Assembly (NCBI GenBank): GCA_963831435.1
Contig: CAWHQK010000082.1
Location: 22,741 to 86,740, forward strand
DNA from: an uncultured Acidobacteriota bacterium
Lineage (GTDB): Bacteria; Acidobacteriota; Terriglobia; Terriglobales; Acidobacteriaceae
DNA length: 64,000 nt
Direction of reading: 5' to 3'
Shown: in pieces, positions 1 to 64,000 of the stretch
Layout: each line of letters opens with the position of its first letter
Numbering within the stretch: the first letter of the stretch is position 1
Notes under the pieces: generated by a model
What the model was told of the DNA's origin: nothing
The model's input: only the letters and a program-made list of their open reading frames with translations
Database searches by the model: none
Program-made: the position numbers and the translations under genes

Positions 1-1
1 C

Positions 2-1027
2 AACGAACAAACCCCTCGTCAGCAGTTGAAGGAGATCATCATTGCGACACTCATTCAACACTATCGCGAGCACGAGATGCCGGACGTTTTCTCCAAAAAG
101 CGTCCAAGCATCGGGACAGTTTGCGAACACGAAGAAGGACGCAAGTCCTATTCGACGCAGGAAACTTACGAGGGCTACCTGAAAAAGTGGATCGGGCCGA
201 GATGGGGATCTTACCGGCTCGGAGATGTCAAAGCAGTCCAGGTGGAACAGTGGTTGAAAACCGTGCCTCTGGCACGGGGCAGCAGGGCAAAGATCAGAAA
301 TATCATGAGCGCCTTGTACAGCCACGCCATACGGTGGGAATGGACGGACAAGAATCCAATCACGCAAGTTCGTCAGAGCGCCAAACGCTCCAAGATTCCG
401 ACCGTCTTGTCAGTGGAAGAGATTCAACGCCTCTTCTCCTGCATCAAGGAACCATGCCGGACTGCGGTGATTCTCGATGCGGTCAGCGGTTTGCGCGTGG
501 GGGAACTGTTGGGATTGAAGTGGGAGGATGTGAAATTCGATCAGCTCGAATTGAACGTGGCCCGCTCTGTTTCCCGTCAGGTCATTACTCCCTGCAAGAC
601 GGAAGTTTCACGCAAGCCGGTTCCCATGAATGTAGAGATCGCAGAGATGCTTTGGAGATGGAGGCAGGAAGCTCCATACAACCAACCGGGCGATTGGATT
701 TTCGCAAGTCCTCACAAAAAGGGAATCCAACCGTATTGGCCGGGATCGCTTTACAGGGCGCACCTAAAACCTGCGCTGCTGAATGCGGGCATTTCTGTTC
801 CAGTCGGCTGGCACACGCTAAGGCACAGTTTTGGAACCTTGATGAAAGCCAATGGGGAAGACATCAAGACCATCCAGGAACTGCTGCGCCACGCTACCTT
901 CAAAGTCACAGCGGACACCTACACACAAGCGGTCACGCCGGTGAAGCGCGATGCACAAGCCAGGATTGCAAAGCTAATCATGGCGGATGGTTCCGCATCA
1001 AAGGCGATCACTGCCACACTCCAATAA
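2..1027 (+). CDS. tyrosine site-specific integrase (phage-integrase family), 5' end cut by window edge
   Basis: The frame is open from nt 2, with no stop before the listed TTG at 26. Catalytic-box motifs are visible: SGLRVGELLGL (Arg), HTLRHSFGT (His-x-x-Arg), TADTYTQ (Tyr). It ends 62 nt from the 3' end of tRNA-Glu. Confidence 0.9.
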   Translation, partial: NEQTPRQQLKEIIIATLIQHYREHEMPDVFSKKRPSIGTVCEHEEGRKSYSTQETYEGYLKKWIGPRWGSYRLGDVKAVQVEQWLKTVPLARGSRAKIRNIMSALYSHAIRWEWTDKNPITQVRQSAKRSKIPTVLSVEEIQRLFSCIKEPCRTAVILDAVSGLRVGELLGLKWEDVKFDQLELNVARSVSRQVITPCKTEVSRKPVPMNVEIAEMLWRWRQEAPYNQPGDWIFASPHKKGIQPYWPGSLYRAHLKPALLNAGISVPVGWHTLRHSFGTLMKANGEDIKTIQELLRHATFKVTADTYTQAVTPVKRDAQARIAKLIMADGSASKAITATLQ

Positions 1028-1089
1028 CCAATTGGACCCTAATGGACCCTGATTCAAAAGGGCCAATGTTACTAAGTCTTTTGGATTGT

Positions 1090-1167
1090 TGGCGTCCCCG
1101 ACGGGATTTGAACCCGTGTTACCGCCGTGAAAGGGCGATGTCCTAGGCCAGGCTAGACGACGGGGAC
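1090..1167 (-). tRNA. tRNA-Glu (anticodon UUC), CCA encoded
   Basis: The reverse complement reads GTCCCCGTCGTCTAGCCTGGCCTAGGACATCGCCCTTTCACGGCGGTAACACGGGTTCAAATCCCGTCGGGGACGCCA. Acceptor stem GTCCCCG/CGGGGAC, anticodon stem TCGCC/GGCGG with loop CTTTCAC, T-arm ACGGG-TTCAAAT-CCCGT. Confidence 0.93.
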
Positions 1168-1408
1168 GGAAGAGATCAGCAAGAAGTACAGACAAACTGC
1201 GATGAAAACGCGGCGCAGTCGAATTACGATGTTAACAGTGGGGTTGGTTAGTGTCAAAATGCCCGCTTCGCGTTGCGTGTGTCTCTGTCGAACGTTACTT
1301 GCTGGTACTTGTTCCATAAAATCCGATCGCGCATAATTCTCACGGCAACTCAGATTTTCGGTGCTGATCCGATAGTGCGCGCCGAATTTTTCACGCCACT
1401 ACACAAAT

Positions 1409-1918
1409 ATGCCCGGTCCCGCGATCTCAGCGCTCGCTTTGCAGGAGCATTTGGCCTACACGGTGTGGGCGAGCACGCGACTGCTTTCCGCCGCGGCGCA
1501 GCTTTCCGAACGGGAACTTGGGCACGACTTCAAGACTGCGGACCGCAGTGTTGTGGGAACGCTGGCCCACATTTTTGCCGCAGACCGCGTTTGGCTGGGA
1601 CGCATCAAGCAGCGGCCGCCCTCCATCTTCATTTCCCCACAGGATAAGAATCTCGCGGTCTTACAAGAACAGTGGCCCGGACTTCACGCGGCGTGGATCC
1701 AGTGGGCCGCGGATTTGACCGACGAGTCCGTGCAAGGCGTCCTTTCTTATCAGGACCTGAAAGGAAATCCGTGGACGCAACCCATGTGGCAGATAGTGCT
1801 TCACGTGGTGAATCACGCAACTCACCATCGCGGGCAGGTTTCAGGATTTTTGCGGGCGCTTGGCCGCACGCCACCAACTCTGGATCTCATTGCTTTTTAT
1901 CGTGAAAAGCTCTGCTGA
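1409..1918 (+). CDS. DinB-family (DinB/YfiT-like) putative metal-dependent protein
   Basis: 169 aa. Four-helix-bundle-type motifs LAHIFAADRVWLGRI and HVVNHATHHRGQVSGFL (His triad) are typical of the DinB superfamily. Confidence 0.8.
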   Translation: MPGPAISALALQEHLAYTVWASTRLLSAAAQLSERELGHDFKTADRSVVGTLAHIFAADRVWLGRIKQRPPSIFISPQDKNLAVLQEQWPGLHAAWIQWAADLTDESVQGVLSYQDLKGNPWTQPMWQIVLHVVNHATHHRGQVSGFLRALGRTPPTLDLIAFYREKLC

Positions 1919-2014
1919 CCGGAACGTTTACAATTCAAGTTTCCAATCGCGAATCTTCCCTTCTGGTTACCATCGGCACTTTCCCGGTATTTGCCGTTGC
2001 GCTAAAGTCAGCCC

Positions 2015-2191
2015 ATGTCCACAACAAACAAAAAGACCCTTTGCGCGCAGTGTGAAATGGGCGAGGACAAGTGCGAGTGCGAAAAATTCTGCGTCTTTTG
2101 CCAGGGGCAGATTGATCCTCGCCTTTGCACCGATGGCCTCTATTATTGCCAGGCTTGCCGCGAAGCTTGTGACTATGAGGTTTCCGGTTAA
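2015..2191 (+). CDS. small cysteine-rich (zinc-ribbon-like) protein, 58 aa, below the ORF-track cutoff
   Basis: Hand translation: MSTTNKKTLCAQCEMGEDKCECEKFCVFCQGQIDPRLCTDGLYYCQACREACDYEVSG. It has 10 Cys arranged as CxxC, CxC, CxxC, CxxC pairs and fills an otherwise empty 540-nt gap. No strong Shine-Dalgarno sequence. Confidence 0.4.
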   Translation: MSTTNKKTLCAQCEMGEDKCECEKFCVFCQGQIDPRLCTDGLYYCQACREACDYEVSG

Positions 2192-2392
2192 GCTTTGTTA
2201 GCGCTATAGACCATTACTGCAAGCGATGGGAAAACGTCTCAGGAAGGTGAAAAAGGCGGGTCTTTCTCTTTCGCTTGAGGGGGGCGTTAGGATTTCTGAA
2301 AGACCCGCTAGCCGTGGCTCGTTTCTACACGCAATCCGACCGAGGCTTTCAAAGAACTTTGTTTTGTTCGGATTTCAGAATAAGAACCGATT

Positions 2393-2854
2393 TTGCCCTC
2401 TCTAGCCCTTCCCAATACCTCAAACCACGGTGCAATGTTTTGCATCGAAGGTGGGAGGATGCCGATTTCCCTGCAGATTGTGTGGCTTTTTGTGCTGGCG
2501 ATCCCTGTCGCCTGCGTGGCTTGGACCGTCACCCACGAGGAGATTTTTCGCGAGCCGCGCGAATACTGCCAGCGGAGGTCCGAGCAGTGCAAATCTTTGC
2601 CGTCCCGCAAATTCTTTTACGTCTTTACCTGCGAGTATTGTCTAAGTCACTACGTAGCTCTCGCTTTCCTGCTGATCACACGCTACAAACTGCTCTATCC
2701 GGATTGGCGTGGCTACTTACTTTCTTTGTTCGCCCTGGTCTGGGTGGCGAACATTTATATGAACATTTACAACCGGCTGCGATTGGACATTAAACACGAA
2801 CGCATAGCCATTGAGGCGAAAGAAGAGGAAGTGGAAAATCAAAAAGCCGCCTGA
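2393..2854 (+). CDS. small integral membrane protein (start uncertain; ATG at 2435 or 2459 possible)
   Basis: Hydrophobic segments IVWLFVLAIPVACVAW, YVALAFLLI and LLSLFALVWVANIY, a conserved-looking FTCEYCLSHY motif, and a charged C-terminal tail. Confidence 0.6.
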   Translation: MPSLALPNTSNHGAMFCIEGGRMPISLQIVWLFVLAIPVACVAWTVTHEEIFREPREYCQRRSEQCKSLPSRKFFYVFTCEYCLSHYVALAFLLITRYKLLYPDWRGYLLSLFALVWVANIYMNIYNRLRLDIKHERIAIEAKEEEVENQKAA

Positions 2855-2876
2855 CGGAACCGGCAGACGGCTTTTT
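2841..2876. terminator. candidate bidirectional intrinsic terminator between convergent genes
   Basis: AAAAAGCCGCCTG-loop-CAGACGGCTTTTT. An imperfect GC stem is flanked by an A5 run on the left and a T5 run on the right. Confidence 0.45.
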
Positions 2877-2916
2877 GAAACAATCGGCTTGTGGACCAAA
2901 AAAGCGCAATGACAAA

Positions 2917-3474
2917 CTATTGGCGGTTCATTGCCTGGCTCGAGGTCTTTTGCAGCTGATCGAGTTCCGACAAGACTTCCGTGCTGTGCTTGTTCGGATC
3001 CACAGTCATATATGAGCGGTCAATCTTGCCTTCCGGATTAATAATGAATGTATGCCGGGCCGCGATCTCGGTCACGCCAAAATTCATCAGTGATCCGTAC
3101 TCTCCGGCGACCTTGTGCGTTGAATCGGAAAGTAGCTTAAAATTGAGCCCTTCCTTGGCGCAGAACTGCTTGTGCGAGTCCACGCTGTCCACGCTCACGC
3201 CTAACACCACCGCGTTCCGTTTCGCATACTCCGCTTGGTCGCGCTGAAAGTTGTGCGCTTCAATGGTGCACCCCGTGGTCATGTCTTTCGGATAGAAGTA
3301 CAGCACTACCCACTTTCCGCGAAAATCCTTCAGGCTGACGCTTGGGCTGTCCTGTGAGGGCAGCGAAAAATCAGGGGCCATGGTTCCTACTTCCGGGGCC
3401 GGTCCTGCCTGCGCCATGTGCCATGCAAATCCGGTAATGACAACTAAGACGACTGCAATAATCCACAACCGCAT
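2917..3474 (-). CDS. bcp: secreted peroxiredoxin, Bcp/AhpC-TSA family
   Basis: N-terminal signal peptide MRLWIIAVVLVVITGFAWHMAQA. Peroxidatic Cys motif FYPKDMTTGCTIEAHNF. Confidence 0.85.
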   Translation of the reverse strand: MRLWIIAVVLVVITGFAWHMAQAGPAPEVGTMAPDFSLPSQDSPSVSLKDFRGKWVVLYFYPKDMTTGCTIEAHNFQRDQAEYAKRNAVVLGVSVDSVDSHKQFCAKEGLNFKLLSDSTHKVAGEYGSLMNFGVTEIAARHTFIINPEGKIDRSYMTVDPNKHSTEVLSELDQLQKTSSQAMNRQ

Positions 3475-3804
3475 GTTTCCTCCTTAAAGAACCGCTAAAC
3501 ATCATAGAGCGTTGAGGCGCAAAAAAGTGTCAAAAAATCGTCTCGAAATCCTCTTGAACCATTCTATTCTTCCTGGCCCCCCTACGGTCACCACTGTAGA
3601 TTCTTAGAGTGCCCGAGGTACGGCCTTTCGGCAATCCCCTCAAATATGTCACTAAATACGGTGCGGAAGCTGTGTGCTGTCGGCATCCTCGCGGTTCTAT
3701 CGCGCCATCTAGGATGTCTGGAAATGTACGGGAACGAACAAATCGTTGTGAAAACCAACAGCAAGGGCGACCCCCAAGCAGCGGTCTACTCCCACGGAGG
3801 TACT

Positions 3805-4584
3805 TTGAAAACACTCGCAATCCTCTTTATCGCACTTCTGTTGTCGCTGGTGGCCGCCGCCGTTCCGGCCGCTGCCCAGCAAGACGGGCATCAGGATGAT
3901 GCCAAACCGGCAGAACATCAGGAAGCCCCGCCGAAAGAAGCGAAGCCTAAGGCAGCCAAACCCGATCAGCATGCGCAAGATCAAAATCGGCACGCGCAAG
4001 ACCAGCAGATGAAAGACCAGCAGAAGGCCCAGGAAAAGCAAGCGAAGGACCAGGCTAAACAGCAGCAGGATGCAGCCAGGAACCAGCAGGATGAGGCCAA
4101 ACACCAGCAGGACCAAGCCCATCACGAACAGGACAAGCAGGCACAGGAAAATCAAAAGCGCCAGCAGGATCAGGCCAGGCAGGCGCAGAAAGAGCAAGAA
4201 AAGCAACAGAAGGATCAGGACCGAGACCGTCAGCAACAAGCCCGCCAACAGCAAGCTCAGCAGCAGCAAGCACGGCAGGACCAGGACCGCCGATCACATA
4301 ACGACCACGATCACTATCAACAGGCGTCCAACCGTCAACGCATTCCAGACGACAAATTCCGCGCTCACTTCGGTCGCGAGCATCACTTCCATGTCGGCCA
4401 TCCGGTAATTGTGGATAACGAACCGCGCTTCCAGTACAGCGGATATTGGTTTGAATTCGCGCAACCCTGGCCGGTGGACTGGTCTTATGATGACGATTGC
4501 TACATTGACTACGTGGATGACGGCTACTATCTCTTCGATCCCGTTCATCCCGGCATTCGCATTGCAGTAAATGTGATTTTCTAG
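3805..4584 (+). CDS. secreted low-complexity Gln/Lys/Asp-rich protein with an aromatic-rich C-terminal domain
   Basis: The ORF frame is open from 3646. A TTG at 3805 lies 4 nt after GGAGG and yields the signal peptide KTLAILFIALLLSLVAAAVPAAAQ. The middle region is QDQ/KQQ-type low complexity. C-terminus: FRAHFGREHHFHVGHP...FQYSGYWFEFAQPWPVDWSYDDDCYIDYVDDGYYLFDP. Confidence 0.65.
   Translation: MKTLAILFIALLLSLVAAAVPAAAQQDGHQDDAKPAEHQEAPPKEAKPKAAKPDQHAQDQNRHAQDQQMKDQQKAQEKQAKDQAKQQQDAARNQQDEAKHQQDQAHHEQDKQAQENQKRQQDQARQAQKEQEKQQKDQDRDRQQQARQQQAQQQQARQDQDRRSHNDHDHYQQASNRQRIPDDKFRAHFGREHHFHVGHPVIVDNEPRFQYSGYWFEFAQPWPVDWSYDDDCYIDYVDDGYYLFDPVHPGIRIAVNVIF
3900..4290 (+). repeat. low-complexity CAG/CAA/AAG-rich coding tract
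   Basis: It encodes about 130 aa made almost only of Q, K, D, A, E, H and R. It also generates long spurious ORFs in other frames and on the opposite strand. Confidence 0.8.
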
Positions 4585-4675
4585 GGGTCAAATCACCTCA
4601 TTGCCCTCTTTGAACGTGTGGCTCCGGTTGGCAAACAATCCACCTGAGCCATGCATTTTTGAGACAGTTGGCGAT

Positions 4676-4707
4676 AAAAAAAGGCCGGAGGAAATTCCTC
4701 CGGCCTT
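4676..4707 (-). terminator. intrinsic terminator of the 4725-5813 gene (may also serve 3805-4584)
   Basis: Perfect hairpin AAGGCCGGAGG-AAATT-CCTCCGGCCTT. On the minus strand it is followed by a T7 run. Confidence 0.8.
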
Positions 4708-4724
4708 ATGTTCAAACCTAACGC

Positions 4725-5813
4725 TCATTCGTTATTCCCGCGTTGTTCGGTGGATACTGGCGTAATGGTTCCAAGTATTCCATTTGCCTCATCATTCGGC
4801 CCGGCGGTGAAATACAGCGTGTTGGCTTGCCCGGCCGCCCCGTCGTTACCAAAACTGAGCGACCACAACCGGTCAATGGTCAACGGCTGGCTGGTGGAAT
4901 CTTCGACCGTGCCTTCAAATTTACCTGTCAGCAAATCAAATGCGTGGATGGTTCCATCTCCAAAGTTGCCGATCAGCAGGCGGTGGCTGAATACGCCAAA
5001 GTCGGCAGGAGTGAGTACAACTCCCCAGGGCGCGTTCAAGAACCATCCGTGCTCAAGTCGCTGTACCAGGCGTCCATGTGGATCGAAAATGGAAACGAAG
5101 CCCAATCCTGATCCATCAACTTCGTCAATACTTCCTCTTTTCTGCTTCGCGAACGTCACAACAAGATTCCCGCCCACGTTTTGAATGTTGAATGGCGCGT
5201 AGTTAAATGGAACTCTGGGATCGCGGAATGCCCACCAATTCAAATGCACTGGGTGCCAGGACGAGTCAAAAACCTCCACTTGCCCTGTCTTGAAGTTGGT
5301 TGCATAGAGGAAGGTGCCGGCGCTGGTGGTGGCCAGAGTGCATCCTTTATAGGCGGCCCTTCCTGAACGATCTACCGCAAGCACGGCACTGGGTCCGCCG
5401 TTCCAGCCGGAAATGGTTCCATCTTCGGTCACAAACATGAATACCGATTTTGCTCCGTTCACTGGGAATCCGGCGCTGTAGTTGAATACCGTGCCGGTCG
5501 GCGCTGCCATTCCCGTTCCGTTCTTCGGAAGAGGAATTTTGACAACGAGGGACTGCGCCACTCCGGCTCCGTTATAAAGTGTGGCTAGGCCAGTACCATT
5601 GTCCGCAGCCCACCACGGAGTTCCAGAGCCGCGAGTTAAGCCCCACGGATTTATCAAATTGCCGTCGGTGTTTTTTGCCGTCATGGATGTGCTTGCCGAG
5701 TCGGCGGTAAGGTCGGTTCGGGTGAAGTGTTGGGCGAAAGCGGATGTAGTAAAGATGAGCAGAGCGAACGCCGCTATCCACCCCCACCGAGAGGGAACAA
5801 ATTGCTTTGACAT
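4725..5813 (-). CDS. secreted beta-propeller-like protein, resembles the TIGR03118 family
   Basis: Signal peptide WIAAFALLIFTTSAFAQ. Motifs LINPWGLTRGSGTPWWAADNGTG, ATLYNG and LLIGNFGDGTIHAFD resemble what I recall of TIGR03118 proteins. The family name was not verified. Confidence 0.55.
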   Translation of the reverse strand: MSKQFVPSRWGWIAAFALLIFTTSAFAQHFTRTDLTADSASTSMTAKNTDGNLINPWGLTRGSGTPWWAADNGTGLATLYNGAGVAQSLVVKIPLPKNGTGMAAPTGTVFNYSAGFPVNGAKSVFMFVTEDGTISGWNGGPSAVLAVDRSGRAAYKGCTLATTSAGTFLYATNFKTGQVEVFDSSWHPVHLNWWAFRDPRVPFNYAPFNIQNVGGNLVVTFAKQKRGSIDEVDGSGLGFVSIFDPHGRLVQRLEHGWFLNAPWGVVLTPADFGVFSHRLLIGNFGDGTIHAFDLLTGKFEGTVEDSTSQPLTIDRLWSLSFGNDGAAGQANTLYFTAGPNDEANGILGTITPVSTEQRGNNE

Positions 5814-6031
5814 GAAAATTTACCTCGCTTTGATATCAGGCTGGACAGAGCCACTGGGATTGCGCGCTCCACAACGAAAGGCGTAATTCGAAAATCTCAA
5901 GCGCAGCATTGCCAGCAAAGTTATGCGCCACATTGAAAAGATTTGTCATTGAATTGTCTGCGCGAGGTCAATTCTGCGGCGGGTTTCTTTCGCATTTGTG
6001 CAAAACTCAGCGGGAATTCACTTGAATCATT

Positions 6032-6451
6032 TCAGCGAAGCGCGGGAAGGTCGCTGTTCCAGCATTCGACGGTGATGAGCCACGCGCCCAGCCGACGCCA
6101 AGTGTGCACGTACTTGCCCCGGTCCGCCAACATTGTCCCATTGCTTTGCCTCCGAATCACGGAGTAGCGCCCGGTTTCAACGGCAATATCTCCGGAATGG
6201 GTGATGCGTTCGGTTTCCAAGCGGAGGTCCTCTAATCCTTCGTCTCCGAGTTTGCGGCTGGTCTGCTCAATGGCCCGGGTGCCTTCTGCAATGGGACGAT
6301 TCGGGGCCATGGAGACGCCATCCGGCGAAAACAGCGCCGCCACCTGATCGTAATTTCCAGTGTTGAAAGCCATGCACAGGTCCTGCGTCAAGCCGCGAAT
6401 CATAGTCTCAACATCCGGAAAGCGATTAGGGACACTACTGAAGCGGTACAT
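6032..6451 (-). CDS. NTF2-like / SnoaL-like (DUF4440-type) protein
   Basis: 139 aa. It follows the typical pattern FNTGNYDQVAALFSPDG...GDIAVETGRYS...GKYVHTWRRLGAWLI. Confidence 0.65.
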   Translation of the reverse strand: MYRFSSVPNRFPDVETMIRGLTQDLCMAFNTGNYDQVAALFSPDGVSMAPNRPIAEGTRAIEQTSRKLGDEGLEDLRLETERITHSGDIAVETGRYSVIRRQSNGTMLADRGKYVHTWRRLGAWLITVECWNSDLPALR

Positions 6452-6677
6452 CGGAACTCCTCCGCGCTTAGGCTGCTGTAAGAACTTGCGTTATCAGATG
6501 GCGTGAAAATTCCGTAGGTTGGAATGCATTTGAGGAAAATCAGGTGGTGAGCGATATGGCTAGAGCCATATCCTGATACGAATTGCTTCTATGTAAACTG
6601 CACAACTCCCAACGCGCGGTTGCAAAGCCAGAGAGGGTCAATTAAGCTAAATTTCCACGCAAAGTGATCCATCCATC

Positions 6678-6764
6678 GCCGGGATGGCGGAACTGGCAGA
6701 CGCAGCGGACTCAAAATCCGCCGACCTTCGGGTCATGGGGGTTCGACCCCCCCTCCCGGCACCA
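6678..6764 (+). tRNA. tRNA-Leu (anticodon CAA), long variable arm, CCA encoded
   Basis: GCCGGGATGGCGGAACTGGCAGACGCAGCGGACTCAAAATCCGCCGACCTTCGGGTCATGGGGGTTCGACCCCCCTCCCGGCACCA. Acceptor stem GCCGGGA/TCCCGGC, anticodon stem GCGGA/TCCGC with loop CTCAAAA. Confidence 0.93.
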
Positions 6765-6943
6765 ATGGCTATTTCATCTTTTACAAATGATATTGGTCGT
6801 CGGCAATGAGGATGTACTTCATAGAAGCCAGATTCCATCGTCACTAGCGAATGGATTCAAACAAATCGGCTTCATTATTGCGTAGCATCCACAATTGTGG
6901 TAATCAGGTACATACAATACGTCACCATTCAATATCTCCACAA

Positions 6944-7639
6944 ATGTCAGCCTCTTTCATGACTACTCCACCTGGAAGCGATGAATCATGGCTCACGGCG
7001 ATGTTCCCTAACTCAGGTTATGCGCGTTTGCTGAGAGTGATCGCAGGGATTTTTTTAGCTGCGGGCATTTTCGGCCTCGCAGATCGCGTAGTGACCATTA
7101 GCGCCGACCTACATGCGCGGCATACCTGGCCGAGTGCCGACGGGGAGATTGTGTCGGCGAACCAAAGTGACGATCATTCGAATCCTTCGTTTAGGGTGAG
7201 CCTCTCCAGCCGCACACGATATTGGGTGGAATACGAGGTGAAGTTTGCGATCCCCGAAGGTCAATGCAGAACGGGAACTATCTACACAGGCCGCTCAGAA
7301 ACCATGTCTTGCTACGGAATTATTCGGACGCGTAGCACACAATCGACATCTCGGTCCTATACTTGGCTTATCCACGGTTATCACGCGACGGAGCGTGTGA
7401 GAGTGCTGTATAACCCGAATGGTCCCGAGATCAAAATTGCGGGCGAATCCATATGGCTTCGCTACAATGTCGAGTGGCTAGTCCTTAACATTCTTTGGGT
7501 CTTCGTATTTCTCGCATTTTACGCATTTGCCCACCGCCGCCTGGCATATTTCAGAAGCCACCCTGAAGCCGAGGGGGTGCCTACGCAAGCCGGTTCTCCA
7601 ACTGACGACAAATACAAGCTCACAGATCTTAACCTGTAG
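6944..7639 (+). CDS. membrane protein with DUF3592-like architecture (TM, beta domain, TM); ORF open from 6851
   Basis: An N-terminal TM segment (LLRVIAGIFLAAGIFGL), a soluble core (WPSADGEIVSA...VEYEV...VRVLYNPNGP) and a C-terminal TM segment (LVLNILWVFVFLAFYAF). It lies in an AT-richer segment just after tRNA-Leu. Confidence 0.55.
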   Translation: MSASFMTTPPGSDESWLTAMFPNSGYARLLRVIAGIFLAAGIFGLADRVVTISADLHARHTWPSADGEIVSANQSDDHSNPSFRVSLSSRTRYWVEYEVKFAIPEGQCRTGTIYTGRSETMSCYGIIRTRSTQSTSRSYTWLIHGYHATERVRVLYNPNGPEIKIAGESIWLRYNVEWLVLNILWVFVFLAFYAFAHRRLAYFRSHPEAEGVPTQAGSPTDDKYKLTDLNL

Positions 7640-7909
7640 TAAGTAACCAAATGATGGAGAAATTGGCTGCATTATCAAACGTGCATCATGAAGGAGATGT
7701 GATGCTTGACCGAAGTAAAAGGATTGTGCTCGGAGTCACAGACGATTCGAAAGCGATTGTTGATTAACAGGTGATTGAGCGCACAATTATGCGGAGTCTG
7801 GATTTAAAGGCTGGGATCGCGAGCTGCTGGGACCATTAGCCGTGGGCAAAGGTCGGAGCTGTAGTAAAACTGTAGTAGTTCCATGTTCAAAACCCTCTAG
7901 GGAGACCCG

Positions 7910-10486
7910 ATGCGCCCCCGATTGCAGACGCTCTTATTTGCCCTCTCGCTCATTCCACTGTTGCTCATCCTCCCAACACCCAGCGCAGCCCAGAGTCTCC
8001 AGATGAAGGTGACGGACAACGGCTATCTGGATGCACGCGGCGTCAGCGTAATGCTGTACGACAGCGCCTTCAGTCCTGTCTTCTTCGACCAGAAGGATGC
8101 AGCCATGCAGATTATTCTGCACGGCAATCGCATCGCCACTAACGGCAGCCTGCGACTCCTGGCCACGCCGGAACAGTGGGATGCCATCCCGACCATTAAA
8201 GCGCATCAGGCTGACAAAGAACACGACCGCCTCACCGCCGACCTCTCCTACCCCGAATACCACTTCGACTATCACGTTGTAGTTGCCGCCGAACCGGGCG
8301 GCGTCCGCGTGACGGTGAATCTTGATCAGCCGCTGCCCGCGAGCCTCGTCGGACGCGCTGGCTACAATCTGGAGTTTTTGCCCTCCATCTACATGGACAA
8401 GGCATTCGCCGTGGACAACAAGGTCTTCGGCGTGATGCCGCGTTATCCCGAGGACAAAATGACCACGGTACCGCCCAATCCCGACGATCCGAAGCGAGTG
8501 TGGTACGTGGAGCAGTGGCACAAAGCTGAGGGATACACGGAGCCTTTGCCTTTTGCCTCGGGCGAGAGCGTTACGCTGGCCGCAACCGATCCTCTTAACC
8601 GCATCAGCATCTCCTCGGAGAGCGGACCGATTCAGATGTTCGACGGACGCGACAAGGCGCAGAACGGATGGTTCGTGCTCCGCACTCTCATTCCTGCGGG
8701 CAAGACAAAAGATGCCCTGGTCTGGCACATCCGGCCCAACTACATTCCGGATTGGACTCGGCCAACCATGATTGCGCATACCCAGGCAGGCTACGCCGCT
8801 GATTTCCCGAAAACGGCGGTCCTCGAACTCGATCCCAACTCCGCCGTGTCCGGTACGGCAAAGTTGTTGCGGCTCTCCGATGATGGCTCGCTCAAGGAAG
8901 CCTTTGAAGGGCCGGTCTCAACGCCGACCCGCTGGCTGCGCTACCTCTACTCCAAATTCGATTTTTCTTCCGTCAAAGATCCCGGCTTGTACGTCATCGA
9001 GTACGCCGGCCAGCGCAGCGATTTCTTCCCGATCGCAAAGGACGTTTACAAAAATACGTGGCAGACTACGCTCGACAGCTTTCTCGCCGTGCAGATGGAC
9101 CACGTATCGGTGCAGGATGGTTATCACATGTGGCACGGCGTCGCCCATCTCGATGACGCTCGCCAAGCCCCGGCTAACACGCCACACTTTGACGGCTACA
9201 AGATGGGCCCCGACACCTACTCGCCCTACAAGCCGGGAGAACACATTCCGGGGCTGAACGTTGGCGGCTGGTTTGACGCTGGCGACTTCGACAACGACGA
9301 CTACGGCCAATACGCCACCATTCAAAATCTTTCGCTTGCCTACAGCACGTTTCACATCAAGTGGGACGAGCTTACGGTCAACGAGAAGGCCCGTTCCGTT
9401 GAGATGCACCGCCCCGATGGCATTCCCGATATCGTGCAACAGGTCGAGCACGGCGTGCTGCAGCAGCTCGCCCAGGTGCATATAGTCGGCCATCCCTTCA
9501 CGGGGATTCAGTCGGCTTGGTTGTCGGAGTACACCTTCGTCGGCGATGCCGCGTCACAGACTGACAACCGGCTCTACGACCCAAAGCTCTCGCCCGATCA
9601 AATCAAAGGCGACTACTCCGGCAAGCCCGATGACCGCTGGGCCTGGACGGGATACACCACGTTCAACCAGTACGGCGCCGCGGCATCGCTTGCCGCCGCG
9701 TCGAGCGTGCTCAAAGGCTGGAACGACCCGCTCGCTAAGGACTGCCTCGATACCGCCATTAAACTCTGGAATGACGAGCAGACACATCCCGCTCCTAACC
9801 CATTCCGCCGCGGATTCGCGGGCTTCGGACCTCCCGACTGGTCAGCAGCGCTCGAGTTGATGATTGCCACCAATGGCGGCCAGCCCTATAAGCGGCGCGT
9901 GGAAGAACTATTCCCCACCATCCTTGAGCACATGAATTTTCGAAGCTGGACCGCGGTGCGAGCGCTGCCATATCTCGATAGCAGTTACAAGGCGCGCCTC
10001 AGAACAGCGCTAACTGCCTGGCTGCCGCAGCTGAAGCAGGAACTCGACTCGACCCCCTTCGGCGTGCCTGTCACGCTGCGAGACTGGGGCGGTTCCGAGC
10101 AGGTGGCTGACTTTGGCGTCGAGATGTACTTTCTGCACGAAGCTTTTCCGGACCTCATCGGCCCGGAATATACTCTTCGCGCCGCCAATTACCTGCTCGG
10201 GGCGCATCCGGTGTCGAGCGTGTCGTACATCGCTGCCATCGGTACCGCCTCAAAGCTGCATACCTACTCGAACAATCGCGGTGACGATTCGTACATTCCC
10301 GGAAGCATGATACCGGGCTACGTTGTGATTAAGCCAGACTTCCCCGAGTGCATCACCGATTTCGGGATGCTTTGGTTTGAGGATGAAACCACCGTCTCTG
10401 CCGCCAGCAGTTGGGTACTGGAGGCAAACGCGGCGGAGGCGCTTGTGACCGAAAAAGAAGCTACAGAGCGTACGGCGGGAAACTAA
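7910..10486 (+). CDS. secreted glycoside hydrolase family 9-like protein with an N-terminal Ig-like domain
   Basis: Signal peptide ending PSAAQ. An Ig-like segment ends in SDFFPIAKDVY. A GH9-type motif GGWFDAGDFDNDDYGQYA is present, and the acidic region WFEDETTVSAASSW lies near the C-terminus. Confidence 0.65.
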   Translation: MRPRLQTLLFALSLIPLLLILPTPSAAQSLQMKVTDNGYLDARGVSVMLYDSAFSPVFFDQKDAAMQIILHGNRIATNGSLRLLATPEQWDAIPTIKAHQADKEHDRLTADLSYPEYHFDYHVVVAAEPGGVRVTVNLDQPLPASLVGRAGYNLEFLPSIYMDKAFAVDNKVFGVMPRYPEDKMTTVPPNPDDPKRVWYVEQWHKAEGYTEPLPFASGESVTLAATDPLNRISISSESGPIQMFDGRDKAQNGWFVLRTLIPAGKTKDALVWHIRPNYIPDWTRPTMIAHTQAGYAADFPKTAVLELDPNSAVSGTAKLLRLSDDGSLKEAFEGPVSTPTRWLRYLYSKFDFSSVKDPGLYVIEYAGQRSDFFPIAKDVYKNTWQTTLDSFLAVQMDHVSVQDGYHMWHGVAHLDDARQAPANTPHFDGYKMGPDTYSPYKPGEHIPGLNVGGWFDAGDFDNDDYGQYATIQNLSLAYSTFHIKWDELTVNEKARSVEMHRPDGIPDIVQQVEHGVLQQLAQVHIVGHPFTGIQSAWLSEYTFVGDAASQTDNRLYDPKLSPDQIKGDYSGKPDDRWAWTGYTTFNQYGAAASLAAASSVLKGWNDPLAKDCLDTAIKLWNDEQTHPAPNPFRRGFAGFGPPDWSAALELMIATNGGQPYKRRVEELFPTILEHMNFRSWTAVRALPYLDSSYKARLRTALTAWLPQLKQELDSTPFGVPVTLRDWGGSEQVADFGVEMYFLHEAFPDLIGPEYTLRAANYLLGAHPVSSVSYIAAIGTASKLHTYSNNRGDDSYIPGSMIPGYVVIKPDFPECITDFGMLWFEDETTVSAASSWVLEANAAEALVTEKEATERTAGN

Positions 10487-10784
10487 TCTTCGTTCCTGGG
10501 TAGAATGCCAGAACTGAATTGAAAGATTGCTCAGGTTGAGCGAGGAACCGTTTGACGATTTGCATCGTGATCGCAGCGGCGGGACAGATCTCCATTGTCG
10601 TTTTCGTGAACCTGAACGGAGTAGTGGCGCGCGCGAAAAACTATCTTTATCCGTCTAACGATCTGCCCGTTCTGACACTCCATTAAAGTCCCAACCCCTT
10701 TAGGACGATAGATATCCAGAGAATCTGCAGCTGGCCGAGGCTTATTTTTCAGGGCTGTCCCTGCGCCGTTCGCGCCCCAGGACG

Positions 10785-12545
10785 ATGACCGTGGCAATAC
10801 TAATTCTGATGAACAGCGCGCAAATCGTGACAGTATACGACCATCGCCTGGTCATCATTGCCATTTTGCTCGCGCTGCTGATTTTCTGCGCCGCGGCCCT
10901 TGCGACCCTTTTGCTCAAACAACGCCTTTTCGCCCATCGCCTTGAGCTAGTCGTCCATGAACGTCGCTACCGATTGCTGTTCGAAAGAAGTCCGGTGGGC
11001 GTCTTCCGCACTACTTTGTCGGGAAGAGTGCTGGAAATCAACGAAGCCGGAGCGCGAATTTTTGGCTACGAATCGCGCATGGATTTCCGTTCGCAAAATG
11101 CGCAGCAGCTTTATTTCGACCCCCAGGAACGTGATCGACTGATCCAAAAAATAAAGAAGGACAAATTTATTACCAACGCAGAAACTCGCCTGCGCCGGAA
11201 AGACGGCTCGGCTGTCTGGGTGCTCCAAAACATTACTTTGGTGGAATCCGACGAGGATGACACCACGCTCGAGGGGACCCTGATTGACATCAGCGCGCGC
11301 AAGCAAGCCGAAGCGGAGCTGAAAGAGGCCAAGGAAGCCTCCGAAGCTGCTTCCCGCGCCAAGGGAGAATTCCTGGCCACCATAAGCCATGAAATTCGCA
11401 CGCCCATGAACGGCATTCTGGGTATGACGGAACTAGTCCTCGATACCCAACTCACGAACGAGCAGCGCGACAACCTCGGCCTGGTCAAGCTCTCGGCCGA
11501 ATCGCTGCTCGCCATCATCAACGACATTCTCGATTTCTCAAAAATCGAAGCGGGCCGCTTTGCCGTGGAATCCATTCCTTTCGATCTGCGCAAAAATCTC
11601 GGCGACACCATGAACGCTTTCGCGCTCCGCGCAAAACAGAAAGACCTGCGCCTGGTACATTCCGTTCCTGCGGAACTTCCCGAAAAACTTGTCGGCGATC
11701 CGGGCCGCATTCGCCAGGTCCTGGTAAACCTGGTGGGCAATGCGTTGAAGTTCACCGAACACGGAGAAATTTCGCTGGACGTGCAAAAAGAACAGGGGCA
11801 AAACAAAAAAGACCACGACGGCTCCCTCTGTCTGCACTTCACTATTCGTGACACGGGCAGGGGCATTCCCGAAGAGATGCGAGAAAAAATCTTCGAGCCG
11901 TTTACTCAGGAAGACGGTTCCATGAGTCGCAACTATGGAGGCACCGGACTAGGATTGACGATTTCCAAACGCCTGGCGGAAAAAATGGGCGGTACCATCT
12001 GGTTCGAAAGCCAAACCGGCAAGGGGAGCACCTTCCACTTTACGGTGGAACTGAAACTGGAAGCCGCCGCCGCGCCCGCCATCGAAAACATGATCGCCGT
12101 AACTGATGCGGTCGCGACCCTGGCCGCCCAGACATGTCGAGACCAGCCCCGAGTGCTGTTGGTCGAAGACAACGCCGTGAATCGCACCTTGGCCTTGCGC
12201 CTTTTGGAGAAAAAAGGTTTTGCCGTCACCGTGGCGGTCGACGGACAAGCAGCCCTCGAAGAACTGGAAAAAGCGAATTTTGAAATCGTTTTAATGGACG
12301 TCCAAATGCCCCGCATGGACGGCCTGACCGCAACGGCCGCCATCCGCGCCCGCGAAAAAATCACCGGGGCGCATCTACCCATCGTGGCCATGACGGCCCA
12401 TGCCCTCAAAGGCGACCGTGAGCGCTGTCTCGAAGCTGGCATGGACAGTTATCTTTCCAAACCGATTCGCACCGCAGAATTGTTCGCCACCATCGAAACG
12501 TTGATCGCAAATCCCGCCGCCAGGACCGCATCGGCGGGCCAATAG
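10785..12545 (+). CDS. hybrid sensor histidine kinase / response regulator with PAS domain
   Basis: TM segment, then a PAS region ([16 protein letters not shown]...). H-box [18 protein letters not shown]-box [11 protein letters not shown]-boxes DTGRGIP and [13 protein letters not shown]. Receiver domain [11 protein letters not shown]...[10 protein letters not shown]...SKPI. Confidence 0.9.
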
Positions 12546-12693
12546 GCTTATGAGCTTCAAACCATCCGACACTATTTCGAATGGGAAAGGCCCGACTTGA
12601 GTCGCGCCAAAAGATGGCCATCTTGATGCGCCGTTATGGCGCAACCGTTCTATCCGAATCTTCCATTTTGATTAGCGCCCAAAAAACTTTATA

Positions 12694-13737
12694 TTGGACG
12701 GGATGAATAAGTCCGCCTCTCTCCTTTGCGTCCTGGCCCTTTCCGGGTTTCTGCTTGCCGCCGCTGTTCCCACGCTCGAGCCCTTGCCCGCGCCTGTCTC
12801 TAACAATGCGATTGCCAGCATGAAGGTCCGCGGCGATCTATACATCTTCTCGCTCATGGGCATTGGTGAAAAACGCAGCTGGGATGCCGTGAGCAATGCT
12901 GGATATATTTTCGACAACGACACCGGAGGCTGGACTTCGATTCACGGCGTGCCCGGCACAACGGGACGTATTGCGGCCATGGCCGCCGCGGAAAATGGCC
13001 GCGTTTACTTAGCTGGCGGCGCCGTGGTTGACGCCCAAAGCGGCGTAACGCCGGTTCCTGACTTAAACATTTACGCCCAGGATGCGGAAGAATGGCTGCG
13101 GGGCGCTGACCTTCCCGTTGGAGTGGCCAATGCGGTCATCGGTACCTATCGCGAACGCTACATTTACGTGATCGGCGGCCGATCGCGCTCCGGCCCAGTC
13201 AACAATGTACAGGTCTATGACCTCACCGACAATTCATGGGAGAGCGCCACTCCCACTCCCGGCGCTCCCGTGTTCGGCCAAGCCGGTGCCGTTCTCGATG
13301 ACACCATTGTGGTGGTGGATGGAGCCACGTCAACGACCGGAGATATTTCCAACGCCTGCTGGTTGGGAAAAATTGACCGCAAGAATCCGCTGAAAATCTC
13401 CTGGAGCAAACTCCCTCCCCATCCCGGACAGCCCGGATTCAATATCGCTGCGGGCGCGTGGCAGCGCGATAATAGGGTTTACTTCCTGGGCGGCACTGCT
13501 GTGGTTACCAACTACAAAGGAGAAGGCCCGGACGGAAAAATTCCGCAACCTTCCCCGATGACTTTTGCCCTGAATCTGAAAACCAAAAACTGGGAAGTCG
13601 TCAATCCGAACGTGCCCCATGTCACCCTGGATAATCGCTTTTTAATTCCCACCGAGCAAGGATTAGTCGTGATCGGCGGCACCGAACCCGACGGAAAAGT
13701 CACCAAGAGCATGCGAGTTATTCCGCGAGGAAAATGA
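12694..13737 (+). CDS. secreted Kelch-repeat beta-propeller protein
   Basis: Signal peptide, followed by repeated blade motifs RVYLAGG, YIYVIGGR, DDTIVVVDG, RVYFLGGT and GLVVIGGT. Confidence 0.7.
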   Translation: MDGMNKSASLLCVLALSGFLLAAAVPTLEPLPAPVSNNAIASMKVRGDLYIFSLMGIGEKRSWDAVSNAGYIFDNDTGGWTSIHGVPGTTGRIAAMAAAENGRVYLAGGAVVDAQSGVTPVPDLNIYAQDAEEWLRGADLPVGVANAVIGTYRERYIYVIGGRSRSGPVNNVQVYDLTDNSWESATPTPGAPVFGQAGAVLDDTIVVVDGATSTTGDISNACWLGKIDRKNPLKISWSKLPPHPGQPGFNIAAGAWQRDNRVYFLGGTAVVTNYKGEGPDGKIPQPSPMTFALNLKTKNWEVVNPNVPHVTLDNRFLIPTEQGLVVIGGTEPDGKVTKSMRVIPRGK

Positions 13738-13777
13738 TTCGTTGAAAGCGTAGTAAAACCAATCGGGCAAAAATAAA

Positions 13778-13805
13778 ACAGGCCGAAGAGTGATCTCCGG
13801 CCTGT
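13778..13805. terminator. bidirectional intrinsic terminator between convergent genes
   Basis: Hairpin ACAGGCCG-(loop)-CGGCCTGT, flanked by AAAATAAA on the left and TGTTTTCTT on the right. Confidence 0.65.
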
Positions 13806-13813
13806 TGTTTTCT

Positions 13814-16252
13814 TCAGCGACGTCCACCACCGCCTGAGTGACCTCCGCCGCCTCCACTATGCGATCCGCCACCGCCACCTCCGCCGTGGTAACCGCCGCC
13901 TCCACCGCCGCCGCTGCTTCCGTGGTATCCGCCGCCACCGCCATAACTGCCACCGCCCGTAGAGCGGGCTGCTGGTGCCGAGCGCTGGGTGACCACCGGC
14001 TGCCGCATATTCAGCGGAGGCCGTGAATATCCGCGCGACTCGCCCGAGTATCCGGATCTGCCGGAGTATGCGCCTTCAGACCGCGGATAACTTCCACCAT
14101 AAGATCTGCCGCCGTAGGAGCGGTCGCCATATGAGCGGTTGTTATAGGAACCGTAGGATCGGTTGTCCAGTGAACGCCCGGACGACTGCGGCATACTGGA
14201 AGAGCGAGATTGCGGCGTGAATCGCTGCCAACCTCCGCGATCGGAGTTCTGCGGAGTACTGCTGTTCGCGGGACGAGGAATGTTATTGTTCCTGATCGCG
14301 CTACTATTCCCCGCGCCCTGCGGACGGTTGAAAGAAGCATTCGCGCCGCCGGAAACATTTGTTCGGGTAGAACGGTTCGCTCCATTTGCAGAGTTAGAGC
14401 CAAAAGACCGCCAGCCTGGATTTGCCGCCGCACCATGAGCATTTTCTGCGCCATGGTTGGCTTGCACCGCAGTGTTCGGACGGGCAACATTATTCGATCC
14501 GCCGAATGAGGAACGGTTCCGAACATTCGAATTGGAGTTGCCGGGTCGAGGAACATTGTTGTTGCCGGCAAATCCGCGATTGTTTGATCCGTTGTTGTTA
14601 AATCCACGTACGCCGCTTTGCGTGCCCGTGGAGCGGCTGTCGCGCTGAATGTTTTGCCGCACCTGCTCCGACTGCCGCGCAAACGATTCCGTGTGAACGC
14701 CTGGCTGCCGCCCGAAGAAATGTTGCGAGGCTCCATTATGAATGGTGGAGGGATTCGCCGCACGGTTCGACGCATGCAAGCTTTTGCGTCCCGGCACCAC
14801 CGGAACATTTCCGCCCATCATGCGCGCGTGTTCGAATTGGCCGCGTCCTAATGCCTGCGCCCGAACTCCTCCGGTGCCAAAGTGGCGCGAATCTACCACT
14901 GAGATAGAGCGCCGGAAGCCTTCGTTGCGTTCTGCCAGCCGCAGGTTGGAGAATCGCTCTCCTCCATGCAGTGGTCTGAATCCGCCAAAGCGGTGGAAAT
15001 CGTTGAAGTGATGGAAATCCACGAACGTGAAGCGTCCGCGAAATCCGCCCCACCACGGGAAGAAAGGATCGCAGGGGCCGATGGGAAGCCATCCTACCGA
15101 GCCAAAACCAAATCCAACCCCTCCGCCGAATCCGAAGAAGGAGACGTAAGCCGGAGCCCAAATAGGCCGGTAAGGATAGCCATAGCCGTAGCCCACTCCA
15201 ACTGGTCCCGGCCACCATGCCCATGCGCCGCCGTATTGGAACCAGCGTCCGTAGTGGTAAGGAGCCCATCCCCAGGGCTCATAAGAAACCCACGTCCAAC
15301 CCCAATAAGGCTCCCAAACCCAGCGCCCAGCACGATACGGCGTCCAGCCTACGCTGACTGAGGGATACCAGACCGGACCATAATCCGGGACGTTGCCCCA
15401 GTGGCCGTAAGCGTCAAGATCTTCGCTGCCAGTGTAGTAGCGGTCGGTGTGGTTCCATGACTGCGCGCTTTGAATGGTGTGATCGCGGTCATTGTTCCAG
15501 CGGTCCCATTCATCTTTGGGAGGTGCATCGGAAGTTTTATATTGCGCGTCGGTCGAAGTGCCGCGAATAATCGCATCCTGCCCCTGCTGCAGATGCGTGC
15601 TGCCCTGCGGGGTGGAAATGTCGGCTTCACCCTTGCGCACGATGATTTCCGTGTCGCCGTCAGGGCGAACTTCAATGCGGAAGCTGCCGTCGCGATTGGT
15701 TGGATGAATGGCGACATTGGGCGTATCAATTTCCGCCGCGGCTTCGCTGTCCTTAAAAACGTCATAGTTGACGATGCCCTGCGCGATTTGCACCTGGATC
15801 TGATTGCGCGTAAGGGTCGCGACGGTGGCTTGCGAGCGGTTGCTAAGGCGCAGGATGTTGGCATAGTCGAGCTGGACTTCGGCGCGTGAATTATCTCCCG
15901 TCGAAACCTTGTCACCGCTGACAATGGGAGCATTCAACACCGCCGCAGCCCAGTCGCCGGAATCGCCGCGCTGGGTGGAAACCGCACCGTGAACTAGGCT
16001 GATGCGCGCCACGCCTTGCGCGCTATCGGTCCCTTGCTGCTGCGGTCCTTCTTGCTGTTGACCATTCTGCTGTTGCGACGCGACGTCCGGTTGCGGAGCG
16101 CTCGGGCCATCTTCCTGGGGGGCGCTTTGTTGCGGCGCATTCTGTTGAACCGAAGCATCGGCGTCGGGCGGAGCGTCCTGCGCCTGAACGCCCGTAGACG
16201 CAAATAGCGCGGAAGCCGATATAACCACCGCCGCCAGAAGTCTGCTTTTCAT
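13814..16252 (-). CDS. secreted FecR-like domain protein with a Trp/Tyr-rich core and a long Asn/Ser/Arg/Gly-rich tail
   Basis: The likely start is the ATG at 16252 (GGAGG about 9 nt upstream), giving signal peptide MKSRLLAAVVISASALFASTGVQAQ. FecR-like segment: RISLVHGAVSTQRGDSGDW...GDKVSTG. W-rich core: WVWEPYWGWTWVSYEPWGWAPYHYGRWF. Terminal tract: GGGGYHGGGGGGGSHSGGGGGHSGGGG. Confidence 0.7.
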   Translation of the reverse strand: MKSRLLAAVVISASALFASTGVQAQDAPPDADASVQQNAPQQSAPQEDGPSAPQPDVASQQQNGQQQEGPQQQGTDSAQGVARISLVHGAVSTQRGDSGDWAAAVLNAPIVSGDKVSTGDNSRAEVQLDYANILRLSNRSQATVATLTRNQIQVQIAQGIVNYDVFKDSEAAAEIDTPNVAIHPTNRDGSFRIEVRPDGDTEIIVRKGEADISTPQGSTHLQQGQDAIIRGTSTDAQYKTSDAPPKDEWDRWNNDRDHTIQSAQSWNHTDRYYTGSEDLDAYGHWGNVPDYGPVWYPSVSVGWTPYRAGRWVWEPYWGWTWVSYEPWGWAPYHYGRWFQYGGAWAWWPGPVGVGYGYGYPYRPIWAPAYVSFFGFGGGVGFGFGSVGWLPIGPCDPFFPWWGGFRGRFTFVDFHHFNDFHRFGGFRPLHGGERFSNLRLAERNEGFRRSISVVDSRHFGTGGVRAQALGRGQFEHARMMGGNVPVVPGRKSLHASNRAANPSTIHNGASQHFFGRQPGVHTESFARQSEQVRQNIQRDSRSTGTQSGVRGFNNNGSNNRGFAGNNNVPRPGNSNSNVRNRSSFGGSNNVARPNTAVQANHGAENAHGAAANPGWRSFGSNSANGANRSTRTNVSGGANASFNRPQGAGNSSAIRNNNIPRPANSSTPQNSDRGGWQRFTPQSRSSSMPQSSGRSLDNRSYGSYNNRSYGDRSYGGRSYGGSYPRSEGAYSGRSGYSGESRGYSRPPLNMRQPVVTQRSAPAARSTGGGSYGGGGGYHGSSGGGGGGGYHGGGGGGGSHSGGGGGHSGGGGRR

Positions 16253-16621
16253 CACTACCCACCTCCGAAAATCCGAACAAAAAAGCAAATGCTAATGAAT
16301 AAAAGCAAGCTCCATGCCAAAGAGCGCAGCGCTTTGAAGAATTTTTAACTTATTGATTTCTATGGGAATAGCGGATTTTGGCGCGACGAGAATGGCTTAG
16401 AGAAATGAGGTCCCTGGTGCTTTTCAACCCAGGGTGGTGCTTTTCAATCACCCATAAAGTTCGAATTTATGCCGGTCGAATCCCCATTTCCGCCGCCTGA
16501 TTCTGGGTTGAATCACTCGCTTTCCTCAGACAGGACGCTACTGACCTCTGGAATAGTGCTCTCTGTTGGGAACGGATTCTAGCGTGATTTCGCTTGGCCC
16601 AACTCCCGAAGGATATTGCGA

Positions 16622-17494
16622 TTAACGCTGATTCAAGGCGGCCTGGACCAGGTCGCCAAGCTGTTGAGCAGTGAACTGATTTCCTTCGAGATTAGCGTAG
16701 AGCTTGCCTTGGCGGTCAACAACCACTGTGTGAAGGGTGTGCGTGAGGAAGCCCTCCTCACTCCAGAATTCCATCCCAAACATATGCGAAACGTTTTGTA
16801 CTTGCGACAGAGAGCCAGTCAGGAAATGCCAGGTTTTTGGATCGGCGTGCCAGATTCGCGCATATTTGTTGATTGCACCCTCTTGATCGTGTTGAGGATC
16901 AATGATGACGGTAAGCAATACCAAGTCGCGCCCCAGACGTTGTGGAAAGCGCTTTTTCAATTGTGCCAGATTGTTTGTGAGGCGGAAGCAATAAGCGGGA
17001 TTCGGACAGCGAACATAGGCGAAGCTAAGCGCCACGACTTTGCCTTTCAGATGAGAAAAGTTGATCTGTTTATGGCTCTGATCAATCAGGGTGAAATCAG
17101 GTACCGGCTGTTGGAGTTTAAGAATGCTCGACGCGGCAGCAGGATTGGAAAGCTTCGTTATGAGGGCCAAACGGTTGGCTTCAAGAGGTTCCCGTTCAAG
17201 GTTTTCACTGCTACGCATACGAATATTTGTTGCATAGGAGGTGCTTCCCTCCACCACAAGGGTGAAATCAATTGCTGTTCCGGGCTTTATGCCGTCAAGT
17301 GATTTTGCTTCACGAACATCAAAAGGCATCGTCATGGCGTCCATGTAGCCGGGAACGCTCTGGCAGGAAACGATCATGGAGCGATGTGCGGGATCCACTT
17401 TCACCACTAAGCCGGACATTGCATGGGTATTTACCGCCCAAATGGGGAGGGTAGCAAGCAACATAAAGACCGTCACCAGCATTCCGCGCTTCAC
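16622..17494 (-). CDS. CusF-like copper-binding domain fused to an SCO1/SenC-type thioredoxin-fold domain
   Basis: A GTG at 17494 lies 8 nt after AGGAGG. The longer ORF-track start would run through the upstream terminator. N-terminal domain: VKVDPAHRSMIVSCQSVPGYMDAMTMPFDV. SCO-like domain: GKVVALSFAYVRCPNPAYC...HTLHTVVVDRQGKL. Confidence 0.7.
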   Translation of the reverse strand: MKRGMLVTVFMLLATLPIWAVNTHAMSGLVVKVDPAHRSMIVSCQSVPGYMDAMTMPFDVREAKSLDGIKPGTAIDFTLVVEGSTSYATNIRMRSSENLEREPLEANRLALITKLSNPAAASSILKLQQPVPDFTLIDQSHKQINFSHLKGKVVALSFAYVRCPNPAYCFRLTNNLAQLKKRFPQRLGRDLVLLTVIIDPQHDQEGAINKYARIWHADPKTWHFLTGSLSQVQNVSHMFGMEFWSEEGFLTHTLHTVVVDRQGKLYANLEGNQFTAQQLGDLVQAALNQR

Positions 17495-17548
17495 TGTGCA
17501 AACCTCCTTATCGCATCGCGCGTTGTTATCTGTCCATGCTTCTCTCAG

Positions 17549-17580
17549 AAAAAAAAGCCGTCGCTTTTGCGGCGACGGCC
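17549..17580 (-). terminator. intrinsic terminator of the TonB-dependent receptor gene
   Basis: On the minus strand: GCCGTCGC-loop-GCGACGGC, followed by a T8 run. Confidence 0.8.
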
Positions 17581-17612
17581 TTTTCGAGCTTTGGACACTG
17601 GTAAATTCTAAA

Positions 17613-20600
17613 TCAAAATTCAAATTTCAACTGAAGTTGTATTTTCCTGGGGAATAGCAGATAACCTCCCCCGCCTCCAGTCGTAAAGTTCAGGTACTGT
17701 ATTCGTCCAAAGTTTCCGGGGATGATTTGACCAGAACCATTGACATGGTCCGAGTCGTTGGCCCCTAGATCCGCTGGACGATTGAAGATGTGCCGGTTAA
17801 AGGCATTGAGGAAGCTTACCTGCAGAAGCAAGTCTTTCGACTCCGTAATTTTGGTGCGCTTCAACAGATTGAAATCTTCACTCAGATATGGCGCCATTCG
17901 AATTGCCCCATCCACGCGCGGAAGAGTGCCAAAGGCATAGGCTCCGCGGGTCGCCAAGTTGGCTGCGGAATTAGGATCGTCAAATGCCGCGTTTGGCAGA
18001 CCTGAACTGTCTACCGGGTTGAACATACTGTCAGTGACCGGGTTGAAGTGTCCGCTCTTCCAGGCTGAGCTGAGGATCGAGCTTCCGGGCACTTGATCGT
18101 AACGAATGCAACCAGCGAAAGCGGGAACGCCAGTAGCGCAACCAAACGCTATGGGCTGTCCGCTTTCGTAGCGCTGCACGCCGCTAACAGACCATCCGCC
18201 GAGAACTTTGTCAGCGGCTTTGCTGCTTGCCAGGAATCTCTTTCCTTTTCCGACAGGCAATTCGTAGATGTAGCTGATGACTAAGTTCTGCGGCAAATCC
18301 TGGTTACTGATCGCTTTGTCACCGTCTTTATTGAAGACGTTTTGCGGTGCGCCCCCCTGGTGCAAGGTAGCGAAGAATGGCAACGCGGCGTCTGCGTTGG
18401 TCAGCGTCTTCGACCAGGTATAAGATGCCATCAGGTTCAGGCCGTTGTGGAAACGGCGCTGTAAGCTGGCTTCCAAAGCGTTGTAAGTGGATTGTCCAAG
18501 GTTTTCCAGGGCGCCGTCAGTATTGAATCCGAAGTACTGTGGGAACGGAACCAACGCCTGAGCTGCGATTAGATTGCCTGGGAATCCCGCATATGGCGGA
18601 TTTATTCCGGCGGCCGCGGCTTGCGGAGAGCTAATGAGATCAAGCAACGTTGTACCCAAAGAAAAGAACTTCGGGTTCAGCGTATTGACCGCATCGTAGT
18701 TCGAACGCAAGTTCGTGGAATGCTGGCCCACATAGGCAACGTCGAGGATCAAATCGGTTGCCAGTTCATGCTGAACTTCGACGCTCCAGTTCTGGATCAT
18801 CGGCGGACGCCCATACGATGGATCTGTATATTGCGGGCCTTGGAAGTTCAACTGTGAAGGATCCAGATTCGGAGGCGCGGCGAAGGATGGAAGACCAGAG
18901 TCTAGCGGTAACGCCGGGTCGAATCCATTTGGGCTATTGAAAGCGGGATTTGCCTGGAAGCCCGTACGGTTAAACCCACCGAAATCCGCGTATTGCAATC
19001 CGCCGTAGATAATTCCATAACCACCGCGGAATACTGTCTTGCCATGCAACATCGCAGGCGACCAAGCGAGGCCGAGCCGTGGCCCGAAATCCTTGAACCA
19101 GGTATTCGCCCAGCGCTCGTTTACGTTGCCATTACGTCCTGGCCCCTTCCCCGCAAATTCAAGAACTCCAGGTATGTTACCCGCGCCGGGATTTGGCGCA
19201 GTCAGATTGATATTGGAAGTGTCGCCGTTTGCTTCTTTCTGCGGCTGGTCAATATCGTAGCGCATGCCGTAGTTGATGGTTAAGGTTGGCGTGATCTTGA
19301 ATCCGTCCTGGAAGAATCCCGCCCAGTAGCTGCGGGTCCAGCGCGGCTGGCTAGCATAAGAGGACAAATTCACGCTGGTGGGAAGCCCCAAAAGCATGCT
19401 TGCAATGCCATTGCCGCTCAAGTTGGAGGTAGCAGCCGTGCCAGCCGTCGGCCCGTGATCGAAGTTGAAAGTACCGCTAGTATTTTGGAAGTTGAGAGGC
19501 GAGTACTGTTGATACCAATCCTCAAATCCAAATTTGAATTCGTGTTTGCCGTGGACCCAGGTAAATGTGTCGGCAAAACGGAAACCGTTGTCAATCGTGT
19601 CGCCGTCAACATTGTCGCCGAAACCGGTTGCATCAGAGTTTCCGATCTGCGGAAACATTACGCCACTCGTCCCGGTGATTCCCAGTTGCGCATCCCAGTC
19701 CGTACCCTTGCCCAGCTTTACTCCGGCGCCCACGTTTTTACTATTGGTGCGGTTATAGCCGAGGTTTAGGTGGTTAATCATCTCCGGGCTCAGCGTGTAG
19801 TCATATCCGAAGCGGACGAAATGCGTTCCAAAGAACTGATCGCGACCAAAGCCGGCAGGGCCTGCGAATATTGGGTTCGTAGAAATACGAACATTTTCGC
19901 GAGAGTTGTATGTGAAATACGCTTTGCTCTTCTCCGAAATATTCTGATCAATTCGGAACGTGGTGGTTGTATCCAGAATGGGAAAACTGAACGGGAACGT
20001 GAAGTTGTTAATCAGGTTGCCATTTTGCGGCGTGGGATAAAACGAAATAATGTTCTGGCCCACGTTTGAAAATCGGTTTGTGGGAATAACGTTCCCCGTG
20101 CTTCCCGGCTCGTTCATGAACGCGGTGCGACATTCCACGCCGCCGACGGTCTGCGTTGTGTTGGGATCGAAGATTTCCCCCTGGAAAATCGAGGTTCCGT
20201 CACACGGATTAGTACCCAATATGTTGGCTGTATTCAGCTGCGCCGTGAAATCGCCTCCCAGTTCCGCCGCGGTTGGCACGCTGGAAGTTGAAACTCCACC
20301 TTGCGTCTGGCGGTATTGCTCCCAGGAAAAGAAGAAGAAGGTCTTATCTTTTCCGTTGTAAATGTGCGGGATGACGACAGGGCCGCCGAGCGTCAAGCCG
20401 TAATCATTTTGGCGGTCAAGCGGTCGCTGCGCTGCGGCGCGCGCTGATGGAGTCGGATTCTGGGACAAAACATAATTGTTACCCCAGAAGTTGGCATCGA
20501 GATCTTCGTTGCGGAAAAGATCATATGCCACGCCGTGATAAGCGTTGGTGCCTGACTTTGTGTTAAAGCTCTCGATGCCGCCAGTAGTGCGTCCGAATTC

Positions 20601-21332
20601 GGCGGGAAGAGTCGAGGTGATGACCTTGAATTCGCTGAGCGCTTCGACAGAGGGAGCGGTTTCGTCGAACGACGAACCATTTTCCGAACGAGTTGTGCCC
20701 GCGCCATCCAGTAAAACTTCGGTCGCGTAGTTTTGTCCACCGGTGATTTTGGATTCGAAAGTGCCTCCGTTACCGGAATCGGAGCCCGGGCCTACCGCTC
20801 CGGGCGTTAAGAACACAAACGCTTCAGGTGAGCGCATCGCCTGGACCGTGCTGCCGAGGGCGAGTGGAAGATCCAGGGTTTGTTTCTGCGTAATGACGGT
20901 GCCGATGTCTTCACTTTCTGACTGCACGTGAGGAGCATCCGCGTTCACGACAACATTTTCGCTGACCACGCCCGCTTGCAAGTTGATGTCCAGAGCACTG
21001 GTGGTTGCTACCTGCACCAAGACACCTTTCATCTGTATGGTCCGGAACCCATCTGCGGTAGCGGTAAGGTCATATGATCCGATGCTTAGGTTGGGGAAGC
21101 GATAAGAGCCGGCGCTGCTGGAAACTGTTTGATAAGTTGCGCCTGTAGAAACGGCAGTAGCGGTAATTTTCACATTTGGGACAACCGCGCCGGAAGGATC
21201 AAGCACGTTTCCGGCAATCGAACCCTGGTTGGTTTGTGCAACAGCGACACCGAGCATGATTGCCATAACCAGCGCAAGTTGCAACGGACGGACGCCGACA
21301 AAACGCAAACACCCGCGTCTTAAGTGATTCAT
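17613..21332 (-). CDS. TonB-dependent receptor with carboxypeptidase-regulatory-like N-terminal domain (intact, about 1239 aa)
   Basis: An ATG at 21332 preceded by GAGGGAG gives a signal peptide ending VAVAQ. CarboxypepD_reg-like segment: GSIAGNVLDPSGAVVPNVKITA...YRFPNLSIGSYDL. The plug and barrel follow, and the canonical terminus is RKIQLQLKFEF. Confidence 0.9.
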   Translation of the reverse strand: MNHLRRGCLRFVGVRPLQLALVMAIMLGVAVAQTNQGSIAGNVLDPSGAVVPNVKITATAVSTGATYQTVSSSAGSYRFPNLSIGSYDLTATADGFRTIQMKGVLVQVATTSALDINLQAGVVSENVVVNADAPHVQSESEDIGTVITQKQTLDLPLALGSTVQAMRSPEAFVFLTPGAVGPGSDSGNGGTFESKITGGQNYATEVLLDGAGTTRSENGSSFDETAPSVEALSEFKVITSTLPAEFGRTTGGIESFNTKSGTNAYHGVAYDLFRNEDLDANFWGNNYVLSQNPTPSARAAAQRPLDRQNDYGLTLGGPVVIPHIYNGKDKTFFFFSWEQYRQTQGGVSTSSVPTAAELGGDFTAQLNTANILGTNPCDGTSIFQGEIFDPNTTQTVGGVECRTAFMNEPGSTGNVIPTNRFSNVGQNIISFYPTPQNGNLINNFTFPFSFPILDTTTTFRIDQNISEKSKAYFTYNSRENVRISTNPIFAGPAGFGRDQFFGTHFVRFGYDYTLSPEMINHLNLGYNRTNSKNVGAGVKLGKGTDWDAQLGITGTSGVMFPQIGNSDATGFGDNVDGDTIDNGFRFADTFTWVHGKHEFKFGFEDWYQQYSPLNFQNTSGTFNFDHGPTAGTAATSNLSGNGIASMLLGLPTSVNLSSYASQPRWTRSYWAGFFQDGFKITPTLTINYGMRYDIDQPQKEANGDTSNINLTAPNPGAGNIPGVLEFAGKGPGRNGNVNERWANTWFKDFGPRLGLAWSPAMLHGKTVFRGGYGIIYGGLQYADFGGFNRTGFQANPAFNSPNGFDPALPLDSGLPSFAAPPNLDPSQLNFQGPQYTDPSYGRPPMIQNWSVEVQHELATDLILDVAYVGQHSTNLRSNYDAVNTLNPKFFSLGTTLLDLISSPQAAAAGINPPYAGFPGNLIAAQALVPFPQYFGFNTDGALENLGQSTYNALEASLQRRFHNGLNLMASYTWSKTLTNADAALPFFATLHQGGAPQNVFNKDGDKAISNQDLPQNLVISYIYELPVGKGKRFLASSKAADKVLGGWSVSGVQRYESGQPIAFGCATGVPAFAGCIRYDQVPGSSILSSAWKSGHFNPVTDSMFNPVDSSGLPNAAFDDPNSAANLATRGAYAFGTLPRVDGAIRMAPYLSEDFNLLKRTKITESKDLLLQVSFLNAFNRHIFNRPADLGANDSDHVNGSGQIIPGNFGRIQYLNFTTGGGGGYLLFPRKIQLQLKFEF

Positions 21333-21453
21333 GCTAGCTCCCTCACTCTCAAAATGGAATAGAGCAGCCATTACTTGGACTGTCTCAATACTGCGAATTC
21401 TGGCCCAATCTGCTTCCGGCGCAAACCTTGGCAAACCGGCCGATTCATCCAAA

Positions 21454-21487
21454 AGAAAACGTTTTCTTTCTTTAGCAAACGTTTTCT
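21454..21487. promoter_or_regulatory. two tandem LacI/PurR-type operator palindromes upstream of the TBDR
   Basis: AGAAAACGTTTTCT (21454-21467) is a perfect 14-nt palindrome. AGCAAACGTTTTCT (21474-21487) has one mismatch. The centres are 20 bp apart, about 120-155 nt upstream of the TBDR start. Confidence 0.55.
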
Positions 21488-21600
21488 TTGTTGCTTCTAC
21501 AGCGCTCCCCGCACTGTACGCCGCTTGCTGCTTCTTCTTCTACTTGCTACGACAGCTTCCTATTTTCGACTTTCTATTGCGCCCTGCCAAAACAACGCCG

Positions 21601-22803
21601 CTACTGCGTTGTATTTTGCATTTGACTGGATCTTTTCAACTTGTCCTGGAGTCTCTGCGCTTGCTCCGCGTCAGCCTGCTGTTTGAGACGCATGAAGGAG
21701 TTCAAAGCTGCGCGAGATTCTTCAGGATGTTGTGTTCGCCGGTACAATTGCGCCAATTGATAATAAGACTGACGCAAAGTCTCGGTGTCATTCTGGCTCG
21801 AATCGGACACTGCCGCCTGGAAGCTGTTGATCGCAGTCTCAGCATTTCCCATTTGCGCCTGCGCGCGCCCTAACTGATAGTGAGCATCTGGCGAGTGAGG
21901 CTCCTGTCGAAGCACCTCTGCCAATAACTGGACCGCGACTTCGGGCTTGGAGCGCTCGATACTCACAACTGAGAGTTTGTACATGGCAGTCACATTTTCC
22001 GGATCCTGTTTCAGTTCGTTCTGAAATTCGGTTTCGGCCTTGTCGAGCTGGTTTTGTTTCCAGTAGATATCCGCCAATTCTTCGTGCAGGCCGGGCTCAT
22101 CGGGTTTTAGCCGAATCGCCTCCTCACACTCGTTAATTGCATCACCGTAGCGTTCAGCATCAGTAAAAGACTGCGCCAACACTTCATGGACTCGCCACGA
22201 ATTCGGCTCGACTTTGTACATCTGCTCGTAACTGTCTTTCGAGATCAGCATGTGCGCGCGGCCGCGATGGTAAAGGATATCCACATCATTGGGCTTTAAC
22301 TTTGCCGCTTTGTCCAGACTCTCACCGGCATCGTCCACCTTACCCGCCGCCAGTTGCGCCACGCCGAGCCACATGTAAGCGTTTGCATTTTTGGAGTCAG
22401 AAAGTGTTTCTTTTTTCAGCAAACTTATCGCTCCCGCATAGTCGTTTCTTCGATAATTGGCGATGCCGGCGAACATATTTGCGCCGCGCAATCCGGGCCG
22501 CAACTTCAATGCATGTTCAAGCGACTGAGAGGCTTCGCCCCATTGCTTCTGCTGCAATCGAACCAGCCCAAGATTGAAATACGTCTCGGCGAAATTCGGG
22601 CGCAATTTGGCCGCCTGTGTAAACGATTGCGCGGCATCATCCCAATGCCCAGCCTGCATCGCCTGGACCCCTTGACGAAACGTTCGTTCAAAAACCGTTT
22701 CCTGGCCGGAGACCGAAACTGCTAAAAATCCGCACAATAAAATCGCTATTCCGGAGAAAAGGCTCAAGCGCCGAAAACACAATTGCATTCGCCTGCTCCA
22801 CAA
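21601..22803 (-). CDS. secreted TPR-repeat protein
   Basis: Signal/TM segment LFSGIAILLCGFLAVSVSG, followed by about 9 TPR-like 34-aa units (for example AETYFNLGLVRLQQKQWGEASQSLEHALKLRP). Confidence 0.85.
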   Translation of the reverse strand: MWSRRMQLCFRRLSLFSGIAILLCGFLAVSVSGQETVFERTFRQGVQAMQAGHWDDAAQSFTQAAKLRPNFAETYFNLGLVRLQQKQWGEASQSLEHALKLRPGLRGANMFAGIANYRRNDYAGAISLLKKETLSDSKNANAYMWLGVAQLAAGKVDDAGESLDKAAKLKPNDVDILYHRGRAHMLISKDSYEQMYKVEPNSWRVHEVLAQSFTDAERYGDAINECEEAIRLKPDEPGLHEELADIYWKQNQLDKAETEFQNELKQDPENVTAMYKLSVVSIERSKPEVAVQLLAEVLRQEPHSPDAHYQLGRAQAQMGNAETAINSFQAAVSDSSQNDTETLRQSYYQLAQLYRRTQHPEESRAALNSFMRLKQQADAEQAQRLQDKLKRSSQMQNTTQ

Positions 22804-23001
22804 GAATATCGGAAGGAATGTACTATCCCGAAAAGTGCATTGTCAAGCAAGTTCTGAGGCTTCCGCATCGTTTTGAGTAATCGTTTTCTCGATTTTAATT
22901 TTGGATAAAGTATTCAATTTGCGGAATATATCTTGGAACGCGGCCCTCCACACGAACAATCAAGTAACCGCTTAACGAGCAATCGTTTGGGACACGGGCG
23001 A

Positions 23002-24852
23002 TCAGGGCCGATTCCCTGAAACGGGGTCCTTACCCTCTTCGATCATAAAGTAACGATCGATTGCGGGCAGCGTCAGGTTTTGTACACTCCCGCTCGGCCA
23101 ACGGATTTCGACTTTGTCCACTTTAACAGTATCGCCCAATCCAAAGTGCACTCGCGGGTCGTTACACGAGGCGAAACTTCCCCCGCTCAGAACATCAGCC
23201 CGCTGCTTGATGCCCCCGGCAGTTAAATAGACGGTCGCTCCGACTGCATCCTTTGGACTTTTTGGGCCCCCGATCAGTTTAAGTCCCACCCAGTGGTTCT
23301 TGTCGCCGTTGACGTTGCGCAGCAGGGCAGGCGACCGGTCCAACTGGTTTATGACGACGTCAATTTTCCCGTCATTGAACAAATCACCAAATGCAGCGCC
23401 GCGCGCGGTAAACACCTCCGCCAGTCCTGTTCCCGTCACCGCAGGCATTACTTCAAATTTCTTGCCGCCAAGGTTGTGAAATACCACGGGGCGTTGCGCG
23501 TAGGTGGTGCCCCATCCTCTGTTGTCCACCTGCGGATAAACATGGCCATTGGCCACGAACAAATCCTTCCAGCCGTCATTGTCAAAATCCAAGAAGCCCG
23601 TGCCCCATCCAAGAAACGGGATGGTGACTTCCGCAACCCCCGCCTGATAGCTAATCTCTGTGAAGTTTGCGTCCCCATCGTTGCGGTAGAGCGGATTGTA
23701 GTCATCAGAAAAAACAGTGTTATAGAGATCAAGCCAGCCATTGTTGAGATAATCTCCCACGGCAATTCCCATGGATGCAGTTTCGCGCCCATCTTCATTC
23801 AAGGCATAGCCAGAGGCGTAGCTCGCGTCTTCGAAAGTCCCGTTCCCCTTATTGATGTACAAATAATTCGGCGTAGAATCGTCGGCGACGATCAAGTCGG
23901 GCCGGCCATCGTTGTTCAAATCGGCAAATACCGCGGTCAATCCGTAATACGCATTGGCGTCTGCAACGCCAGCTTTTTCGCTCACATCGGTAAAAGTGCC
24001 GTCGCCATTGTTGTGGAACAAGTGATCACGCTCGCCCTGCAACCCTCGAGGACCGCACATAACATTGATGCCGCGAAATTCGCAGGTGGCAAACTTCACC
24101 GATGCCGATCCCGGGTTTGGAGGGTGGTCCAGATCAAAGTGCACATAACCGGGCACAAAAAGATCTAGCCGGCCATCGCCGTCGTAGTCGCCGAATGTGG
24201 GCCCGGTGGACCAGGCACCTACGGTGACTCCAGCCTTTTCCGCAACGTCGGTAAAAGTCCCGTCGTGATTATTGTGGTAAAGGCGGTTCTTGCCATAGTT
24301 GCTCACATAAATATCAGGCCAACCGTCGTTGTCGTAGTCGCCGATGGCAACGCCGAATCCCCAACGATCGTTTGTGACCCCAGCTTTCGCTGCAACGTCC
24401 GTGAACGTGCCGTCGTGATTGTTATGAAAGAGAGCAGCGCGAGGGGAAGTAGCTTTTCCAGTCAGTGCGTCAAACGTCGATCCGTTGACAAGATAAATAT
24501 CCAGCCAGCCGTCATTGTCGTAGTCGAGGAGTGCAACGCCGGAGCCGACTGTTTCCAGAATGAATTTTTTTTCCGGAGAACCCGAAATGTGGTGCCACTT
24601 ACTGAGGCCTGCTTTTCCCGCGATATCCTGAAAAACAATTGGACCCGACTCCACAAACCCGCCGGCGGTAATAGGGCGCTTCTGTGTATCCAATACCGGG
24701 GCATACACGCCTCCCGTGGAGACGGCCCCCGCCTGTGGCGCTTGCTGAGGCTTCAGTTCCGCTGGCACCGATTGCGCAATCGCAATCGCAGAAGACAAGA
24801 ACAACCCGAAAAAGAACGACCCGAAAAGAACACAGTGCGCGAGTTTACGCAT
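23002..24852 (-). CDS. CRTAC1-family protein (FG-GAP/VCBS repeats + ASPIC/UnbV C-terminal domain)
   Basis: Sec signal peptide. Repeated units DYDNDGWLDIYLVN, DYDNDGWPDIYVSN, LFHNNHDGTFTDVA. C-terminal module: NHWVGLKLIGGPKSPKDAVGATV...DPRVHFGLG...VEIRWPSG. Confidence 0.88.
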   Translation of the reverse strand: MRKLAHCVLFGSFFFGLFLSSAIAIAQSVPAELKPQQAPQAGAVSTGGVYAPVLDTQKRPITAGGFVESGPIVFQDIAGKAGLSKWHHISGSPEKKFILETVGSGVALLDYDNDGWLDIYLVNGSTFDALTGKATSPRAALFHNNHDGTFTDVAAKAGVTNDRWGFGVAIGDYDNDGWPDIYVSNYGKNRLYHNNHDGTFTDVAEKAGVTVGAWSTGPTFGDYDGDGRLDLFVPGYVHFDLDHPPNPGSASVKFATCEFRGINVMCGPRGLQGERDHLFHNNGDGTFTDVSEKAGVADANAYYGLTAVFADLNNDGRPDLIVADDSTPNYLYINKGNGTFEDASYASGYALNEDGRETASMGIAVGDYLNNGWLDLYNTVFSDDYNPLYRNDGDANFTEISYQAGVAEVTIPFLGWGTGFLDFDNDGWKDLFVANGHVYPQVDNRGWGTTYAQRPVVFHNLGGKKFEVMPAVTGTGLAEVFTARGAAFGDLFNDGKIDVVINQLDRSPALLRNVNGDKNHWVGLKLIGGPKSPKDAVGATVYLTAGGIKQRADVLSGGSFASCNDPRVHFGLGDTVKVDKVEIRWPSGSVQNLTLPAIDRYFMIEEGKDPVSGNRP

Positions 24853-24871
24853 TAAGCATTTATACCAGCGA

Positions 24872-25987
24872 TTAAGAAGAACGACGCGGAGCCAACGCCT
24901 TAATAAGATCAGTTTCTTTCACGTTATAAGGCGTTCCGTCCTTACGGAAGATGTCGTGAAACCACAGAGGCGGTTCCGCGGTGTATTTCTTTGTCCATGA
25001 GTCCCATGGATAAATGGTTTGCGATTTTCCGCTGACGAACCCCCAGTTGTAGGCGCCAACATGTTCTTTTTTCAGTAATGGAAGAATGGACTGGAAGGTG
25101 CTTCCTCTCGGCCGGGCCATATACTCGGTGCAAATCAGCGGGCGTTTGAATCGCCGCAACATGTCAATTCGTTTTTGCATCTCTTGCGGAGGATCATAGT
25201 CGTGGAAGGTGATCACGTCGGAATTGTGCAGCTGAAAGCGGGCCATGTCACTCAGCGTTGCATCGCTCGTCCAATCACCTTGCCAAACCCCGCTGGTCAA
25301 AGGCTGGGTAGGCCTCGCCGCGCGGGCCCATTGCCACTCCAGCTTCAGCAGTTTTAGAGCGACTTCCGCTTTGTTGGGAACTTCACCATTTTTTTTGGAA
25401 TTATCATTGTCCGGCTCATTCATCAGGTCCCACATGAGGACGCGATGGTCATTGGCCAGGTGTCCGATGACGCCCATGATGTAAGGCTTCAGCAGCGTGT
25501 TCCATGAAGCGGGATCTTTCAAAATGGTGGCGCCCGGAGCCTGCACCCAGCGTGAATTGTGCACGTGAGGAATTGGATCGGGTTGTTTGCCGGGTTTGGG
25601 ATTTGGGTCCCATACAGAATCGAGCAGAACAAATGTAATGCGAATGTGGTGCTTGTCGGCAACATCCAAAAACTGGTCAATGCGATGTAAAAATCCCTGC
25701 GAGTCCTCCTGCCAGGGGATATTGTGCAGAAACACTCGCATGGAATTCATGCCCAATCCCTGCGCCCAGCCCAGTTCGCGATCAATGGTTGGCAGATCGA
25801 AGGTGTCGGCCTGCCACATTTCCAACTCGTTCACGGCCGTGCTCGGGATAAAGTTGCTTCCCAGCGGCCACGCCTGCTTTGCATACCATTCATTGGCTTG
25901 TTCCACCGACCACTGTTGTGCATGCGCGGCGGAAGCAAAACTAACGGCCAGAAACAGCAGGAAAAGAACTATCCATCGTGATCGCAT
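24872..25987 (-). CDS. secreted clan GH-A glycoside hydrolase (GH5-like TIM barrel)
   Basis: Signal peptide ending AAHAQ. Acid/base motif MWDLMNEPDN and candidate nucleophile motif LICTEYM. The family subtype was not resolved. Confidence 0.6.
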   Translation of the reverse strand: MRSRWIVLFLLFLAVSFASAAHAQQWSVEQANEWYAKQAWPLGSNFIPSTAVNELEMWQADTFDLPTIDRELGWAQGLGMNSMRVFLHNIPWQEDSQGFLHRIDQFLDVADKHHIRITFVLLDSVWDPNPKPGKQPDPIPHVHNSRWVQAPGATILKDPASWNTLLKPYIMGVIGHLANDHRVLMWDLMNEPDNDNSKKNGEVPNKAEVALKLLKLEWQWARAARPTQPLTSGVWQGDWTSDATLSDMARFQLHNSDVITFHDYDPPQEMQKRIDMLRRFKRPLICTEYMARPRGSTFQSILPLLKKEHVGAYNWGFVSGKSQTIYPWDSWTKKYTAEPPLWFHDIFRKDGTPYNVKETDLIKALAPRRSS

Positions 25988-26006
25988 GTGCTAAGCTCCC
26001 CGTCCA

Positions 26007-27692
26007 TTATGCCAGCGCCAACTCCAACTTTGTTATCGAAGCTGCTGGAAATTGGAAGTTGAGCATTCCATTTTTCGCCTCGGCGGTCACACTCTTCGCT
26101 GTAACGACGTTCCGCTCTGCAAAGGTGTTGTGCGCATGGATGTCCGAATTCGTAAGAACGGTCGCGGTGGCCGACTGGATTCTTGCGCCTCGGATCCCAA
26201 TTTCCGCCTCGCGCGGGTCGCTCACGTGCGGGTTCACTACCGTAAGAACAAGGTTCTTATCACGAAGCGATGCTGAGCCTTTCAGTCCCCAGAACGACGC
26301 AGGCTTGCCGTCGCGCTCGTAACTGACATTGGGAGCGGAGAACTCTGTTCGAAGTGCCTCTCCGCCCTGATGAGCGACATACATGGCGAATACATGGCCC
26401 ACGGGGGTCACGCAAAATTTGTCTTCGTGAGCGAGGTATAAGCTATTCAGACAGTTGATCAATTGCGCGCACGCCGCCATGGCAACTTTTTCAGGATTCC
26501 GGTTGAAGATGTCGAGCGTCATGCCGCTGAAGATCGCATCGCGCAAAGTGGACATCTGTTCCAGTTGGTCTGTCGGCGTTAATTCGCTGCCGGGGCGGTA
26601 CCAGGGGCCCCACTCATCCACAATGAGCTTTACAAGATGTTGTGGGTCCTGTTCGCCCATGATCTGCCAGTGACCATCAATCAAACCTTGCATCCGGTCG
26701 CCTTCGCGCAATAACTCATACCAATCCACCGCTTCAAAATTGAGCGCGTCACCTTTACCCGCCATCCAGTCCTCAGTTCGCCCGCGACTCAGGTTCCAGG
26801 CATAGTGATGCAGGGCCCAGCCATACACGCCCAACACGCCGCGACGTTCTCCATGGGCCATCTCCTCGAAAAAGCCGCGCGTCCACTCCCAGTTGTCCAC
26901 GTTCGGACCGGAAGCAATAAACGCCAATTTTTGATGGTATTCCGGCACCCAGGTTGTGAACCTTCGAAATTCGCTGGCGTACTGCTGCGGCGTGAAATTT
27001 CCACCGCATCCCCAGGATTCATTCCCCACGCCCCAGAATCGCACGTTAAAAGGTTCGGGATATCCTGCCGCAGCGCGTATATCGGCGAGCGTAGTGCTTC
27101 CACCGGGAGAGTTGCAATACTCGACCCACCGGTAGAATTGTTCAGCTGGCAGACTGCGCAGATTCGCGGCAAGGTATGGCTGGGCGCCAATCAGTTTGCA
27201 GAAGTTCGCGAATTCATTCGTGCCGAACTCGTTCGGGTCATATTTGTGGCTTGCAGGCGCGTCAGGCCTTTCACCGTCGGCCCAGAAATTTGTCCGCCGC
27301 GGGCGCTTATTTCGCGGCCCAATTCCGTCGCGCCAGTCATAGCTGTCCGCAAAACATCCTCCGGGGAAACGGACGACTGGAGGCTTGATTTTGCGCATTT
27401 CCTCCACCAGTTCTTTGCGGATGCCATTGATATTGGGAATTTTAGAACTTTCGCCAACCCAGATTCCGTCGTAAACCACGCCGCTCAAATTTTCCGTGAA
27501 ATGGCCATAAATCGCAGGCGAGATCGTTCCCAGTGGTTCATCAAGAAGGACTTCGATCCGTGAATTATTGCCTGTGGGGTTAGCCATCGCGAAGGGCGAG
27601 GTTTTGCTGAAGAGCATGGCGCCGGCAGCGGCGGCTAGCCCGGTTTCTAAAAATTGGCGGCGCTTGATCATCATAAAAATATTTTGTCTCAA
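26007..27692 (-). CDS. abfA: alpha-L-arabinofuranosidase, GH51, Tat-type signal (start probably ATG at 27674 or 27671)
   Basis: Twin-arginine motif KRRQFLETGLAAAAGA. GH51 motifs VRFPGGCFADSYDWRDGIGP and RFWGVGNESWGCGG. Confidence 0.88.
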   Translation of the reverse strand: MRQNIFMMIKRRQFLETGLAAAAGAMLFSKTSPFAMANPTGNNSRIEVLLDEPLGTISPAIYGHFTENLSGVVYDGIWVGESSKIPNINGIRKELVEEMRKIKPPVVRFPGGCFADSYDWRDGIGPRNKRPRRTNFWADGERPDAPASHKYDPNEFGTNEFANFCKLIGAQPYLAANLRSLPAEQFYRWVEYCNSPGGSTTLADIRAAAGYPEPFNVRFWGVGNESWGCGGNFTPQQYASEFRRFTTWVPEYHQKLAFIASGPNVDNWEWTRGFFEEMAHGERRGVLGVYGWALHHYAWNLSRGRTEDWMAGKGDALNFEAVDWYELLREGDRMQGLIDGHWQIMGEQDPQHLVKLIVDEWGPWYRPGSELTPTDQLEQMSTLRDAIFSGMTLDIFNRNPEKVAMAACAQLINCLNSLYLAHEDKFCVTPVGHVFAMYVAHQGGEALRTEFSAPNVSYERDGKPASFWGLKGSASLRDKNLVLTVVNPHVSDPREAEIGIRGARIQSATATVLTNSDIHAHNTFAERNVVTAKSVTAEAKNGMLNFQFPAASITKLELALA

Positions 27693-27712
27693 TCAGGATT
27701 GAGACGAACATC

Positions 27713-27724
27713 GTAAACGTTTAC
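27713..27724. promoter_or_regulatory. LacI-type operator palindrome in the divergent GH51 / CRTAC1-fusion promoter region
   Basis: GTAAACGTTTAC is a perfect 12-nt palindrome with a central CG. It lies 21 nt from the longest GH51 start and 54 nt from the 27778 start. Confidence 0.5.
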
Positions 27725-27777
27725 TAAAGTGCAATGCTATACTTTTTTCGCTCGTCATTTCTCGGCAGGCCGTCGTT

Positions 27778-30474
27778 TTGATGTCAGGTATTTGTTTCGC
27801 AGCCACAATTCGGGGGTCGGCCGTCAATCTTGCGCTTTCTATTTTTTGCTTCGCAGCGCTTTCCCTGATTTTTCCGGTACGAAGTCTCGCACAATCGAAT
27901 GCAAGCTCGACCGTTCCAGTGCGCATTATTGTGGTGGAATCTGAATCCGACGCGCAACAAATTCTCAAACGTCTGCAAACGGGCGCGGACTTTGCCGCGA
28001 TCGCAAAAGAAAAATCCATTGACGTTACCGCTCAAGATGGCGGATTCATGGGCAAGGTGGATCCTGCGAGTCTACGCAAAGAACTTCGCAACGCAATCCA
28101 GGGACTCACTCCCGGAGAGACCTCCGGGATCATTCGACTTCCTTCCAGTTTCGCTATTTTGCAGGTGCTGCGTTACGCCCCAGTTTCTGCGTCTCGCGCT
28201 GGTTCGAATTCCACAACCGCACCTTCGTCGTCCGGCAGCTCCGTTCCCACGCAGAGTATGCCCCTGACCGCGCGGGGAAGCATTCGCTATTTAGCCAATG
28301 TCGGGGGAAAGGGCGAAGCAGATCTCGCCTTCCGCAGTTATCCCAAGCCGGACGGATGGAGCCAAGACTTGAAGGCACTTTGCCAGATTCGCAAAGACTC
28401 GCTTTCCAGCGTAATTGATCTGCTCAAGCAGAATCTTACAAGCACTGGGCCAGAACTCACAGGCCACACTCCGCTCGACACTATTCAGACTCATTATGCC
28501 CTTGCGAATCTCTATGCCTACCAGGGTCAGATGGACAAGTCTGTGGAGCAATGGGAAAGCGCGTATCAGATGTCAAAGAGTGATATGCCACAAGTGTTGC
28601 CCGAGCTCGAAGAAGTGTTGGGCACCGCTTATCTTCACAAAGCAGAAATGGACAACGACGTGTATCGCAAACCCGGCGACCGCTGCATATTTCCTCCGCG
28701 GCCAGAGATGCGCTACGAGAAGACCGCTTCGTCGGAAAAAGCCGTGGACTATCTGCTGAAATACTTGCAGCGACAACCGGACCGGCTCGATGTGAGATGG
28801 CTGCTGAATCTTGCTTACATGACTCTGGGCCAATATCCCGAAGGCGTTCCCAAGCAATATTTGATTCCGCTTTCCTCCTTTGAATCCGCGGAAGATGTAG
28901 GCCGGTTTGTGGATGTTGCTCCCGAAGCGGGCCTCAACATGTATGACATGTCGGGTGGTTTGATTGTGGACGACTTCGACAATGATGGCCTGCTCGACAT
29001 CGTGACCTCTGACTACGGCCAGTGCGCGCCGATGCACTTCTTTCACAACAACGGCGATGGAACATTTTCTGACCGCACCGCGCAAGCGGGATTGAGCGAT
29101 CAGCTTGGCGGACTGAATCTTATCCAGGCGGACTACAACAACGATGGCTGCGTGGATATTCTGGTGCTACGGGGTGCATGGGAGTTTCCGCAACGCAAAT
29201 CGTTGTTGCGAAATAATTGCGATGGAACATTTACGGATGTGACCGCAGCGGCCGGTCTTGCCGACCCCGCAACTGACACGCAAACTGCTGTGTGGGCGGA
29301 TATTGATAACGACGGCTATCTCGATTTACTGGTCGGCAATGAAAATGTTCCCAGCCAGCTCTTCCATAACAACGGCAATGGCACATTCACCGACATCTCG
29401 CACAAGGCGGGAGTCGATCATATGGGGTTCAGCAAGGCGGCCGTGGCGGCCGACTATGACAATGACGGCTACGTTGACTTTTTTGTTGCGAATCTCAGCG
29501 GCAACCACTTTCTTTATCACAATAACCACAACGGAACATTCAGCGAAGTCGCATTGCAGGCAGGCGTGCAGGAACCAAAACAAGCTTTTCCAGCATGGTT
29601 CTTCGATTACGACAACGACGGGTGGCCCGATCTTTTTGTAAGTAGCTACTACGTTTCCGTGGATGAAACGCTGCGCAGTTATCTCGAGCTTCCGCCCAAC
29701 GCCGAAACCTTGAAGATCTATAAAAATCTTGGAAATGGCACTTTCCGCGATGTGACCCAAGAGGTCGGACTGGACCGGGTGTTCATGCCCATGGGATCCA
29801 ATTTCGGCGACATTGATAACGACGGATTTCTCGATTTTTATTTGGGGACGGGAAATCCGGCGTACAGTTCTCTTCTTCCGAATGTGCTGTTTCATAACAA
29901 AGAAGGCAAATATTTTGTGGATGTCACGGCATCCTCCGGAACAGGGGAATTACACAAAGGACATGCGGTAGCGTTCGCGGACATTGGAAATAACGGCCAG
30001 GAAGATTTGCTGGAGGAAGTCGGCGGCGCCGTGCCCGGCGACAGCCATGCCTTCCGGCTGTTCAAAAATCCTGGGAACGGCAATGACTGGATCACCCTGC
30101 GTTTAGTGGGCGTGAAAACCAATCGTTCGGCGATAGGGACGCGGATTAACGTCACCGTGCAAGACCAGGGACAACCGAAACGCTCCGTTTATCGGACGGT
30201 CGGCAGCGGAGGTTCATTCGGCGCGTCTCCCCTGCAACAGCATATTGGGCTGGGAAAATCGGCGAAGATTCTGGATATAGAAATCTGGTGGCCGGTCAGC
30301 AACACGCGCCAGCACTTTGCTGATGTTGCTCCCGACCAGTTTCTCGAGATCAAAGAATTTGACAAGAATTACAAGAAGCTCGAACGAAAGTCATTCGAAC
30401 TCGGAGGGCGCAAGCCAAACGCAGACGCAGCGCACAATTCAACGCCGCAAACGCCCTTGACAAATTCTCATTAA
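27778..30474 (+). CDS. fusion protein: parvulin-type PPIase domain + TPR-like helical region + CRTAC1 (FG-GAP/VCBS + ASPIC/UnbV)
   Basis: PpiC-like segment: VRIIVVESESDAQQILKRLQTGADFAAIAKEKSIDVTAQDGGFMGKV...GETSGIIRLPSSFAILQV. Helical TPR-like segment: HYALANLYAYQGQMDKSVEQWESAYQM. These are followed by DDFDNDGLLDIV, ADYNNDGCVDIL and FHNNGNGTFTDIS repeats, and by NDWITLRLVGVKTNRSAIGTRI...IEIWWP. Confidence 0.8.
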   Translation: MMSGICFAATIRGSAVNLALSIFCFAALSLIFPVRSLAQSNASSTVPVRIIVVESESDAQQILKRLQTGADFAAIAKEKSIDVTAQDGGFMGKVDPASLRKELRNAIQGLTPGETSGIIRLPSSFAILQVLRYAPVSASRAGSNSTTAPSSSGSSVPTQSMPLTARGSIRYLANVGGKGEADLAFRSYPKPDGWSQDLKALCQIRKDSLSSVIDLLKQNLTSTGPELTGHTPLDTIQTHYALANLYAYQGQMDKSVEQWESAYQMSKSDMPQVLPELEEVLGTAYLHKAEMDNDVYRKPGDRCIFPPRPEMRYEKTASSEKAVDYLLKYLQRQPDRLDVRWLLNLAYMTLGQYPEGVPKQYLIPLSSFESAEDVGRFVDVAPEAGLNMYDMSGGLIVDDFDNDGLLDIVTSDYGQCAPMHFFHNNGDGTFSDRTAQAGLSDQLGGLNLIQADYNNDGCVDILVLRGAWEFPQRKSLLRNNCDGTFTDVTAAAGLADPATDTQTAVWADIDNDGYLDLLVGNENVPSQLFHNNGNGTFTDISHKAGVDHMGFSKAAVAADYDNDGYVDFFVANLSGNHFLYHNNHNGTFSEVALQAGVQEPKQAFPAWFFDYDNDGWPDLFVSSYYVSVDETLRSYLELPPNAETLKIYKNLGNGTFRDVTQEVGLDRVFMPMGSNFGDIDNDGFLDFYLGTGNPAYSSLLPNVLFHNKEGKYFVDVTASSGTGELHKGHAVAFADIGNNGQEDLLEEVGGAVPGDSHAFRLFKNPGNGNDWITLRLVGVKTNRSAIGTRINVTVQDQGQPKRSVYRTVGSGGSFGASPLQQHIGLGKSAKILDIEIWWPVSNTRQHFADVAPDQFLEIKEFDKNYKKLERKSFELGGRKPNADAAHNSTPQTPLTNSH

Positions 30475-30475
30475 G

Positions 30476-32404
30476 TTATTGCTTGGCCGTTTCGCCGGTT
30501 GCCGGCACGGAGTAAAAAGCAATCTCGCCACTCTTGAATACCGCGAGTTGATCTCCCGAGGGAGAAATTCCGAAGGATTGGAATGTGGGAATGGGCGATG
30601 CCACATTCACCGCGAGCACTTTCTGTCCATTGTTAGCGCGGTACAGAACAATATGTTCGCTTTCTAAATCATTGCTGCGAAAAGCAACTTCGGGTGCGAT
30701 GGACTTCGAAGCTTTTGTAACCGCGACTGCAAACAAACCACTGGCTGCGCGCCCTTCGGCCAGTTGCCCCAGTTCTTCAGACGAAGAATGTCCTTTGAGC
30801 ACCGGCTTCCCTTCCGACGTCAGAATGCGGTACCACGTTCCTGACGGTTGATCGCACCCGGTGATAAACAGAAGATCGGGGGGCAAACTCTTCGCGCTTA
30901 CCCGGCAGGTAGAACGGACCTCTGCCAGCACTCGTCTTTGCCCAGCCCAGGTTTGCTCAACGACGCGCCAACGGTTTTTGCCAATGGTGGGAATGCGAAT
31001 TTCACCTTCGTCGGACAAAACCGGAGGGGCATCGAACGAGGACCGCACGACCCGGGCAAGCGTACGAAATTCCGCATCGAGCACTCGCACTTCAACATCT
31101 TCTTCAGGCTCACGCCCCTCGGCCTCTTCCAATTGTCTATGGATCGCGGCCGTATGGCGCTCCTGTACAACGCCGACAGCGAAATATTTGCTGGATGGCG
31201 AGATTGCTACAAACGCTAATGGACCGTTGACCACCACGGACTGCTCAAGTCTGAGTCCGGGGCCATACACCCGCAACTGCCTCCCAATATGAACCAGGAC
31301 TTTATTGCTTCCAATGGGCCAAAGGTATTGGCCACCATCGGGAACCAACCAGTCCTCCACGCGTTTAATTTTTTCCGTCTTCACATCAATCAGCACGCTG
31401 CGGATGGTTCGCCATGGCCCGGACAATCCGATACGAGGCACGAGTTCGTGCGGGTCAAACGTGAACAATAACTGGTTCTCGCCTAAATAGGAAAGCGCGG
31501 CTTCGCGATCAAAGTGATACATGTCGCGGTTGGACGATGAAACGTATCCCAGATTTTTAATAGAAATCGCGGAAACTGACCCGGGCGAAGCCAACGACGT
31601 ATCAGTCGCCGCAGCTATGCTGCATTGCGGCGGTTCGCACACTTCCGTTGTATCAACGAATTCGGGAACGCTCGGGACGGTCCGCGCAACATTCGACGCG
31701 GAGGTGGTGGCTGTAGTTGGAACAATTTTCGCCGCCGGGCTGGCAGCCCTGGCTTTTACATTTGGCACCAGAACGAATTGCAACCCGCTCTCGAGCCGGA
31801 GATTGTGATGATCGTCGGAAATGATCGAGCTTCCCTCGGGGCCCGTTCCAACATTTAACTTTACGTTCCGCATGCCTAGCACCTGACCGGGCATGACGGC
31901 CTTCGGCGGTTTGCGCTGAGTAGGCTGGAATATCACTGTCTGCGCCGCCTGTGTCACGCTTCGCATCCCATTGCCGCTCACGGCGATGCTATCGCCATTC
32001 AAGCCCAAACCAACGGCGTCTGAGAGCGCCGGCATTTGCTCTTCATTGAATAAGTTTGTGTCCTGGGGACTTGGAGCAATCATTGCGGCCACAGTGAGCG
32101 GAATAGGCTTCATATCCTTGCCGTTGCATTCACCGCTTTCAAAGATCAGCGCAAGTTTGGACGCCCGAGCGGTTCGCGTTCGTTCATTTTCTAAGACGAC
32201 GCGCCCCTTTAGCGTGGCCCCTTTGCGCAGGTGGCACTGCGCTCCCTTCCATTCGACTTCAACTTTTGCGAGGACTGGATCTCCCACTTTGATGTGGCCA
32301 GCTTCAATCGGATGAAGAAGTTCGGCCTGAACAGGAACTGGCGGCGTTTCAGCGAAAGAAATTGACGCGGAAATTAAGAGGAGGCCGAGAACTTGTTTAA
32401 GCAT
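30476..32404 (-). CDS. secreted hypothetical protein (about 642 aa), no family recognised
   Basis: The ATG at 32404 gives signal peptide MLKQVLGLLLISASISFAETP. The ORF is long and uninterrupted, and the C-terminal half looks beta-rich (possibly a propeller). Confidence 0.6.
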   Translation of the reverse strand: MLKQVLGLLLISASISFAETPPVPVQAELLHPIEAGHIKVGDPVLAKVEVEWKGAQCHLRKGATLKGRVVLENERTRTARASKLALIFESGECNGKDMKPIPLTVAAMIAPSPQDTNLFNEEQMPALSDAVGLGLNGDSIAVSGNGMRSVTQAAQTVIFQPTQRKPPKAVMPGQVLGMRNVKLNVGTGPEGSSIISDDHHNLRLESGLQFVLVPNVKARAASPAAKIVPTTATTSASNVARTVPSVPEFVDTTEVCEPPQCSIAAATDTSLASPGSVSAISIKNLGYVSSSNRDMYHFDREAALSYLGENQLLFTFDPHELVPRIGLSGPWRTIRSVLIDVKTEKIKRVEDWLVPDGGQYLWPIGSNKVLVHIGRQLRVYGPGLRLEQSVVVNGPLAFVAISPSSKYFAVGVVQERHTAAIHRQLEEAEGREPEEDVEVRVLDAEFRTLARVVRSSFDAPPVLSDEGEIRIPTIGKNRWRVVEQTWAGQRRVLAEVRSTCRVSAKSLPPDLLFITGCDQPSGTWYRILTSEGKPVLKGHSSSEELGQLAEGRAASGLFAVAVTKASKSIAPEVAFRSNDLESEHIVLYRANNGQKVLAVNVASPIPTFQSFGISPSGDQLAVFKSGEIAFYSVPATGETAKQ

Positions 32405-32454
32405 GCTAACCACCACGATCGCACAACCGACAAAATGCCGAGAAAAATGATCGG

Positions 32455-32466
32455 GTAAACGTTTGC
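32455..32466. promoter_or_regulatory. LacI-type operator half-palindrome in the divergent promoter region of 32404(-) and GH43(+)
   Basis: GTAAACGTTTGC shares the AAACGTTT core with the sites at 21454, 21474 and 27713. Confidence 0.45.
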
Positions 32467-32508
32467 CGGCCATTGTATTCTAGCTGCGCAATATCCCGAC
32501 AAGGACCT

Positions 32509-33564
32509 ATGCCGAAAATAATTTTCTACATTCTGCTCGGAATTCTTCTCTCTGGTTCCTTCGCTTCTGCAAAGAACGAGAGCGGCTCCGCCCCAGAGGT
32601 CGTCCCCGTTCAAGGGGACGTCGAATATACGCACGACCCCAGCATCATGAAGGAAAAAGGCAACTGGTATCTATTTGGCACGGCCAACGGACCGGTTCGT
32701 AACGGTGAGCTTCCCATCCGCTGCTCGAAAGATCTGCACAACTGGAAGCTCTGCGGGTACGTGTTCGACCAGATTCCCGACTGGATCAAAAAAGAGAGTC
32801 CCAAGACGCGGGAACTGTGGGCCCCCGATATTTCTTTTTTCAACGGCGAATATCACCTTTACTACGCGTTCTCGGTTTTCGGCAAGAACACCTCGGGAAT
32901 TGCCCTGCTTACAAACAAAACCCTGTATCCCTCAAGCCCTGATTTTCATTGGGTGGACCGCGGACTGGTGCTGGAATCAAAGTTGGAAGATGACTTTAAC
33001 GCCATTGATCCAAATTTAGTCCAGACGCCGGATGGTCAAACCTGGCTCGCGTTCGGAAGTTTCTGGAGCGGCATTAAGATGCGCCGCATAGATCCGAAGA
33101 CTGGCCTGCTTTCCAAAGAAGATACGAAACTCTATTCACTCGCCACGCGCAAGCGTCCGGCAAACCCTCCTCCGAACCCTCCAGGCTTGCCCGGAGATTG
33201 GCAAGCGGTGGAGGCGCCATTCATTATTCATCATGGCGGATATTATTACCTGTTTGTTTCTTTCGACCTTTGCTGCCGTGGGACCAAGAGCAATTACAAA
33301 ACCATGGTGAGCCGATCGAAAAATGTGACTGGGCCTTACGTAGATGCGCAGGGTACACCGATGTTGCAGGGCGGTGGAACACCGCTGCTCGTGGGAAACA
33401 GTCGTTGGATCGGGCCTGGCGGAGAATCGCTCTTTCAAGAAAAAGATGGTAATGACATTATTGTGTTCCACGCGTATGACGGAAAAACTGGAGACGCCTA
33501 TTTGCAGATTTCAACAATTGGATGGCGCGACGGTTGGCCGCATGCCGCGCTGGAGGGCAATTAA
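32509..33564 (+). CDS. GH43 arabinan endo-1,5-alpha-L-arabinosidase-like protein
   Basis: ATG at 32509 after AAGGA, followed by a signal peptide. GH43 motifs THDPSIMKEKGNWYLFGT, LWAPDISFFNGEYHLYYA, AIDPNLV...WLAFGSFWSGI and VEAPFIIHHGGYYYLFVSFD. Confidence 0.88.
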   Translation: MPKIIFYILLGILLSGSFASAKNESGSAPEVVPVQGDVEYTHDPSIMKEKGNWYLFGTANGPVRNGELPIRCSKDLHNWKLCGYVFDQIPDWIKKESPKTRELWAPDISFFNGEYHLYYAFSVFGKNTSGIALLTNKTLYPSSPDFHWVDRGLVLESKLEDDFNAIDPNLVQTPDGQTWLAFGSFWSGIKMRRIDPKTGLLSKEDTKLYSLATRKRPANPPPNPPGLPGDWQAVEAPFIIHHGGYYYLFVSFDLCCRGTKSNYKTMVSRSKNVTGPYVDAQGTPMLQGGGTPLLVGNSRWIGPGGESLFQEKDGNDIIVFHAYDGKTGDAYLQISTIGWRDGWPHAALEGN

Positions 33565-33582
33565 CTTTTTCTGGCAACATCT

Positions 33583-34830
33583 TTAATGCTTATCAGCCCC
33601 GGTCGAAGAATCTTCGCCGGGGTTGATGATTTCTACGCCGGCGTTGTGCGCCTTCACCTCTTCCTGGTCAAGTTCGTTGGTGATTTTTAACTGCGCGGCC
33701 GAATCTTCTTTTCTTCCCAGCCGTGCGTAACTCAATCCCAAATAATAATGGGCTTCGCGCAACGACGGCTCAACGGTGACGGCTCGCTCCAACAATTTCG
33801 CGGCCTCGTCATAATTCTTCTTTTCGAATTCGATCCGTCCCATTCCCGTGAGTGCGCCTGCATGGTGCGGATCGCGTTGCAGGACGTAGATAAAATGCAT
33901 GCCCGCTGCACCCAGATCGCCGGCATTCAGTTCGAGCCGGCCCAATTGAAAATATGATTCCGTTTGCACAGGCTTTAACTGGATAGACCGCTCAAATTCA
34001 GTTTTCGCCTCGGGAAATTGTTGCAGCGATGCAAGCGTGAGAGCTAACGCGTAATGCCCGGATGCGTCTCCAGAGTTAAGTTGCACATAGTGTGCGAATG
34101 TATCGCGCGCGTCCTGATATTTTGCCAGCCCCATTTGGGCACGGCCCAGAGCATAAATCGCTTTCGCGTCTTCTTTGCGGACTTTGAGGACGCTTTGAAA
34201 AGCCTGAATGGCGTCTGGGAACAAGGACATGCGAAGCGCCGCCATACCAAATTCATAAAGCACTTCAGGATCATTCGGGCTTGCCTGACGAGCCTGCATC
34301 ATGAACGATAAAGCTTTTTCGCCGTCATTGTTCTGTAAAGCGATTTGAGATTCGTTGCGCAAAGCGGCTAGTAGGGAGTTCAGCGCATCTGTGCGCGTAG
34401 GATCGATTCGCAGCGCTTCCTGAAATTCGGGGATTGCGTCAGCGGAGCGAGACATTTGTACATAAAGCAATCCGAGGTTTACGTGCGCGCTGGCAAAATT
34501 CGGATTCTGTTGGATGACCTGTTTGAAGAGCTTCTCCGCTGCAGCATTTCTTCCCTGCTGCGCCCGAACAATACCCATAAAATTCAGCGCGCGATACTCG
34601 TGTGGGTCCGCATTTAATATGGATTGCAACTCGTTCTCGGCCCGATCTAGGTTCCCCGCAGAAATCAATTGCGCGGCATCTTTCAGAAGACTCAGATTGT
34701 CCGATTGTGTCGCCACTTGGGCGGAGCAACACAGGGCGCACAACATCAACAGCGTTCCGAGCGCACAAGCCGCAACCACTTCGCGGCACTCGCGAAGCGC
34801 AGGATCGATGGAATCTCTCCGCAAGATCAT
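33583..34830 (-). CDS. secreted TPR-repeat protein
   Basis: Multiple TPR units (for example ASAHVNLGLLYVQMSRSADAIPEFQEALRIDP). Its ATG overlaps the stop of the upstream TPR gene as ATGA at 34827-34830. Confidence 0.85.
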   Translation of the reverse strand: MILRRDSIDPALRECREVVAACALGTLLMLCALCCSAQVATQSDNLSLLKDAAQLISAGNLDRAENELQSILNADPHEYRALNFMGIVRAQQGRNAAAEKLFKQVIQQNPNFASAHVNLGLLYVQMSRSADAIPEFQEALRIDPTRTDALNSLLAALRNESQIALQNNDGEKALSFMMQARQASPNDPEVLYEFGMAALRMSLFPDAIQAFQSVLKVRKEDAKAIYALGRAQMGLAKYQDARDTFAHYVQLNSGDASGHYALALTLASLQQFPEAKTEFERSIQLKPVQTESYFQLGRLELNAGDLGAAGMHFIYVLQRDPHHAGALTGMGRIEFEKKNYDEAAKLLERAVTVEPSLREAHYYLGLSYARLGRKEDSAAQLKITNELDQEEVKAHNAGVEIINPGEDSSTGADKH

Positions 34831-35867
34831 CTTGCTCCGGCGCTCATGCCGGTTGCATTGGAATTTTGCTTGCCGATAAGATCTTCGGTCATTGCGAATT
34901 GCCGCGCGGCTAAATCCTTCTTACCCAGCCTCTGATAAACCCTGCCTAGCAAATAATGATTCGCACTGTTCGAATTGTCTAACCTCACCGCTTCTTCTAT
35001 CTGCATGCGGGCATCATCAAAATGATTCGCAGCGAAATAGGCCTTACCTAATTCATAACGCGCCTTGCTGGATCGTGGCGCAATTTGCGTGGCCCTCAAC
35101 AGCAACGGAACCGCTTCGGGCCCCCGATTCAGTTTTTCCAGTAAAATGCCAAGGTCGAGATACGGTTCTTCATCATGGGCTGCGGCGGCCGCATCCAGGT
35201 CAATTGCTTTACGATAAGCGGCGATTGCCTGCGTGGTTTGGTTTTTTCCTTCCAGGCTAAGCCCGAGATTATCTTCCGCTTTCACATTCGCAGGGTCACG
35301 GCGCACGACTTCCTGGAATGCCGCAATCGCCTGGTCAAATTTATTTTGCTGATAGCGCACGCGGCCCAAATGATAGCGGGCTTCCAGATTGTCGGGGTCC
35401 ATTTTCAGCGATTCTTCAAGATAGCGGCCCGCATCTTCGTAATCATTCAATAAAACGTAATCGAGTGAAACAATTTTCAAATCGTCGGAGGTTGGAGTTT
35501 TTAGTTTTGCGGCGGCAGTAAATAATTTCAGCGATTCCTGGGGCTTGTCCTCACGAAAACGAAGGTACGCCAGCAAGTACACCGCATCCTGGGAGTTCGG
35601 ATTGTTCGCAACGTACGGTTCAAGCGTGCTGGCGGCCTCTTTAATCTGTCCCACGTTGATGAGCGATTTGGCAGCATAGAGGCGCGCATCCGACTTGCCT
35701 GGCTGCGCTTTTTCATATTGCTGAAAGGCCGTGGCTGCATCGCTCCACTGCCGCTGTCGGAAAAATTCCAGCCCGCGCGCATATTGATCGACTTGCGCAA
35801 ACGCGGAAATAGACAACAGAAAGCCCACCAAAAAATAGCTTCGGAAACTGAAAGCCCGCTGCGCCAT
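34827..35867 (-). CDS. secreted TPR-repeat protein
   Basis: Signal peptide FLVGFLLSISAFAQ followed by TPR units. The start lies 11 nt after the stop of the upstream CRTAC1 gene. Confidence 0.85.
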   Translation of the reverse strand: MAQRAFSFRSYFLVGFLLSISAFAQVDQYARGLEFFRQRQWSDAATAFQQYEKAQPGKSDARLYAAKSLINVGQIKEAASTLEPYVANNPNSQDAVYLLAYLRFREDKPQESLKLFTAAAKLKTPTSDDLKIVSLDYVLLNDYEDAGRYLEESLKMDPDNLEARYHLGRVRYQQNKFDQAIAAFQEVVRRDPANVKAEDNLGLSLEGKNQTTQAIAAYRKAIDLDAAAAAHDEEPYLDLGILLEKLNRGPEAVPLLLRATQIAPRSSKARYELGKAYFAANHFDDARMQIEEAVRLDNSNSANHYLLGRVYQRLGKKDLAARQFAMTEDLIGKQNSNATGMSAGAR

Positions 35868-35878
35868 GGAGATGCCTG

Positions 35879-37606
35879 TTAGGGGTTCGAAGAGTTGCCT
35901 TCTGTGACCGTGAGAATCTGATCAGCCTTCACATTTTTCAGCGTCTGCGCCGTGCCGCTCGGCCAATGAATCTGAATTTCACTCGCGGAATTGGCGCTGC
36001 CCAACCCAAAGTGTACACGCTTATCACTCGATGATTCGTAGCTTCCAGCGGTGGTCACCGTCGCGTACTGCGCTCCGCCGCCTGTCATGATTTTAATTCG
36101 GGCTCCGATTGCATCCCGATCGCTCTTGGTTCCCACAAGCTTAAGCGTGAGCCAGTGATTTTGCGTCGGGGTTTCGTTGATTAAAATCCATGCGGGACCG
36201 TTGTTCGAAGTGACGACCACGTCCATCTTTCCATCATTGTGAATATCGCCGATTGCCATTCCACGCGCGGCCCATTTCTGCTGAAAAACGTCCCCAGATT
36301 GCGCGGAAACATCCACAAATTTCTTTCCCTCCTTGTTCCAAAGAAGCAGCGGCGATTCCTTGTAGTGGAGATGCGGCTCGTTGATTTCAATTGTGTCCAT
36401 CACGTGCGACTGCGTAATGAATATGTCCTTCCATCCGTCGTTGTCGTAATCCACGAATCGCACGCCCCACCCGGAATGGAGCAGACTGATGGTGCCCAGC
36501 CCGGTCGTGTTGGTGGAATAGTTGAAAGTTCCGTCTCCGGCATTCTGGTAGAGCGCGTACCTCTGATTGGCCAAATCGGTAATAATCACGTCCGGCCAGC
36601 CGTCGTTGTCATAATCCTCGAAGTCCACCCCCATGCCTGCAAATGAAGCCCCGCCGCCATCAAGGGCCACGCCGGAAACCAGCCCTATTTCTTCAAATGT
36701 ACCGTCACGCTTATTGTGAAAAAGAGATTCAGGAATGGAATCATTGGCAACAAGTACATCCGGCCATCCATCGTGATCGTAATCCGCAATGGCGACTCCC
36801 ATTCCTTTGATCGGTTTATCGAGGCCGGCTTTTTGCGTTACGTCGGTAAACTTTCCGTTGCCATCATTGTGGTACAGGATGACAGATATAGGTTTGAAGA
36901 TATCGGGATGGCAATAGGAGCGATATCCAGCCTTCCGTTCGCCACAATACAAATCGTCAAAATCCCACTGCATGTAGCGCGCAACCAGCAAATCCAATTT
37001 GCCGTCGTTGTCATAATCGAACCACGCCGCGCTAGTGGCCCAGCCGGAACCCGCAACACCGGCGGCATTTGTGACATCGGTGAAAGTGCCGTTGCCATTG
37101 TTGTGGTACAAAGTGCTCCGGCCGTAGCCCGAGACAAATAAATCTTCGTAGCCGTCGTTATCGTAGTCGCCGACTGCCACCCCGGTGCAGTAGCCAATCC
37201 CAATCAAGCCTGCCTTTTCGGTCACATCTTCAAACGTGCCGTCAGGTTTTTGGTGAAATAAACGGTTCCAATATTTCGGGCTGGTCTTTTGCGGAATGGT
37301 CCCTTTGGGAGTCGGATCCTCGATCGGCGCGCCATTGGCAAAAAAAATATCGAGGTGGCCGTCGTTGTCATAGTCGAACAGGGCGACGCCAGAACCCATG
37401 GTTTCCAGTAAATATTTCCTGCTGGTTGGAGAAGCCTGTTGTTGAAAGTGGACTCCAAGCTTTTCGGTTGCATTCACAAAGAGGCCGGGGGTTGGAACTG
37501 CAACAGAAGCAGAAGAAGGCTTACCAGTTTGACCAAAAGAACAAATTGACGCGACCAAGACCGCAAACAAGCACATCCAGGCCGGAACAATGCGCACCTT
37601 GTTCAT
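35879..37606 (-). CDS. CRTAC1-family protein (FG-GAP/VCBS + ASPIC/UnbV)
   Basis: The ATG at 37606 gives signal peptide MNKVRIVPAWMCLFAVLVASICSFG. Repeats DYDNDGHLDIFFAN, DYDNDGYEDLFVSG and LYHNNGNGTFTDV. C-terminal module: NHWLTLKLVGTKSDRDAIGARI...HFGLG...IQIHWPSG. Confidence 0.88.
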   Translation of the reverse strand: MNKVRIVPAWMCLFAVLVASICSFGQTGKPSSASVAVPTPGLFVNATEKLGVHFQQQASPTSRKYLLETMGSGVALFDYDNDGHLDIFFANGAPIEDPTPKGTIPQKTSPKYWNRLFHQKPDGTFEDVTEKAGLIGIGYCTGVAVGDYDNDGYEDLFVSGYGRSTLYHNNGNGTFTDVTNAAGVAGSGWATSAAWFDYDNDGKLDLLVARYMQWDFDDLYCGERKAGYRSYCHPDIFKPISVILYHNDGNGKFTDVTQKAGLDKPIKGMGVAIADYDHDGWPDVLVANDSIPESLFHNKRDGTFEEIGLVSGVALDGGGASFAGMGVDFEDYDNDGWPDVIITDLANQRYALYQNAGDGTFNYSTNTTGLGTISLLHSGWGVRFVDYDNDGWKDIFITQSHVMDTIEINEPHLHYKESPLLLWNKEGKKFVDVSAQSGDVFQQKWAARGMAIGDIHNDGKMDVVVTSNNGPAWILINETPTQNHWLTLKLVGTKSDRDAIGARIKIMTGGGAQYATVTTAGSYESSSDKRVHFGLGSANSASEIQIHWPSGTAQTLKNVKADQILTVTEGNSSNP

Positions 37607-37780
37607 GAACAGAATTAGACCATAGCGCAATAGCCGCGCGGCAGCATCTAGCAAGGATTCTACAAGATCGGGCGCGCCGGAGCCACTCCCAGAGATTCTT
37701 GCGGACAGTTTTGCCGAAACAATTTTACTAAGAAGGCAATGATCTATGAGCTTTTCAAGGTGATCTGGGAACAGATTCCA

Positions 37781-40150
37781 TTACCCCCGCTGAGCGACAA
37801 CCTCAAACTGTCGTTCGTTCCCTGTACGAATAATCACAGTGTCGTGATTTCGGCCACCGAGACTTGCCTGGCTGCCGTTTACTTTGACACTCTCCAACTT
37901 AGCGCGGAGTGGAAGGCGTAACTTTATCTGGACTTCTTTCGGGCTTCCTGAGCGCGCCAGTTCAACGTGGGCCGTCACTGTATTTGCCGACGATTTCATG
38001 TTCAAGTTCACTTTTCCCCAACGTGTTGGCGCACGGTCGATTCTTATCTCCTTACCGGAAGCCAGCCAGTCGCGGGGAATGCCCTTGGCGAAGTAGAGTT
38101 TGTCTTCGTCGGAATCTTCAAGCACGAGCATCCAGCGCACGAGCAATGGAATGGTGAGTTGCGCGGGAATGCAAAAAAGCGCGCGGTCGCCGTCAATCCC
38201 TGAGACTTCGCCCGCTATCCAACTTCCCCGCGTGTGGTCGTGATAGCGGTGCGAGTATAGGAACAACAGGTATTCCTCAATGCGATCTAGGCGCAACAGC
38301 ATCTGCGCGTATCCATAGGAAATAAAGCCGAGGATGTCGCGGCCTTGCGGATGCGGCCGCTCAACATTGGCGACCACACCCAGAGTGGTGGCCCCGTAGG
38401 CGCGCATGCAATCAATCACGAGGTTGGCCATGTCGTCCGGAAGCATGTCGGCTTGCAACAACTCGGAGTACGCACGGTGCGCCCATTGCTGCGGCGATGG
38501 TCTTTCCCTTTCCATGGACTCGCGAAACATGAGCTTTGCGCCGGGAAAGAGTCCGATATATGCAGGGTTCACATCGTTGCGAATATTCTTTCGAATGCTG
38601 GCGACGACGGCGTCCTGCAATGTCTTGCTGCGTTTTGCCCAGGCCGCGGCTTGGGCGCCACTCTGGCGGTTAACCTCGGGCCACGTCTGGCTGATATCTC
38701 GCAGCCCGCGGGCAGTAAATGCGTTGTGAGAAAAATACGGCAGCCACCAGATTTCCGGATTGGGCATGAGGCAGGAGTCTGATTCGCTCCAGCCGTGAAT
38801 CAGTCCGTGGCCCGGATCATCTTGAGGCAATCGCAAACTCTCATCATGAAGTTCAGCGAGCAAGCTCGCTGTCGCTTCAATTTTAGAGCTGTGTTTTGCG
38901 AGGAGATCGCGGTCCTGCGTGTAATTAAAATACCGCGCCAGCAGAGACAGCGTCATGCCAAATTGCGCAGTTTCAGGTCCGCGCATATTGATCATGCCTT
39001 TGGCATCAACGAAACTTGTGAAGTAGTTATCAATGATTCCGCGCGCCTGCTCAAAACGCCCCCATTCCAAATTGCTGTAGACGGCGCTGGTAAAAATATC
39101 CTGGAAGCCATCGTATTCAGAACCGTAGTAATCGCGGTCCACGGCGCCATACTTTGGATACACTCCGCCCGGGCGCACCATGAGTTCTTTGGCGAACGCA
39201 TGCTTCGACATATCCACCCAGACATTTTGTGGAAGAGAAGCGGAAGCGAAATCGCTCAGAAGGTCGTCCCAGTAACCGACAAATATCAGCAGGGCGCGGT
39301 AGAACTGTTCGGGCTTAGGGTCCTCACGTCGCGGCGGAAAGGCGGGATAGCTATAGCCATACATCACTTTTACAATTTTGCCGTTCTCAATTCTTGCCGT
39401 GCGATGCCAGGTTTGCACAATGAACCGGTCGTGTGCAGCGACATCGCCGAACAGAATGACCTCATCGTAGGAGCCACTTTCCGTGGAGCTATCTTCCGCG
39501 AAGAGTACTTTGCGGACGGCAGGCATCCATCCACCGACCAGGCCGTCCATTCGTTTGCGCTGGAGTCTGCGGCTTCCTTCGGGAAAGAATTGCACTGGAT
39601 GGTAGGTCCGTGTGCTGCCATTGGAGAAAACCGGCATCGTATCGGAACATTCTTTCGTGCCCACGAAGGCATCCCAAGGCAAACGCCAGCTCGGCCCTTC
39701 TTCTTTTTTCGATCCCTGGGGCGGCGCGGCTGATTTGACCATCTCAGGGTCCGGGTCGCCGCCGCCCTGCAACAGGCGCTCCGCCAGCAGGTCCGGGCCG
39801 GACATGCCGATATCTTTCATGTTTATCCCGAGATTCGGAGGCCCTGCTTCGGCAAACGCGGCCTCGGCGCTCTTGGGAAGAATGCGCGATCCGCGGGCGG
39901 AGATAAAAGTGATGACTCCATCCCGCGTGCGCAGATCTTCATAAACCTTCCACGGAGTTGAATCAATCCTGAACTCGCATAGAAGAGTGTGGCCTTCGAT
40001 ATCCGGTTCGTGGTGAACAAGGCCAACGTCCAGCGTCTTACTCGGATCAGCGCCGCTTTGCTCACGCTCCTGTGCTGAGGCGAGCGCCGGAAGATAGTGG
40101 AGCGCCGCAGTCGTTACCGCGGCATTTTGGAGGAATCTTCGTCGGTCCAT
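37781..40150 (-). CDS. Tat-exported large hypothetical protein (789 aa), possibly an (alpha/alpha)6-barrel glycoside-hydrolase-like enzyme
   Basis: Twin-arginine signal MDRRRFLQNAAVTTAALHYLPALASAQ. The helical C-terminal two-thirds and the terminal beta region (KLYFAKGIPRDWL...RWGKVNLNM) are reminiscent of GH barrels, but no signature was recognised. Confidence 0.6.
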   Translation of the reverse strand: MDRRRFLQNAAVTTAALHYLPALASAQEREQSGADPSKTLDVGLVHHEPDIEGHTLLCEFRIDSTPWKVYEDLRTRDGVITFISARGSRILPKSAEAAFAEAGPPNLGINMKDIGMSGPDLLAERLLQGGGDPDPEMVKSAAPPQGSKKEEGPSWRLPWDAFVGTKECSDTMPVFSNGSTRTYHPVQFFPEGSRRLQRKRMDGLVGGWMPAVRKVLFAEDSSTESGSYDEVILFGDVAAHDRFIVQTWHRTARIENGKIVKVMYGYSYPAFPPRREDPKPEQFYRALLIFVGYWDDLLSDFASASLPQNVWVDMSKHAFAKELMVRPGGVYPKYGAVDRDYYGSEYDGFQDIFTSAVYSNLEWGRFEQARGIIDNYFTSFVDAKGMINMRGPETAQFGMTLSLLARYFNYTQDRDLLAKHSSKIEATASLLAELHDESLRLPQDDPGHGLIHGWSESDSCLMPNPEIWWLPYFSHNAFTARGLRDISQTWPEVNRQSGAQAAAWAKRSKTLQDAVVASIRKNIRNDVNPAYIGLFPGAKLMFRESMERERPSPQQWAHRAYSELLQADMLPDDMANLVIDCMRAYGATTLGVVANVERPHPQGRDILGFISYGYAQMLLRLDRIEEYLLFLYSHRYHDHTRGSWIAGEVSGIDGDRALFCIPAQLTIPLLVRWMLVLEDSDEDKLYFAKGIPRDWLASGKEIRIDRAPTRWGKVNLNMKSSANTVTAHVELARSGSPKEVQIKLRLPLRAKLESVKVNGSQASLGGRNHDTVIIRTGNERQFEVVAQRG

Positions 40151-40177
40151 ATCCTTATATACCTTCTATACCTTCGT

Positions 40178-42495
40178 CTAACGCCTGGTAACCGGCGCCC
40201 GGTCTTCTTTAATCTCAAAATTTTCCGGTGGCGTCACTCCCAGCAGATATTGCACGAAGTAGTCCCATCGCCGCCGCGCCAGATAATTGCTGTTTTCGCC
40301 GTGATACATATTGGGCACGAACAGCATGTCAAAGTTCTTGTTCGCCTTCATCAACGCATCGGCAAAGCGCATGGTTTCCACTGGATGAACGTTGTCGTCA
40401 ATGTCGCCGTGCTCAATCAAAAGATGCCCCTTCAAGTTTTTGGCAATGGTGACGTTGGATTGCGCTTCATAGTCGCTCCCAACTGGATATCCCTGGTAGG
40501 CCTCATTCCACCAGGCTTTATCCAGACGTGGGTCGTGATCCCCTGAAATGGAAACGGCGACTTTGTAGAAGTCAGGGAATACGAGCATGGCGTGCGCGGC
40601 GCCGTAGCCACCCGCGGAGGTGCCGTAGATTCCGACATGATTGATGTCCATATACGGATACTTTGCCGCCATCTGTTTGATCATCGCCACATGATCTTCA
40701 AAAGCGCCGCCGAGATTGTGATACGAGAACAAATGGAAGGCGTGAGAACGTCCAATGGTGCCTCGGCCATCTACCATGACGACGATGAAACCCAACTCCG
40801 CCATGGATTGCAGGCGCATGGTATTAAATGTTTTGGGAACAAAGAATCCTTGCGGTCCCGTATAGACCTGTTCAACGATCGGATATTTTTTCGAGGGATC
40901 GAAATTGGAAGGGCGCCAGATCAGGCCGTAAAGATCAGTAGTGCCGTCGGCCGCTTTGCCCTGGAAAGGTTCAGGAAATTTCCAGCCCGTCGCGAGAAGT
41001 TTGCCGGCGTCGGTTTTTTCAAGGACGCGAACTATGGAGCCGTCCTTGGTGCGGCGTAATACAGATTCCCCGGCAGGTCCGGACGAGAGTAGTTATCCAC
41101 GAAGAATTTTCCGTCCGGCGAAACACTCACGGTGTGGTCGGCATTCTCTGGAGTGAGTTGGGTGAGCCCCTTGCCATCGAAACCAATGCTGTACAAATGG
41201 GACTGATAAGGATCTTCGCCCTTTTCCCGGCCGTTTGCCCGAAAGAATATTCGACGCTCCTTCTCGTCAACGTGCACAATCCGGTCAACTACCCACGGGC
41301 CAGAGGTAACCTGGTTTTCCAGTTGTCCCGTGTCCGCGTGATAAAGGTAGATGTGATTCCAGCCGTCTTTCTCTGAACTCGCCAACAACTCATTGCTGGC
41401 ATGCACGAAGTGAAAGAAGGTTTCTCCGGGATCCAGATACTGGTCGGAGTGTTCCCGGAACAGCACCTTCTCCTCGCCCGTCTCGGGATTGATGACTCGG
41501 AACTCTTTGGTTTTGTATCCACGATCATCGGCATCGTAGTAAATGGTCTTGCTGTCCGGGAACCATTCGAATCCGGGGCCCTCCTGAAAGGGCAGTTCTA
41601 TCGCATCGGTCTTCACCTCGATGCGTTTTCCCGACTGAATGTCAAAGATGATGGGTTGTGCTTTCGCCAGTACCTCTCCCGGCAGGGGATACACATAGGT
41701 GTATGCCTTGGGTCGGAGCTGGCCCGGGGGAACGAACTGGAGGCTGGTAAAGCGTCCGGCGTTCCTCGAATCAAGGCGGTAGGTAATTAATTTTGATGAA
41801 TCGGGAGACCAGAAGACGGCGGCCTGCTGTTTTGGTTCATCGGTGCCCTGCTGGACCAAGAGACGGAGAGAAGGAAGCGGAGTCGCATAATCGCAGCTGC
41901 GAACTCCGTCGTGTGTCAACTGAACGATTTCTCCGGTGGAAACATTTCTTACGTACAGGTTGTAGTCCTGCACGTAGGCTGCCCACTTTTTGTCGGGAGA
42001 CAATGATTCATAGGGATTTTCGGCGGGATCCTCATGGCACTGGTAGTCGGCGAGAGTGCAGGTCCAGGAACTTTTCTCAATACTAAAGTGAATTGCGTTC
42101 CCTTCCGCGAATTCGAGGTCCTCAAGCGGCAAGTCGTTGGCTTTGTATTCGTGCTTCGATGCCCGGGTGAGCGCTGCGGCGAGCTTCTCATGATCGAACG
42201 CAGGGGCGCTGCTGTTCTTCTCCGCATCCACGAGGATGTATTCGATTCCATCCATTCCGACCCGGCGATACCAGAAGCGGCTGGTTTTTTCGATCCAGTT
42301 CGGTCGTACATCGGCGATGTAAACCAAGTGCCGCACATTCCCGCGAAGGAATCGCTCCGCGCGCTGGTAATCCTGGACCGTGCCTTGAGCGAAGGCATGC
42401 TGCGGCATTAGCCCGAGAAGTCCGAAGGCGGTCGCAAACACAACACAGCGGCTGATCTTTCCCAATCTCAATGAACGAATCGCTAAAAGTTCCAT
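40178..42495 (-). pseudogene. S9-family dipeptidyl peptidase IV-like serine peptidase, interrupted by one -1 frameshift
   Basis: The N-terminal propeller ORF (41032-42495, WSPDSSKLITYRLD) and the C-terminal alpha/beta-hydrolase ORF (40178-40819, GIYGTSAGGYGAA) belong to one gene. By hand translation the downstream frame stays open back to about 41060 (LRRTKDGSIVRVLEKTDAGKLLATGWKFPEPFQGKAADG...). The frames switch at the GGGG run (plus-strand CCCC, 41068-41071). Confidence 0.8.
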
Positions 42496-42503
42496 CCCAG
42501 CTC

Positions 42504-43651
42504 CTAACGTGATTGAATTCTCACCAGAACAACTCCGTGCCTTGGCACAAAGGCGCTGTAACTCTCCTTAAACGTGCCGAGATCCTTGTGTAGCCACAAG
42601 TCGCGAATGCTGGCTTCGCTTTGCACTCCGATTTGCGAGAAGTTGACTGTCATCTGCTCGGTCGTGCGCTGGCGGTTGAATAAACCGACAACTTTGCTCC
42701 CATCCGCCATGGGCTTCATCCAAACTTCGAATGGTCCTTCCTGAGACACTCGATACCCCTGTTTGCCGAGCGGGTCCTGGTCCACGGCGATGACTTCGCG
42801 GTTGGTAAGAATTTCGAGCGTGTAGGGCGTCATTCTCGACAGGTCATTTCCAGCGATCAGCGGGGCTGCAAGAATGGACCACAGGCTGAAGTGCGTGCGG
42901 TATTCGTCGTCATTCATTCCTCCATTGCCAACTTCGAGCATGTCGGGATCGTTCCAGTGTCCGGGCCCGGCAAACTTTTCCAGTCCATTCTGGTTAAATC
43001 CAATTTCCGCCATGACGCGATAGTCATCGGAAATATCGCCGGTAGTGCGCCACAAGTTGCCGCCGACGGAAGGCCCCCACTCCCAAACCTTGTTCCAGCC
43101 GTACTCGCAAAGACTGAATACGATGGGCCGCCCTGTTTTCTTAATCGCATCGTGCATTTTTGTGTACGCCGCGATCATTTGGTCACGCGTGCCGCTGGAC
43201 TGGCACCAGTCGTACTTCAAGTAATCAATGCCCCAGTTCGCGTATGTCTGAGCATCTTGCTGTTCGTGTCCCACACTTCCCTCGAATCCCGCGCATGTTT
43301 TGCGGCCGGGGAGGAGTAAATCCCAAGCTTGAGGCCTTTGCTGTGAACGTAGTCAGCCAGCGCTTTCATGTCGGGAAATTTTTGGTTGGCCTGCATGAAC
43401 CCGTTGGCGTCGCGTTGGCCCTGCCAGGTATCGTCAATGTTGAGGTAAATGTAGCCGGCGTCTCGCAGTCCGGTTGACACAAGCGCATCGGCGGTGGCGC
43501 GCACGGTTTGGTCGTCAACCCGCTCGGCGAAGTGGTTCCAACTGTTCCAGCCCATCGGCGGGGTTGCCGCTAGATTTTGTTGAGCGAAAGACGGCAAAAT
43601 GGAAAGGCAAAAAAAGATCGAGCACAACCAGGCTTTGTTCAGCAAGCGCAT
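42504..43651 (-). pseudogene. GH27 alpha-galactosidase-family glycosidase, interrupted by one -1 frameshift
   Basis: Signal peptide [26 protein letters not shown]27 motifs [29 protein letters not shown] and (in the next frame) [33 protein letters not shown]. The frame switches near 43303-43308. Confidence 0.8.
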
Positions 43652-43709
43652 TTGGATTCCTCTCATAAGCGATACGGATGTAGTTCGACCTTTCCTACTT
43701 CGCACTGAA

Positions 43710-44840
43710 TCAGGCATGAGCTTCGCTACGTACCATTCTTGACGGGAGATATGGTTCGAGAGCGATGACGGACTTCCTCTGTAAAAGCTGGTCCACCAAA
43801 AGCCGCGCGGTTGCCAGCGACGTGGTAATTCCCAGCCCTTCATGCCCAGTCGCCAGATATATTGTTGGATCCGTGGGCGAGGGGCCGATCAACGGCAGTT
43901 TGTCCGGCGTAGCGGCGCGGAATCCGCTCCAGATGCGAATTGCCAGCAATGCTCCCAGGCCAGGCATATATTCCGCGGCGCGCCGAACCATCCGGGCAAG
44001 AATGCCGCTGTCTATTTCTTTGTCTTCCGCACCGTATTGCCGGGAGGAACCAATGAGTACCTGTCCGGTTTTGCGCGGCTGTACGTTAAAAGCCACAGAA
44101 TCTTCTGTAGTGGAATGCGCACTCTTCAAATACCCCAGCTCAACCAGTTGGTGGCTTACGAAGCCCGGATAACGGTCGGTGATAATGAGGTGGCCTTCCC
44201 GCTTGTTGATCTCAATTCCGGAGACAATTCAGCGGCGTTAGCGCCGGCGGCATTCACTATGTGTTTTGCCATGATTTCATTGCCATCGGCAGTACGAATG
44301 CTTCCCTGCTCTATGCGCGTGACCGGAGAACCAAGAAAAAGCTTTGCGCCATTGGACTGGGCGCGCTCCATCAGAAAACGCGCGGCGCACGGAGCGTAAA
44401 GGACGGCATCTTCGGGAACCAGCAGACCTCCAGCCAGTCCTTTACGCAAATTACGGTTCAAGCAATTCCAGCTTTTTTGCGTCGAGGGTCTCTGCCGGCA
44501 CTCCGCGCTGGCGATAGAATTTTTCTTTGCGCCGCACTTCGGCCATCTCTTCTTCATCCGCAGCTACCCAAATTGTTCCGGTTTGTTCGTACTCAACGTC
44601 GGCGGGCAGTTCATTTCGCAATTCCAGCCAGAGCTGTTGTGAATAGCGGGTCAAGGCAAATTGGGCATCGGAGTCATCCATCGCCACGATGTGCCCCATC
44701 CCCGCGGCTGTCGCTCCGCCTCCGATGAAGTCGCGGTCTATCACCGCGACTCGCATTTTCTGCCGGGCACATTCATCCGCGCAGGCCGCACCTACTATGC
44801 CGCTGCCAACGATGGCGACGTCGTATGTGATTGCGCTCAA
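43710..44840 (-). pseudogene. lhpB: FAD-dependent DAO-family oxidoreductase (D-hydroxyproline dehydrogenase beta-subunit-like), two frame breaks
   Basis: Dinucleotide fold YDVAIVGSGIVGAACA. Three successive ORFs (44451-44840, 44156-44557, 43710-44129) read continuously if a T near 44453 is removed (EP-NLRKGLAGG) and a base is added near 44218-44221 (ELSPGIEINKREGHLIITD). The symbol is assigned by context only. Confidence 0.7.
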
Positions 44841-44925
44841 GCTGAATATCCTGCGTGGGCCTAGGTAGCCGTATGATGTTGATCAATTCGAGGCCAATTT
44901 TTAATTGCCTCTGTTGCCGCCACCT

Positions 44926-44954
44926 ATATTATGGATACAATATCCAAACGTCAA
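44926..44954 (-). promoter_or_regulatory. sigma70-like promoter with a palindromic operator in the spacer (upstream of the lhpB-like gene string; divergent from the permease)
   Basis: The minus strand reads TTGACG-TTTGGATATTGTATCCA-TAATAT (17-nt spacer). The spacer contains the palindrome TGGATA-TTG-TATCCA. It is nearly identical to 53708-53736. Confidence 0.6.
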
Positions 44955-45055
44955 ACCTATACCCAATGCGAAATGTAAAGATCGCTCTCGCTGGTCGGAA
45001 TCTCTACAGCCCGCGCCCTCGCTCGCTCCGATATGTCCTTAAAAGAGGCCCTGGC

Positions 45056-46565
45056 GTGGATGACCAACGGGCAGCCGAAATATTGGCCGGCAATCCAGAA
45101 ACAACCGACCAGGAATTTTCTCGCGGCTTAGGCCTCTTCGATTCCGTCATGGTCGTCACTGGCGTGATGATCGGCTCGGGGATATTCATCGTTTCGGCTG
45201 ACATGGCCCGCAATATCGGGAGCGCCGGCTGGCTGCTCGTGGCTTGGGCGGTAGCCGGCGTGCTCACGATCGCAGGAGCCCTTTGCTACGGGGAACTCTG
45301 GCAATGATGCCGCAAGCCGGGGGAATGTACGTTTACCTGCGCGAAGCGTATTCGCCGCTATGGGGCTTTCTCTACGGATGGACCCTTTTCACCGTCATCC
45401 AGACCGGAACTATCGCGGCTGTGGCTGTAGCCTTCGCGCGATTTCTTGGCGTGCTGTGGCCTTCCATTTCAGAAGATAAATATCTCGTTTCCCCATTCCG
45501 GTTTTCTACACACTACGCGTTGTCGCTTTCTACAGCGCAGGCCCTCGCAATTGTTGCCATTATCCTGATCACCTTCACCAACACTCGGGGACTGCGCTAT
45601 GGAAAATTAATCCAGAATGTTTTCACCGTCGCCAAGATAGGCGCGCTGGCTGGGCTGATTTTGCTGGGCATTTTTGTGGGACGCAACGCAACCGCGTTGC
45701 GGTTGAATTTCAGCCATGCATGGCACGTACACAATGTGACAGCGATTTCTACAGGGCTGGACGCAACCACTGCGCTCGGCCTTTTTGTTGCGATCTGCGT
45801 AAGCCAGACAGGATCGTTATTTTCCGCGGATTCATGGCACAACATCGCTTTCGCGGCTGGCGAAGTCAAAAGGCCGGAGCGCAATGTGACTCTGGCCATG
45901 GTCATTGGCACGACCGTCGTGATCGCACTCTACCTGCTGGCGAACTTCGCTTATTTGTTCACGCTTCCCTTACAGGCAATCCAGCATGCCCCCGCGGACC
46001 GGGTTGGAAGCGCTACGCTCGAGGCGATTATTCCGCACCTTGGAGGCGCCTTGATGGCTGGCGCGATTATGATTTCGACCTTTGGAACCATCAATGCGCT
46101 CATTCTGACTGGCGCTCGCGCGTACTATGCCATGGCGCGGCAAAAATTGTTCTTTGCCTTCGGGAGCAAGCTGAACCAGGTAAAAGTTCCCGCGTCTGCG
46201 TTATGGATTCAAGCGCTTTGGGCCGTCGTGCTGGTATTGCCCCGCACTTACAATCCGGCAACCGGCCAGTGGGAAATCTTTATAGCAATCTCCTGGACTA
46301 CGTCATTTCCGTGGCTTTGATCTTCTATGTGCTGACGGTGGCCGCGGTTTTCCGGCTCCGCATAAAACGGCCTGATGCCTCCCGGCCTTATCGCACTTTT
46401 GGATATCCCTACGTGCCGGGGCTTTATATACTCGGAGCAAGCACGATTCTGGCCGTCTTGTTTATTTACCGCGCAGCGACAACCTGGCCCGGATTGATTA
46501 TTGTCATCCTCGGAATTCCCATTTATCTTCTGATTCGTCACGGGAATAAGATGGAGCAGCATTAG
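45056..46565 (+). pseudogene. APC-superfamily amino-acid permease, two frame breaks
   Basis: GTG at 45056 follows AAGAGG. Motifs GLGLFDSVMVVTGVMIGSGIFIV and (next frame) MPQAGGMYVYLREAYSPLWGFLYGW. The breaks are near 45299-45301 and at the GGG run 46271-46273 (QW-GNLYSNLLDYVISVALIFYVL). Confidence 0.75.
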
Positions 46566-46606
46566 GGCTATACTGGTTGTTCGATTTTCGCTGCACAAGT
46601 GCACAC

Positions 46607-47335
46607 ATGGCTATGGACAACACATCTGGGGCGATTCCGCGCCAGTCGCTCAGTTCCGCGGTGGCGGAGAAGCTCCGCAACCAGATTATCCGGGGAGAAA
46701 TTCCCGAGGGATCGCAATTACGCCAGGATGACATTGCACTGAAATATCACGTGAGCCGCATCCCGGTCCGCGAGGCATTGCGGCAGCTGGACGCGGAAGG
46801 GTTAATCACAATTGTCCCCAATCGCGGGGCGATCATCCCGCAGTTGTCGCCGAATGACATTGAAGAACTGTTCGCAATCCGCGCTCTGTTAGAGCCTGAG
46901 GTGCTGATGCTTTCCATCCCCCGGCTCACATCAACGGACTTCGTCGAAGCGGAAGCCGTATTAAATAAATATGTGGATGAGTTGCAACAGGAGTCGCACA
47001 TCGCAACCTGGGGCCAGCTCAACTCCCAGTTTCACTCCATCCTTTATTCGCGCGCTGAGCGGCCGCATTTCATGTCCATTATTCGCAACGTGAATCACAC
47101 CGGGGAGCGCTATACGCGGTTGCAACTTTATCTCACGCATGGCATGAAGCGTGCGAATGAAGAGCACCATCAAATTCTCGAATTGTGCCGGAATCGCGAA
47201 GTCACAGCCGCCTGCCAACTCTTGCGCGAACATATCCAGCATGCCGGGCAGTCTCTTAAGCAGGTGGTACAGGAAAGCCACCAGATGGCTAGGCCCGTGC
47301 ACAAACAGCGAGCAGCCAAAAACCCGCCTCTCTAA
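46607..47335 (+). CDS. GntR-family transcriptional regulator with FCD ligand domain (HypR-like by context)
   Basis: Winged-helix segment: LRQDDIALKYHVSRIPVREALRQLDAEGLITIVPNRGA. FCD-type helical C-terminus with His residues (FHSILY, EHHQILE). Confidence 0.85.
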   Translation: MAMDNTSGAIPRQSLSSAVAEKLRNQIIRGEIPEGSQLRQDDIALKYHVSRIPVREALRQLDAEGLITIVPNRGAIIPQLSPNDIEELFAIRALLEPEVLMLSIPRLTSTDFVEAEAVLNKYVDELQQESHIATWGQLNSQFHSILYSRAERPHFMSIIRNVNHTGERYTRLQLYLTHGMKRANEEHHQILELCRNREVTAACQLLREHIQHAGQSLKQVVQESHQMARPVHKQRAAKNPPL

Positions 47336-47378
47336 TTTGAGCGTTCGAGTCCGAACCACCCCGTATATTTCTTGAATA

Positions 47379-50153
47379 TCAGTCGTGAAGCGTGATCACC
47401 GTCATGCCCTTATCGAGGGGAATATCATAGGCATTGCGTTCGAGTTTTAGATCGCCAGTAGGATGATACTTTCCCACGCCATTTATCTCCGCAGGTTGTT
47501 CCACGCGCAGGCGCGCGGTGGAGGTAAACTCCGTGGCCGCGGCAAGTTCGATGCGCACCGCACCGCCCTTCACAATTTCCACGCTTTCGAATCTTCCAGC
47601 ATCAAGGCTCAGCCAAAGACCAAGTGAAGCCAGGTATACGCGGGAGCGATAAGCATCGAGGGGCACGACCTTCACGCTGCCATTATCGCTTTTGAGATTG
47701 CCGCCGAAAGCGACCCAGCCGAACTGCGGCGAATTGACAACATACGTAGCGGTGTTCCACGCGTAGCCAAAAAAGTTTGGTCCGTAATCGCCTGAGTACG
47801 GATCGAGCTTCAACATATCGGGGAAGGCGTGGAATGCGGCTGAAGCGAAACCCTCGCGATCAATATCGGTGAGAGCACCCATAGTTCCGCCATATCCCAC
47901 GCGCAACAGATAAAGATCATCAGGATGGTCGCGATATTCTGAGAGAAGCGGTATGGCATTTAGACCGGAACCGTAATGATGAAGTTGGCGCTCAAGGCGG
48001 CGGTCTTTGGCTGCGAAAATAAAATCCCAATAGCGACGGGCGCTGCCGTTATATCCCCAGTGTGGAATCGCAGGATCATAGCCAAGGATTGCGTTCAGAG
48101 TGACCTCGGCTTTGTCCTGGTAACCAAAATATTTCGTCCACGCGTACACTTCTTCCTGGCCGGTTGAGTCCCAGGGCATTTCGCTTCCGAATGGATAGGC
48201 CTCCATCTTCCAGCGGTCGGCGCGTGACTTCATGCTGGCTTCCAGATTGTTAGCTTCTGTGTTCATCCCTTCGCGCTTAAGGTCGGTCAAAATCTGAAGA
48301 AAGATGTCGCCTTCCATTTGGCCGAAGACTCCGAGACCCGCCGCATACTTCGTCATTGCCATCGAAGTTTCGTAAGCGTGATTCAAATACCAATCCCAGG
48401 AATGGTTCGTCACGAGGCCGGGATTGTTCCGGGCCAATTGATAGAGCACCCAATAAGCGGCCGCAACATGCGGGTAGTCATAAGAACGGTCAACCTGGTA
48501 CGCCGCCTTTTTGTTCCAGCTCGTCCAACTCTTCCAGTCGAGGTCGCTGCGATAGTAGCCTTGGGGTAGTTCATCGGGCTGATAGTAGAAAAGGCTCTTT
48601 CGCACGCCATATGGATCAGGGCCATCTTTTTCCTGCAGGCCGCCCCACAAAACGCCGTCCACGTACTCCTGTAACTTCTGGATTTCTTCTTTGTCAGGTT
48701 CCACCAATTCCTTCATCATTGCGGCCAGCCAGGCTCCGGCGCCGCCTTCGTCACTCAATCCTGCAATCCAGACACGGCTGTCCTGCGTCACGAACTGATT
48801 GACTTCGCGGTCATAGCTTATTACGGATGGACTACGATGAAAGGGATCGTGCGGATCCCCAAACCATTGCTTCGTGGTCAGAAAGTGGCCCATGTCGGCC
48901 ACGACTTCGGCCTCAGGTTTCGTGACGAAATACTGAATGGTCTGCACCAGGCCGTCTTGGTAGGTAATGGTGAGACGCGAGCGTCCCCAAGCCTTACCAT
49001 CCACGGTATAGGCCTTCCATCCCGCCGAGGATGGAACATCCTTTGTTATGACCAGCGCTCCCGTCGGCTCAACTTGCAATGACTTAACACCTTGGGAATA
49101 ATTCAGGAAGAGCCGCGCGTGAATATCCGTCGGCACTACGTAGCCCGGGATTCCTACCGCCACCGGACGACGATTCGCTGCCAGCGTTTTTTCGATATCA
49201 TGAATTGAATCTGAAACAAGAAATTTAAGGCCGAAGGACTTGACTTCGCCCGGGGCGAGCATCAGTGACGTCCCGGGATTCCATGGTTGCGCATTTTTCC
49301 ATTCATTCTCGGCGTATGCCCGGCTGTAAACCATCCACTGATAAAAGCCCTCAAAAGTAATCCCCCGCGGCGTTGGATCGGTAAAAATCGGCGCGGCTCC
49401 CCAGGGCCCTTTTCGATCCAGGATTGGGTTATAAGCTTCAAAGGGAGTTTTCCCTTCCGGCACAACAACCAGGGTGGGCCCATGGCCGCTGAGCCGCGTG
49501 ACTTGCAAATATCCGGCATCTTCACCGATGTAGGGATCGTAGAACGAGCATTTGGCGTGCGCCTCTTCGAGAGAACGATCGTTGAGTACATTATTGAAGA
49601 TCATCGGAATGCCCAGCGCCCCCACTTCAATGGGCTCCGATTGCTTGTTCTTCAGTTCAAATCGCAGCACGAGTTTGCCATCTTCCAAGAGCCATTTGCG
49701 AACAATCTGGAGCGGGAAACCCGATGGCAGCGTCGGCGTCAGATCAGCCGCGGCGAGAACGCCAGGCGACGAAGGAAGCGATGCAACGGGCACCCGCGCG
49801 GTGGCCGTCGAATAATTTTGCCAGTCGCCGGATTTACTGGTCCGCAAACGCAACGTGATGTCGCCCAGATGGAAATATCCATCTTTGGATCGTTCCACCA
49901 GCAGATCTGCGGGAGTGAAGTCGAAGCCCTCCGAGCGTTTCGGCTTAAGGGCGGCAACTGTTTGCGACGATCGCACCAGGCTCAGCGTGAAATCAGGCGT
50001 ATCAATTGTTTCGGTCCCCTGCTTGAGCATGGGACCTGGAGTTGGTGGAGATTTGTGAGGGTTTCCCTGGCCTTGGGTTTGCTTTTCCAGCGCTATAAAC
50101 AGGCACAACAGGAGCGCACACCACACCACGGAGCGCGAATGATAGTTTCCCAT
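47379..50153 (-). CDS. large secreted hypothetical protein (924 aa), possibly DUF5695-like; candidate glycan-active enzyme
   Basis: Signal peptide SVVWCALLLCLFIALEKQTQG and a long intact ORF. It starts 53 nt downstream of, and in the same orientation as, the hydroxyproline operon. The family name is recalled, not verified. Confidence 0.6.
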   Translation of the reverse strand: MGNYHSRSVVWCALLLCLFIALEKQTQGQGNPHKSPPTPGPMLKQGTETIDTPDFTLSLVRSSQTVAALKPKRSEGFDFTPADLLVERSKDGYFHLGDITLRLRTSKSGDWQNYSTATARVPVASLPSSPGVLAAADLTPTLPSGFPLQIVRKWLLEDGKLVLRFELKNKQSEPIEVGALGIPMIFNNVLNDRSLEEAHAKCSFYDPYIGEDAGYLQVTRLSGHGPTLVVVPEGKTPFEAYNPILDRKGPWGAAPIFTDPTPRGITFEGFYQWMVYSRAYAENEWKNAQPWNPGTSLMLAPGEVKSFGLKFLVSDSIHDIEKTLAANRRPVAVGIPGYVVPTDIHARLFLNYSQGVKSLQVEPTGALVITKDVPSSAGWKAYTVDGKAWGRSRLTITYQDGLVQTIQYFVTKPEAEVVADMGHFLTTKQWFGDPHDPFHRSPSVISYDREVNQFVTQDSRVWIAGLSDEGGAGAWLAAMMKELVEPDKEEIQKLQEYVDGVLWGGLQEKDGPDPYGVRKSLFYYQPDELPQGYYRSDLDWKSWTSWNKKAAYQVDRSYDYPHVAAAYWVLYQLARNNPGLVTNHSWDWYLNHAYETSMAMTKYAAGLGVFGQMEGDIFLQILTDLKREGMNTEANNLEASMKSRADRWKMEAYPFGSEMPWDSTGQEEVYAWTKYFGYQDKAEVTLNAILGYDPAIPHWGYNGSARRYWDFIFAAKDRRLERQLHHYGSGLNAIPLLSEYRDHPDDLYLLRVGYGGTMGALTDIDREGFASAAFHAFPDMLKLDPYSGDYGPNFFGYAWNTATYVVNSPQFGWVAFGGNLKSDNGSVKVVPLDAYRSRVYLASLGLWLSLDAGRFESVEIVKGGAVRIELAAATEFTSTARLRVEQPAEINGVGKYHPTGDLKLERNAYDIPLDKGMTVITLHD

Positions 50154-50206
50154 CTGGCCTTTGATGTTTACTGAAAATAAATTTTCTCTGCAATAGGAAA
50201 GGAGTA

Positions 50207-51130
50207 CTACGTCTTTACGGAAATAGGCTGTTGCGTAAATTCCTGCGGACGATTCCTCAACGCATTTTTAATGATTTTTTGAGTTCTCTGCAGTTCATCC
50301 CCTAGCAACTCCAATCGTGGCGGACGGACACGAGTATTTCCCATTCCTACTTCCGCCTGTACCAGCTTGATCAGTTGGACGAAATCGGGCGTCGTGTCCA
50401 TTCGAAGCAATGGCAGGAACCAGCGATATAGCTCAAAAGCCTTTTCCCGTTCACCCCGCATGGCGCAGTTAAACAGTTCCACCGATTCACAAGGCAAGGC
50501 ATTGGCTAATCCGGCAATCCATCCCGTTGCGCCAACGCCAATTCCTTCTAGAATGGCATCATCAACACCCACGCAGATATCCAAGCGGTCGTCGATAAGC
50601 TCCCGGATCGCGCTGACTCGTCTTGCATCCGTACTGGATTCCTTCACGGCCTCAAAGTTTTCGTATTCCCGGGCGAGTTCCTGCACCTGTTCTGGAACGA
50701 AATCTGTCCCGTATGCCACCGGGTTGTTGTAAAGCATGCAGGAAAGCGGAGTGGCGGTGAGTACAGCCGATACGTGCGCCTTCATCTCCCGCCAGCTACC
50801 TTGATAAACATAAGGGGGCAAAACCATTAGTGCGTCGCATCCGGCATCCGCCGAGGCTTTCGCCAGGGCGACAGCCTCGGAAGTCGAAAGCGCGGAAATG
50901 GCAACGACAACCGGCGCGCGTCCCCGCACTGCAAGCACACAGGTCTTAACGATCTGCAGTTTCTCTTCGAACGACACCGTGGCGCCTTCCCCAAGAGACC
51001 CGAGTGGAACTATGCCCGTGCAGCCATTGTCCAGCAGCCAGGAGCAGTGTTTGGAAATGAATGCGTGATCTACAGCAAGATCGGGACGAAAACAGGTAGT
51101 TATCGCCGGCATTACACCATTCCAATTCAT
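50207..51130 (-). CDS. lhpC: DHDPS/DapA-family lyase; by context a pyrroline-4-hydroxy-2-carboxylate deaminase
   Basis: DapA-like motifs GIVPLGSLGEGATVS and MLYNNPVAYGTDF. A 4-nt overlap with the upstream gene (51127-51130) suggests translational coupling. Confidence 0.75.
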   Translation of the reverse strand: MNWNGVMPAITTCFRPDLAVDHAFISKHCSWLLDNGCTGIVPLGSLGEGATVSFEEKLQIVKTCVLAVRGRAPVVVAISALSTSEAVALAKASADAGCDALMVLPPYVYQGSWREMKAHVSAVLTATPLSCMLYNNPVAYGTDFVPEQVQELAREYENFEAVKESSTDARRVSAIRELIDDRLDICVGVDDAILEGIGVGATGWIAGLANALPCESVELFNCAMRGEREKAFELYRWFLPLLRMDTTPDFVQLIKLVQAEVGMGNTRVRPPRLELLGDELQRTQKIIKNALRNRPQEFTQQPISVKT

Positions 51131-52425
51131 GCGTATCCTCCTGTCACATGGCTAGGGTCCGACTCAGAAAGTTCCACGGCCAGATTTTCCAATCGCGCCG
51201 GAAAAACCGGGGGCCGCACTGAGTCTAAGCGCCAATCGAAAAGAAATTGTGTTGCCGGTCCACATATTCGTCCCTGGCACGGACCCATTCCGCAACGCGT
51301 GTGGAGTTTTGCTGCCCGCCAGGAACTGTAGGGCGTGAGTTGCGAATAGGAAACGTCTTCGCAGCGGCAAACGGTTGTTTCCGCGGAAGGCAGGTCGCGC
51401 AATTCAGGGCGCATTGCAAATGTTTTATCAAGCGATTTAGCGAAGTTCTGCATCGCTTTGCGCCGTTTAAAGAGGTGGGCCGCGGCATCCTTGTTGCCCG
51501 CCGAAGCCAAGCCCGCAATCTGACCTTCCACAATAGAGAGATCCAGACCGCCGATTCCGGTTGGTTCCCCGGCGCAGAAAATATCGGACTGCGAAGTTTG
51601 CTGAAAGTCATTTACCTCAACATAGCCATCGAGAGTGCGGCAGCCAAGCGACTCTGCGAGCTCTGTGTTCGGCACCAAATGGAAGCCACAAGCGAGATAG
51701 TCGCAGGCAATCGTTTCTGTTTTTGCGCCGCGACGAATCATTACCTGTTCGAGGGCATCCTTCCCGATCGCTTCAATCGGCCAGCTGCCCGGGACAAAAG
51801 GAATGCCCGCAAGTTCTTTTCGCAGTGACATTGCCTGTTGAACTTTTTGTGGATAGCGCAAAAGGCCCAGGCTGAATCGGGCCAGCGGAACCCAGGGCCG
51901 CTGTTCGCAGATCATGAGAATTTCAGCCTCGTGCTGATGAAGAAACGAGGCCACCGCCAGCAACAAAGGGCCGGTACCGGCAATCACCACCCGTTTGCCT
52001 TGAATCGGGAGTCCGGATTTGACCAAAGCCTGCAAGCCACCGGCGCCGAGGACGTTGAGCAATGTCCATCCTGGAAACGGCAGAAAGCGTTCCCTTGCGC
52101 CGGTTGCCAGAATCAATTTTTGATAACGCAATTCGCAAAGGCCATCGTCCTGTTCGGCAAGCAAGCAACCTGCACTCGACTGACTGAAGACCCGCGTGCC
52201 GCAAATTTCTTGTACTCTGGCCGCCCGCAGTCGTAGGGCCCAACTCTTCGCTTCAGGAGCCAGACCGATGGTTTCCCCCCGCCATATCTGGCCGCCGACA
52301 CCGGGATTATCGTCCACTACTCCCACGCGCGCGCCCGACTCTGCCGCACAGGCGGCCGCGGCAATTCCCGCCGGTCCGGCCCCTACGACAAGTACATCGA
52401 ATTCTTGTTCGGCAACTCTACGCAT
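51127..52425 (-). CDS. lhpE: NAD(P)/FAD-dependent oxidoreductase with BFD-like 2Fe-2S C-terminus (HcnB / opine-oxidase-A / D-Hyp dehydrogenase alpha-like)
   Basis: FDVLVVGAGPAGIAAAACAA, a second Rossmann fold KRVVIAGTGPLLL, and C-terminal VCRCEDVSY...RCGMGPCQGRICG. Confidence 0.8.
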   Translation of the reverse strand: MRRVAEQEFDVLVVGAGPAGIAAAACAAESGARVGVVDDNPGVGGQIWRGETIGLAPEAKSWALRLRAARVQEICGTRVFSQSSAGCLLAEQDDGLCELRYQKLILATGARERFLPFPGWTLLNVLGAGGLQALVKSGLPIQGKRVVIAGTGPLLLAVASFLHQHEAEILMICEQRPWVPLARFSLGLLRYPQKVQQAMSLRKELAGIPFVPGSWPIEAIGKDALEQVMIRRGAKTETIACDYLACGFHLVPNTELAESLGCRTLDGYVEVNDFQQTSQSDIFCAGEPTGIGGLDLSIVEGQIAGLASAGNKDAAAHLFKRRKAMQNFAKSLDKTFAMRPELRDLPSAETTVCRCEDVSYSQLTPYSSWRAAKLHTRCGMGPCQGRICGPATQFLFDWRLDSVRPPVFPARLENLAVELSESDPSHVTGGYA

Positions 52426-52684
52426 CGGTCTGAACCTTCATGCCAGATTCGCAAACGATTTGGCAACTTCGGCGATGCCGCTTTCCATTAATTACCACGC
52501 GACATTCAAAACAAATTCCCATTCCGCATAGTGGTCCGCGCTGTTGTCCCTTCACCGAGCGGCGGCAAGCTCCGCCTTGGCGCGCGACCGCAACAGCTAC
52601 AGTGGTGCCATAATTCACTGTCACGGGATTTCCATTTACCGCAATCGTGATTTGTTTCCCAACTTTTTCCATTACTGGCGTCAT
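52418..52684 (-). CDS. lhpF: small (2Fe-2S)-binding subunit (HcnA / D-Hyp dehydrogenase gamma-like)
   Basis: 88 aa. Motifs [12 protein letters not shown]...[25 protein letters not shown]. It overlaps both neighbouring genes (8 nt and 4 nt). Confidence 0.75.
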
Positions 52685-53634
52685 GCCGGAATTCCCATGC
52701 AGAAAGGATCCTGCTCATCCAGAATTAAGTCAGATTCGGCATTCACGAAGGCCGTCCCTTTTATGCTGGGATGGATTTGCCCATCGCGGACTCGAATGCT
52801 TCCCTCGAAAACGCTCCCTACGATGCTTTCCTGTTTCCAAATCTGGCCTTCACGCAGTTTTCCGTCGGCGTAAAGACACGCCAGTTTCGCGCTCGTTCCG
52901 GTCCCACACGGTGAGCGGTCGTAAGCTTTGCCGGGGCAAAGGACAAAATTTTTACTGTTAATTCCCGGACGGGGCGAAGGAGCGAATAGTTCTATGTGGT
53001 CAATTTCTTGACCATTGGCTCCGGTGATTCCCTGAGCTGCGAGTGCGCGCCGGACTGCCCAAGTGAAACTCGTCAAAGCTTCAAGGTTGTCTATGGATAG
53101 GTCCTGCGTGTGGTCTTCAATCAGAAAAAACCAGTTGCCACCCCAAGCGACATCGCCAACTACTTTACCAATTTCAGGGACGTCTACAGCCACTTTGGCG
53201 GCGATCCGATAACTGGGAACGTTGTTGACCGTCACTGCTCCATCTTCATGCAAGATCGCCGTCACAGTTCCCACAGGAGTTTCGATCTGGTGTTCGCCGT
53301 ATTGAATTCGCCCCATATGGAAAAGTGTCACGATTAATCCGATAGTCCCGTGTCCGCACATTCCGAGATAGCCAACATTGTTAAAGAACACTATGCCCGC
53401 CACGCAATCTGGATCCACCGGCTCGCATAAAAGCCCGCCAACCATCACATCAGTTCCTCGGGGTTCTTTCACGACGGCAGAGCGGAAGGCATCGTGCCTG
53501 GTACGGAATTCTTCCAGCCGGCTGGAGAGCGGGCCCTTTCCAAGATCAGGGCCACCGCTGATCACTAACCGCGTGGGTTCCCCGCCAGTATGAGAATCAA
53601 TCACGCGAATTCTCTTAGGCGTTCCAAGTTTCAT
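52681..53634 (-). CDS. lhpA: 4-hydroxyproline 2-epimerase (proline-racemase family, Cys/Cys type)
   Basis: Both catalytic motifs are present with Cys: [12 protein letters not shown] and [15 protein letters not shown]-terminus [14 protein letters not shown]. Confidence 0.85.
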
Positions 53635-53707
53635 GTTCTAACGAAAAGAGATACCTATCTTGACGGGGATAGAGTCCGCTGCCGCGTCTATCGCACTGCC
53701 TTGCCTG

Positions 53708-53736
53708 ATTTTATGAATACAATATACAAACGTCAA
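53708..53736 (-). promoter_or_regulatory. sigma70-like promoter with a conserved operator-like spacer upstream of the hydroxyproline operon
   Basis: The minus strand reads TTGACG-TTTGTATATTGTATTCA-TAAAAT. The spacer matches the 44926-44954 promoter at 15 of 17 positions. It lies about 75 nt upstream of the epimerase ATG. Confidence 0.6.
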
Positions 53737-53913
53737 GATTTTTGTACCCGTCCGTGGTTATTAGATGCAAGCGATAGGGTAAAACCACGGGCCGTTCAGG
53801 CCCCAGACAATGATTCCAGCTTCGGTCACTGCTTCGGAGGGGACGGAAATGTCTCGTGACGCCGGCTCGGGGAGGCTATCCCGAGCCGGCGGCCGAAGCA
53901 GAGCGAATCGCAT

Positions 53914-56900
53914 TTAGAATTCGAAATTCGCTCGCAATTCGATGGTGCGGGCGCCACCATCAGGAAGCTGGTTGGGGTAAGGGTTCCGCTGCTGGTCGCA
54001 AAGGAACCACTCGTTACGTTGGATTGGCCTCCTTGGCCTCCATTTGTGAACGGCGGTCCAAAGGTTGGGTGGTTAAACGCATTGAGCATCAAGGCCTGCA
54101 GGTTAAAGCGCATTTGCTCGGTAATGGCGAAGTTCTTTGTGATTGAGACGTCGTCATACGTCGCATGCGGGCCGTAAAGCCAGACCCTCTGGCCAATTGT
54201 TCCCGCAGTTGTGTTTGGGACGATGAACTGCGGATTAGCCCCACCACCGCCAACGGTTGTGTTCATGTAGTACTTCGGGTCAAGGAATGCAGTGGTGGTG
54301 GTTCCGGGAATATGGTGCGCCCCGACGGAGCTTTGCAGTTGGCTTGAGGTGACTCCATTCAAAACCACCCCGCCATCCGCGAAGTCATTGAAGGTATTGT
54401 TCTGGCCCTGCAGCAAGAACGGATATCCGGTCTGGAAAGTGAAAATGCTGCCTATCGTCCAGCCGCCAACGATTCGGTCAAGGATCGGGCTGCCATTGGC
54501 AAATTGCTTACCTCTGCCAAATGGCAAATCGTAGGTGCCGTTAATGTGGATCACATGCCGCAGATCAAACAATGTTGGTCCATAACTCAAGTGCATGTCG
54601 CGAATTGTAAACAGGGCGCCTTGTCCCTGCCAGTTGTTCTGCGAAGCATTGCCAAGCGTGTGGCTCCAAGTATAGTTAGCGTCAAACTGCAGACCGTGCC
54701 ATGACCGCTGGCGGAAATCCACTTGCAACGCATGATAAGTGGAAACCGCTTCCGCTTCGGTCAAGCTGGGATAACCAAAACCGGTGCCTTGGGCAAAGGG
54801 ATTGGTTTGGAAGAAGTTGATCGGATAACCGGCGCCAGCGCCTGCAAACCCGAGGTTGTTGGCGCATGGCGCGAAACCTGCGCCGACCAAATTGCAGAAG
54901 TAGGGCACGGTTCCATTGATCCCAGCCAGGGTGCTGGCCATAGCGCAGGCAGATCCCGTGTTCAATTGCGAGATGAATTGGGCGTTTCCATAATCCGCGA
55001 GCGGCACACCTGCGCCACCCGCAGCTTCGCCCGCAAACGCGGCATCAAAAATCGGCGTAGCCTGTTGCCCAGCAAAGCCATTATTTGCGAATGAATTGGT
55101 GATTCCGTTTGCTTGATTTATGGCTAGATTGCCTTGGGCCTTCTGAAACTCACCGAGAAATCCATTTTCAAAAATGTTGACCTCATCGGTAGGAATCGGA
55201 ACCCACTGTCGCGGGGTGATGCTTCCCACGTAACGCACTTCAAGGGCGCGATTCTCCCCGATCTGCCGCTGAATCCCCAGGTTCCATGATTCAGTGTAAG
55301 GCTGCTGAATATCGTGCTTGATGCCGTTCACACCCAGGTCCCGTTCCAAGGAACGTAAAGTCCCCAATCGGTTCGGTTTTCACAAACTTTTGCGGAGTGA
55401 GCACGTACGGGATTCCGAACGCATTGATTGGATCCGAAGCCCCGGAATTAAAATCACTGATAGATAAGCTTCCGGGCTGGAAGGTACCGGGCCCGCCGCT
55501 GCCGTTCGCGTTCAATCCGAATCCCTGATAATAGAAGGAACCGTAATCAGAAGCTTGGTTCCATACATACTGCTGGGGTTCGGTGAATTTCCTCAATGAG
55601 AAGCCTGCTCGAACAACGGTTTTGTCGCCGCCTATTAATCTGCCGAGCCGATTGTTGGAAGGGTTCCAGGCAAGGCCGATGGCCGGCTGCGGAGCAACAT
55701 TCCAGTTGTTGTAGGTCTGGCTGATCTGCGAAATTTGCGGATCAGCAATTCCTTTCAAGGAACCTGGATTGAAGATATTCCCAATACCTGATGGCCCCCA
55801 GACGCTCTCCTCGCTCACGGAGTGATAGAGGTTCGAGAGATCTTTGTCAGCCGAAGTGAAATCCCAACGCAAGCCATAGTTGAGGGTCAAATTTTGCCTT
55901 ACGCGATAGGAGTCCCCTGGAAAAACAAACCCCATGCCCCTTCCAATTCATCGAGATTGTATCTTCCAACAATGTGCTGATAGTCATCCGCGCTCGGAAC
56001 AAAGGGGTACGCTCCGCTTACGCTGCTGATGCGGCCGGCAAGGATTGCATAGAGCTGCTGGGCCTGATTTTGGATGGTGGTGTCGCCTCCGCTCGTGCCC
56101 CCAAGCGTACCGCCCGCTCCGATCGTAAATGCATTCTTGGCGGGATCGCCATTTGCCAAACCAAAGTTGACGACTGGAAATCCCTGCGCCGGGTTGTCGT
56201 GGTGAATTAAAAATAGCGCCAAGAAAGCCGGTAATTCATTGTGTGTTTGCCATGCTGCAGCGTCATCGTGTCGGAAGCATTGAACACTGGATAGTAAGTC
56301 TGGATGCCGGTGTAGAAAATTGTTCCTGACATCTGCGTGTTGAACGGTTGCTGGACATTTGTATAGTTCCAGCCAAGCTGCGGATTCGTTATGTCGAGCG
56401 GCGGGGCGTTGTAGGAGTCAAGATTGTTGTTGTACAGGAAGCCGCCGCGGAGCGAATTAATCAGGTTTGGGTGATCGTCCAGTCGAAGCCAAAGCCCGCG
56501 GTGTAGTCTTTGTTGCTGGCGCCCGCGCCCGTTTTGGACCAGGCTGAGCCTGGGAAATCGGGCGGGTGCACACCCGGTTGATTCTGTTTCGTCATGTTCC
56601 AGGACAAATTGAAACGCATTGCGTCGGAAGCGATGTAATCCACGCGGATCGTCGGAAAATAACGCGTTGTGGGATCAGGTACCTGCCACGTCAAGTTCTG
56701 AACGTTAGGGTCGCCCAGATCAGAGGGCGACAGTTGGCCAGAAGTCACCGCGGTATTGGTGGTTTGAAATACGGATGCTGTCGAAGAATTGACTGTGGTA
56801 GGAAGATTTGCTCCGGGATGACTTGCGTTGTAGTTGGCCGCCAATGCGAAAAGGTTTACTGTTTGGCCGCCATAGGTAAAGTCGCCGTTCTGCGCTGCCT

Positions 56901-57866
56901 GCGTAAACACGTAGTTCGTGGTGCTGTATGCGCCGGGCTGCTTTCCTTCCGCATAATGCCGAAGAAGAACAACTTGTTCTTGATGATCGCTCCACCAACA
57001 CTAAACCCGAATTCGTTCAGGATGAGAGCATTTTTCTTTACCGGACTGCCCAGGATCGAGGTAAGAGCATCGTTACTCCAACTATTGGCGTCGAGAGCTG
57101 AATTTCTGAAATCTTCGTAGACGCGGCCATGGAACCGATTGCTGCCGCGACGGGTAACAAAATTGAGCTGCATATTGGACTGGCCATAGCCCTGGTCCAG
57201 ATTTAGCTGTTCGGTTTGCACCGTCATCTCTTGCATGTCTTCCAATCGGGGCTGTACGATTGGCTCTGAATTCCCGCTAAACTTCATCCGGCTTGAGCTG
57301 CTGATCACGCCATCTATATTGTTTCCCTGCGCGATGGAGGGCAGCCCATCATAGGTTCCGTTGTATCCAGCAACTAAATGGGAAAGTTGCGTCAAGTCGC
57401 GGCCTTGAATCGGAAGACTTTCGATTTGCTTCAGATCAATGGTCGTGCCGATGGCGTTCGAGCTCTCTTCGACCACGGGAGCGGCCGCGGCATTGACTTC
57501 GACGGTCTGACCCTGCGTTCCGATCTTGAGGTTAGCGGTAAGGTCTGTGGTCTGCGCCGCCTGCGAAACCACGCTGCTGAAGACCACATCCTGAAATCCT
57601 GTTTTCGAAATCGTGAGCTGATAGTTACCGAGTTCGAGATTGACGAACGTGTAGGTGCCGCTGTCTGTTGTGATACCTTTGCGGACATCGCTGGTGGAGA
57701 GATCCTTCAATTCCAATTGGGCGCCCGGCACCACGCTGCCGCTCGGATCAACAACCGTCACAGCTACGGTTCCAGTGTTCCCGTGCTGTGCCCACGCCAA
57801 TGGAAGGTTAGAGACAAATACGGCAAGAACACAGATGACGGCAACTCGAAAAGATTTCGCGGACAT
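53914..57866 (-). pseudogene. TonB-dependent receptor (CarboxypepD_reg-type), fragmented by at least six frame changes
   Basis: N-terminus: signal peptide plus GTVAVTVVDPSGSVVPGAQLELK. Successive ORFs 56856-57866, 56461-56910, an unlisted frame at 56223-56460, 55899-56222, 55291-55935 and 53826-55367 together read as one barrel. The canonical terminus GARTIELRANFEF-stop (stop at 53914-53916) lies in yet another frame. Confidence 0.8.
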
Positions 57867-58036
57867 TCATCCTCCTACGCACGAGCACAAGGGAAAAGTT
57901 GATGCGATTTTGTATACTTTATTCATTTGCATTGTCAAGATATTTTATACAACATACGTTTTTACCTTTTATTGACATTTAAGTTGATAGAAATAAAGCC
58001 TTTGCAGTCCTACACCCTGAAACCAGCAGTCGCCTT

Positions 58037-59764
58037 ATGAACAAGCCTTCCACCATTTCGAGACGTAATTTGCTCAAGGCGATGGGAACAGTACTGGCTG
58101 CCGCGCCATTAGCGAGAGCTGGAGTCCAAGCTGCAAACTCTGTGAATTTTGTGGATATAGCGCGCTCGTCGGGGATTACTTTCCAGCACGAAAACGCAGC
58201 GTCAGCCGAGAAATACCTGATTGAAACCATGGGATCTGGATGCGGCTGGATTGACTATGACCAGAATGGATTGCTTGATCTTTATCTGGTCAACGGGGCA
58301 TCGACCCGCGCCCACAGTTTTGCGAAGCCGCCGCGAAGCGCTCTCTATCGCAACAACGGCGATGGAACTTTTACCGATGTCACTTCAAGAGCCGGTGTAG
58401 GCGCGGAAGACTTATTCGGCATGGGCGTGGCTGTCGGCGACTATGACAACGACGGCTTCCCAGACCTCTTCGTGCTTGGCTACGGCCGTTGTGTGCTGTA
58501 TCACAACAATGGCGACGGCACCTTCACGGATGTAACGAGAAAAGCAGGCGTGGGAAATACTGAACGCTGGGGCTCAAGTGCTGCCTGGTTCGATTACGAC
58601 AATGACGGACATCTGGATTTAGTGATTGCCAACTACGTGGACTGGTCTCCGGAGAACAATTTCTATTGTGGAGACCATGGGCCGGGGATGCGCAGCTACT
58701 GCCATCCTGATGATTTCCACGGTCAATCTCCCACTCTCTATCACAACAACGGGGACGGCACCTTCACTGATGTAAGCAAGTCATCCGGCGTGGGCGCAAA
58801 GCGCGGCAATGGTTTGGGCGTAGTCACATTTGATTACGACGACGACGGCTGGCAGGACATTTTTATCGCCAACGACCACATGCCGAATTATCTCTTCCAT
58901 AACAACCGGAATGGCACGTTCACGGAAGAGGGCTACGAAGCTGGTGTCGCGGTGAGTGGCGACGGCCAATTTGAAGCGGGCATGGGCACCGACGCAGCTG
59001 AAACTTCCGCCAATGGACGCATGGATATTGCCGTTACTCACCTCGACCTGCAGTTGGCGCGCCTATACAGGAATAGAGGAGATGGCACATTCGATGATGC
59101 GACGTTGCAATCCAAAATCGGCTACTCCACTTACCATGCGAGCGGCTTCGGAACCCGCTTCATGGATTATGACAATGATGGCCGCCGCGATCTGTTCATG
59201 GCCAATGGCCACGTGCTGGACAATATTGAGAGGTACCACGCTGATACGCATTATGCCGAGCCAAAATTCATGTTTCGTAACATGGGCGGCGGTATCTTTC
59301 AAAACGTCAGCAATCTTCTCGGGCCGGACTTCCAACTGCCGCGAGTAAGCCGCGGCGCGGCCATTGCCGACTTCGACAACGACGGCGACCTCGATATTCT
59401 GGTAAATAACAACGGTCAAGTTCCTCAGCTTCTGCGGAATGATGGCGGGAATGCCAATCATTGGCTGCAAATTTTGTTGATCGGCACCAAATCCAATCGC
59501 GATGGAGTGGGTGCCCGCGTCAAAGTTTCCGCCGGAGACCTTGTTCTTGTTGATCAAAGAAAAGGGGGCATGAGTTACCAGTCGGCGCAGGATCCCCGAT
59601 TGCATTTCGGGCTGGGGCAACATACAAAAGTGGATGCGATAGAAATTCGTTGGCCCAGCGGAATGGTGACAAAACTGGGGAATTTAAAAGCTGACCAGAT
59701 TATTGCCGTTCAGGAAGGCTCTGGAATTGTGGAGCGGCCATTCCCTCGTGTTCCACAGAAATGA
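58037..59764 (+). CDS. CRTAC1-family protein (FG-GAP/VCBS + ASPIC/UnbV), Tat-like signal
   Basis: Signal STISRRNLLKAMGTVLAAAPLARA. Repeats DYDNDGFPDLFVLG, DYDNDGHLDLVIAN and [14 protein letters not shown]-terminal module: NHWLQILLIGTKSNRDGVGARV...HFGLG...IEIRWPSG. Confidence 0.88.
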   Translation: MNKPSTISRRNLLKAMGTVLAAAPLARAGVQAANSVNFVDIARSSGITFQHENAASAEKYLIETMGSGCGWIDYDQNGLLDLYLVNGASTRAHSFAKPPRSALYRNNGDGTFTDVTSRAGVGAEDLFGMGVAVGDYDNDGFPDLFVLGYGRCVLYHNNGDGTFTDVTRKAGVGNTERWGSSAAWFDYDNDGHLDLVIANYVDWSPENNFYCGDHGPGMRSYCHPDDFHGQSPTLYHNNGDGTFTDVSKSSGVGAKRGNGLGVVTFDYDDDGWQDIFIANDHMPNYLFHNNRNGTFTEEGYEAGVAVSGDGQFEAGMGTDAAETSANGRMDIAVTHLDLQLARLYRNRGDGTFDDATLQSKIGYSTYHASGFGTRFMDYDNDGRRDLFMANGHVLDNIERYHADTHYAEPKFMFRNMGGGIFQNVSNLLGPDFQLPRVSRGAAIADFDNDGDLDILVNNNGQVPQLLRNDGGNANHWLQILLIGTKSNRDGVGARVKVSAGDLVLVDQRKGGMSYQSAQDPRLHFGLGQHTKVDAIEIRWPSGMVTKLGNLKADQIIAVQEGSGIVERPFPRVPQK

Positions 59765-59767
59765 CTC

Positions 59768-60919
59768 TCATCGCGATTCTTTTTCATTGTTATTGGCATC
59801 CGCGTTGGCGGCGGCGTCTCTTTCCATAACGTAGCCGGCTTTGCTGTCGCCGGACGCCGCGGCGATGCGCGCTTCTTGCTGACGGTTCAAATCACTTAGG
59901 ATTTTTAGCATCTGTTGTGCTTGTTTAAGATCTCCGTGCCGCCGGTAAGCCGTCGCCAGGTTCGTATATGAAGATGGGTTATCGGGTTCGAGACGCCGCG
60001 CGATTTCCAGATGTGAGATCGCGTCATCGAGACGATTCTCCATTAAGTAAAGTCTCCCTAAATCAATTTGTACTCCAGCGTCATTGGGGCGGGCTGCGAC
60101 AGATTCTTCAAAAGCCGCCTTGGCTTCGGCGAACTCACGCTGACCCGGCGTAAGGCCAGAACGAAAAAGCGCCTGTCCGAGAATCGTTAGCAAAGCGGCG
60201 GTCTGGTGATGGTTTGCAATTCCCTCGCGGGCTATCCGAATCGATTCCGAAATGTTTCCGGCGAATAAATTTTCCTGCGCTTGAGCAATGAAGGCGATAT
60301 CGCTGCCGGGCTCGAGCTTAGCGGCAATTTCGAAATCCTTTCGGGCAATGTCCATTTGATCGAGATGGGCCAGAAATGTTCCGCGCTGGTAATGAAGCCG
60401 TGCTGATTGGGGAAGATTCTGCAAACCGGCATCAACGATCTTGAGGCCAAGGTGGTAATTCTGGCTGTCCGTGCAGGCGTCAGCAACAAACAAATATAGC
60501 TTTTCGTTCGTGGGCGCGAGCGCGGCAGCTTTTTCAAAACTTTCGAGCGCCTGTTGAGGTTGGTCATCGCCCACATAAGCTTGGGCCAGTAAGTTGTAAA
60601 CATTCGCGTCGTGCGGACCACCAGCCAAGGAAGTCAAAAGGGGGATTGCACTATTGAATTGGCCGGTCGCAACATAACACAGAGCCAAATCAAAGTTTGC
60701 TGCATATTCGTCTGACACATGACCGCGCGCCTCCAGAAGATGAGGAATGGCCGCGGCGAAATCACCGTTACTGGTTAGCTTGATTCCAGCCTGCAATTCG
60801 GCTTCGAGTTCCGCGGAGTTATTCGTTCTTCCCTGGGATTCAGAGTCAGTGGGGCTCTGTTGCGCAAAACACACTACGGTGAAAAGCATAAGAACAAAAA
60901 TGAATGCCACGTGCCTCAT
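59768..60919 (-). CDS. secreted TPR-repeat protein
   Basis: Signal peptide FIFVLMLFTVVCFAQ followed by TPR units (for example ANVYNLLAQAYVGDDQPQQALESFEKAAALAP). It starts 21 nt after the stop of the upstream CRTAC1 gene. Confidence 0.85.
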   Translation of the reverse strand: MRHVAFIFVLMLFTVVCFAQQSPTDSESQGRTNNSAELEAELQAGIKLTSNGDFAAAIPHLLEARGHVSDEYAANFDLALCYVATGQFNSAIPLLTSLAGGPHDANVYNLLAQAYVGDDQPQQALESFEKAAALAPTNEKLYLFVADACTDSQNYHLGLKIVDAGLQNLPQSARLHYQRGTFLAHLDQMDIARKDFEIAAKLEPGSDIAFIAQAQENLFAGNISESIRIAREGIANHHQTAALLTILGQALFRSGLTPGQREFAEAKAAFEESVAARPNDAGVQIDLGRLYLMENRLDDAISHLEIARRLEPDNPSSYTNLATAYRRHGDLKQAQQMLKILSDLNRQQEARIAAASGDSKAGYVMERDAAANADANNNEKESR

Positions 60920-60940
60920 GCGTTCTCTACTTCCCGGAAT

Positions 60941-62674
60941 TTACTTCCATTCTTTTTGCCCTTCGGTGATGGTGATATAGCGGTCAATTGGCAAATCCGT
61001 AAATCGTTCTACCTTGCCGCTCGGCTGGGGCCAGCGCACTTCGATCCAATCAAGTTTAGTCCTCTGGCCCAATCCTAAAATCATTCTTGGATCGTGCGCG
61101 GAAAGATAGCTTCCTCCACCGACCTTGTACCGGTGCCGCTGAAAGTCCCCTGACTGGTAAGTGATTTTCGCGCCGACGGCATCCACATTGGCTTTAGTCC
61201 CAACCAGGCGCACGCCCAGCCAATGGTTCTGTAATCCTGCATTGTTGCGCAGCAAAATCGGCGCATCGTTGTTCTGAGCTACGAGCACATCCACTGAGCC
61301 GTCATTGTTGAAGTCGCCGAGGGCCACCCCTCGCCCCGCGAGCGGAGTGGAAAAAATGGGGCCGCTCTGTTCGCTGACATTCTGAAATCCGCGCTCTGTA
61401 TTCCGGAATAACAGCATTGGCTCCCGATATTTCACATTGGCCAGCCGCTCTTCTACCTTGTCGTCCGGATGTCCATTGCACAAAAGAAGGTCAATCTCGC
61501 CGTCATTATCGTAATCAGAAAAACTTCAGCCCCCAACCGCTCAACAGGCGTGTGGCTGGACCAATGCCTGTGGGATTTGCAATATCACTGAAGACTTCGT
61601 TTTTGTCATTGCGGTAAATCGAAAACATTTCCTGATCAACGTTGGCTTCAAAAAGATCAATCCAGCCGTCCTGGTTATAGTCCGCGGCATCAACACCCAT
61701 GCCGGAGCGCGGATGACCAAACACATTGACTCCAACGCCCGCGAGCAGTCCGATCTCCTCGAAACGGCCTTTGCCACGATTCGCAAACAGGAAATTCGGG
61801 ACGGTGTCATTGGTCACATAAAGGTCCATCAAGCCGTCATTATTTATGTCGGCAGCAACCACTCCCCAGGCCTTGGCCATGGAGGAGGCGATTCCGCTTT
61901 CCTTGCTGACGTCGGTAAACGTGCCGTCTCCATTATTGTGAAACAGCCTGCAGGGCATGGGATCGTAGATCGTGGGAATGCAATAGTGCCGTTCGCCGGT
62001 TGTCCGGTTGCCGCAGAACTTGAGCTTCTCTTTGCTATAGTCCACGAAGCGGCAAACAAAAAGATCAAGGCGCCCGTCGTTGTCATAATCAAACCACACC
62101 GCGCTGGTAGACCACCCGGCGCGTCCACGCCAGCCTTCGCCGTCACATCGCTGAATGTTCCGTCGCCATTGTTGTGGTAGAGAATGCTGCGGGGGTATTG
62201 CGTAACGTAGAGATCGGGGAAACCGTCGCCGTCATAATCTCCGACCGCGACACCCATGCCATAAGCATTTCCGGGAACTCCAGCTTTCGCGGTGACGTCA
62301 GTGAACGTGCCATCGCGGTTGTTGTGATAAAGCGCGTTGCTGAGGGGCTTCGCCGGCTGGAAAAAATCGCAGGGGCCGCTGTTCACCAGATAAATGTCCA
62401 TCCATCCATCGTTGTCGTAATCGAGAAATCCGCAACCCGGCCCTACCGTTTCCGGCAGATGCGCCATAGGAGAGCGCCCATTCACATGGCGCCAGGAAAT
62501 GCCGCTGCTCGATGCTGGAATTTGTTCGAATGCGGGCAAAGAATGCTTGGGAGCATCGAGTCCAAAGGCGGGAGGTGCGAATGCAATCTGTGCTGCCGCT
62601 CCAGCGGCGGTGCACAACTCAAGAAATCGGCGACGGGATATTCTGCCGCGTAAAGACTGCCGGGAGCTAGACAC
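60941..62674 (-). pseudogene. CRTAC1-family protein with Tat signal, interrupted by two frame breaks
   Basis: Tat signal [17 protein letters not shown]. ORFs 61844-62674, 61515-62099 and 60941-61483 are collinear parts of one gene. The breaks are at the G run near 62115-62117 ([17 protein letters not shown]) and near 61516-61519 (GLKFF-DYDNDGEIDLLLCNG). Confidence 0.8.
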
Positions 62675-62737
62675 TCAAAGAACCTCCAAGTGCGACTTTT
62701 CCCGTTCCGCGCATTGAAGGAAGCGGTTCAATTTCTG

Positions 62738-63700
62738 CTAATGCGCCGTCGTGGAGCCGGGCGGGGCGGAGCCTCCAGACGCTTTTGTAAGTTCGGTTTG
62801 TCGTGCCATCTCGCGCTGTGCGGCTTCTCTGTTGCCGGTACGTGCGTAAGCAATGGCAAGTTGGTAATGTCCTGCAGGGTCCGCATCTTCCAAGTGAACG
62901 TACTTCTCCAGCGGCGAAATAGCTTGGGAAAAATTTCCAGCTGAACATAATGACATGCCAAGCGCCAGATAGGCTTCCGAGAAGCCCGCATCCAGGTTTG
63001 CAGAGCGGGAAAAGTGCTGAACGGCAACGTCCCACTTTCCAGCCTGCCGTGCAATTTCGCCCAGCATGAATTCCGCAGAGGCATTGTTGGGATCAATCTT
63101 TAATTCTTCTTCGAACTCCCTGCTTGCATCCACGGTGGTAGTCGGAGTCGCCGGCTCAGCTAGCAGGATGCGTCCCAGCCGGTAGTGAATTTCCGGCAAG
63201 TGTGGATTTTTTTCCAGTATCTTGCGATATTCGGCGGTGGCTTCATCCCACTTGCCCTGCGACTCAAAACCTTCCGCATTGAGTTTGTGTACCTGATAAG
63301 AAGATGGAGCAGTCGCGAGTAGCTCGCGAGAAGCGCGGGAGGCCAGCTCAGAATAAAGATGCGTGCTGATGTAAAGCGTCTCAGGATCGTGGGGGAATTC
63401 GCGATTCAGGGAACTCAACGCATTCACCGCCGTTTCATTCTGGTCAAGGCTCATAGAGCAGCGAGTGAGCGCCATGAGGGCGCGATATTTCAGCTGCTTA
63501 TCGGAAACCCGCGCCACTTTTTCTTTTAGTATAGGCAGAGCACTTTTGCACTCTCCCTTTTCTGTAAGGCTGATTCCTCTTTCAACTGCAGCGCGCGCAT
63601 CCACGCTTGCCGGCTTTTGTGACGCTTGCGCGCAGGCGGAAACCACCATAAATTCGCCAAAAAAAACACCCGCGAGAGCCAAGCCAAGAAGCTTCAGCAT
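62738..63700 (-). CDS. secreted TPR-repeat protein (ORF open to 63727)
   Basis: The ATG at 63700 gives signal peptide MLKLLGLALAGVFFGEFMVVSACAQ, followed by TPR units (for example PEIHYRLGRILLAEP, AEFMLGEIARQAGKWDVAVQHFSRSANLD). Confidence 0.85.
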   Translation of the reverse strand: MLKLLGLALAGVFFGEFMVVSACAQASQKPASVDARAAVERGISLTEKGECKSALPILKEKVARVSDKQLKYRALMALTRCSMSLDQNETAVNALSSLNREFPHDPETLYISTHLYSELASRASRELLATAPSSYQVHKLNAEGFESQGKWDEATAEYRKILEKNPHLPEIHYRLGRILLAEPATPTTTVDASREFEEELKIDPNNASAEFMLGEIARQAGKWDVAVQHFSRSANLDAGFSEAYLALGMSLCSAGNFSQAISPLEKYVHLEDADPAGHYQLAIAYARTGNREAAQREMARQTELTKASGGSAPPGSTTAH

Positions 63701-63871
63701 GAAGAACCGCCCCTCGATTACCGGCATTATATCGACAACTTGAAATGAATATATTTCCGGCCAGCTCGTTTAGGATACAATATCCATATCCGCAGTATGT
63801 TTTTATCTTTCTGATTCTATGACGGTAGCGACTTCGCCACCTGTGCGATCCGCTCCATTGCCAGGAGGAGT

Positions 63872-64000
63872 ATGAAAGTCCAAGACGGTTTGTCCCGCAG
63901 AAAATTCATGGCGTCCCTTGCAATCGGCGGCGGAGTCGCGCTCCTGCCGAAACGATTGTTTGCGCAAGATCCCGTTGTGGACATGATTCAAAAAAACGGC
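63872..64000 (+). CDS. Tat-signal protein, 3' end cut by window edge
   Basis: AGGAGG at 63863-63868, then ATG. Hand translation: MKVQDGLSRRKFMASLAIGGGVALLPKRLFAQDPVVDMIQKNG (twin-arginine motif SRRKFM). Not in the ORF track because it is truncated. Confidence 0.6.
   Translation, partial: MKVQDGLSRRKFMASLAIGGGVALLPKRLFAQDPVVDMIQKNG

Follow-up and report, generated by a model that had tools for sequence, protein, structure and literature searches.

A conserved cassette of CRTAC1-family propeller and TPR genes beside transporter and glycan-degradation genes in a soil acidobacterium

Here we report that genes for CRTAC1-family proteins (an FG-GAP/VCBS propeller of seven blades, then an UnbV_ASPIC beta-sandwich at the C-terminus) and genes for secreted TPR proteins are kept adjacent to one another, are repeatedly fused, and are enriched beside genes for large outer-membrane transporters of the CarboxypepD_reg type and glycoside hydrolases. 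The analysis began with a 64,000-nucleotide stretch of DNA from a soil acidobacterium, referred to here as the window, which contains five genes of each kind (Table 1). We rate at about an even chance the reading that this portable propeller-TPR cassette takes part in transporter-centred glycan utilisation by binding substrate or passing it on. No published description of such a cassette was found, and the pairing gives a large family of unassigned function its first testable context.

Table 1. Features of the window, with the profile matches that identify them
Feature	Coordinates	Strand	Evidence
CusF + SCO1/SenC fusion gene	16622..17623	-	Pfam CusF_Ec and SCO1-SenC
TBDR1, outer-membrane transporter-like (CarboxypepD_reg + OMP_b-brl_4)	17613..21332	-	OMP_b-brl_4 E 5e-181, CarboxypepD_reg E 2.6e-19
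T1, secreted TPR partner downstream of C1	21601..22803	-	Pfam TPR_2 E 1.4e-39 and others
C1, CRTAC1-family, Sec-type signal	23002..24852	-	FG-GAP_3 E 3.6e-59, UnbV_ASPIC E 8.4e-21
Cellulase-like TIM-barrel gene	24872-25987	-	Weak Cellulase match beside C2 orthologues
GH51 alpha-L-arabinofuranosidase	26007-27692	-	Pfam Alpha-L-AF_C; NCBIfam ArfA-like
C2, fusion of parvulin PPIase, TPR-like helical domain, 7-blade propeller and UnbV_ASPIC	27778..30474	+	Pfam
GH43 endo-arabinanase	32473..33564	+	Pfam Glyco_hydro_43 E 2.5e-52; NCBIfam AbnA-like
T2, second secreted TPR gene of C3 module	33583..34830	-	Pfam TPR
T3, secreted TPR partner downstream of C3	34827..35867	-	Pfam TPR
C3, CRTAC1-family, Sec-type signal	35879..37606	-	FG-GAP_3 E 9.7e-57, UnbV_ASPIC E 1.3e-22
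Hydroxyproline catabolism genes (DHDPS-like, FAD oxidoreductase, proline-racemase-family epimerase) beside TBDR2	50207..53634	-	Pfam DHDPS, Pyr_redox_2, Pro_racemase
TBDR2, same transporter type as TBDR1, frame-broken	53914..57866	-	ORF fragments, Pfam on fragments
C4, CRTAC1-family, twin-arginine (Tat-like) signal, SRRNLL motif	58037..59764	+	Pfam
T4, secreted TPR partner downstream of C5	59768..60919	-	Pfam TPR
C5, CRTAC1-family, Tat-like signal, split by two frameshifts	60941..62674	-	Pfam on three fragments
T5, secreted TPR partner upstream of C5	62738..63727	-	Pfam TPR

The preliminary description of the window, made from the sequence alone, had proposed looking for TPR adjacency beyond the source genome, and there the enrichment is strong. 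By approximate counts (genes in the comparison loci were called with a crude ORF picker and TPRs detected with five queries), 72 of 123 CRTAC1 genes, drawn from 80 loci of other genomes, are either fused to a TPR or have one next to them; no TPR neighbour was detected for the other 51. The TPR gene occupies position -1 in 40/116 cases (Fisher p 1.5e-24) and position +1 in 27/117 (p 7e-15), against 6/455 at a distance of four or more genes in the same loci. The loci are partly related by descent and so are not independent observations; at the level of families, 21 of 36 clusters at ≥55% identity have a TPR neighbour. Where a co-oriented TPR gene lies upstream, the gap is 1 nt or less in 20 of 36 pairs, with peaks at -4 and -1, and the two genes are usually translationally coupled. 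Thirteen TPR-CRTAC1 fusions occur in the loci, twelve with the TPR at the N-terminus and five confirmed by Pfam, and an N-terminal TPR is likewise present in 7 of 10 extended family representatives. It could be argued that two families so common in Acidobacteriota come to lie together by chance: the paralogous gene families analysed for Candidatus Solibacter usitatus include the ASPIC/UnbV proteins (PMC3174227), and the TPR partners have little similarity to each other. Such a coincidence is hardly credible in the face of a 20- to 40-fold enrichment over background, the short gaps with their two peaks, the recurring fusions and the synteny across species, all of which support a conserved module.

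Within the window, the preliminary description had placed all five CRTAC1-family and TPR genes correctly, except that the stretch assigned to C5 is not a single ORF. Its spacers agree with the ORF table: 11 nt between C3 and T3, a 4-nt ATGA overlap of the T3 stop with the T2 start (34827-34830), 21 nt between C5 and T4, 63 nt between T5 and C5, 198 nt between C1 and T1, and a 3-nt gap where C4 converges on T4. The modules differ in gene order, namely C1>T1>TBDR1, C3>T3>T2, and T5>C5>T4 with C4 facing T4. Synteny of the individual blocks is kept in other species. The order C1>T1>TBDR recurs in comparison locus L085, with orthologues of C1 (79% identity) and T1 (60%, in the same position); the C>T>T pattern is seen again in C3-orthologous loci, and T5 has orthologues in matching position in L001, L003, L004 and L083.

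In Pfam, all five CRTAC1 genes match UnbV_ASPIC and also FG-GAP_3, the latter with E values of 1e-49 to 1e-59 in the intact genes, and the motifs singled out earlier, the DYDNDG loops and a further 37 protein letters, are kept in the paralogue alignment. Identity is 40-49% among the four stand-alone paralogues and 29-35% between these and C2; all are old duplicates. The TPR partners, all five of which are strong multi-repeat TPR proteins by Pfam with N-terminal hydrophobic signal-like segments, share 21-26% identity over long alignments and are thus not recent copies of one gene. The scaffold role of the TPR protein and the envelope location of the pair, both proposed in the preliminary description, are putative; calcium binding by the propellers is predicted from the DxDxDG motifs only.

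C2 carries both partners in one chain. The preliminary description had recognised its TPR-like region in cis and missed the PPIC/parvulin PPIase domain (aa 46-132) that Pfam places N-terminal to it. At least 120 orthologues exist at 67-94% identity; all of those listed have rotamase, FG-GAP_3 and UnbV_ASPIC matches, and six of those listed also have a Pfam TPR match. The helical region aligns with the T-protein profile with an hhalign probability of 94.6%. An AF2 model of C2 reached pLDDT 80.9 and pTM 0.78, the latter apparently more than the propeller and a beta-sandwich alone could yield.

The AF2 model of C4 (pLDDT 81.8, pTM 0.86) has as its top Foldseek match murine CRTAC1 (9etn), over the whole length (E 3.8e-31, TM 0.71/0.74). 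Animal CRTAC1/LOTUS shares the propeller and UnbV_ASPIC core (sequence match E 3e-23) and is likewise secreted; it differs in that the window proteins lack an EGF-like domain by Pfam, are 19% identical in the structural alignment, are encoded in catabolic loci and have a TPR partner. Animal CRTAC1 is an extracellular matrix and receptor-binding protein. The next matches of C4 are the calcium-binding fungal GlcNAc lectins PVL, AAL2 and PAL, and integrin alpha. Together with tachylectin-like proteins and UmbA4, these lectins belong to a VCBS superfamily whose relationships have been described (PMC8023676), and they share seven-blade propellers with DxDxDG loops; they lack UnbV_ASPIC and a TPR partner, TM scores for this group are only 0.35-0.52, and the likeness is one of fold and loop motifs. 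UnbV_ASPIC is also common to UnbV (E4) of enediyne polyketide gene cassettes, a protein from which the Pfam family takes its name and for which no function is known. JGI labels many of the orthologues "enediyne biosynthesis protein E4", which is an annotation transfer; neither a polyketide synthase nor any other enediyne cassette gene is present among the window genes examined.

A further possibility is that the propeller is an enzyme, namely a lyase, dehydratase or oxidoreductase that depends on a metal or cofactor and uses imported glycans as substrate, with the TPR protein as its export or folding chaperone or regulatory subunit. The VCBS superfamily does include PL11 rhamnogalacturonan lyase and aldos-2-ulose dehydratase (PMC8023676), and the cassette lies among catabolic enzymes. 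Yet Foldseek places no enzyme near the top of the C4 matches, where lectins and integrins follow CRTAC1, and the conserved residues are structural motifs of the blades, with no obvious catalytic constellation in the alignment. A Tat-like twin-arginine motif, as would fit an enzyme bearing a cofactor, occurs in C4, C5 and 43 of 111 homologous propellers (∼39-40%); it is mostly absent from the TPR proteins and does not correlate with TPR partnership (p 0.24). In some cases redox or copper genes are neighbours or fusion partners; examples are the CusF-SCO1 genes of the window and L085, cytochrome c genes and, in L080, a fusion with AhpC/TSA. In the window the start of the CusF + SCO1 gene overlaps the TBDR1 stop, and in L085 a gene with these two domains overlaps the C2 orthologue at the stop of the latter; the other 160 loci have none, which makes it local context rather than a general partner of the cassette. 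Overall we regard an enzymatic role as unlikely.

The link to transporters drawn in the preliminary description is supported statistically. A TBDR-like gene (B) occupies position -2 in 15/109 cases against a background of 13/455 (p 3e-5), and the orders B>T>C, B>C>T and C>T>B recur, although ∼72% of CRTAC1 genes have no TBDR-like gene within three genes (123 genes, 80 loci). The thirteen metagenome loci closest to C3 divide into seven with the order B>C>T(>T), three in which a TBDR-like gene stands immediately upstream in divergent orientation, and three whose retrieved DNA contains no such gene. The same pattern is found in the RefSeq-annotated genomes of cultured Granulicella tundricola and Acidisarcina polymorpha. 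On Bacteroidota plasmids, a CRTAC1-like gene lies 1-3 genes downstream of SusC/SusD in 4 of 5 loci, three of these CRTAC1-like proteins being lipoproteins, and one of the four loci opens with a GH127-like gene, a kind of gene also associated with the block here. The arrangement resembles a SusC/SusD polysaccharide utilisation locus (PUL): behind a large transporter carrying CarboxypepD_reg at its N-terminus come the gene for an all-helical protein of TPR type and, after it, accessory and hydrolase genes. It differs in phylum, in its variable gene order and in that the window has no SusD homologue; a lipobox is present in only 1 of 61 TPR proteins, giving no sign of surface anchoring, and in 8 of 111 propellers. 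Since neither partner has a lipid anchor or surface-sorting signal, SusD-like surface capture is unsupported and the default location is periplasmic. In the window itself, the label "giant TBDR" for the two transporter genes is a putative one drawn from domain architecture, the Plug match of TBDR1 being weak (E 0.018, below the Pfam threshold).

Envelope assembly typically involves TPR and propeller proteins, and the propeller/TPR pair of the Tol-Pal system is tied to a TonB-like energy system. Like TolB with CpoB/YbgF and BamB with BamD, the cassette would place a periplasmic propeller and a TPR protein at an outer-membrane machine. The cassette might accordingly be a periplasmic folding or assembly aid for the neighbouring large transporters, comparable to BamB, BamD and SurA, and not handle substrate at all. 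The parvulin part of the C2 model matches the parvulins of PrsA, PpiD and SurA, a transporter gene is enriched beside the cassette, and the cassette is indifferent to the type of hydrolase nearby. We nonetheless consider this reading quite improbable. For most cassettes, no transporter gene lies within a distance of three genes; five differentiated paralogues in one locus, each kept in its own catabolic block across species, fit substrate specificity better; the Bacteroidota homologue usually occupies a site after SusD that is typical of PUL accessory proteins, including glycan-binding lipoproteins; and the nearest structural analogues are lectins. Furthermore, the cassette has no sequence or specific structural relation to the Tol and Bam proteins, whose propeller families differ and which are single-copy housekeeping genes, as opposed to multi-copy cassettes of catabolic loci.

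The cassettes of the window sit in arabinan, beta-L-arabinofuranoside and hydroxyproline catabolism. The cellulase-like and GH51 genes form a pair (24872..27692) divergent from C2, and C2 orthologues in L084 and L085 also adjoin a GH51 gene and a weak Cellulase match. Other neighbours in the window are an alpha-galactosidase and a DUF5695 gene, and in orthologous loci a GH127 gene comes after the block. The plant-polymer context suggested earlier holds here, with GH51, GH43, alpha-galactosidase, DUF5695 and hydroxyproline genes. It does not extend to the cassette in general: in other genomes the surrounding genes are mixed, with 146 Pfam families represented in 110 neighbouring proteins, GH2, GH3, GH16, GH127 and amidases among them.

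Under substrate binding or hand-over, the role we favour, the two proteins would meet after export, the propeller travelling via Sec or, in ∼40% of cases, a Tat-like signal, and would form a heterodimer resembling the intramolecular arrangement of C2. The propeller may bind a glycan or glycopeptide in a lectin-like way, with the TPR part attaching the pair either to a further envelope protein or to the peptide portion of the substrate. Substrate would thereby be caught or passed on at the transporter, or delivered to periplasmic hydrolases. Here the cassettes would serve loci directed at plant hydroxyproline-rich glycoproteins and pectic side chains; elsewhere they sit with other glycan-degrading genes.

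Both transporter genes reported beside the modules are present, but the reading frame of TBDR2 changes at least six times (at 55332, 55914, 56206, 56469, 56957 and ∼53960-53975), and its true C-terminus (...RANFEF) is read in another frame. C5 is divided into three ORFs, with one nucleotide missing near 62115 and one extra nucleotide near 61518. These breaks are clustered rather than evenly spread, and further split genes lie at 40178-42495, 42504-43843 and 44855-46565, as might be expected if this part of the locus were decaying in the strain, with TBDR2 and C5 true pseudogenes and the module not functional here. Both genes are, however, intact in L083, the locus of a strain 94% identical in DNA, and TBDR2 is also intact in L001. 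Most fragments are 94-98% identical in protein to the intact L083 genes (one frame-scrambled stretch reaches 68%), no in-frame stop occurs in the fragments by comparison with L083, and the indels relative to L083 sum to zero within each gene; similar fragmentation is seen in related long-read assemblies (L002). The repaired C5 is 577 aa, the same length as its intact L083 orthologue, and 93.6% identical to it. Given the intact L083 genes, the high identity and the lack of in-frame stops, the breaks are probably assembly errors, and decay is a doubtful explanation. T4 is only 78% identical to its L083 orthologue, whereas neighbouring genes are 94-99% identical, and it is fast-evolving.

Propeller genes of the CRTAC1 family and genes for secreted TPR proteins form a conserved, usually co-translated and often fused pair whose products are both exported, and this pair, or cassette, shows enrichment beside large genes for outer-membrane transporters, among glycoside hydrolases. 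For the comparison one genome per species was scanned, and the resulting 80 loci came mostly from several classes of Acidobacteriota, together with Poribacteria, Latescibacteria and one Gemmatimonadaceae bin; ORFs were called with a simple picker and assigned to classes using an HMM of the five window paralogues (C1-C5) and phmmer searches with the window TPR and transporter proteins. With the window excluded, a TPR gene was adjacent or fused to 72 of 123 CRTAC1 genes, against a background of 6/455 among genes at least four positions from any CRTAC1 gene. The excess was seen at position -1 (40/116, p 1.5e-24) as well as at +1 (27/117, p 7e-15), and in 21 of the 36 clusters formed at 55% identity or above the majority of members had a TPR neighbour. 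Co-oriented upstream pairs were separated by 1 nt or less in 20 of 36 cases, with peaks at -4 and -1 that are not expected from over-extended start calls. The spacers first described for the window (-4, 11, 21 and 63 nt) were confirmed in the ORF table, and short or overlapping spacers, as in an operon with co-translated genes, are kept across genomes. Consensus promoter and terminator scans across the modules gave counts not exceeding those of shuffled controls; the best promoter-like site, in the 198-nt spacer between C1 and its TPR gene T1 (22846-22817, - strand), is uninformative by itself.

The two families also occur as single proteins in other genomes, a Rosetta-stone relationship. Thirteen ORFs in the loci combine both, the TPR part being N-terminal in 12 of them and five being confirmed by Pfam, and an exhaustive search found N-terminal extensions of 200-360 aa in ten family representatives, seven of which contain TPR repeats. 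At this end an FGE-sulfatase (formylglycine-generating-enzyme-like) domain and pentapeptide repeats also occur as non-TPR partners (P0373, 846 aa; P0358, 885 aa). C2 is itself a fusion: the TPR-like region in cis noted by the preliminary description matched the TPR-partner profile in hhalign with a probability of 94.6% (TPR_14 of Pfam stayed below threshold, E 0.0057), and a parvulin domain had been overlooked. The C2 orthologues listed, at least 120, all carry rotamase, FG-GAP_3 and UnbV_ASPIC domains, and six reach Pfam TPR models. A structure model of C2 (pLDDT 80.9, pTM 0.78) consists of the parvulin domain, a disordered linker, a helical domain (aa 178-368), the propeller and a beta-sandwich; since the propeller and the sandwich account for just some 55% of the chain, a pTM this high probably means that the helical domain is placed confidently against them. 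Among the outcomes that the preliminary description named as refuting its proposal was a lack of TPR enrichment outside this genome; such enrichment is present beyond the window, as are coupling gaps and fusions.

By domain content and fold, C1-C5 are members of the CRTAC1/ASPIC/UnbV family. Each has the several FG-GAP_3/VCBS repeats and the C-terminal UnbV_ASPIC domain that characterise the family, and the paralogue alignment contains five to seven DxDxDGxxD loops per copy, calcium-type by motif only, as well as a conserved [10 protein letters not shown] linker and conserved C-terminal motifs. Animal CRTAC1 has a C-terminal EGF-like calcium-binding domain, whereas Pfam matched no EGF-type domain in any of the five copies; NCBIfam had no family for the propellers. 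The model of C4 (pLDDT 81.8, pTM 0.86) aligned over its whole length with murine CRTAC1 (9etn; E 3.8e-31, TM 0.71/0.74, 573 columns), and the C2 model matched the same structure with E 6.4e-26; the next matches of C4 were the fungal calcium-binding GlcNAc lectins AAL2, PVL and PAL, followed by integrin alpha, ITFG2 and TcB. We propose that the propeller would bind a glycan or glycopeptide in the manner of a lectin, the rival explanation being that it is an enzyme. C4 and C5 carry a twin-arginine signal, and C1, C2 and C3 an N-terminal hydrophobic segment that lacks the twin-arginine motif; a tie between Tat export and the TPR partner was rejected, the association being absent (p 0.24).

Each of the five TPR proteins (T1-T5) exceeds the gathering scores of several Pfam TPR models and begins with a hydrophobic segment. 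They are mutually 21-26% identical over long alignments, a likeness that is generic repeat similarity only, and the propellers C1, C3, C4 and C5 are 40-49% identical to one another and 29-35% to C2; because of these low identities, the genes in the window are taken as old, differentiated copies. In orthologue comparisons the TPR partners always diverged faster than the propellers. T4 and its orthologue in L083, a comparison locus with 94% DNA identity to the window, share only 78% protein identity, with several indels in the stretch, while the flanks are 94-99% identical (C4 97%, C5 93.6%, T5 98.8%); divergence or recombination seems to be locally concentrated in this TPR partner.

Features of the window and of comparison loci (L numbers) discussed in the text
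Feature	Positions	Strand	Remarks
C1	23002-24852		FG-GAP_3 + UnbV_ASPIC (Pfam)
C2	27778-30474		FG-GAP_3 + UnbV_ASPIC (Pfam); parvulin PPIase at aa 46-132
C3	35879-37606		FG-GAP_3 + UnbV_ASPIC (Pfam)
C4	58037-59764		FG-GAP_3 + UnbV_ASPIC (Pfam)
C5	60941-62674		FG-GAP_3 + UnbV_ASPIC in pieces over three ORFs (Pfam)
T1	21601-22803		multi-repeat TPR (Pfam)
T2	33583-34830		multi-repeat TPR (Pfam)
T3	34827-35867		multi-repeat TPR (Pfam)
T4	59768-60919		multi-repeat TPR (Pfam)
T5	62738-63727		multi-repeat TPR (Pfam)
TBDR1	17613-21332		transporter
TBDR2	53914-57866		transporter, frame-broken
GH9-like protein	7910-10486	+	secreted/envelope
Kelch-repeat propeller protein	12694-13737	+	secreted/envelope
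FecR + DUF6600 protein	13814-16288	-	secreted/envelope
CusF + SCO1/SenC fusion	16622-17623	-	overlaps TBDR1 stop
665-aa protein	30476-32473	-	
789-aa Tat protein	37781-40150	-	
DPP-IV/S9 peptidase	40178-42495		split into two or three overlapping ORFs
GH27-type alpha-galactosidase	42504-43843		split into two or three overlapping ORFs
Amino-acid permease	44855-46565		split into two or three overlapping ORFs
DUF5695 protein	47379-50153	-	924 aa, full length, Pfam bit score 1328.6
L080 fusion	1811-5701		CRTAC1 + AhpC/TSA + TPR
L083 T4 orthologue	5645-6781		
L085 CusF + SCO1/SenC fusion	12688-13599		overlaps stop of C2 orthologue
L085 661-aa protein	16043-18028		no Pfam family; beside TPR gene
L086 haloperoxidase gene	13924-14442		annotation
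L088 cytochrome c gene	2939-4132		near CRTAC1 gene
L090 haloperoxidase gene	4162-5658		annotation
L091 haloperoxidase gene	10829-12208		annotation
L093 cytochrome c gene	13136-13477		near CRTAC1 gene

The large genes TBDR1 and TBDR2 had been described as TonB-dependent receptors, and the 22-strand outer-membrane barrel domain expected of such transporters is represented in both by OMP_b-brl_4 (E 5e-181 in TBDR1, and on the fragments of TBDR2), alongside CarboxypepD_reg and a C-terminal ...FEF motif in each. The Plug domain was sub-threshold at its expected position (E 0.018; 16 bits, cut-off 23.9), a sequence search of the PDB returned no solved structure for TBDR1, NCBIfam had no family for it, and homologues are named 'TonB-dependent receptor' or 'carboxypeptidase-like regulatory domain-containing protein' in RefSeq. 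Across the loci a TBDR-like gene lay two genes upstream of the propeller in 15/109 cases against 13/455 (p 3e-5), the recurrent orders being transporter>TPR>CRTAC1, transporter>CRTAC1>TPR and CRTAC1>TPR>transporter; that the cassette is a dedicated chaperone of transporter assembly is a rival reading of the pair. The pattern can be read from RefSeq annotation by anyone: cultured Granulicella tundricola has 'TonB-dependent receptor', hypothetical, TPR, CRTAC1 and CRTAC1 genes in succession, and also CRTAC1 then TPR, and in cultured Acidisarcina polymorpha a carboxypeptidase-regulatory-domain protein is followed by CRTAC1 and TPR in that order. Of five CRTAC1-like genes on Bacteroidota plasmids (Hymenobacter volaticus, Chondrinema litorale), annotated 'VCBS repeat' and encoding ∼1100 aa, four are found downstream of a SusC/SusD pair, at a distance of one to three genes; three of these four have a lipobox, and the Hymenobacter locus starts with a GH127-like gene. 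In three of the five Bacteroidota loci a gene annotated as vanadium-dependent haloperoxidase adjoins the CRTAC1-like gene or lies close to it. No riboswitch or other RNA element that might point to a substrate was found near the window transporter genes, two tRNAs being the only Rfam matches.

Domains, neighbours and spacers of the five propeller copies are as initially claimed, except that C5 is three ORFs rather than one, owing to a 1-nt insertion near 61518 and a 1-nt deletion near 62115, and TBDR2 undergoes at least six frame changes. Partial pseudogenisation, in which these breaks would be real and recent, is the rival to assembly error. In L083, whose k141_-style contig name probably denotes a short-read assembly, both genes are unbroken (at least 1242 aa for the transporter and 577 aa for the C5 orthologue); most window fragments are 94-98% identical to the L083 protein, with one frame-scrambled stretch at 68%, and the fragments compared contain no in-frame stops. 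The peptidase, alpha-galactosidase and permease genes are broken in the same way, which suggests indel errors throughout this assembly, and like fragmentation is seen in L002, a related assembly with contig_-style names. We therefore take the frameshifts of C5 and TBDR2 to be assembly errors, real and recent pseudogenes being less probable.

Blocks of the window are syntenic elsewhere. The run TBDR2, C4, T4, C5, T5 is kept in L083 and, at ∼81% protein identity, in a Candidatus Sulfotelmatobacter MAG; in the latter, genes for GH127, DUF885 and GH31 come next. Another locus, L085, keeps the run GH51, GH43, cellulase-like gene, C1, T1, TBDR1 (C1 79% and T1 60% identical to the window), with C2 divergent from GH51, and in L084 C2 again adjoins GH51, near L-arabinose catabolism genes. 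Among the closest thirteen C3-orthologous metagenome loci, the order transporter>C3>TPR, in some with a second TPR gene, occurs in seven, in a further three a transporter-like gene lies immediately upstream in divergent orientation, and the fetched DNA of the other three contained no such gene. In the window, the place upstream of C3 is occupied by a 789-aa Tat protein. This protein and a 665-aa protein, of which the L085 661-aa protein may be a counterpart, matched no Pfam or NCBIfam family and are candidate new carbohydrate-active or accessory families.

The catabolic genes of the window encode GH51, GH43, a GH27-type alpha-galactosidase, DUF5695, a DPP-IV-type peptidase and an amino-acid permease, with hydroxyproline epimerase, dehydrogenase and deaminase genes, and in other genomes GH127 and GH31 genes adjoin the orthologous block. 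The DUF5695 gene, with a GntR/FCD regulator on one side and the genes of hydroxyproline catabolism on the other, plainly belongs to the utilisation region. Given these enzymes, and GH127 beside the orthologous block, arabinan, beta-L-arabinofuranosides and hydroxyproline-rich glycoproteins would be the substrates here. No substrate specificity attaches to the cassette itself, because 146 Pfam families are represented among 110 neighbour proteins from other loci. By guilt by association, we infer that propeller and TPR protein would form a complex following export, in which the TPR part may dock onto another protein or a peptide, and that this complex could aid substrate capture or hand-over for the neighbouring transporter and hydrolases.

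A transporter with carbohydrate-active enzymes nearby is a trait of polysaccharide utilisation loci (PULs), and the locus works like a PUL. Bacteroidota-type PULs, however, have adjacent SusC and SusD; the window has no SusD, and its helical neighbour is a plain TPR protein that has no lipobox and so no lipid anchor, and the locus is therefore not of that type. A SusD-like surface lipoprotein was rejected as the identity of the TPR partner, a lipobox being present in 1/61 partners. We regard it as unlikely though conceivable that the pair is the device by which Acidobacteriota capture substrate in TonB-dependent glycan uptake, equivalent, but without lipoproteins, to the layer that SusD and surface-glycan-binding proteins form in Bacteroidota. 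If true, PUL-like loci would become defined in a soil phylum that ranks among the most abundant, and the CRTAC1/UnbV family, human CRTAC1 included, would gain its first biochemical role, in glycan or glycopeptide binding.

We know of no bacterial function for CRTAC1/ASPIC/UnbV proteins, a very large family with 15,548 representatives matching at E 1e-30 or better (50%-identity cluster level). Literature searches for CRTAC1 with TonB, SusD or PULs, and for PUL-like loci of Acidobacteria with TPR proteins, found nothing, nor was a published description found of a TPR partnership or transporter association of these proteins. A 2011 analysis of paralogous gene families in Candidatus Solibacter usitatus included ASPIC/UnbV proteins (PMC3174227), and a description of the VCBS propeller superfamily dates from 2021 (PMC8023676). 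With a partner that is conserved and often fused, and with a recurrent setting of transporters and hydrolases, the 'hypothetical secreted propeller' becomes a testable hypothesis, both in Acidobacteriota and, in parallel, after SusC/SusD in Bacteroidota; the question opened is that of plant-polymer uptake by dominant soil bacteria. Experiments are feasible, the arrangement being present in the cultured Granulicella tundricola, at ACIX9_RS19980/19985 and RS20010>20005>20000>19995, and in Acidisarcina polymorpha, at ACPOL_RS32585>32590>32595.

Some neighbours are of a different kind. CusF and SCO1/SenC are fused in a gene that overlaps the TBDR1 stop in the window and, in L085, that of the C2 orthologue. 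No SCO1-like gene was present in the other 160 loci, and AhpC/TSA is fused to the cassette in L080; the idea that the cassette generally includes a copper or thiol-redox partner was accordingly rejected, and the CusF-SCO1 link is local. Cytochrome c genes (multihaem c-type, cytochrome c, Cytochrom_c3_2, Cytochrome_C7) recur near CRTAC1 genes, also in the neighbour census, although in few cases, and on a Rhodobacteraceae plasmid one match overlaps with annotations of both a 'CRTAC1 family protein' and a 'cytochrome-c peroxidase'.

Follow-up and report, generated by a model that had tools for sequence, protein, structure and literature searches.

Parvulin domains that have lost their catalytic residues are known from periplasmic chaperones. 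Both catalytic histidines are absent from the parvulin domain of PpiD (PDB 2KGJ) and from parvulin domain I of SurA; for the PpiD domain, a lack of peptidyl-prolyl isomerase (PPIase) activity has been reported (PMC2956729). In both proteins, the domain is accompanied by an N-terminal chaperone module of the SurA type, and PpiD is additionally anchored in the membrane. A different secreted architecture is that of vertebrate CRTAC1 (PDB 9ETN), in which an FG-GAP beta-propeller with Dx[DN]xDG calcium loops is followed by an UnbV_ASPIC domain and an EGF-like tail; its role in animals, as a secreted matrix protein and Nogo-receptor ligand, is uninformative on bacterial function. Our literature search returned almost nothing on bacterial CRTAC1/ASPIC-type proteins. 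In Streptomyces lividans, a Sco protein supplies copper to GlxA, a secreted copper radical oxidase with a propeller fold (PMC4736821, PMC3603459).

Here, we analyzed an acidobacterial gene whose product resembles each of these systems in part. The gene lies in a 64,000-nucleotide stretch of DNA, which is called the window below. Its parvulin domain has the PpiD and SurA domain I fold in the same periplasmic setting, with the same loss of both histidines and with an ELKNA / ELRNA segment at the place of the Met/Phe pocket, but the protein has neither chaperone module nor membrane anchor, and a linker ties the domain to a propeller of the CRTAC1 type instead. Compared with 9ETN (19% identity), it shares the calcium-loop propeller and the UnbV_ASPIC domain, lacks the EGF-like tail, and gains the parvulin and a helical domain; unlike animal CRTAC1, it has clade-specific His/Met/Asp residues and a predicted copper-chaperone operon partner. 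As in the GlxA system, a Sco-family protein accompanies a secreted propeller protein. However, GlxA has a kelch-type propeller and a Cys-Tyr cofactor, and its copper content has been measured, whereas copper in the present propeller is only inferred, and the partner here fuses CusF to Sco and has a Cx5C rather than a CxxxC motif. We found no experimental study of any member of this protein family in the literature.

Results

The fusion protein is a genuine and widespread architecture

The gene is a single open frame on the plus strand, which starts at position 27778 (TTG) or 27781 (ATG), ends at 30474, and encodes 898 or 897 amino acids. In its product, the signal peptide and the parvulin domain lead, by way of a disordered linker, to a helical domain, which is followed by an FG-GAP propeller of the CRTAC1 type and then by an UnbV_ASPIC domain (Table 1). 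An earlier note on this DNA had proposed a secreted protein made of a parvulin, a helical region, and a CRTAC1 propeller, and this was borne out by Pfam and by an AlphaFold2 model (pLDDT 76.7, pTM 0.76), in which residues 46-130 form the parvulin alpha/beta unit, residues 135-172 a disordered linker, and residues 178-350 helices; the propeller comes next, and then a beta domain in the C-terminal part. By inspection, the N-terminus, MSGICFAATIRGSAVNLALSIFCFAALSLIFPVRSLA followed by QS, reads as a predicted Sec signal peptide; it has no lipobox, residues 8-29 are helical in the model, and a hydrophobic N-terminus is kept in the orthologues. The linker varies in length and sequence among aligned orthologues and, at about 40 residues, serves as a flexible tether that carries the parvulin domain.

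Table 1. Features of the fusion gene and related elements of the window (residue numbers are those of the fusion protein, P0001)
Feature	Position	Strand	Basis or remark
Perfect 12-bp palindrome GTAAACGTTTAC	27713..27724	.	Intergenic, between the divergent GH51 and fusion genes
Predicted Sec-type signal peptide	27781..27891	+	Residues 2-38; cleavage between SLA and QS; read from translation
Parvulin (PpiC-type) domain, PpiD-like	27913..28173	+	Residues 46-132; Pfam, PDB phmmer, Foldseek
Disordered Ser/Ala/Pro-rich linker	28174..28293	+	Residues 133-172; pLDDT 21-26
Conserved helical domain	28294..28932	+	Residues 173-385; about seven helices; isolated-domain model pLDDT 85.2
Seven-bladed FG-GAP (CRTAC1-type) beta-propeller	28933..30081	+	Residues 386-768; Pfam, Foldseek
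C-terminal UnbV_ASPIC beta domain	30082..30387	+	Residues 769-870; model strands 770-868
CusF-like and SCO1/SenC-like periplasmic protein	16622..17494	-	Pfam SCO1-SenC 56.4 bits (cut-off 22.8), CusF_Ec 44.2 bits
CRTAC1 copy; TPR neighbor	23002-24852; 21601-22803	both -	
CRTAC1 copy; two TPR neighbors	35879-37654; 34827-35867, 33583-34830	all -	

The complete FG-GAP/ASPIC module claimed for the protein was recovered as well. Pfam FG-GAP_3 matched six stretches with 163.8 bits, FG-GAP also matched, and UnbV_ASPIC covered residues 785-856 with 50 bits against a cut-off of 23.4. The canonical Dx[DN]xDG calcium loop is found on six blades and a variant on one, the motifs read in the translation being DDFDNDG, DYNNDG, DIDNDG, DYDNDG (twice), and again DIDNDG. 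The top Foldseek match was murine CRTAC1 (9ETN; E 4.8e-24, TM 0.73, 537 columns). After the UnbV_ASPIC domain, a disordered tail (pLDDT < 35) runs to the stop codon at 30472-30474. The protein belongs to a conserved Acidobacteriota family, and its core would be a calcium-stabilized seven-bladed FG-GAP propeller with ASPIC, of the CRTAC1 type.

A search for relatives gave 1630 matches; the best 120 of these all combine Rotamase with FG-GAP, and nearly all of them have UnbV_ASPIC. The family forms 136 clusters at 50% identity (E <= 1e-30), and 344 relatives are present among GTDB species genomes. The architecture is common to hundreds of Acidobacteriota orthologues and frequent in soil Acidobacteria. 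In addition, contigs from independent soil metagenomes overlap across positions 27600-30600 and span every domain junction. Since the orthologues keep the architecture and independent contigs tile the junctions, an artefact of assembly can be dismissed; the earlier note had itself raised the concern of an artefactual fusion. HMMER searches of all libraries with the N-module (residues 38-385) returned mostly metagenomic fragments, whose lengths are uninformative on whether the module stands alone or joins other architectures. In the family tree, two long-branched sequences (L103b and L109) were disregarded as antisense shadow ORFs. Scans for promoters and terminators in the gene's vicinity yielded nothing above chance, and a single 168-nt metatranscriptome contig, identical to the gene at 29370-29537, is too little for conclusions on transcription.

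The parvulin domain has lost both catalytic histidines

Rotamase (PF00639) matched residues 55-130 with 47.1 bits against a cut-off of 21.7, and Rotamase_2 and Rotamase_3 also exceeded their cut-offs, in agreement with the PpiC/parvulin domain previously placed at about residues 50-135. A phmmer search of the PDB returned 2KGJ, the PpiD parvulin domain, as the best match (E 3.5e-12), together with SurA and PrsA. By Foldseek, the domain superimposes on PrsA, PpiD, and SurA with an rmsd of 1.3-1.9 Å over about 90 residues; for 2KGJ, the values are 40% identity and 1.6 Å. The NCBIfam models of PpiD, SurA, and PrsA match the parvulin segment only, far below their cut-offs, and neither Pfam nor NCBIfam detected SurA_N or a related module in the protein.

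With Pin1 H59 and H157 as the reference (motifs HILV and G-x-H-I-I), both catalytic histidines are gone, and their positions are taken by Ile50/Ile51 and Ala126. In the alignment to PrsA, SurA, and PpiD, RIIVV stands opposite SHILV, and SSFAILQV opposite NGYHIIKL. Among 48 orthologues, Ile50, Ile51, and Ala126 reach a conservation of 90% or more, and the histidine loss is also seen in eight sequences down to 36% identity. Leu99 and Leu103 occupy the Met/Phe positions of active parvulins. Asp82, at the position of Pin1 C113, is invariant, and Ser123, at that of S154, is at least 90% conserved. Residues 52-106 contain 18 invariant columns in the 48 orthologues, so the domain is not decaying but under strong purifying selection; the surface residues R100, E102, and R104 are among the invariant ones.

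Lost histidines in a domain under such selection point to a binding role. Because some Pin1 dual-histidine mutants retain partial function, the loss predicts rather than proves the absence of catalysis. By analogy to PpiD, the parvulin domain is probably a binding module and not an isomerase, and as in PpiD and SurA domain I, the tethered domain most likely acts as a non-catalytic module, one that either binds (poly)peptides or is chaperone-like. The proposal that it isomerizes Pro/Hyp-rich substrates was not supported, since the catalytic histidines are replaced family-wide and the nearest solved relative is a domain reported to be inactive. The parvulin domain also appears dispensable for the core function, because a copy nested within the clade (copy B of G335, L105) has lost it and keeps the Sco partner.

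The helical domain belongs to a wider CRTAC1 subfamily

The helical domain, which is closed by a terminal hairpin, VRWLLNLAYMTLGQYPEGVP, has conserved Cys202 and Cys303. Pfam TPR models recognized one motif in it (residues 238-269), and all scores were below threshold (TPR_14, 17.7 versus 23.5; TPR_2, 15.2 versus 27), also when the helical region was searched in isolation. Foldseek against the PDB gave no clear structural relative for the isolated model; the top matches were generic TPR or 14-3-3 proteins, with E values of 2.5e-3 or worse, TM scores of 0.3-0.48, and high rmsd. Thus, of the TPR-like stretch described before, a helical domain does exist and its modeled fold is weakly TPR-like, but tandem repeats that exceed the Pfam thresholds are missing. 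Parvulin-less CRTAC1 relatives share the protein's residues from about 160-240 up to 385. As judged from these alignments, the region is an N-terminal domain common to a wider CRTAC1 subfamily without parvulin, and this small domain would be an integral part of the subfamily.

The domain was also considered as a homologue of the adjacent TPR proteins, which was rejected (hhalign probability 5%, 28 columns, one motif). The earlier note had contrasted the fusion with other CRTAC1 copies that have separate, adjacent TPR genes, an arrangement we found at the other CRTAC1 copies of the window (Table 1), and it had taken the fusion as a Rosetta stone for a CRTAC1-TPR link. The propellers are indeed recurrently linked to TPR modules, but in view of the hhalign result, the reading of this protein as the Rosetta stone is not supported. 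The same genome encodes canonical TPR-CRTAC1 cis fusions (C30:46656-50171, 1171 aa; C60:1581-5471, 1296 aa), and a genome of another lineage (G309) encodes a 1162-aa protein with Rotamase, canonical TPR, and CRTAC1 parts. All share the CRTAC1 core with our protein, and the G309 protein also has the same order of parvulin, helical repeats, and propeller and the same terminal hairpin (RWLLNL..G.YP.GVP), although it falls outside the clade in the tree. Unlike the roughly seven helices with one sub-threshold motif seen here, these proteins contain many TPR repeats above the Pfam cut-offs. The Rosetta argument would be far better made by the canonical fusions and the G309 protein.

A CusF-Sco gene is the conserved neighbor

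De novo clustering of neighboring genes identified a CusF-Sco gene as the sole widely conserved neighbor of the fusion gene. Its orthologues (43-54% identity) lie directly downstream on the same strand at 61 of 72 evaluable loci; the stop codon of one gene often overlaps the start codon of the next, with a 4-nt overlap at 12 of these 61. The partner is not adjacent at the other 11 loci, nor in the window, where it lies about 10 kb away, after the OMP gene of a divergent CRTAC1-TPR-OMP gene string; the nearest relatives have the same arrangement. This is the sole copy found in the source genome, which is 67% complete. In a phylum sample of 401 genomes, the partner (at least ~40% identity) was present in 7 of the 8 genomes with the fusion, the window's own included, and in 2 of the 393 without it; within the window's own family, the co-occurrence is exact. 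Complete genomes carry 2-7 Sco paralogues, of which the partner is one. Among relatives that have helical domain and propeller but no parvulin, Sco linkage was found in 1 of 10, a sequence that falls within the fusion clade as a nested branch. At 10 loci with more distant CusF-Sco homologues (30-35% identity), no CRTAC1 gene was found beside them, and their neighbors encode DUF4198 and cytochrome c proteins. The cysteine motif is Cx5C (CPNPAYC), not CxxxC, in all 59 aligned partner sequences, and the copper-ligand motifs SC..M.AM.M, Cx5C, and H..HT are conserved.

The propeller has residues that follow this linkage. R465, W468, E522, K553, M672, H729, and D755 are invariant in the wider subfamily and absent from generic paralogues, whereas C458, C481, H726, H757, and R760, as well as H287 of the helical domain, are invariant in the Sco-linked clade only. 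Going by blade topology only, the clade's own invariant His, Met, and Asp residues would group on a single face of the propeller, at its last blades. The histidines among them suggest a copper link of the propeller; their association with the Sco partner represents one evolutionary event.

The window also contains DPP-IV and hydroxyproline catabolism genes, which the earlier note had taken, together with the prolyl isomerase domain, as a hint at proline-rich substrates. Across 80 loci analyzed by tblastn and de novo clustering, none of them recurs within 8 kb of the fusion gene. The surroundings of the gene in its own lineage are GH51, GH43, and GH5-like genes, the first two flanking it, and could point to work on glycans. 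Synteny with GH51 and a GH5-like gene extends to two other genomes (G335 and G189). Over the 80 loci (tblastn with all window proteins), GH51 lies next to the fusion gene at nine, and it is absent in the nearest relatives. The palindrome between the two genes (Table 1) is a candidate LacI-type operator and is lineage-specific: a similar site lies between orthologue and GH51 in G335 (L016:11516), and none was found next to most orthologues.

Discussion

Taken together, these results favor, with a probability of about 0.55, a Sec-exported CRTAC1-type protein that carries a non-catalytic, tethered parvulin domain and whose propeller is served with copper by a Sco-like partner. The fusion protein would work with a dedicated periplasmic CusF-Sco copper-binding protein, and the propeller would receive or handle the copper that this partner delivers, for which the GlxA system sets a precedent. 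Weighing against this reading are the window and the 11 loci at which the partner is not adjacent, the nested copy that has lost its parvulin domain, the distant CusF-Sco homologues with no CRTAC1 gene beside them, the single evolutionary event behind the clade-specific residues, and the glycoside hydrolase genes of the lineage.

A glycan-related role appears unlikely. The propeller would then serve an acidobacterial locus similar to a polysaccharide-utilization locus (PUL) as its carbohydrate-binding or lyase-like module, alongside a SusC-like outer-membrane protein (OMP_b-brl_4) and enzymes of the GH51, GH43, and GH5-like types; its link to Sco would be either incidental or of a regulatory kind. 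Calcium-rich propellers such as the PL11 and PL22 lyases act on pectin, polar residues are conserved on the propeller, and CRTAC1-TPR-OMP gene strings occur in the window and at many related loci; the divergent GH51 gene, the palindrome in between, and the synteny in G335 and G189 fit as well. However, the association with glycoside hydrolases is limited to close relatives, with GH51 missing even in the nearest, no polysaccharide lyase is among the top 50 Foldseek matches, and the family-wide partner is a putative copper-binding protein.

Somewhat less probable still is a role in maturation, in which the parvulin domain would be an intramolecular chaperone for the calcium-dependent propeller, and the Sco-like partner a thiol-disulfide oxidoreductase that sets the pairs C458-C481 and C202-C303 rather than a copper donor. 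In its favor are two cysteines, Cys458 and Cys481, that only the Sco-linked clade has, the conservation of Cys202 and Cys303, the thioredoxin fold of Sco proteins, which gives Redoxin and AhpC-TSA matches, a paralogue of the same genome in which CRTAC1 is joined to an AhpC/TSA-like domain, and one lineage that dispenses with the parvulin domain. Yet the partner has retained a Cys/Met motif like that of CusF as well as the histidine of Sco, both indicative of metal binding, the paralogue's AhpC/TSA-like domain, as read from its sequence, has no cysteines in the usual motif, and the invariant R100, E102, and R104 suggest a specific ligand instead of general folding help.

We consider it improbable that the N-terminal domain is an active isomerase of Pro/Hyp-rich substrates (e.g., plant cell-wall glycoproteins) brought by TPR and propeller, the fusion reporting a physical CRTAC1-TPR partnership, for although the parvulin fold is genuine and keeps Asp82 and Ser123, DPP-IV and hydroxyproline catabolism genes are present in the window, GH51 and GH43 flank the gene, and TPR/CRTAC1 linkage recurs, the catalytic histidines and Met/Phe pocket residues are replaced family-wide, the nearest relative is the PpiD domain, reported to be inactive, GH51 is rarely adjacent, no DPP-IV or hydroxyproline gene recurs within 8 kb, and the helical region has no specific homology to the neighboring TPR proteins.

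The reading of a copper-served propeller can be taken a step further, tentatively: the fusion clade may be an unrecognized secreted copper protein, an enzyme or a copper-capture protein, in which the CRTAC1-type propeller holds an H726/H729/H757/M672 site, possibly capped by H287 and loaded by CusF-Sco, and the His-less parvulin domain recruits polypeptide substrates. All four residues of this putative site are invariant, two of them, H726 and H757, being specific to the clade. If true, this would be the first biochemical function for bacterial CRTAC1 homologues.

These findings set the gene apart from the hydroxyproline and proline story of its neighbors in the window. The pipeline label "PPIC-type PPIase" on such proteins probably does not equate to isomerase activity, and the results guard against this over-annotation. 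In soil Acidobacteria, CRTAC1/ASPIC-type propellers rank with the largest families of paralogues, and the source genome, incomplete as it is, has 15 UnbV_ASPIC matches. The subfamily described here offers a way into these propellers: it has a conserved two-gene unit and clade-specific candidate ligands, and one of its carriers, Occallatibacter savannae AB23, is in culture.

Domain architecture of the fusion protein

The target gene is a single open frame on the + strand that ends at 30474 and starts at TTG 27778 or, more likely, at ATG 27781, giving 898 or 897 aa. Pfam, AlphaFold2 and Foldseek together bore out the three-part architecture of parvulin, helical part and propeller that the earlier note had proposed. 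In the profile searches, Rotamase, FG-GAP and UnbV_ASPIC were all recovered (see the table), and two sister rotamase models also scored above their own cut-offs. The TPR models matched a single motif (residues 238-269) with every score below its cut-off. None of the curated NCBIfam models covers the fusion.

An AlphaFold2 model was built from an alignment of 48 orthologues (pLDDT 76.7, pTM 0.76), and it places a signal-peptide helix, parvulin unit, linker, helices, propeller and C-terminal beta domain in this order from the N-terminus. Its top Foldseek match was murine CRTAC1 (9ETN; E 4.8e-24, TM 0.73), and the N-domain superposed on the parvulins of PrsA, SurA and PpiD with an rmsd of 1.3-1.9 Å.

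Coordinates of the fusion protein's domains and of features in the window and in related contigs
Feature	Position	Basis or remark
PpiC-type rotamase domain	residues 55-130	Pfam, 47.1 bits (cut-off 21.7)
FG-GAP_3	six stretches of target	Pfam, 163.8 bits
UnbV_ASPIC domain	residues 785-856	Pfam, 50 bits
Parvulin unit	residues 46-130	AlphaFold2 model
Disordered Ser/Ala/Pro linker	residues 135-172	AlphaFold2 model, pLDDT 21-26
Helices, about 7	residues 178-350	AlphaFold2 model
CusF-like + SCO1/SenC-like gene	window 16622-17494 (-)	
GH51 arabinofuranosidase gene	window 26007-27692 (-)	
Inverted repeat GTCTCAAT-CAGG-ATTGAGAC	window 27686-27705	overlaps GH51 gene start
Palindrome GTAAACGTTTAC	window 27713-27724	adjoins the inverted repeat
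Fourth CRTAC1-like copy	window 58037-59764	
Short frame, about 180-194 aa	window 60941-61483 (-)	UnbV_ASPIC match only
TPR + FG-GAP + ASPIC protein, 1171 aa	C30 (own-genome contig):46656-50171 (+)	large additional C-terminal region
Full-length PpiD homologue, 660 aa	C30:50365-52347 (+)	194 nt downstream of the 1171-aa gene
CRTAC1-like fusion L112, 1296 aa	C60 (own-genome contig):1581-5471 (-)	
LacI-family regulator gene	L023 (locus of genome G179):13643-14695 (-)	

Occurrence of the fusion

The fusion is neither an artefact nor rare. A word-indexed search with the target's first 400 residues returned 1630 proteins, of which the best 120 share 54-89% identity in the queried region; Rotamase and FG-GAP are present in all of these 120 and UnbV_ASPIC in nearly all, and 115 are 860-923 aa long. 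Every domain junction within 27600-30600 is tiled by contigs from independent metagenomes of soil, rhizosphere and litter. The N-module only (parvulin and helical region), used as query in an exhaustive HMMER search, yielded 136 clusters (50% identity) at E <= 1e-30, and a scan of GTDB genomes, one per species, gave 344 relatives. The best 80 of these are almost all Acidobacteriota (Terriglobia/Acidobacteriaceae, Bryobacterales, Vicinamibacterales and Candidatus Sulfotelmatobacter) and include one from a cultured carrier, Occallatibacter savannae AB23. Of 401 genomes sampled evenly across the phylum, 8 carry the full N-module.

Acidobacterial-type fusion genes with a Sco partner were also seen on a 783-kb contig labelled Verrucomicrobiia (L037, 57% identity) and on an 11.7-kb contig labelled Candidatus Saccharimonadales (L062, 47% identity). 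These two MAGs are probably mis-binned or mislabelled, the alternative being horizontal transfer.

A CusF-Sco protein as the conserved partner

All window proteins were compared with 80 related loci, and all neighbouring ORFs were separately clustered de novo. One neighbour stood out, the homologue of the window's CusF-like + SCO1/SenC-like gene, which follows the fusion gene immediately and in the same orientation in 61 of the 72 loci with sequence long enough to judge the downstream neighbour. The fusion stop and the CusF-Sco start overlap by 4 nt in 12 of the 61. Other recurrent neighbours in the de novo clustering were CRTAC1 paralogues (28 loci), TPR proteins (17) and SusC-like OMPs (16). 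Several Sco-less loci, L055 and L087 among them, are second copies, with a Sco-linked copy elsewhere in the genome.

Of the 8 fusion-bearing genomes among the 401 of the phylum, counting the window's own, 7 also encode the partner (at least about 40% identity), against only 2 of the remaining 393; in the family to which the window belongs, presence and absence of fusion and partner match exactly. Complete relatives encode 2-7 Sco paralogues each, so the CusF-Sco partner is a specialised one. More remote homologues of CusF-Sco, at 30-35% identity, lie beside DUF4198 and c-type cytochrome genes with no CRTAC1 present. For example, homologues of about 31% identity in two genomes without the fusion (L120 in G357 and L121 in G389) have DUF4198 upstream and a small c-type cytochrome downstream, and this recurring three-gene unit looks metal-related and distinct from the fusion-Sco pair.

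In the window itself fusion and partner are separated. A convergent 665-aa gene comes next after the fusion gene, and CusF-Sco lies about 10 kb away, at the opposite end of the divergent region, where it closes a minus-strand string of GH51, GH5-like, CRTAC1, TPR and OMP genes; the genes directly ahead of CusF-Sco (16622-17623, -) are CRTAC1 (616 aa), TPR and OMP_b-brl_4, within 17613-24852 (-). The nearest relatives (about 95% identical) have the same split order, and no second CusF-Sco copy was found in the own genome. Part of the split would be accounted for by an inversion with a breakpoint between the two genes.

The GH51 gene adjoins the fusion gene in only 9 close relatives among the 80 loci. 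That the target serves as an accessory in glycan utilisation is thus unlikely. In the window, GH51 separates the fusion gene from a 371-aa GH5-like gene. The closest metagenomic relatives (L114-L116) lack it at this place, their 371-aa gene and fusion gene being direct divergent neighbours; a glycoside hydrolase gene thus seems to have been inserted or deleted here recently. The inverted repeat at the GH51 start could form a hairpin in the 5'-UTR or serve as a second operator. A LacI-family gene lies about 2 kb past a fusion-Sco-677 aa string in L023, which fits the AAACGTTT palindromes near glycoside hydrolase genes (L015, positions 902, 4485 and 16337).

The partner keeps the CusF-like motif 'SC..M.AM.M' and the Sco histidine, and its Cys motif is Cx5C in place of the Sco CxxxC. 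A role of the pair in folding and disulfide maturation appears improbable to us beside a role in copper handling.

A parvulin domain without its catalytic histidines

Among all solved structures, the parvulin domain best matched that of E. coli PpiD (2KGJ, E 3.5e-12). Residue-level alignment revealed that the first catalytic His of active parvulins (PrsA 'SHILV') is Ile in the target ('RIIVV') and the second ('NGYHIIKL') is Ala126 ('SSFAILQV'). Leu99 and Leu103 occupy the Met/Phe pocket positions, within a segment, 'KELRNA', that resembles PpiD 'DELKNA'. Some dual-histidine mutants of Pin1 retain partial function. The replacements here are conserved at 90% or more among 48 orthologues and are kept in sequences of other families down to 36% identity; the loss is thus ancestral to the fusion and no recent decay. 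In the same orthologues, 18 columns from residue 52 to 106 are invariant, R100, E102 and R104 among them.

For the isolated PpiD parvulin domain, a lack of PPIase activity has been reported (PMC2956729). Given the His loss, the strong conservation and this precedent, we read the domain, which looks catalytically dead as predicted from its sequence, as a tethered binding module. The active isomerase of the earlier note, acting on Pro/Hyp-rich substrates, is very unlikely, because both histidines are replaced family-wide and the nearest solved relative is reported to be inactive.

The helical region and CRTAC1-TPR fusions

Modelled alone, the helical region reached a pLDDT of 85.2, and against the PDB its isolated model matched nothing but TPR and 14-3-3 proteins, and these only weakly (best E 2.5e-3, TM 0.3-0.48). 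In the phylum scan, residues from about 160-240 to 385 were common to parvulin-less CRTAC1-like proteins of 710-880 aa, indicating that one CRTAC1 subfamily has the helical domain as an integral N-terminal element. A 1162-aa protein of genome G309, more distantly related, has Rotamase and many canonical TPRs before a target-like terminal hairpin and propeller; thus, the target's short helical domain may be a reduced TPR array.

Two further CRTAC1-like genes of the window are each followed by one or two separate TPR genes, as the earlier note had observed. Its use of the target as a Rosetta stone for this pairing is not supported: hhalign of the helical-region profile against the adjacent TPR protein showed no specific relation (probability 5%), and two other proteins of the own genome, of 1171 and 1296 aa, make better examples. 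The latter, L112, joins FG-GAP and UnbV_ASPIC to an AhpC/TSA-like domain of thioredoxin fold, which seems to lack the usual cysteines, and to C-terminal canonical TPRs; this cis fusion echoes the operon of CRTAC1 and the thioredoxin-fold Sco. The 1171-aa gene precedes a PpiD gene on the same strand. UnbV_ASPIC has 15 matches in the own genome, and the short window frame is probably a truncated CRTAC1 paralogue or a pseudogene.

Clade-specific residues and a proposed copper link

Compared with three generic CRTAC1 paralogues, family-invariant residues include R465, W468, E522, K553, M672, H726, H729, D755, H757 and R760, among others. H729, D755, M672, K553 and E522 persist in parvulin-less relatives, whereas H287, H726, H757, R760, C458 and C481 are confined to the target's clade and to L105, the only parvulin-less relative with a Sco gene still downstream. 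In the propeller-region tree L105 lies inside the fusion clade (SH-aLRT 98), so its parvulin was lost secondarily. The complete genome G335 carries two copies (L016/L105): copy A has the parvulin, sits beside GH51 and has no Sco gene; in copy B the parvulin is cleanly lost, the signal peptide is joined directly to the linker, and the downstream Sco gene is kept. By standard FG-GAP blade topology, H726, H729, M672 and K553 would lie just before strand 1 and D755 and H757 at the strand 2-3 turn, on one propeller face.

The domain combination already appears in public annotation (JGI, 'PPIC-type PPIASE domain/ASPIC and UnbV/FG-GAP-like repeat'), so the fusion itself is not new; literature searches on the bacterial family found passing mentions only. 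The family is real, ordinary-looking and unstudied, and what is new is the family-wide catalytic His loss, the conserved copper-chaperone partner and the clade-specific residues.

Sco-dependent maturation of a secreted propeller enzyme has a precedent in GlxA (PMC4736821, PMC3603459). Most likely, the target is a secreted propeller of the CRTAC1 type, stabilised by calcium and capped by the TPR-like domain, to which a PpiD-type parvulin is tethered as a predicted non-catalytic binding domain, and it pairs functionally with its dedicated CusF-Sco copper protein. As gene linkage, co-occurrence and the clade-specific residues suggest, copper is probably delivered to, or handled at, the predicted His/Met site on the propeller.

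What the first reader, a model, noticed from the sequence alone, without database searches (positions are those of the whole stretch)
37781..44954. Hydroxyproline-type promoter appears to drive a gene string of Hyp dehydrogenase, GH27, prolyl dipeptidyl peptidase and an unknown Tat-exported 789-aa protein: a possible utilisation locus for hydroxyproline-rich glycoproteins (extensin / arabinogalactan-protein)
Seen in sequence: four co-oriented genes follow the 44926-44954 promoter with short spacers. These are 58 nt (43710 to 43651), 8 nt (42504 to 42495) and 27 nt (40178 to 40150).

Established knowledge: GH27 contains alpha-galactosidases and beta-L-arabinopyranosidases. S9B peptidases release Xaa-Pro dipeptides. 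Plant extensins and AGPs are Hyp-rich proteins decorated with arabinose and galactose.

The neighbourhood also holds GH51 and GH43 arabinan-active enzymes, a PPIase-domain protein and TBDRs.

Inference: the locus couples deglycosylation and proteolysis of Hyp-rich plant cell-wall glycoproteins to Hyp catabolism. I am not aware that this combination has been described as a defined bacterial system.
Basis: inference. Interest (0 to 1): 0.7.

Follow-up and report, generated by a model that had tools for sequence, protein, structure and literature searches.

The report
Hydroxyproline glycopeptide utilisation regulon, soil Acidobacteria
A soil acidobacterium places exported sugar-cleaving and proline-specific peptide-cleaving enzymes, including two enzyme families nobody has characterised, under the same control element as its hydroxyproline-burning pathway, which points to candidate enzymes for how bacteria release hydroxyproline from plant cell-wall glycoproteins.

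Summary
The four-gene string is real. It runs lhpB-like flavoenzyme, GH27, S9B prolyl peptidase, then a 789-aa Tat-exported protein, with spacers of 58, 8 and 27 nt. In this window three of the four genes carry single-base indels. Four metagenome contigs of the same species (97-98% identical) have all four genes intact, so the indels are most likely assembly errors.

The string is half of a larger unit. The window also holds a TonB-dependent receptor, hypE-lhpF-lhpE-lhpC-DUF5695, an amino-acid permease and a GntR/FCD regulator. A 29-nt promoter with an embedded palindrome (GGATATTGTATCC) precedes both lhpB and hypE, with 26 of 29 bases identical.

Across 80 related acidobacterial genomes, the palindrome recurs upstream of hypE, the peptidase, GH27, GH127, receptor, regulator, DUF5695 and 789-aa genes (25 sites against 0.7 expected). 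The 789-aa gene lies beside aerobic Hyp genes, the anaerobic glycyl-radical Hyp dehydratase, or both.

The 789-aa protein models confidently as a six-hairpin glycosidase-like enzyme and matches no Pfam, NCBIfam or PDB sequence.

The coupling of Hyp catabolism to exported hydrolases is well supported. The substrate assignment (extensin or AGP) remains an inference. In the commonest architecture, the 789-aa, DUF5695 and GH31 genes stand alone without Hyp genes.

The parts
44926..44954 (-). Promoter-like site TTGACG-17-TAATAT. The operator palindrome GGATATTGTATCC (44945-44933) lies in its spacer. It sits in the divergent region between lhpB and the permease.
   Evidence: It is 26/29 identical to 53736-53708.
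43710..44840 (-). lhpB-like DAO-family flavoprotein, the beta subunit of D-hydroxyproline dehydrogenase (376 aa when intact). It has no signal peptide. In the window it carries two compensating 1-nt indels near 44454 and 44220.
   Evidence: Pfam DAO on all three fragments. Intact 376-aa gene in L082-L085. Orthologues at 62-70% identity sit inside hypE-lhpB-lhpF-lhpE-lhpC clusters of relatives.
42504..43651 (-). GH27 glycosidase with a Sec signal (382 aa when intact). It is most similar to plant alpha-galactosidases. In the window it has a 1-nt indel near 43311.
   Evidence: Melibiase_2 + Melibiase_C. PDB 1uas/6f4c E 4e-104, against beta-L-arabinopyranosidase 3a21 at 3e-73. Indel shown.
40178..42495 (-). 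S9B prolyl di/tri-peptidyl aminopeptidase with a signal peptide (772 aa when intact). In the window it has a 1-nt deletion at 41068 (G4 against G5).
   Evidence: DPPIV_N + Peptidase_S9. Best PDB match is P. gingivalis prolyl tripeptidyl peptidase 2d5l, E 3e-61, with the Ser/Asp/His triad aligned. Indel shown.
37781..40150 (-). U789: a Tat-signal 789-aa protein of an unclassified family. Its architecture is N-terminal beta-sandwich, (alpha/alpha)6 barrel, C-terminal beta-sandwich. It is a candidate new glycoside hydrolase.
   Evidence: No Pfam, NCBIfam or PDB sequence hit. AF2 pLDDT 91, pTM 0.92. Foldseek hits to GH95-like, GH78, GH116, GH94, GH65, GH127 and GH121 structures, with TM only 0.3-0.44. 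More than 1400 cluster representatives.
35879..37654 (-). FG-GAP/ASPIC-UnbV protein. It is a possible continuation of the transcription unit, followed by two TPR genes (34827-35867 and 33583-34830).
   Evidence: Pfam. In L082 the gene call starts 22 nt after the U789 stop. No terminator-like site was found between them.
45033..46565 (+). APC-family amino-acid permease (511 aa when intact), divergent from lhpB. In the window it has 1-nt indels at 45042, 45300 and 46271.
46607..47335 (+). GntR/FCD (FadR-subfamily) regulator, the candidate HypR-like repressor of the regulon.
   Evidence: Pfam GntR + FCD. It is 47% identical to the GntR that directly precedes U789 in L021-type loci. The exact protein occurs on 22 metagenome contigs.
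47379..50153 (-). DUF5695 protein (924 aa, signal peptide), the last gene of the hypE operon.
   Evidence: PF18951, 1328 bits. It lies within 3 kb of U789 in 23 of 80 relatives. The AF2 model was poor (pLDDT 54) and was not interpreted.
50207..51130 (-). lhpC-like DHDPS-family enzyme (pyrroline-4-hydroxy-2-carboxylate deaminase type).
51127..52425 (-). lhpE-like Pyr_redox_2 alpha subunit of D-Hyp dehydrogenase.
52418..52684 (-). lhpF-like 88-aa 2Fe-2S (Fer2_4) gamma subunit.
52681..53634 (-). hypE, 4-hydroxyproline 2-epimerase.
   Evidence: Pro_racemase. NCBIfam NF010577, 452.5 bits against a cut-off of 442.
53708..53736 (-). Second copy of the promoter/operator (TTGACGTTTGTATATTGTATTCATAAAAT), upstream of hypE.
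53826..57866 (-). TonB-dependent receptor (CarboxypepD_reg + OMP_b-brl_4). It has weaker operator-like sites at 57905-57957 upstream and a terminator-like hairpin at 53803-53789 downstream. In the window it is split by at least 6 single-base indels.

Best explanation
The four genes are one arm of a GntR/FCD-controlled regulon that lets this Terriglobales acidobacterium feed on hydroxyproline-rich glycopeptides. The most likely source is plant or algal cell-wall HRGPs.

Proposed sequence of events (all steps are inferred except the gene content and the motif):
1. A TonB-dependent receptor brings glycopeptide fragments into the periplasm.
2. Exported enzymes strip the sugars. These are GH27 (alpha-galactosidase type), U789 (a new six-hairpin glycosidase-like enzyme), DUF5695 and, in relatives, GH31 and GH127.
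3. The S9B prolyl aminopeptidase (plus DUF885 or M28 peptidases in relatives) cuts the Pro/Hyp-rich backbone.
4. The APC permease imports Hyp or small peptides.
5. HypE, the three-subunit D-Hyp dehydrogenase (LhpB from this string, LhpE and LhpF from the other operon) and LhpC convert Hyp to 2-oxoglutarate semialdehyde.
6. The repressor binds the GTATA-N3-TATAC-type palindrome that lies between the -35 and -10 boxes. Hyp or a pathway intermediate releases it.

In this species lhpB sits apart from lhpE and lhpF. The two units must therefore be co-expressed to make an active dehydrogenase, which explains the near-identical promoters.
For: Gene content and spacing.

Intact locus in the same species on four independent metagenome contigs.

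Shared promoter/operator: 26/29 identical, with flanks unrelated, so this is constraint rather than recent duplication.

The operator is strongly enriched in relatives. There are 25 sites with at most 1 mismatch in 1.5 Mb, against 0.67 in local shuffles. The 9-mer occurs 32 times against about 4 expected.

Operator sites lie upstream of hypE, DPP, GH27, GH127, TBDR, GntR, DUF5695, ProDH and U789.

One relative (L013/L090) has a nine-gene co-directional row with spacers of at most 35 nt or overlaps: hypE-lhpB-lhpF-lhpE-lhpC-DPP-GH31-U789-TPR. Its TBDR and GH127 share a divergent region that carries operator-like sites with 2-3 mismatches.

L073, L075 and L079 place DUF885-U789 and DPP-GH27 next to the aerobic Hyp operon. 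In L073 and L075 the glycyl-radical Hyp dehydratase HypD flanks the other side; L079 has only its activase. HypD in L048 scores 1304.7 bits on NF043068 against a cut-off of 1100; the L073 and L075 copies are 85-86% identical to it.

U789 has a glycosidase-type fold. Distant U789 relatives sit in CAZyme loci with GH106, apiosidase and GH97.

GntR/FCD HypR repressors of Hyp operons are known. The S. coelicolor footprint TACAATGTCAC shares the TACAAT core (PMC6608401).
Against: - There is no expression or biochemical evidence.
- The window holds no GH127 or GH31 and no 2-oxoglutarate-semialdehyde dehydrogenase was seen among the ORFs scanned.
- In about 20 relatives the U789/DUF5695/GH31 triad stands alone with a LacI-like GAAAACGTTTAC motif and no Hyp genes within 10 kb.
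- The GH31 partner is most similar to alpha-xylosidases, and alpha-xylose is not known on HRGPs.
- U789's TM-scores to every solved glycosidase are below 0.5, and no catalytic residues could be assigned.
- DPP-IV-type enzymes classically do not cut X-Pro-Pro bonds, so their use on Hyp4 blocks is uncertain (from established knowledge).
- The related loci are phylogenetically related, so the counts are not independent.
Confidence: 0.55

Rival explanations
1. This is a Hyp/Pro-peptide regulon without a glycoprotein focus. The receptor, S9B peptidase, permease and Hyp pathway handle Pro/Hyp-rich peptides from any source, such as collagen or gelatin from soil fauna, or deglycosylated plant peptides. 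The glycosidase genes serve other glycans, for example collagen Glc-Gal-Hyl, or are passengers in a CAZyme-rich genome region.
For: - The best solved relative of the peptidase is P. gingivalis prolyl tripeptidyl peptidase (2d5l), which the literature, as I recall it, links to collagen-peptide breakdown.
- GH65 PGGHG, the collagen glucosidase, is among the better structural matches to U789 (TMt 0.49).
- GH31 could be an alpha-glucosidase.
- Proline dehydrogenase is also in the regulon.
Against: - GH127 (founding member is the Hyp-beta-L-arabinofuranosidase HypBA1), GH27 and U789 carry the same operator and are co-transcribed with Hyp genes in several architectures.
- Collagen glycans need no alpha-galactosidase or GH127.
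- The surrounding island is plant-cell-wall directed, with GH43 arabinanase and GH51.
Confidence: 0.17
2. U789, DUF5695 and GH31 form a stand-alone oligosaccharide module, for example for an alpha-xyloside-containing hemicellulose or a pectic side chain. Its proximity to Hyp genes in some genomes, including this one, reflects genome shuffling within carbohydrate islands and not a shared substrate.
For: - The commonest architecture is GH31<-DUF5695<-|->U789 with a LacI/cre-like motif and no Hyp genes within 10 kb.
- GH31 is closest to xyloglucan alpha-xylosidases.
- Distant U789 homologues sit beside GH106/apiosidase or GH97/GH144-type genes.
- A GH74-like BNR/sortilin protein is a neighbour in L021-type loci.
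Against: - U789 is embedded inside Hyp operons, not merely near them, in at least four different gene orders.
- It is linked to two non-homologous Hyp pathways.
- The GntR operator or the GntR gene itself directly precedes U789 in L007, L021-type and L061 loci.
- In this species both U789 and DUF5695 have been split from each other, and each is appended to a Hyp transcription unit.
Confidence: 0.2
3. This is a decaying locus. The frameshifts in three of the four genes mean the string is being pseudogenised in this organism.
For: The window has five 1-nt indels relative to L082 within lhpB, GH27 and DPP, four of which break the reading frames. More indels lie in the permease and receptor genes.
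Against: - Every indel is absent from L082-L085 (four metagenomes) and from the 99.95%-identical L001.
- The DPP indel shortens a G5 run to G4. Relative to a 97%-identical strain, the GH27 indel lies next to a G run and the lhpB indels do not.
- Indels occur at about 1 per 5 kb across the window, including in genes of unrelated function, which is typical of an unpolished long-read assembly.
- The flanking 789-aa and 924-aa ORFs are intact.
Confidence: 0.03

Closest known systems
Bifidobacterium longum hypBA1/hypBA2/hypAA cluster and the Xanthomonas euvesicatoria XCV2724-2729 cluster (degradation of Hyp-linked beta-L-arabino-oligosaccharides)
   Same: Exported glycosidases are clustered to strip sugars from HRGPs. 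The Xanthomonas cluster even has an adjacent prolyl oligopeptidase gene, a pseudogene there (PMC6085000). GH127 genes belong to the same operator-defined regulon in relatives of this window.
   Different: - Those clusters harvest arabinose, and no Hyp catabolic genes are described in them.
- Here the hydrolases are wired to Hyp catabolism, a TonB receptor and a GntR regulator.
- The window itself has no GH127. GH121 was not tested, and the GH43 present is an endo-arabinanase type.
- Instead the window has U789 and DUF5695, both of unknown activity.
Bacterial L-hydroxyproline catabolic operons with GntR/FadR-type HypR repressors (Sinorhizobium meliloti, Streptomyces coelicolor SCO6289-6294; Pseudomonas lhp genes)
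   Same: The enzyme set is an epimerase, a DAO-type beta subunit, a small Fe-S gamma subunit, a Pyr_redox alpha subunit and a DHDPS-type deaminase, with a GntR/FCD regulator. The operator contains TACAAT, as in the S. coelicolor footprint (PMC6608401).
   Different: - Those regulons are described for free Hyp.
- Here the regulon also includes periplasmic glycosidases, prolyl peptidases and an outer-membrane receptor.
- lhpB is detached from lhpE and lhpF to head the hydrolase string.
Six-hairpin (alpha/alpha)6 glycoside hydrolases (GH95, GH78, GH65, GH116, GH94, GH121, GH127, GH142)
   Same: U789 has the same three-part architecture: beta-sandwich, (alpha/alpha)6 barrel, beta-sandwich. Foldseek probability is 1.0 with E values down to 3e-10.
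   Different: - Identity is 9-13% and TM-scores are 0.3-0.44.
- No sequence-level match was found to any Pfam, NCBIfam or PDB entry.
- No catalytic residues could be transferred.
Polysaccharide utilisation loci (TonB-dependent receptor plus periplasmic hydrolases plus a dedicated regulator)
   Same: The logic matches: outer-membrane import of oligomers, periplasmic trimming, then cytoplasmic catabolism under one regulator.
   Different: - None of the neighbouring ORFs scanned matched a SusD family.
- The system is acidobacterial, with FG-GAP/ASPIC and TPR accessory genes.
- The cargo would be a glycopeptide, and the catabolic end-point is an amino acid.

Membership tests
GH27 (clan GH-D alpha-galactosidase / beta-L-arabinopyranosidase) | Melibiase_2 catalytic TIM barrel plus C-terminal beta-sandwich | tested here: met
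   PF16499 and PF17801 on both fragments and on the intact 382-aa L082 gene. PDB 1uas E 4e-104.
GH27 (clan GH-D alpha-galactosidase / beta-L-arabinopyranosidase) | Catalytic Asp pair (nucleophile in the YLKYD motif, acid/base in the NDPDML motif); residue roles recalled from rice alpha-galactosidase | tested here: met
   LKYDWC and WNDPDMLEVGNG are present in the translation. The roles of these residues are from memory, not tested.
GH27 (clan GH-D alpha-galactosidase / beta-L-arabinopyranosidase) | Alpha-Gal versus beta-L-Arap specificity | tested here: inconclusive
   It is closer to plant alpha-galactosidases (352 bits) than to SaArap27A (250 bits) or Abp (133 bits). The discriminating residue was not rigorously aligned.
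Peptidase S9B (DPP-IV / prolyl tripeptidyl peptidase) | N-terminal beta-propeller (DPPIV_N) plus alpha/beta-hydrolase domain with a Ser-Asp-His triad | tested here: met
   PF00930 and PF00326. GTSAGG, the Asp and the His align to the 2d5l triad.
Peptidase S9B (DPP-IV / prolyl tripeptidyl peptidase) | Dipeptidyl register (Glu-Glu motif) versus tripeptidyl register (Glu636 of PgPTP) | tested here: inconclusive
   PgPTP Glu636 aligns to Lys, with an Asp adjacent. No WVYEEE-like motif was seen by eye before the FWSP motif. No rigorous alignment to DPP4 was made.
D-hydroxyproline dehydrogenase beta subunit (LhpB type) | DAO-family FAD protein encoded with Pyr_redox alpha, 2Fe-2S gamma, Hyp epimerase and DHDPS-type deaminase | tested here: met
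   DAO domain. Partners lie at 50207-53634. Orthologues at 62-70% identity sit between hypE and lhpF in relatives. The subunit scheme follows PMC6608401 Table 2.
D-hydroxyproline dehydrogenase beta subunit (LhpB type) | Oxidation of cis-4-D-Hyp | not testable with these tools
   NCBIfam gives only sub-threshold ThiO and D-amino-acid dehydrogenase hits.
Tat-exported protein | Twin-arginine motif (S/T-R-R-x-F-L-K) followed by a hydrophobic region and an AxA site | tested here: met
   MDRRRFLQNAAVTTAALHYLPALASAQ, read. The R-R-F residues are invariant in close homologues. Export itself was not tested.
Any classified glycoside hydrolase family, for U789 (incl. GH121, GH127, GH142, GH146, GH95) | Significant sequence similarity to family members | tested here: not met
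   No Pfam hit in 42 diverse members. No NCBIfam hit. No PDB sequence hit with a single sequence or a profile. dbCAN HMMs were not available.
Six-hairpin glycosidase fold, for U789 | (alpha/alpha)6 barrel flanked by beta-sandwich domains | tested here: met
   AF2 pLDDT 91, pTM 0.92. 69 PDB matches with E <= 1e-3; the 50 listed are nearly all six-hairpin glycosidases or glycoside phosphorylases.
Bifidobacterium/Xanthomonas-type HRGP arabinoside system (GH127 + GH121 + GH43 HypAA) | Presence of GH127, GH121 and a HypAA-type GH43 in the locus | tested here: not met
   There is no GH127 in the window by tblastn, and the GH43 is endo-arabinanase-like. GH127 is present and operator-linked in 24 of 80 relatives.
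HypR-type GntR/FCD Hyp regulon | GntR wHTH plus FCD domain regulator, with a palindromic operator upstream of Hyp genes | tested here: met
   Regulator at 46607-47335. The operator is conserved and enriched. DNA binding and the effector are not testable here.

The most novel reading that the evidence does not exclude
U789, and possibly DUF5695, found new glycoside hydrolase families whose job is to cleave sugars attached directly to hydroxyproline. The targets would be the core beta-L-Araf-Hyp or beta-Gal-Hyp bond, or the arabinoside chain in species that lack GH127/GH121. To my knowledge no enzyme is known for the Gal-Hyp bond. This would be the missing step that yields sugar-free Hyp peptides for prolyl peptidases and then for either the aerobic or the glycyl-radical Hyp pathway. 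The regulon would then be the first defined bacterial system for complete mineralisation of HRGP glycopeptides, operating in abundant uncultured soil Acidobacteria.
Probability: 0.22. Interest if true: 0.85.

Novelty: new variant of a known kind. Interest (0 to 1): 0.64.

Why it matters
- Hyp-rich glycoproteins are a large pool of plant-derived carbon and nitrogen. [quoted passage not shown]
- This regulon supplies a concrete, testable candidate set for that gap: U789, DUF5695, GH27, GH31, GH127, the S9B peptidase and DUF885.
- It also supplies a predicted operator and regulator.
- It gives a nutritional role to Terriglobia and 'Acidiferrales', which are abundant but mostly uncultured soil bacteria.
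- U789 is a large family with no Pfam model and a confident glycosidase-like fold. It has more than 1400 cluster representatives at 50% identity. Its characterisation could define a new CAZy family.

Tried and rejected
1. Pseudogene reading. Rejected: all indels are absent from five near-identical contigs.
2. Sequence-level assignment of U789 to a known family. Nothing was found with Pfam (single sequence and 42 members), NCBIfam, or PDB by phmmer and by profile.
3. Homology between U789 and DUF5695 by hhalign. None found (probability 0.4%).
4. DUF5695 structure. AF2 on a shallow alignment (72-89% identity) gave pLDDT 54, so no fold search was run on it. The PDB profile search was empty.
5. 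The search for related loci with the diverse alignment failed because no stretch was conserved enough. It was repeated with close homologues.
6. Exact look-up of the 100%-identical DUF5695 protein P0271: not on record.
7. Names for distant U789 relatives: none.
8. GH43, GH51 and the PPIase-FG-GAP gene as parts of the system. There is no operator near them, and GH43 is a pectic endo-arabinanase type. They are treated as neighbours only.
9. A riboswitch or other RNA in the 5' regions: no Rfam hit in 33000-58500.
10. Intrinsic terminators within the string. Only weak intragenic matches were found, at the chance rate (21 against 18.7 expected).

Full report
**OBSERVATION**

The minus strand of 37781-44954 carries four co-oriented genes.
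- lhpB-like gene stop 43710, GH27 start 43651 (58 nt spacer);
- GH27 stop 42504, peptidase start 42495 (8 nt);
- peptidase stop 40178, 789-aa gene start 40150 (27 nt).

Each downstream start has a Shine-Dalgarno-like motif. Pfam confirms the four family assignments:
- DAO-family flavoprotein;
- GH27 (Melibiase_2 + Melibiase_C);
- S9B peptidase (DPPIV_N + Peptidase_S9);
- nothing for the 789-aa protein, which starts with a twin-arginine leader.

In the window as given, only the 789-aa ORF is open. The flavoprotein gene is in three pieces, and GH27 and the peptidase are in two pieces each.

**THE FRAMESHIFTS ARE ALMOST CERTAINLY ASSEMBLY ERRORS**

A short-read contig 99.95% identical to 35463-41442 differs by one indel, G5 instead of G4 at 41068. 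That restores the peptidase frame.

Four JGI metagenome contigs (L082-L085) are 97-98% identical over up to 20 kb. They carry the whole locus with every gene intact: 376, 382, 772 and 789 aa with the same 58/8/27-nt spacers.

The reading-frame breaks in the window coincide with single-base indels relative to L082. The list includes seven in the neighbouring receptor gene and three in the permease gene. That is roughly one per 5 kb across genes of unrelated function.

**THE STRING IS HALF OF A HYDROXYPROLINE UNIT**

Upstream on the same strand lie:

| Coordinates | Gene |
|---|---|
| 57866-53826 | TonB-dependent receptor |
| 53634-52681 | hypE, 4-Hyp epimerase (NCBIfam NF010577, 452.5 bits, cut-off 442) |
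| 52684-52418 | 88-aa 2Fe-2S protein |
| 52425-51127 | Pyr_redox_2 protein |
| 51130-50207 | DHDPS-family enzyme |
| 50153-47379 | 924-aa DUF5695 protein |

Between the two arms, on the plus strand, are an APC permease and a GntR/FCD regulator (46607-47335).

The DAO protein is thus the beta subunit of a three-subunit D-Hyp dehydrogenase. This subunit scheme is summarised in PMC6608401. Its alpha and gamma partners sit in the other operon.

**SHARED CONTROL ELEMENT**

The site at 44954-44926 reads TTGACGTTTGGATATTGTATCCATAATAT. It is 26/29 identical to 53736-53708, just upstream of hypE, while the flanks are unrelated.

A 20-mer search allowing 3 mismatches finds only these two sites, against 0.01 expected. 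The raw count of sigma-70-like hits is no better than chance, so the argument rests on conservation, not on the consensus match.

The palindrome GGATATTGTATCC lies between the -35 and -10 boxes. It also overlaps a candidate -10 (TACAAT) of the divergent permease promoter.

**COMPARATIVE EVIDENCE**

The 789-aa protein (U789) has over 1600 close homologues and more than 1400 cluster representatives at 50% identity. Those homologues that carry a source name are from Terriglobales, Acidiferrales/Acidoferrales or unclassified Acidobacteria MAGs.

A scan of species-representative genomes returned 80 loci, almost all labelled as Acidobacteriota MAGs. Counts of genes within the 10-kb flanks of the U789 orthologue:

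| Neighbour | Loci (of 80) |
|---|---|
| GH31 | 33 |
| DUF5695 | 24 |
| GH127 | 24 |
| Orthologous S9B peptidase | 14 |
| DUF885 | 13 |
| Aerobic Hyp genes | 8 |
| GntR | 8 |
| GH27 | 7 |
| Proline dehydrogenase | 5 |

Many contigs are short, so these are lower bounds. The gene orders differ:
- hypE-lhpB-lhpF-lhpE-lhpC-DPP-GH31-U789-TPR as one tight nine-gene row, with a TBDR and GH127 nearby (L013/L090).
- GH27-DPP-GH31-U789 (L008).
- GntR-U789 convergent with GH127, next to proline dehydrogenase (L021 type).
- In L073 and L075, a glycyl-radical Hyp dehydratase and its activase, then DUF885-U789, then a convergent DPP-GH27, then hypE-lhpBFEC. L079 is the same but has only the activase.

The glycyl-radical enzyme of L048 scores 1304.7 bits on the NCBIfam HypD equivalog (cut-off 1100), and the L073 and L075 copies are 85-86% identical to it. 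U789 is therefore tied to two non-homologous routes of Hyp catabolism. This is the strongest single argument that its substrate contains Hyp.

**THE OPERATOR IS CONSERVED**

GTATATTGTATAC with at most one mismatch occurs 25 times in 1.5 Mb of these loci, against 0.67 in local-composition shuffles. The core 9-mer occurs 32 times against about 4 expected.

Sites lie upstream of hypE/permease, DPP, GH27, GH127, TBDR, GntR, DUF5695, proline dehydrogenase and U789.

The window's GntR is 47% identical to the GntR that precedes U789 in L021, with a near-identical recognition helix region. GntR/FCD HypR repressors of Hyp operons are known. The S. coelicolor footprint TACAATGTCAC shares the TACAAT core (PMC6608401).

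**WHAT THE UNKNOWN PROTEINS ARE**

*U789.* It has no Pfam hit in 42 diverse members, no NCBIfam hit and no PDB sequence hit.
- AlphaFold2 on a 42-sequence alignment gives pLDDT 91 and pTM 0.92. The architecture is an N-terminal beta-sandwich, an (alpha/alpha)6 barrel (about 279-675) and a C-terminal beta-sandwich.
- Foldseek finds 69 PDB matches at E <= 1e-3. The 50 listed are nearly all six-hairpin glycosidases or glycoside phosphorylases. They include GH95-like 2rdy, GH78, GH116, GH94, GH65 (including PGGHG), ExoMA2, GH127 HypBA1 and GH121 HypBA2.
- TM-scores are only 0.3-0.44 and identity is 9-13%.
- Invariant acidic residues are D119, D457 and E647; near-invariant ones are E455, E562 and E677. 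They are candidates for catalysis but could not be assigned.
- Distant family members sit beside GH106/apiosidase or GH97/GH144-type genes.
- U789 is best described as an unclassified glycosidase-like family.

*DUF5695.* It remains opaque. The model was poor (pLDDT 54), there is no PDB match and it shows no profile similarity to U789.

*GH27.* It is closest to plant alpha-galactosidases. That would fit the Ser-alpha-Gal of extensins (established knowledge), but specificity is untested.

*The peptidase.* It is closest to P. gingivalis prolyl tripeptidyl peptidase rather than DPP-IV.

**MOST LIKELY MECHANISM (INFERRED)**

1. The receptor takes up Hyp-rich glycopeptides.
2. GH27, U789 and DUF5695 deglycosylate them in the periplasm. 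GH31 and GH127 take part in relatives.
3. The S9B peptidase trims the backbone.
4. The permease imports Hyp or short peptides.
5. HypE, LhpBEF and LhpC carry out cytoplasmic catabolism.
6. A Hyp-responsive GntR repressor controls the whole set.

In this species lhpB heads the hydrolase string. Enzyme activity therefore requires both units, which rationalises the duplicated promoter/operator.

**CAVEATS AND RIVALS**

- In about 20 relatives the triad GH31<-DUF5695|U789 stands alone with a LacI-like GAAAACGTTTAC motif and no Hyp genes nearby. The GH31 resembles alpha-xylosidases. A stand-alone glycan module that is sometimes recruited to Hyp loci is therefore a serious rival.
- A general Pro/Hyp-peptide (collagen) reading is possible but does not explain GH127 or GH27.
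- The window lacks GH127 and GH31.
- GH43 (endo-arabinanase type) and GH51 have no operator. They are neighbours only.
- No experiment was possible.

**NOVELTY**

HRGP arabinoside-degrading clusters are known in Bifidobacterium and Xanthomonas, the latter with an adjacent prolyl oligopeptidase pseudogene (PMC6085000). HypR-controlled Hyp operons are also known.

I found no description of a regulon that joins them, and none in Acidobacteria. The enzymes that free Hyp from glycoproteins are explicitly called an open problem (PMC6219649).

I rate this a new variant of known kinds, with two uncharacterised protein families as its most interesting content.

Noticed in passing
window 41068, 43311, 44220, 44454, 45042, 45300, 46271, 53980, 55333, 55914, 56207, 56469, 56957: Single-base indels relative to near-identical metagenome contigs break at least six genes. 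The density is about 1 per 5 kb, and some lie in or next to G or C runs. This suggests an unpolished long-read assembly. Any ORF-based reading of this window needs frameshift-tolerant translation.
   Followed up: yes
L009, L016, L030, L033, L035-L037, L041, L045, L046, L050, L058: intergenic region between DUF5695 (-) and U789 (+): A different conserved motif, GA(A/G)AAACGTTTAC (LacI/cre-like), replaces the GntR-type palindrome in the commonest architecture. This implies that the U789/DUF5695/GH31 triad is sugar-regulated in most species.
   Followed up: partly
L048 1343-4711; L073 4628-7903; L075 2231-5596; L079 7057-7947 (activase only): A glycyl-radical trans-4-hydroxy-L-proline dehydratase (HypD) and its activase occur in Acidobacteriota MAGs, next to DUF885-U789. 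In L073 and L075 they occur together with the aerobic Hyp operon, so two Hyp routes sit in one locus.
   Followed up: partly
window 23002-24852, 27778-30474, 35879-37654, 58037-59764, 60941-62674 (with TPR genes at 21601-22803, 33583-35867, 59768-60919, 62738-63727): There are five FG-GAP/ASPIC-UnbV genes, one fused to a PPIase domain, each paired with TPR-protein genes and often next to TonB-dependent receptors. The same pairs recur around U789 in 30 of 80 related loci. Their function is unknown. The GGATATTGTATCC palindrome also occurs at 63785-63773, upstream of one such unit.
   Followed up: no
L027 5866-7653, L048 8044-9924, L079 8070-9902 and 10 other loci: A DUF885 (PF05960) gene lies immediately upstream of U789 or of GH31-U789, often preceded by the operator. 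From memory this family has a zincin-peptidase-like fold, but I did not test that.
   Followed up: no
window 30476-32473 (-): A 665-aa ORF between the PPIase-FG-GAP gene and the GH43 arabinanase has no Pfam, NCBIfam or PDB sequence match.
   Followed up: partly
window 40151-40177 (-): The 27-nt peptidase/U789 spacer contains a short direct repeat, GAAGGTATA GAAGGTATA, followed by TAAGGATATG. Its significance is unknown.
   Followed up: no
window 37753: A 4-nt length difference from L082 (the window lacks TTTC), just downstream of the U789 stop, changes the called start of the FG-GAP gene (627 aa in L082 against 575 aa in L001). L001 shares the window's version, so this is probably real strain variation.
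   Followed up: partly
L021 5423-8752 (-), also L010, L018, L020, L022, L040: A roughly 1100-aa BNR/Sortilin-Vps10-type protein is transcribed divergently from GntR-U789, with the operator between them. These Pfam hits are, from memory, typical of GH74-like double propellers.
   Followed up: no
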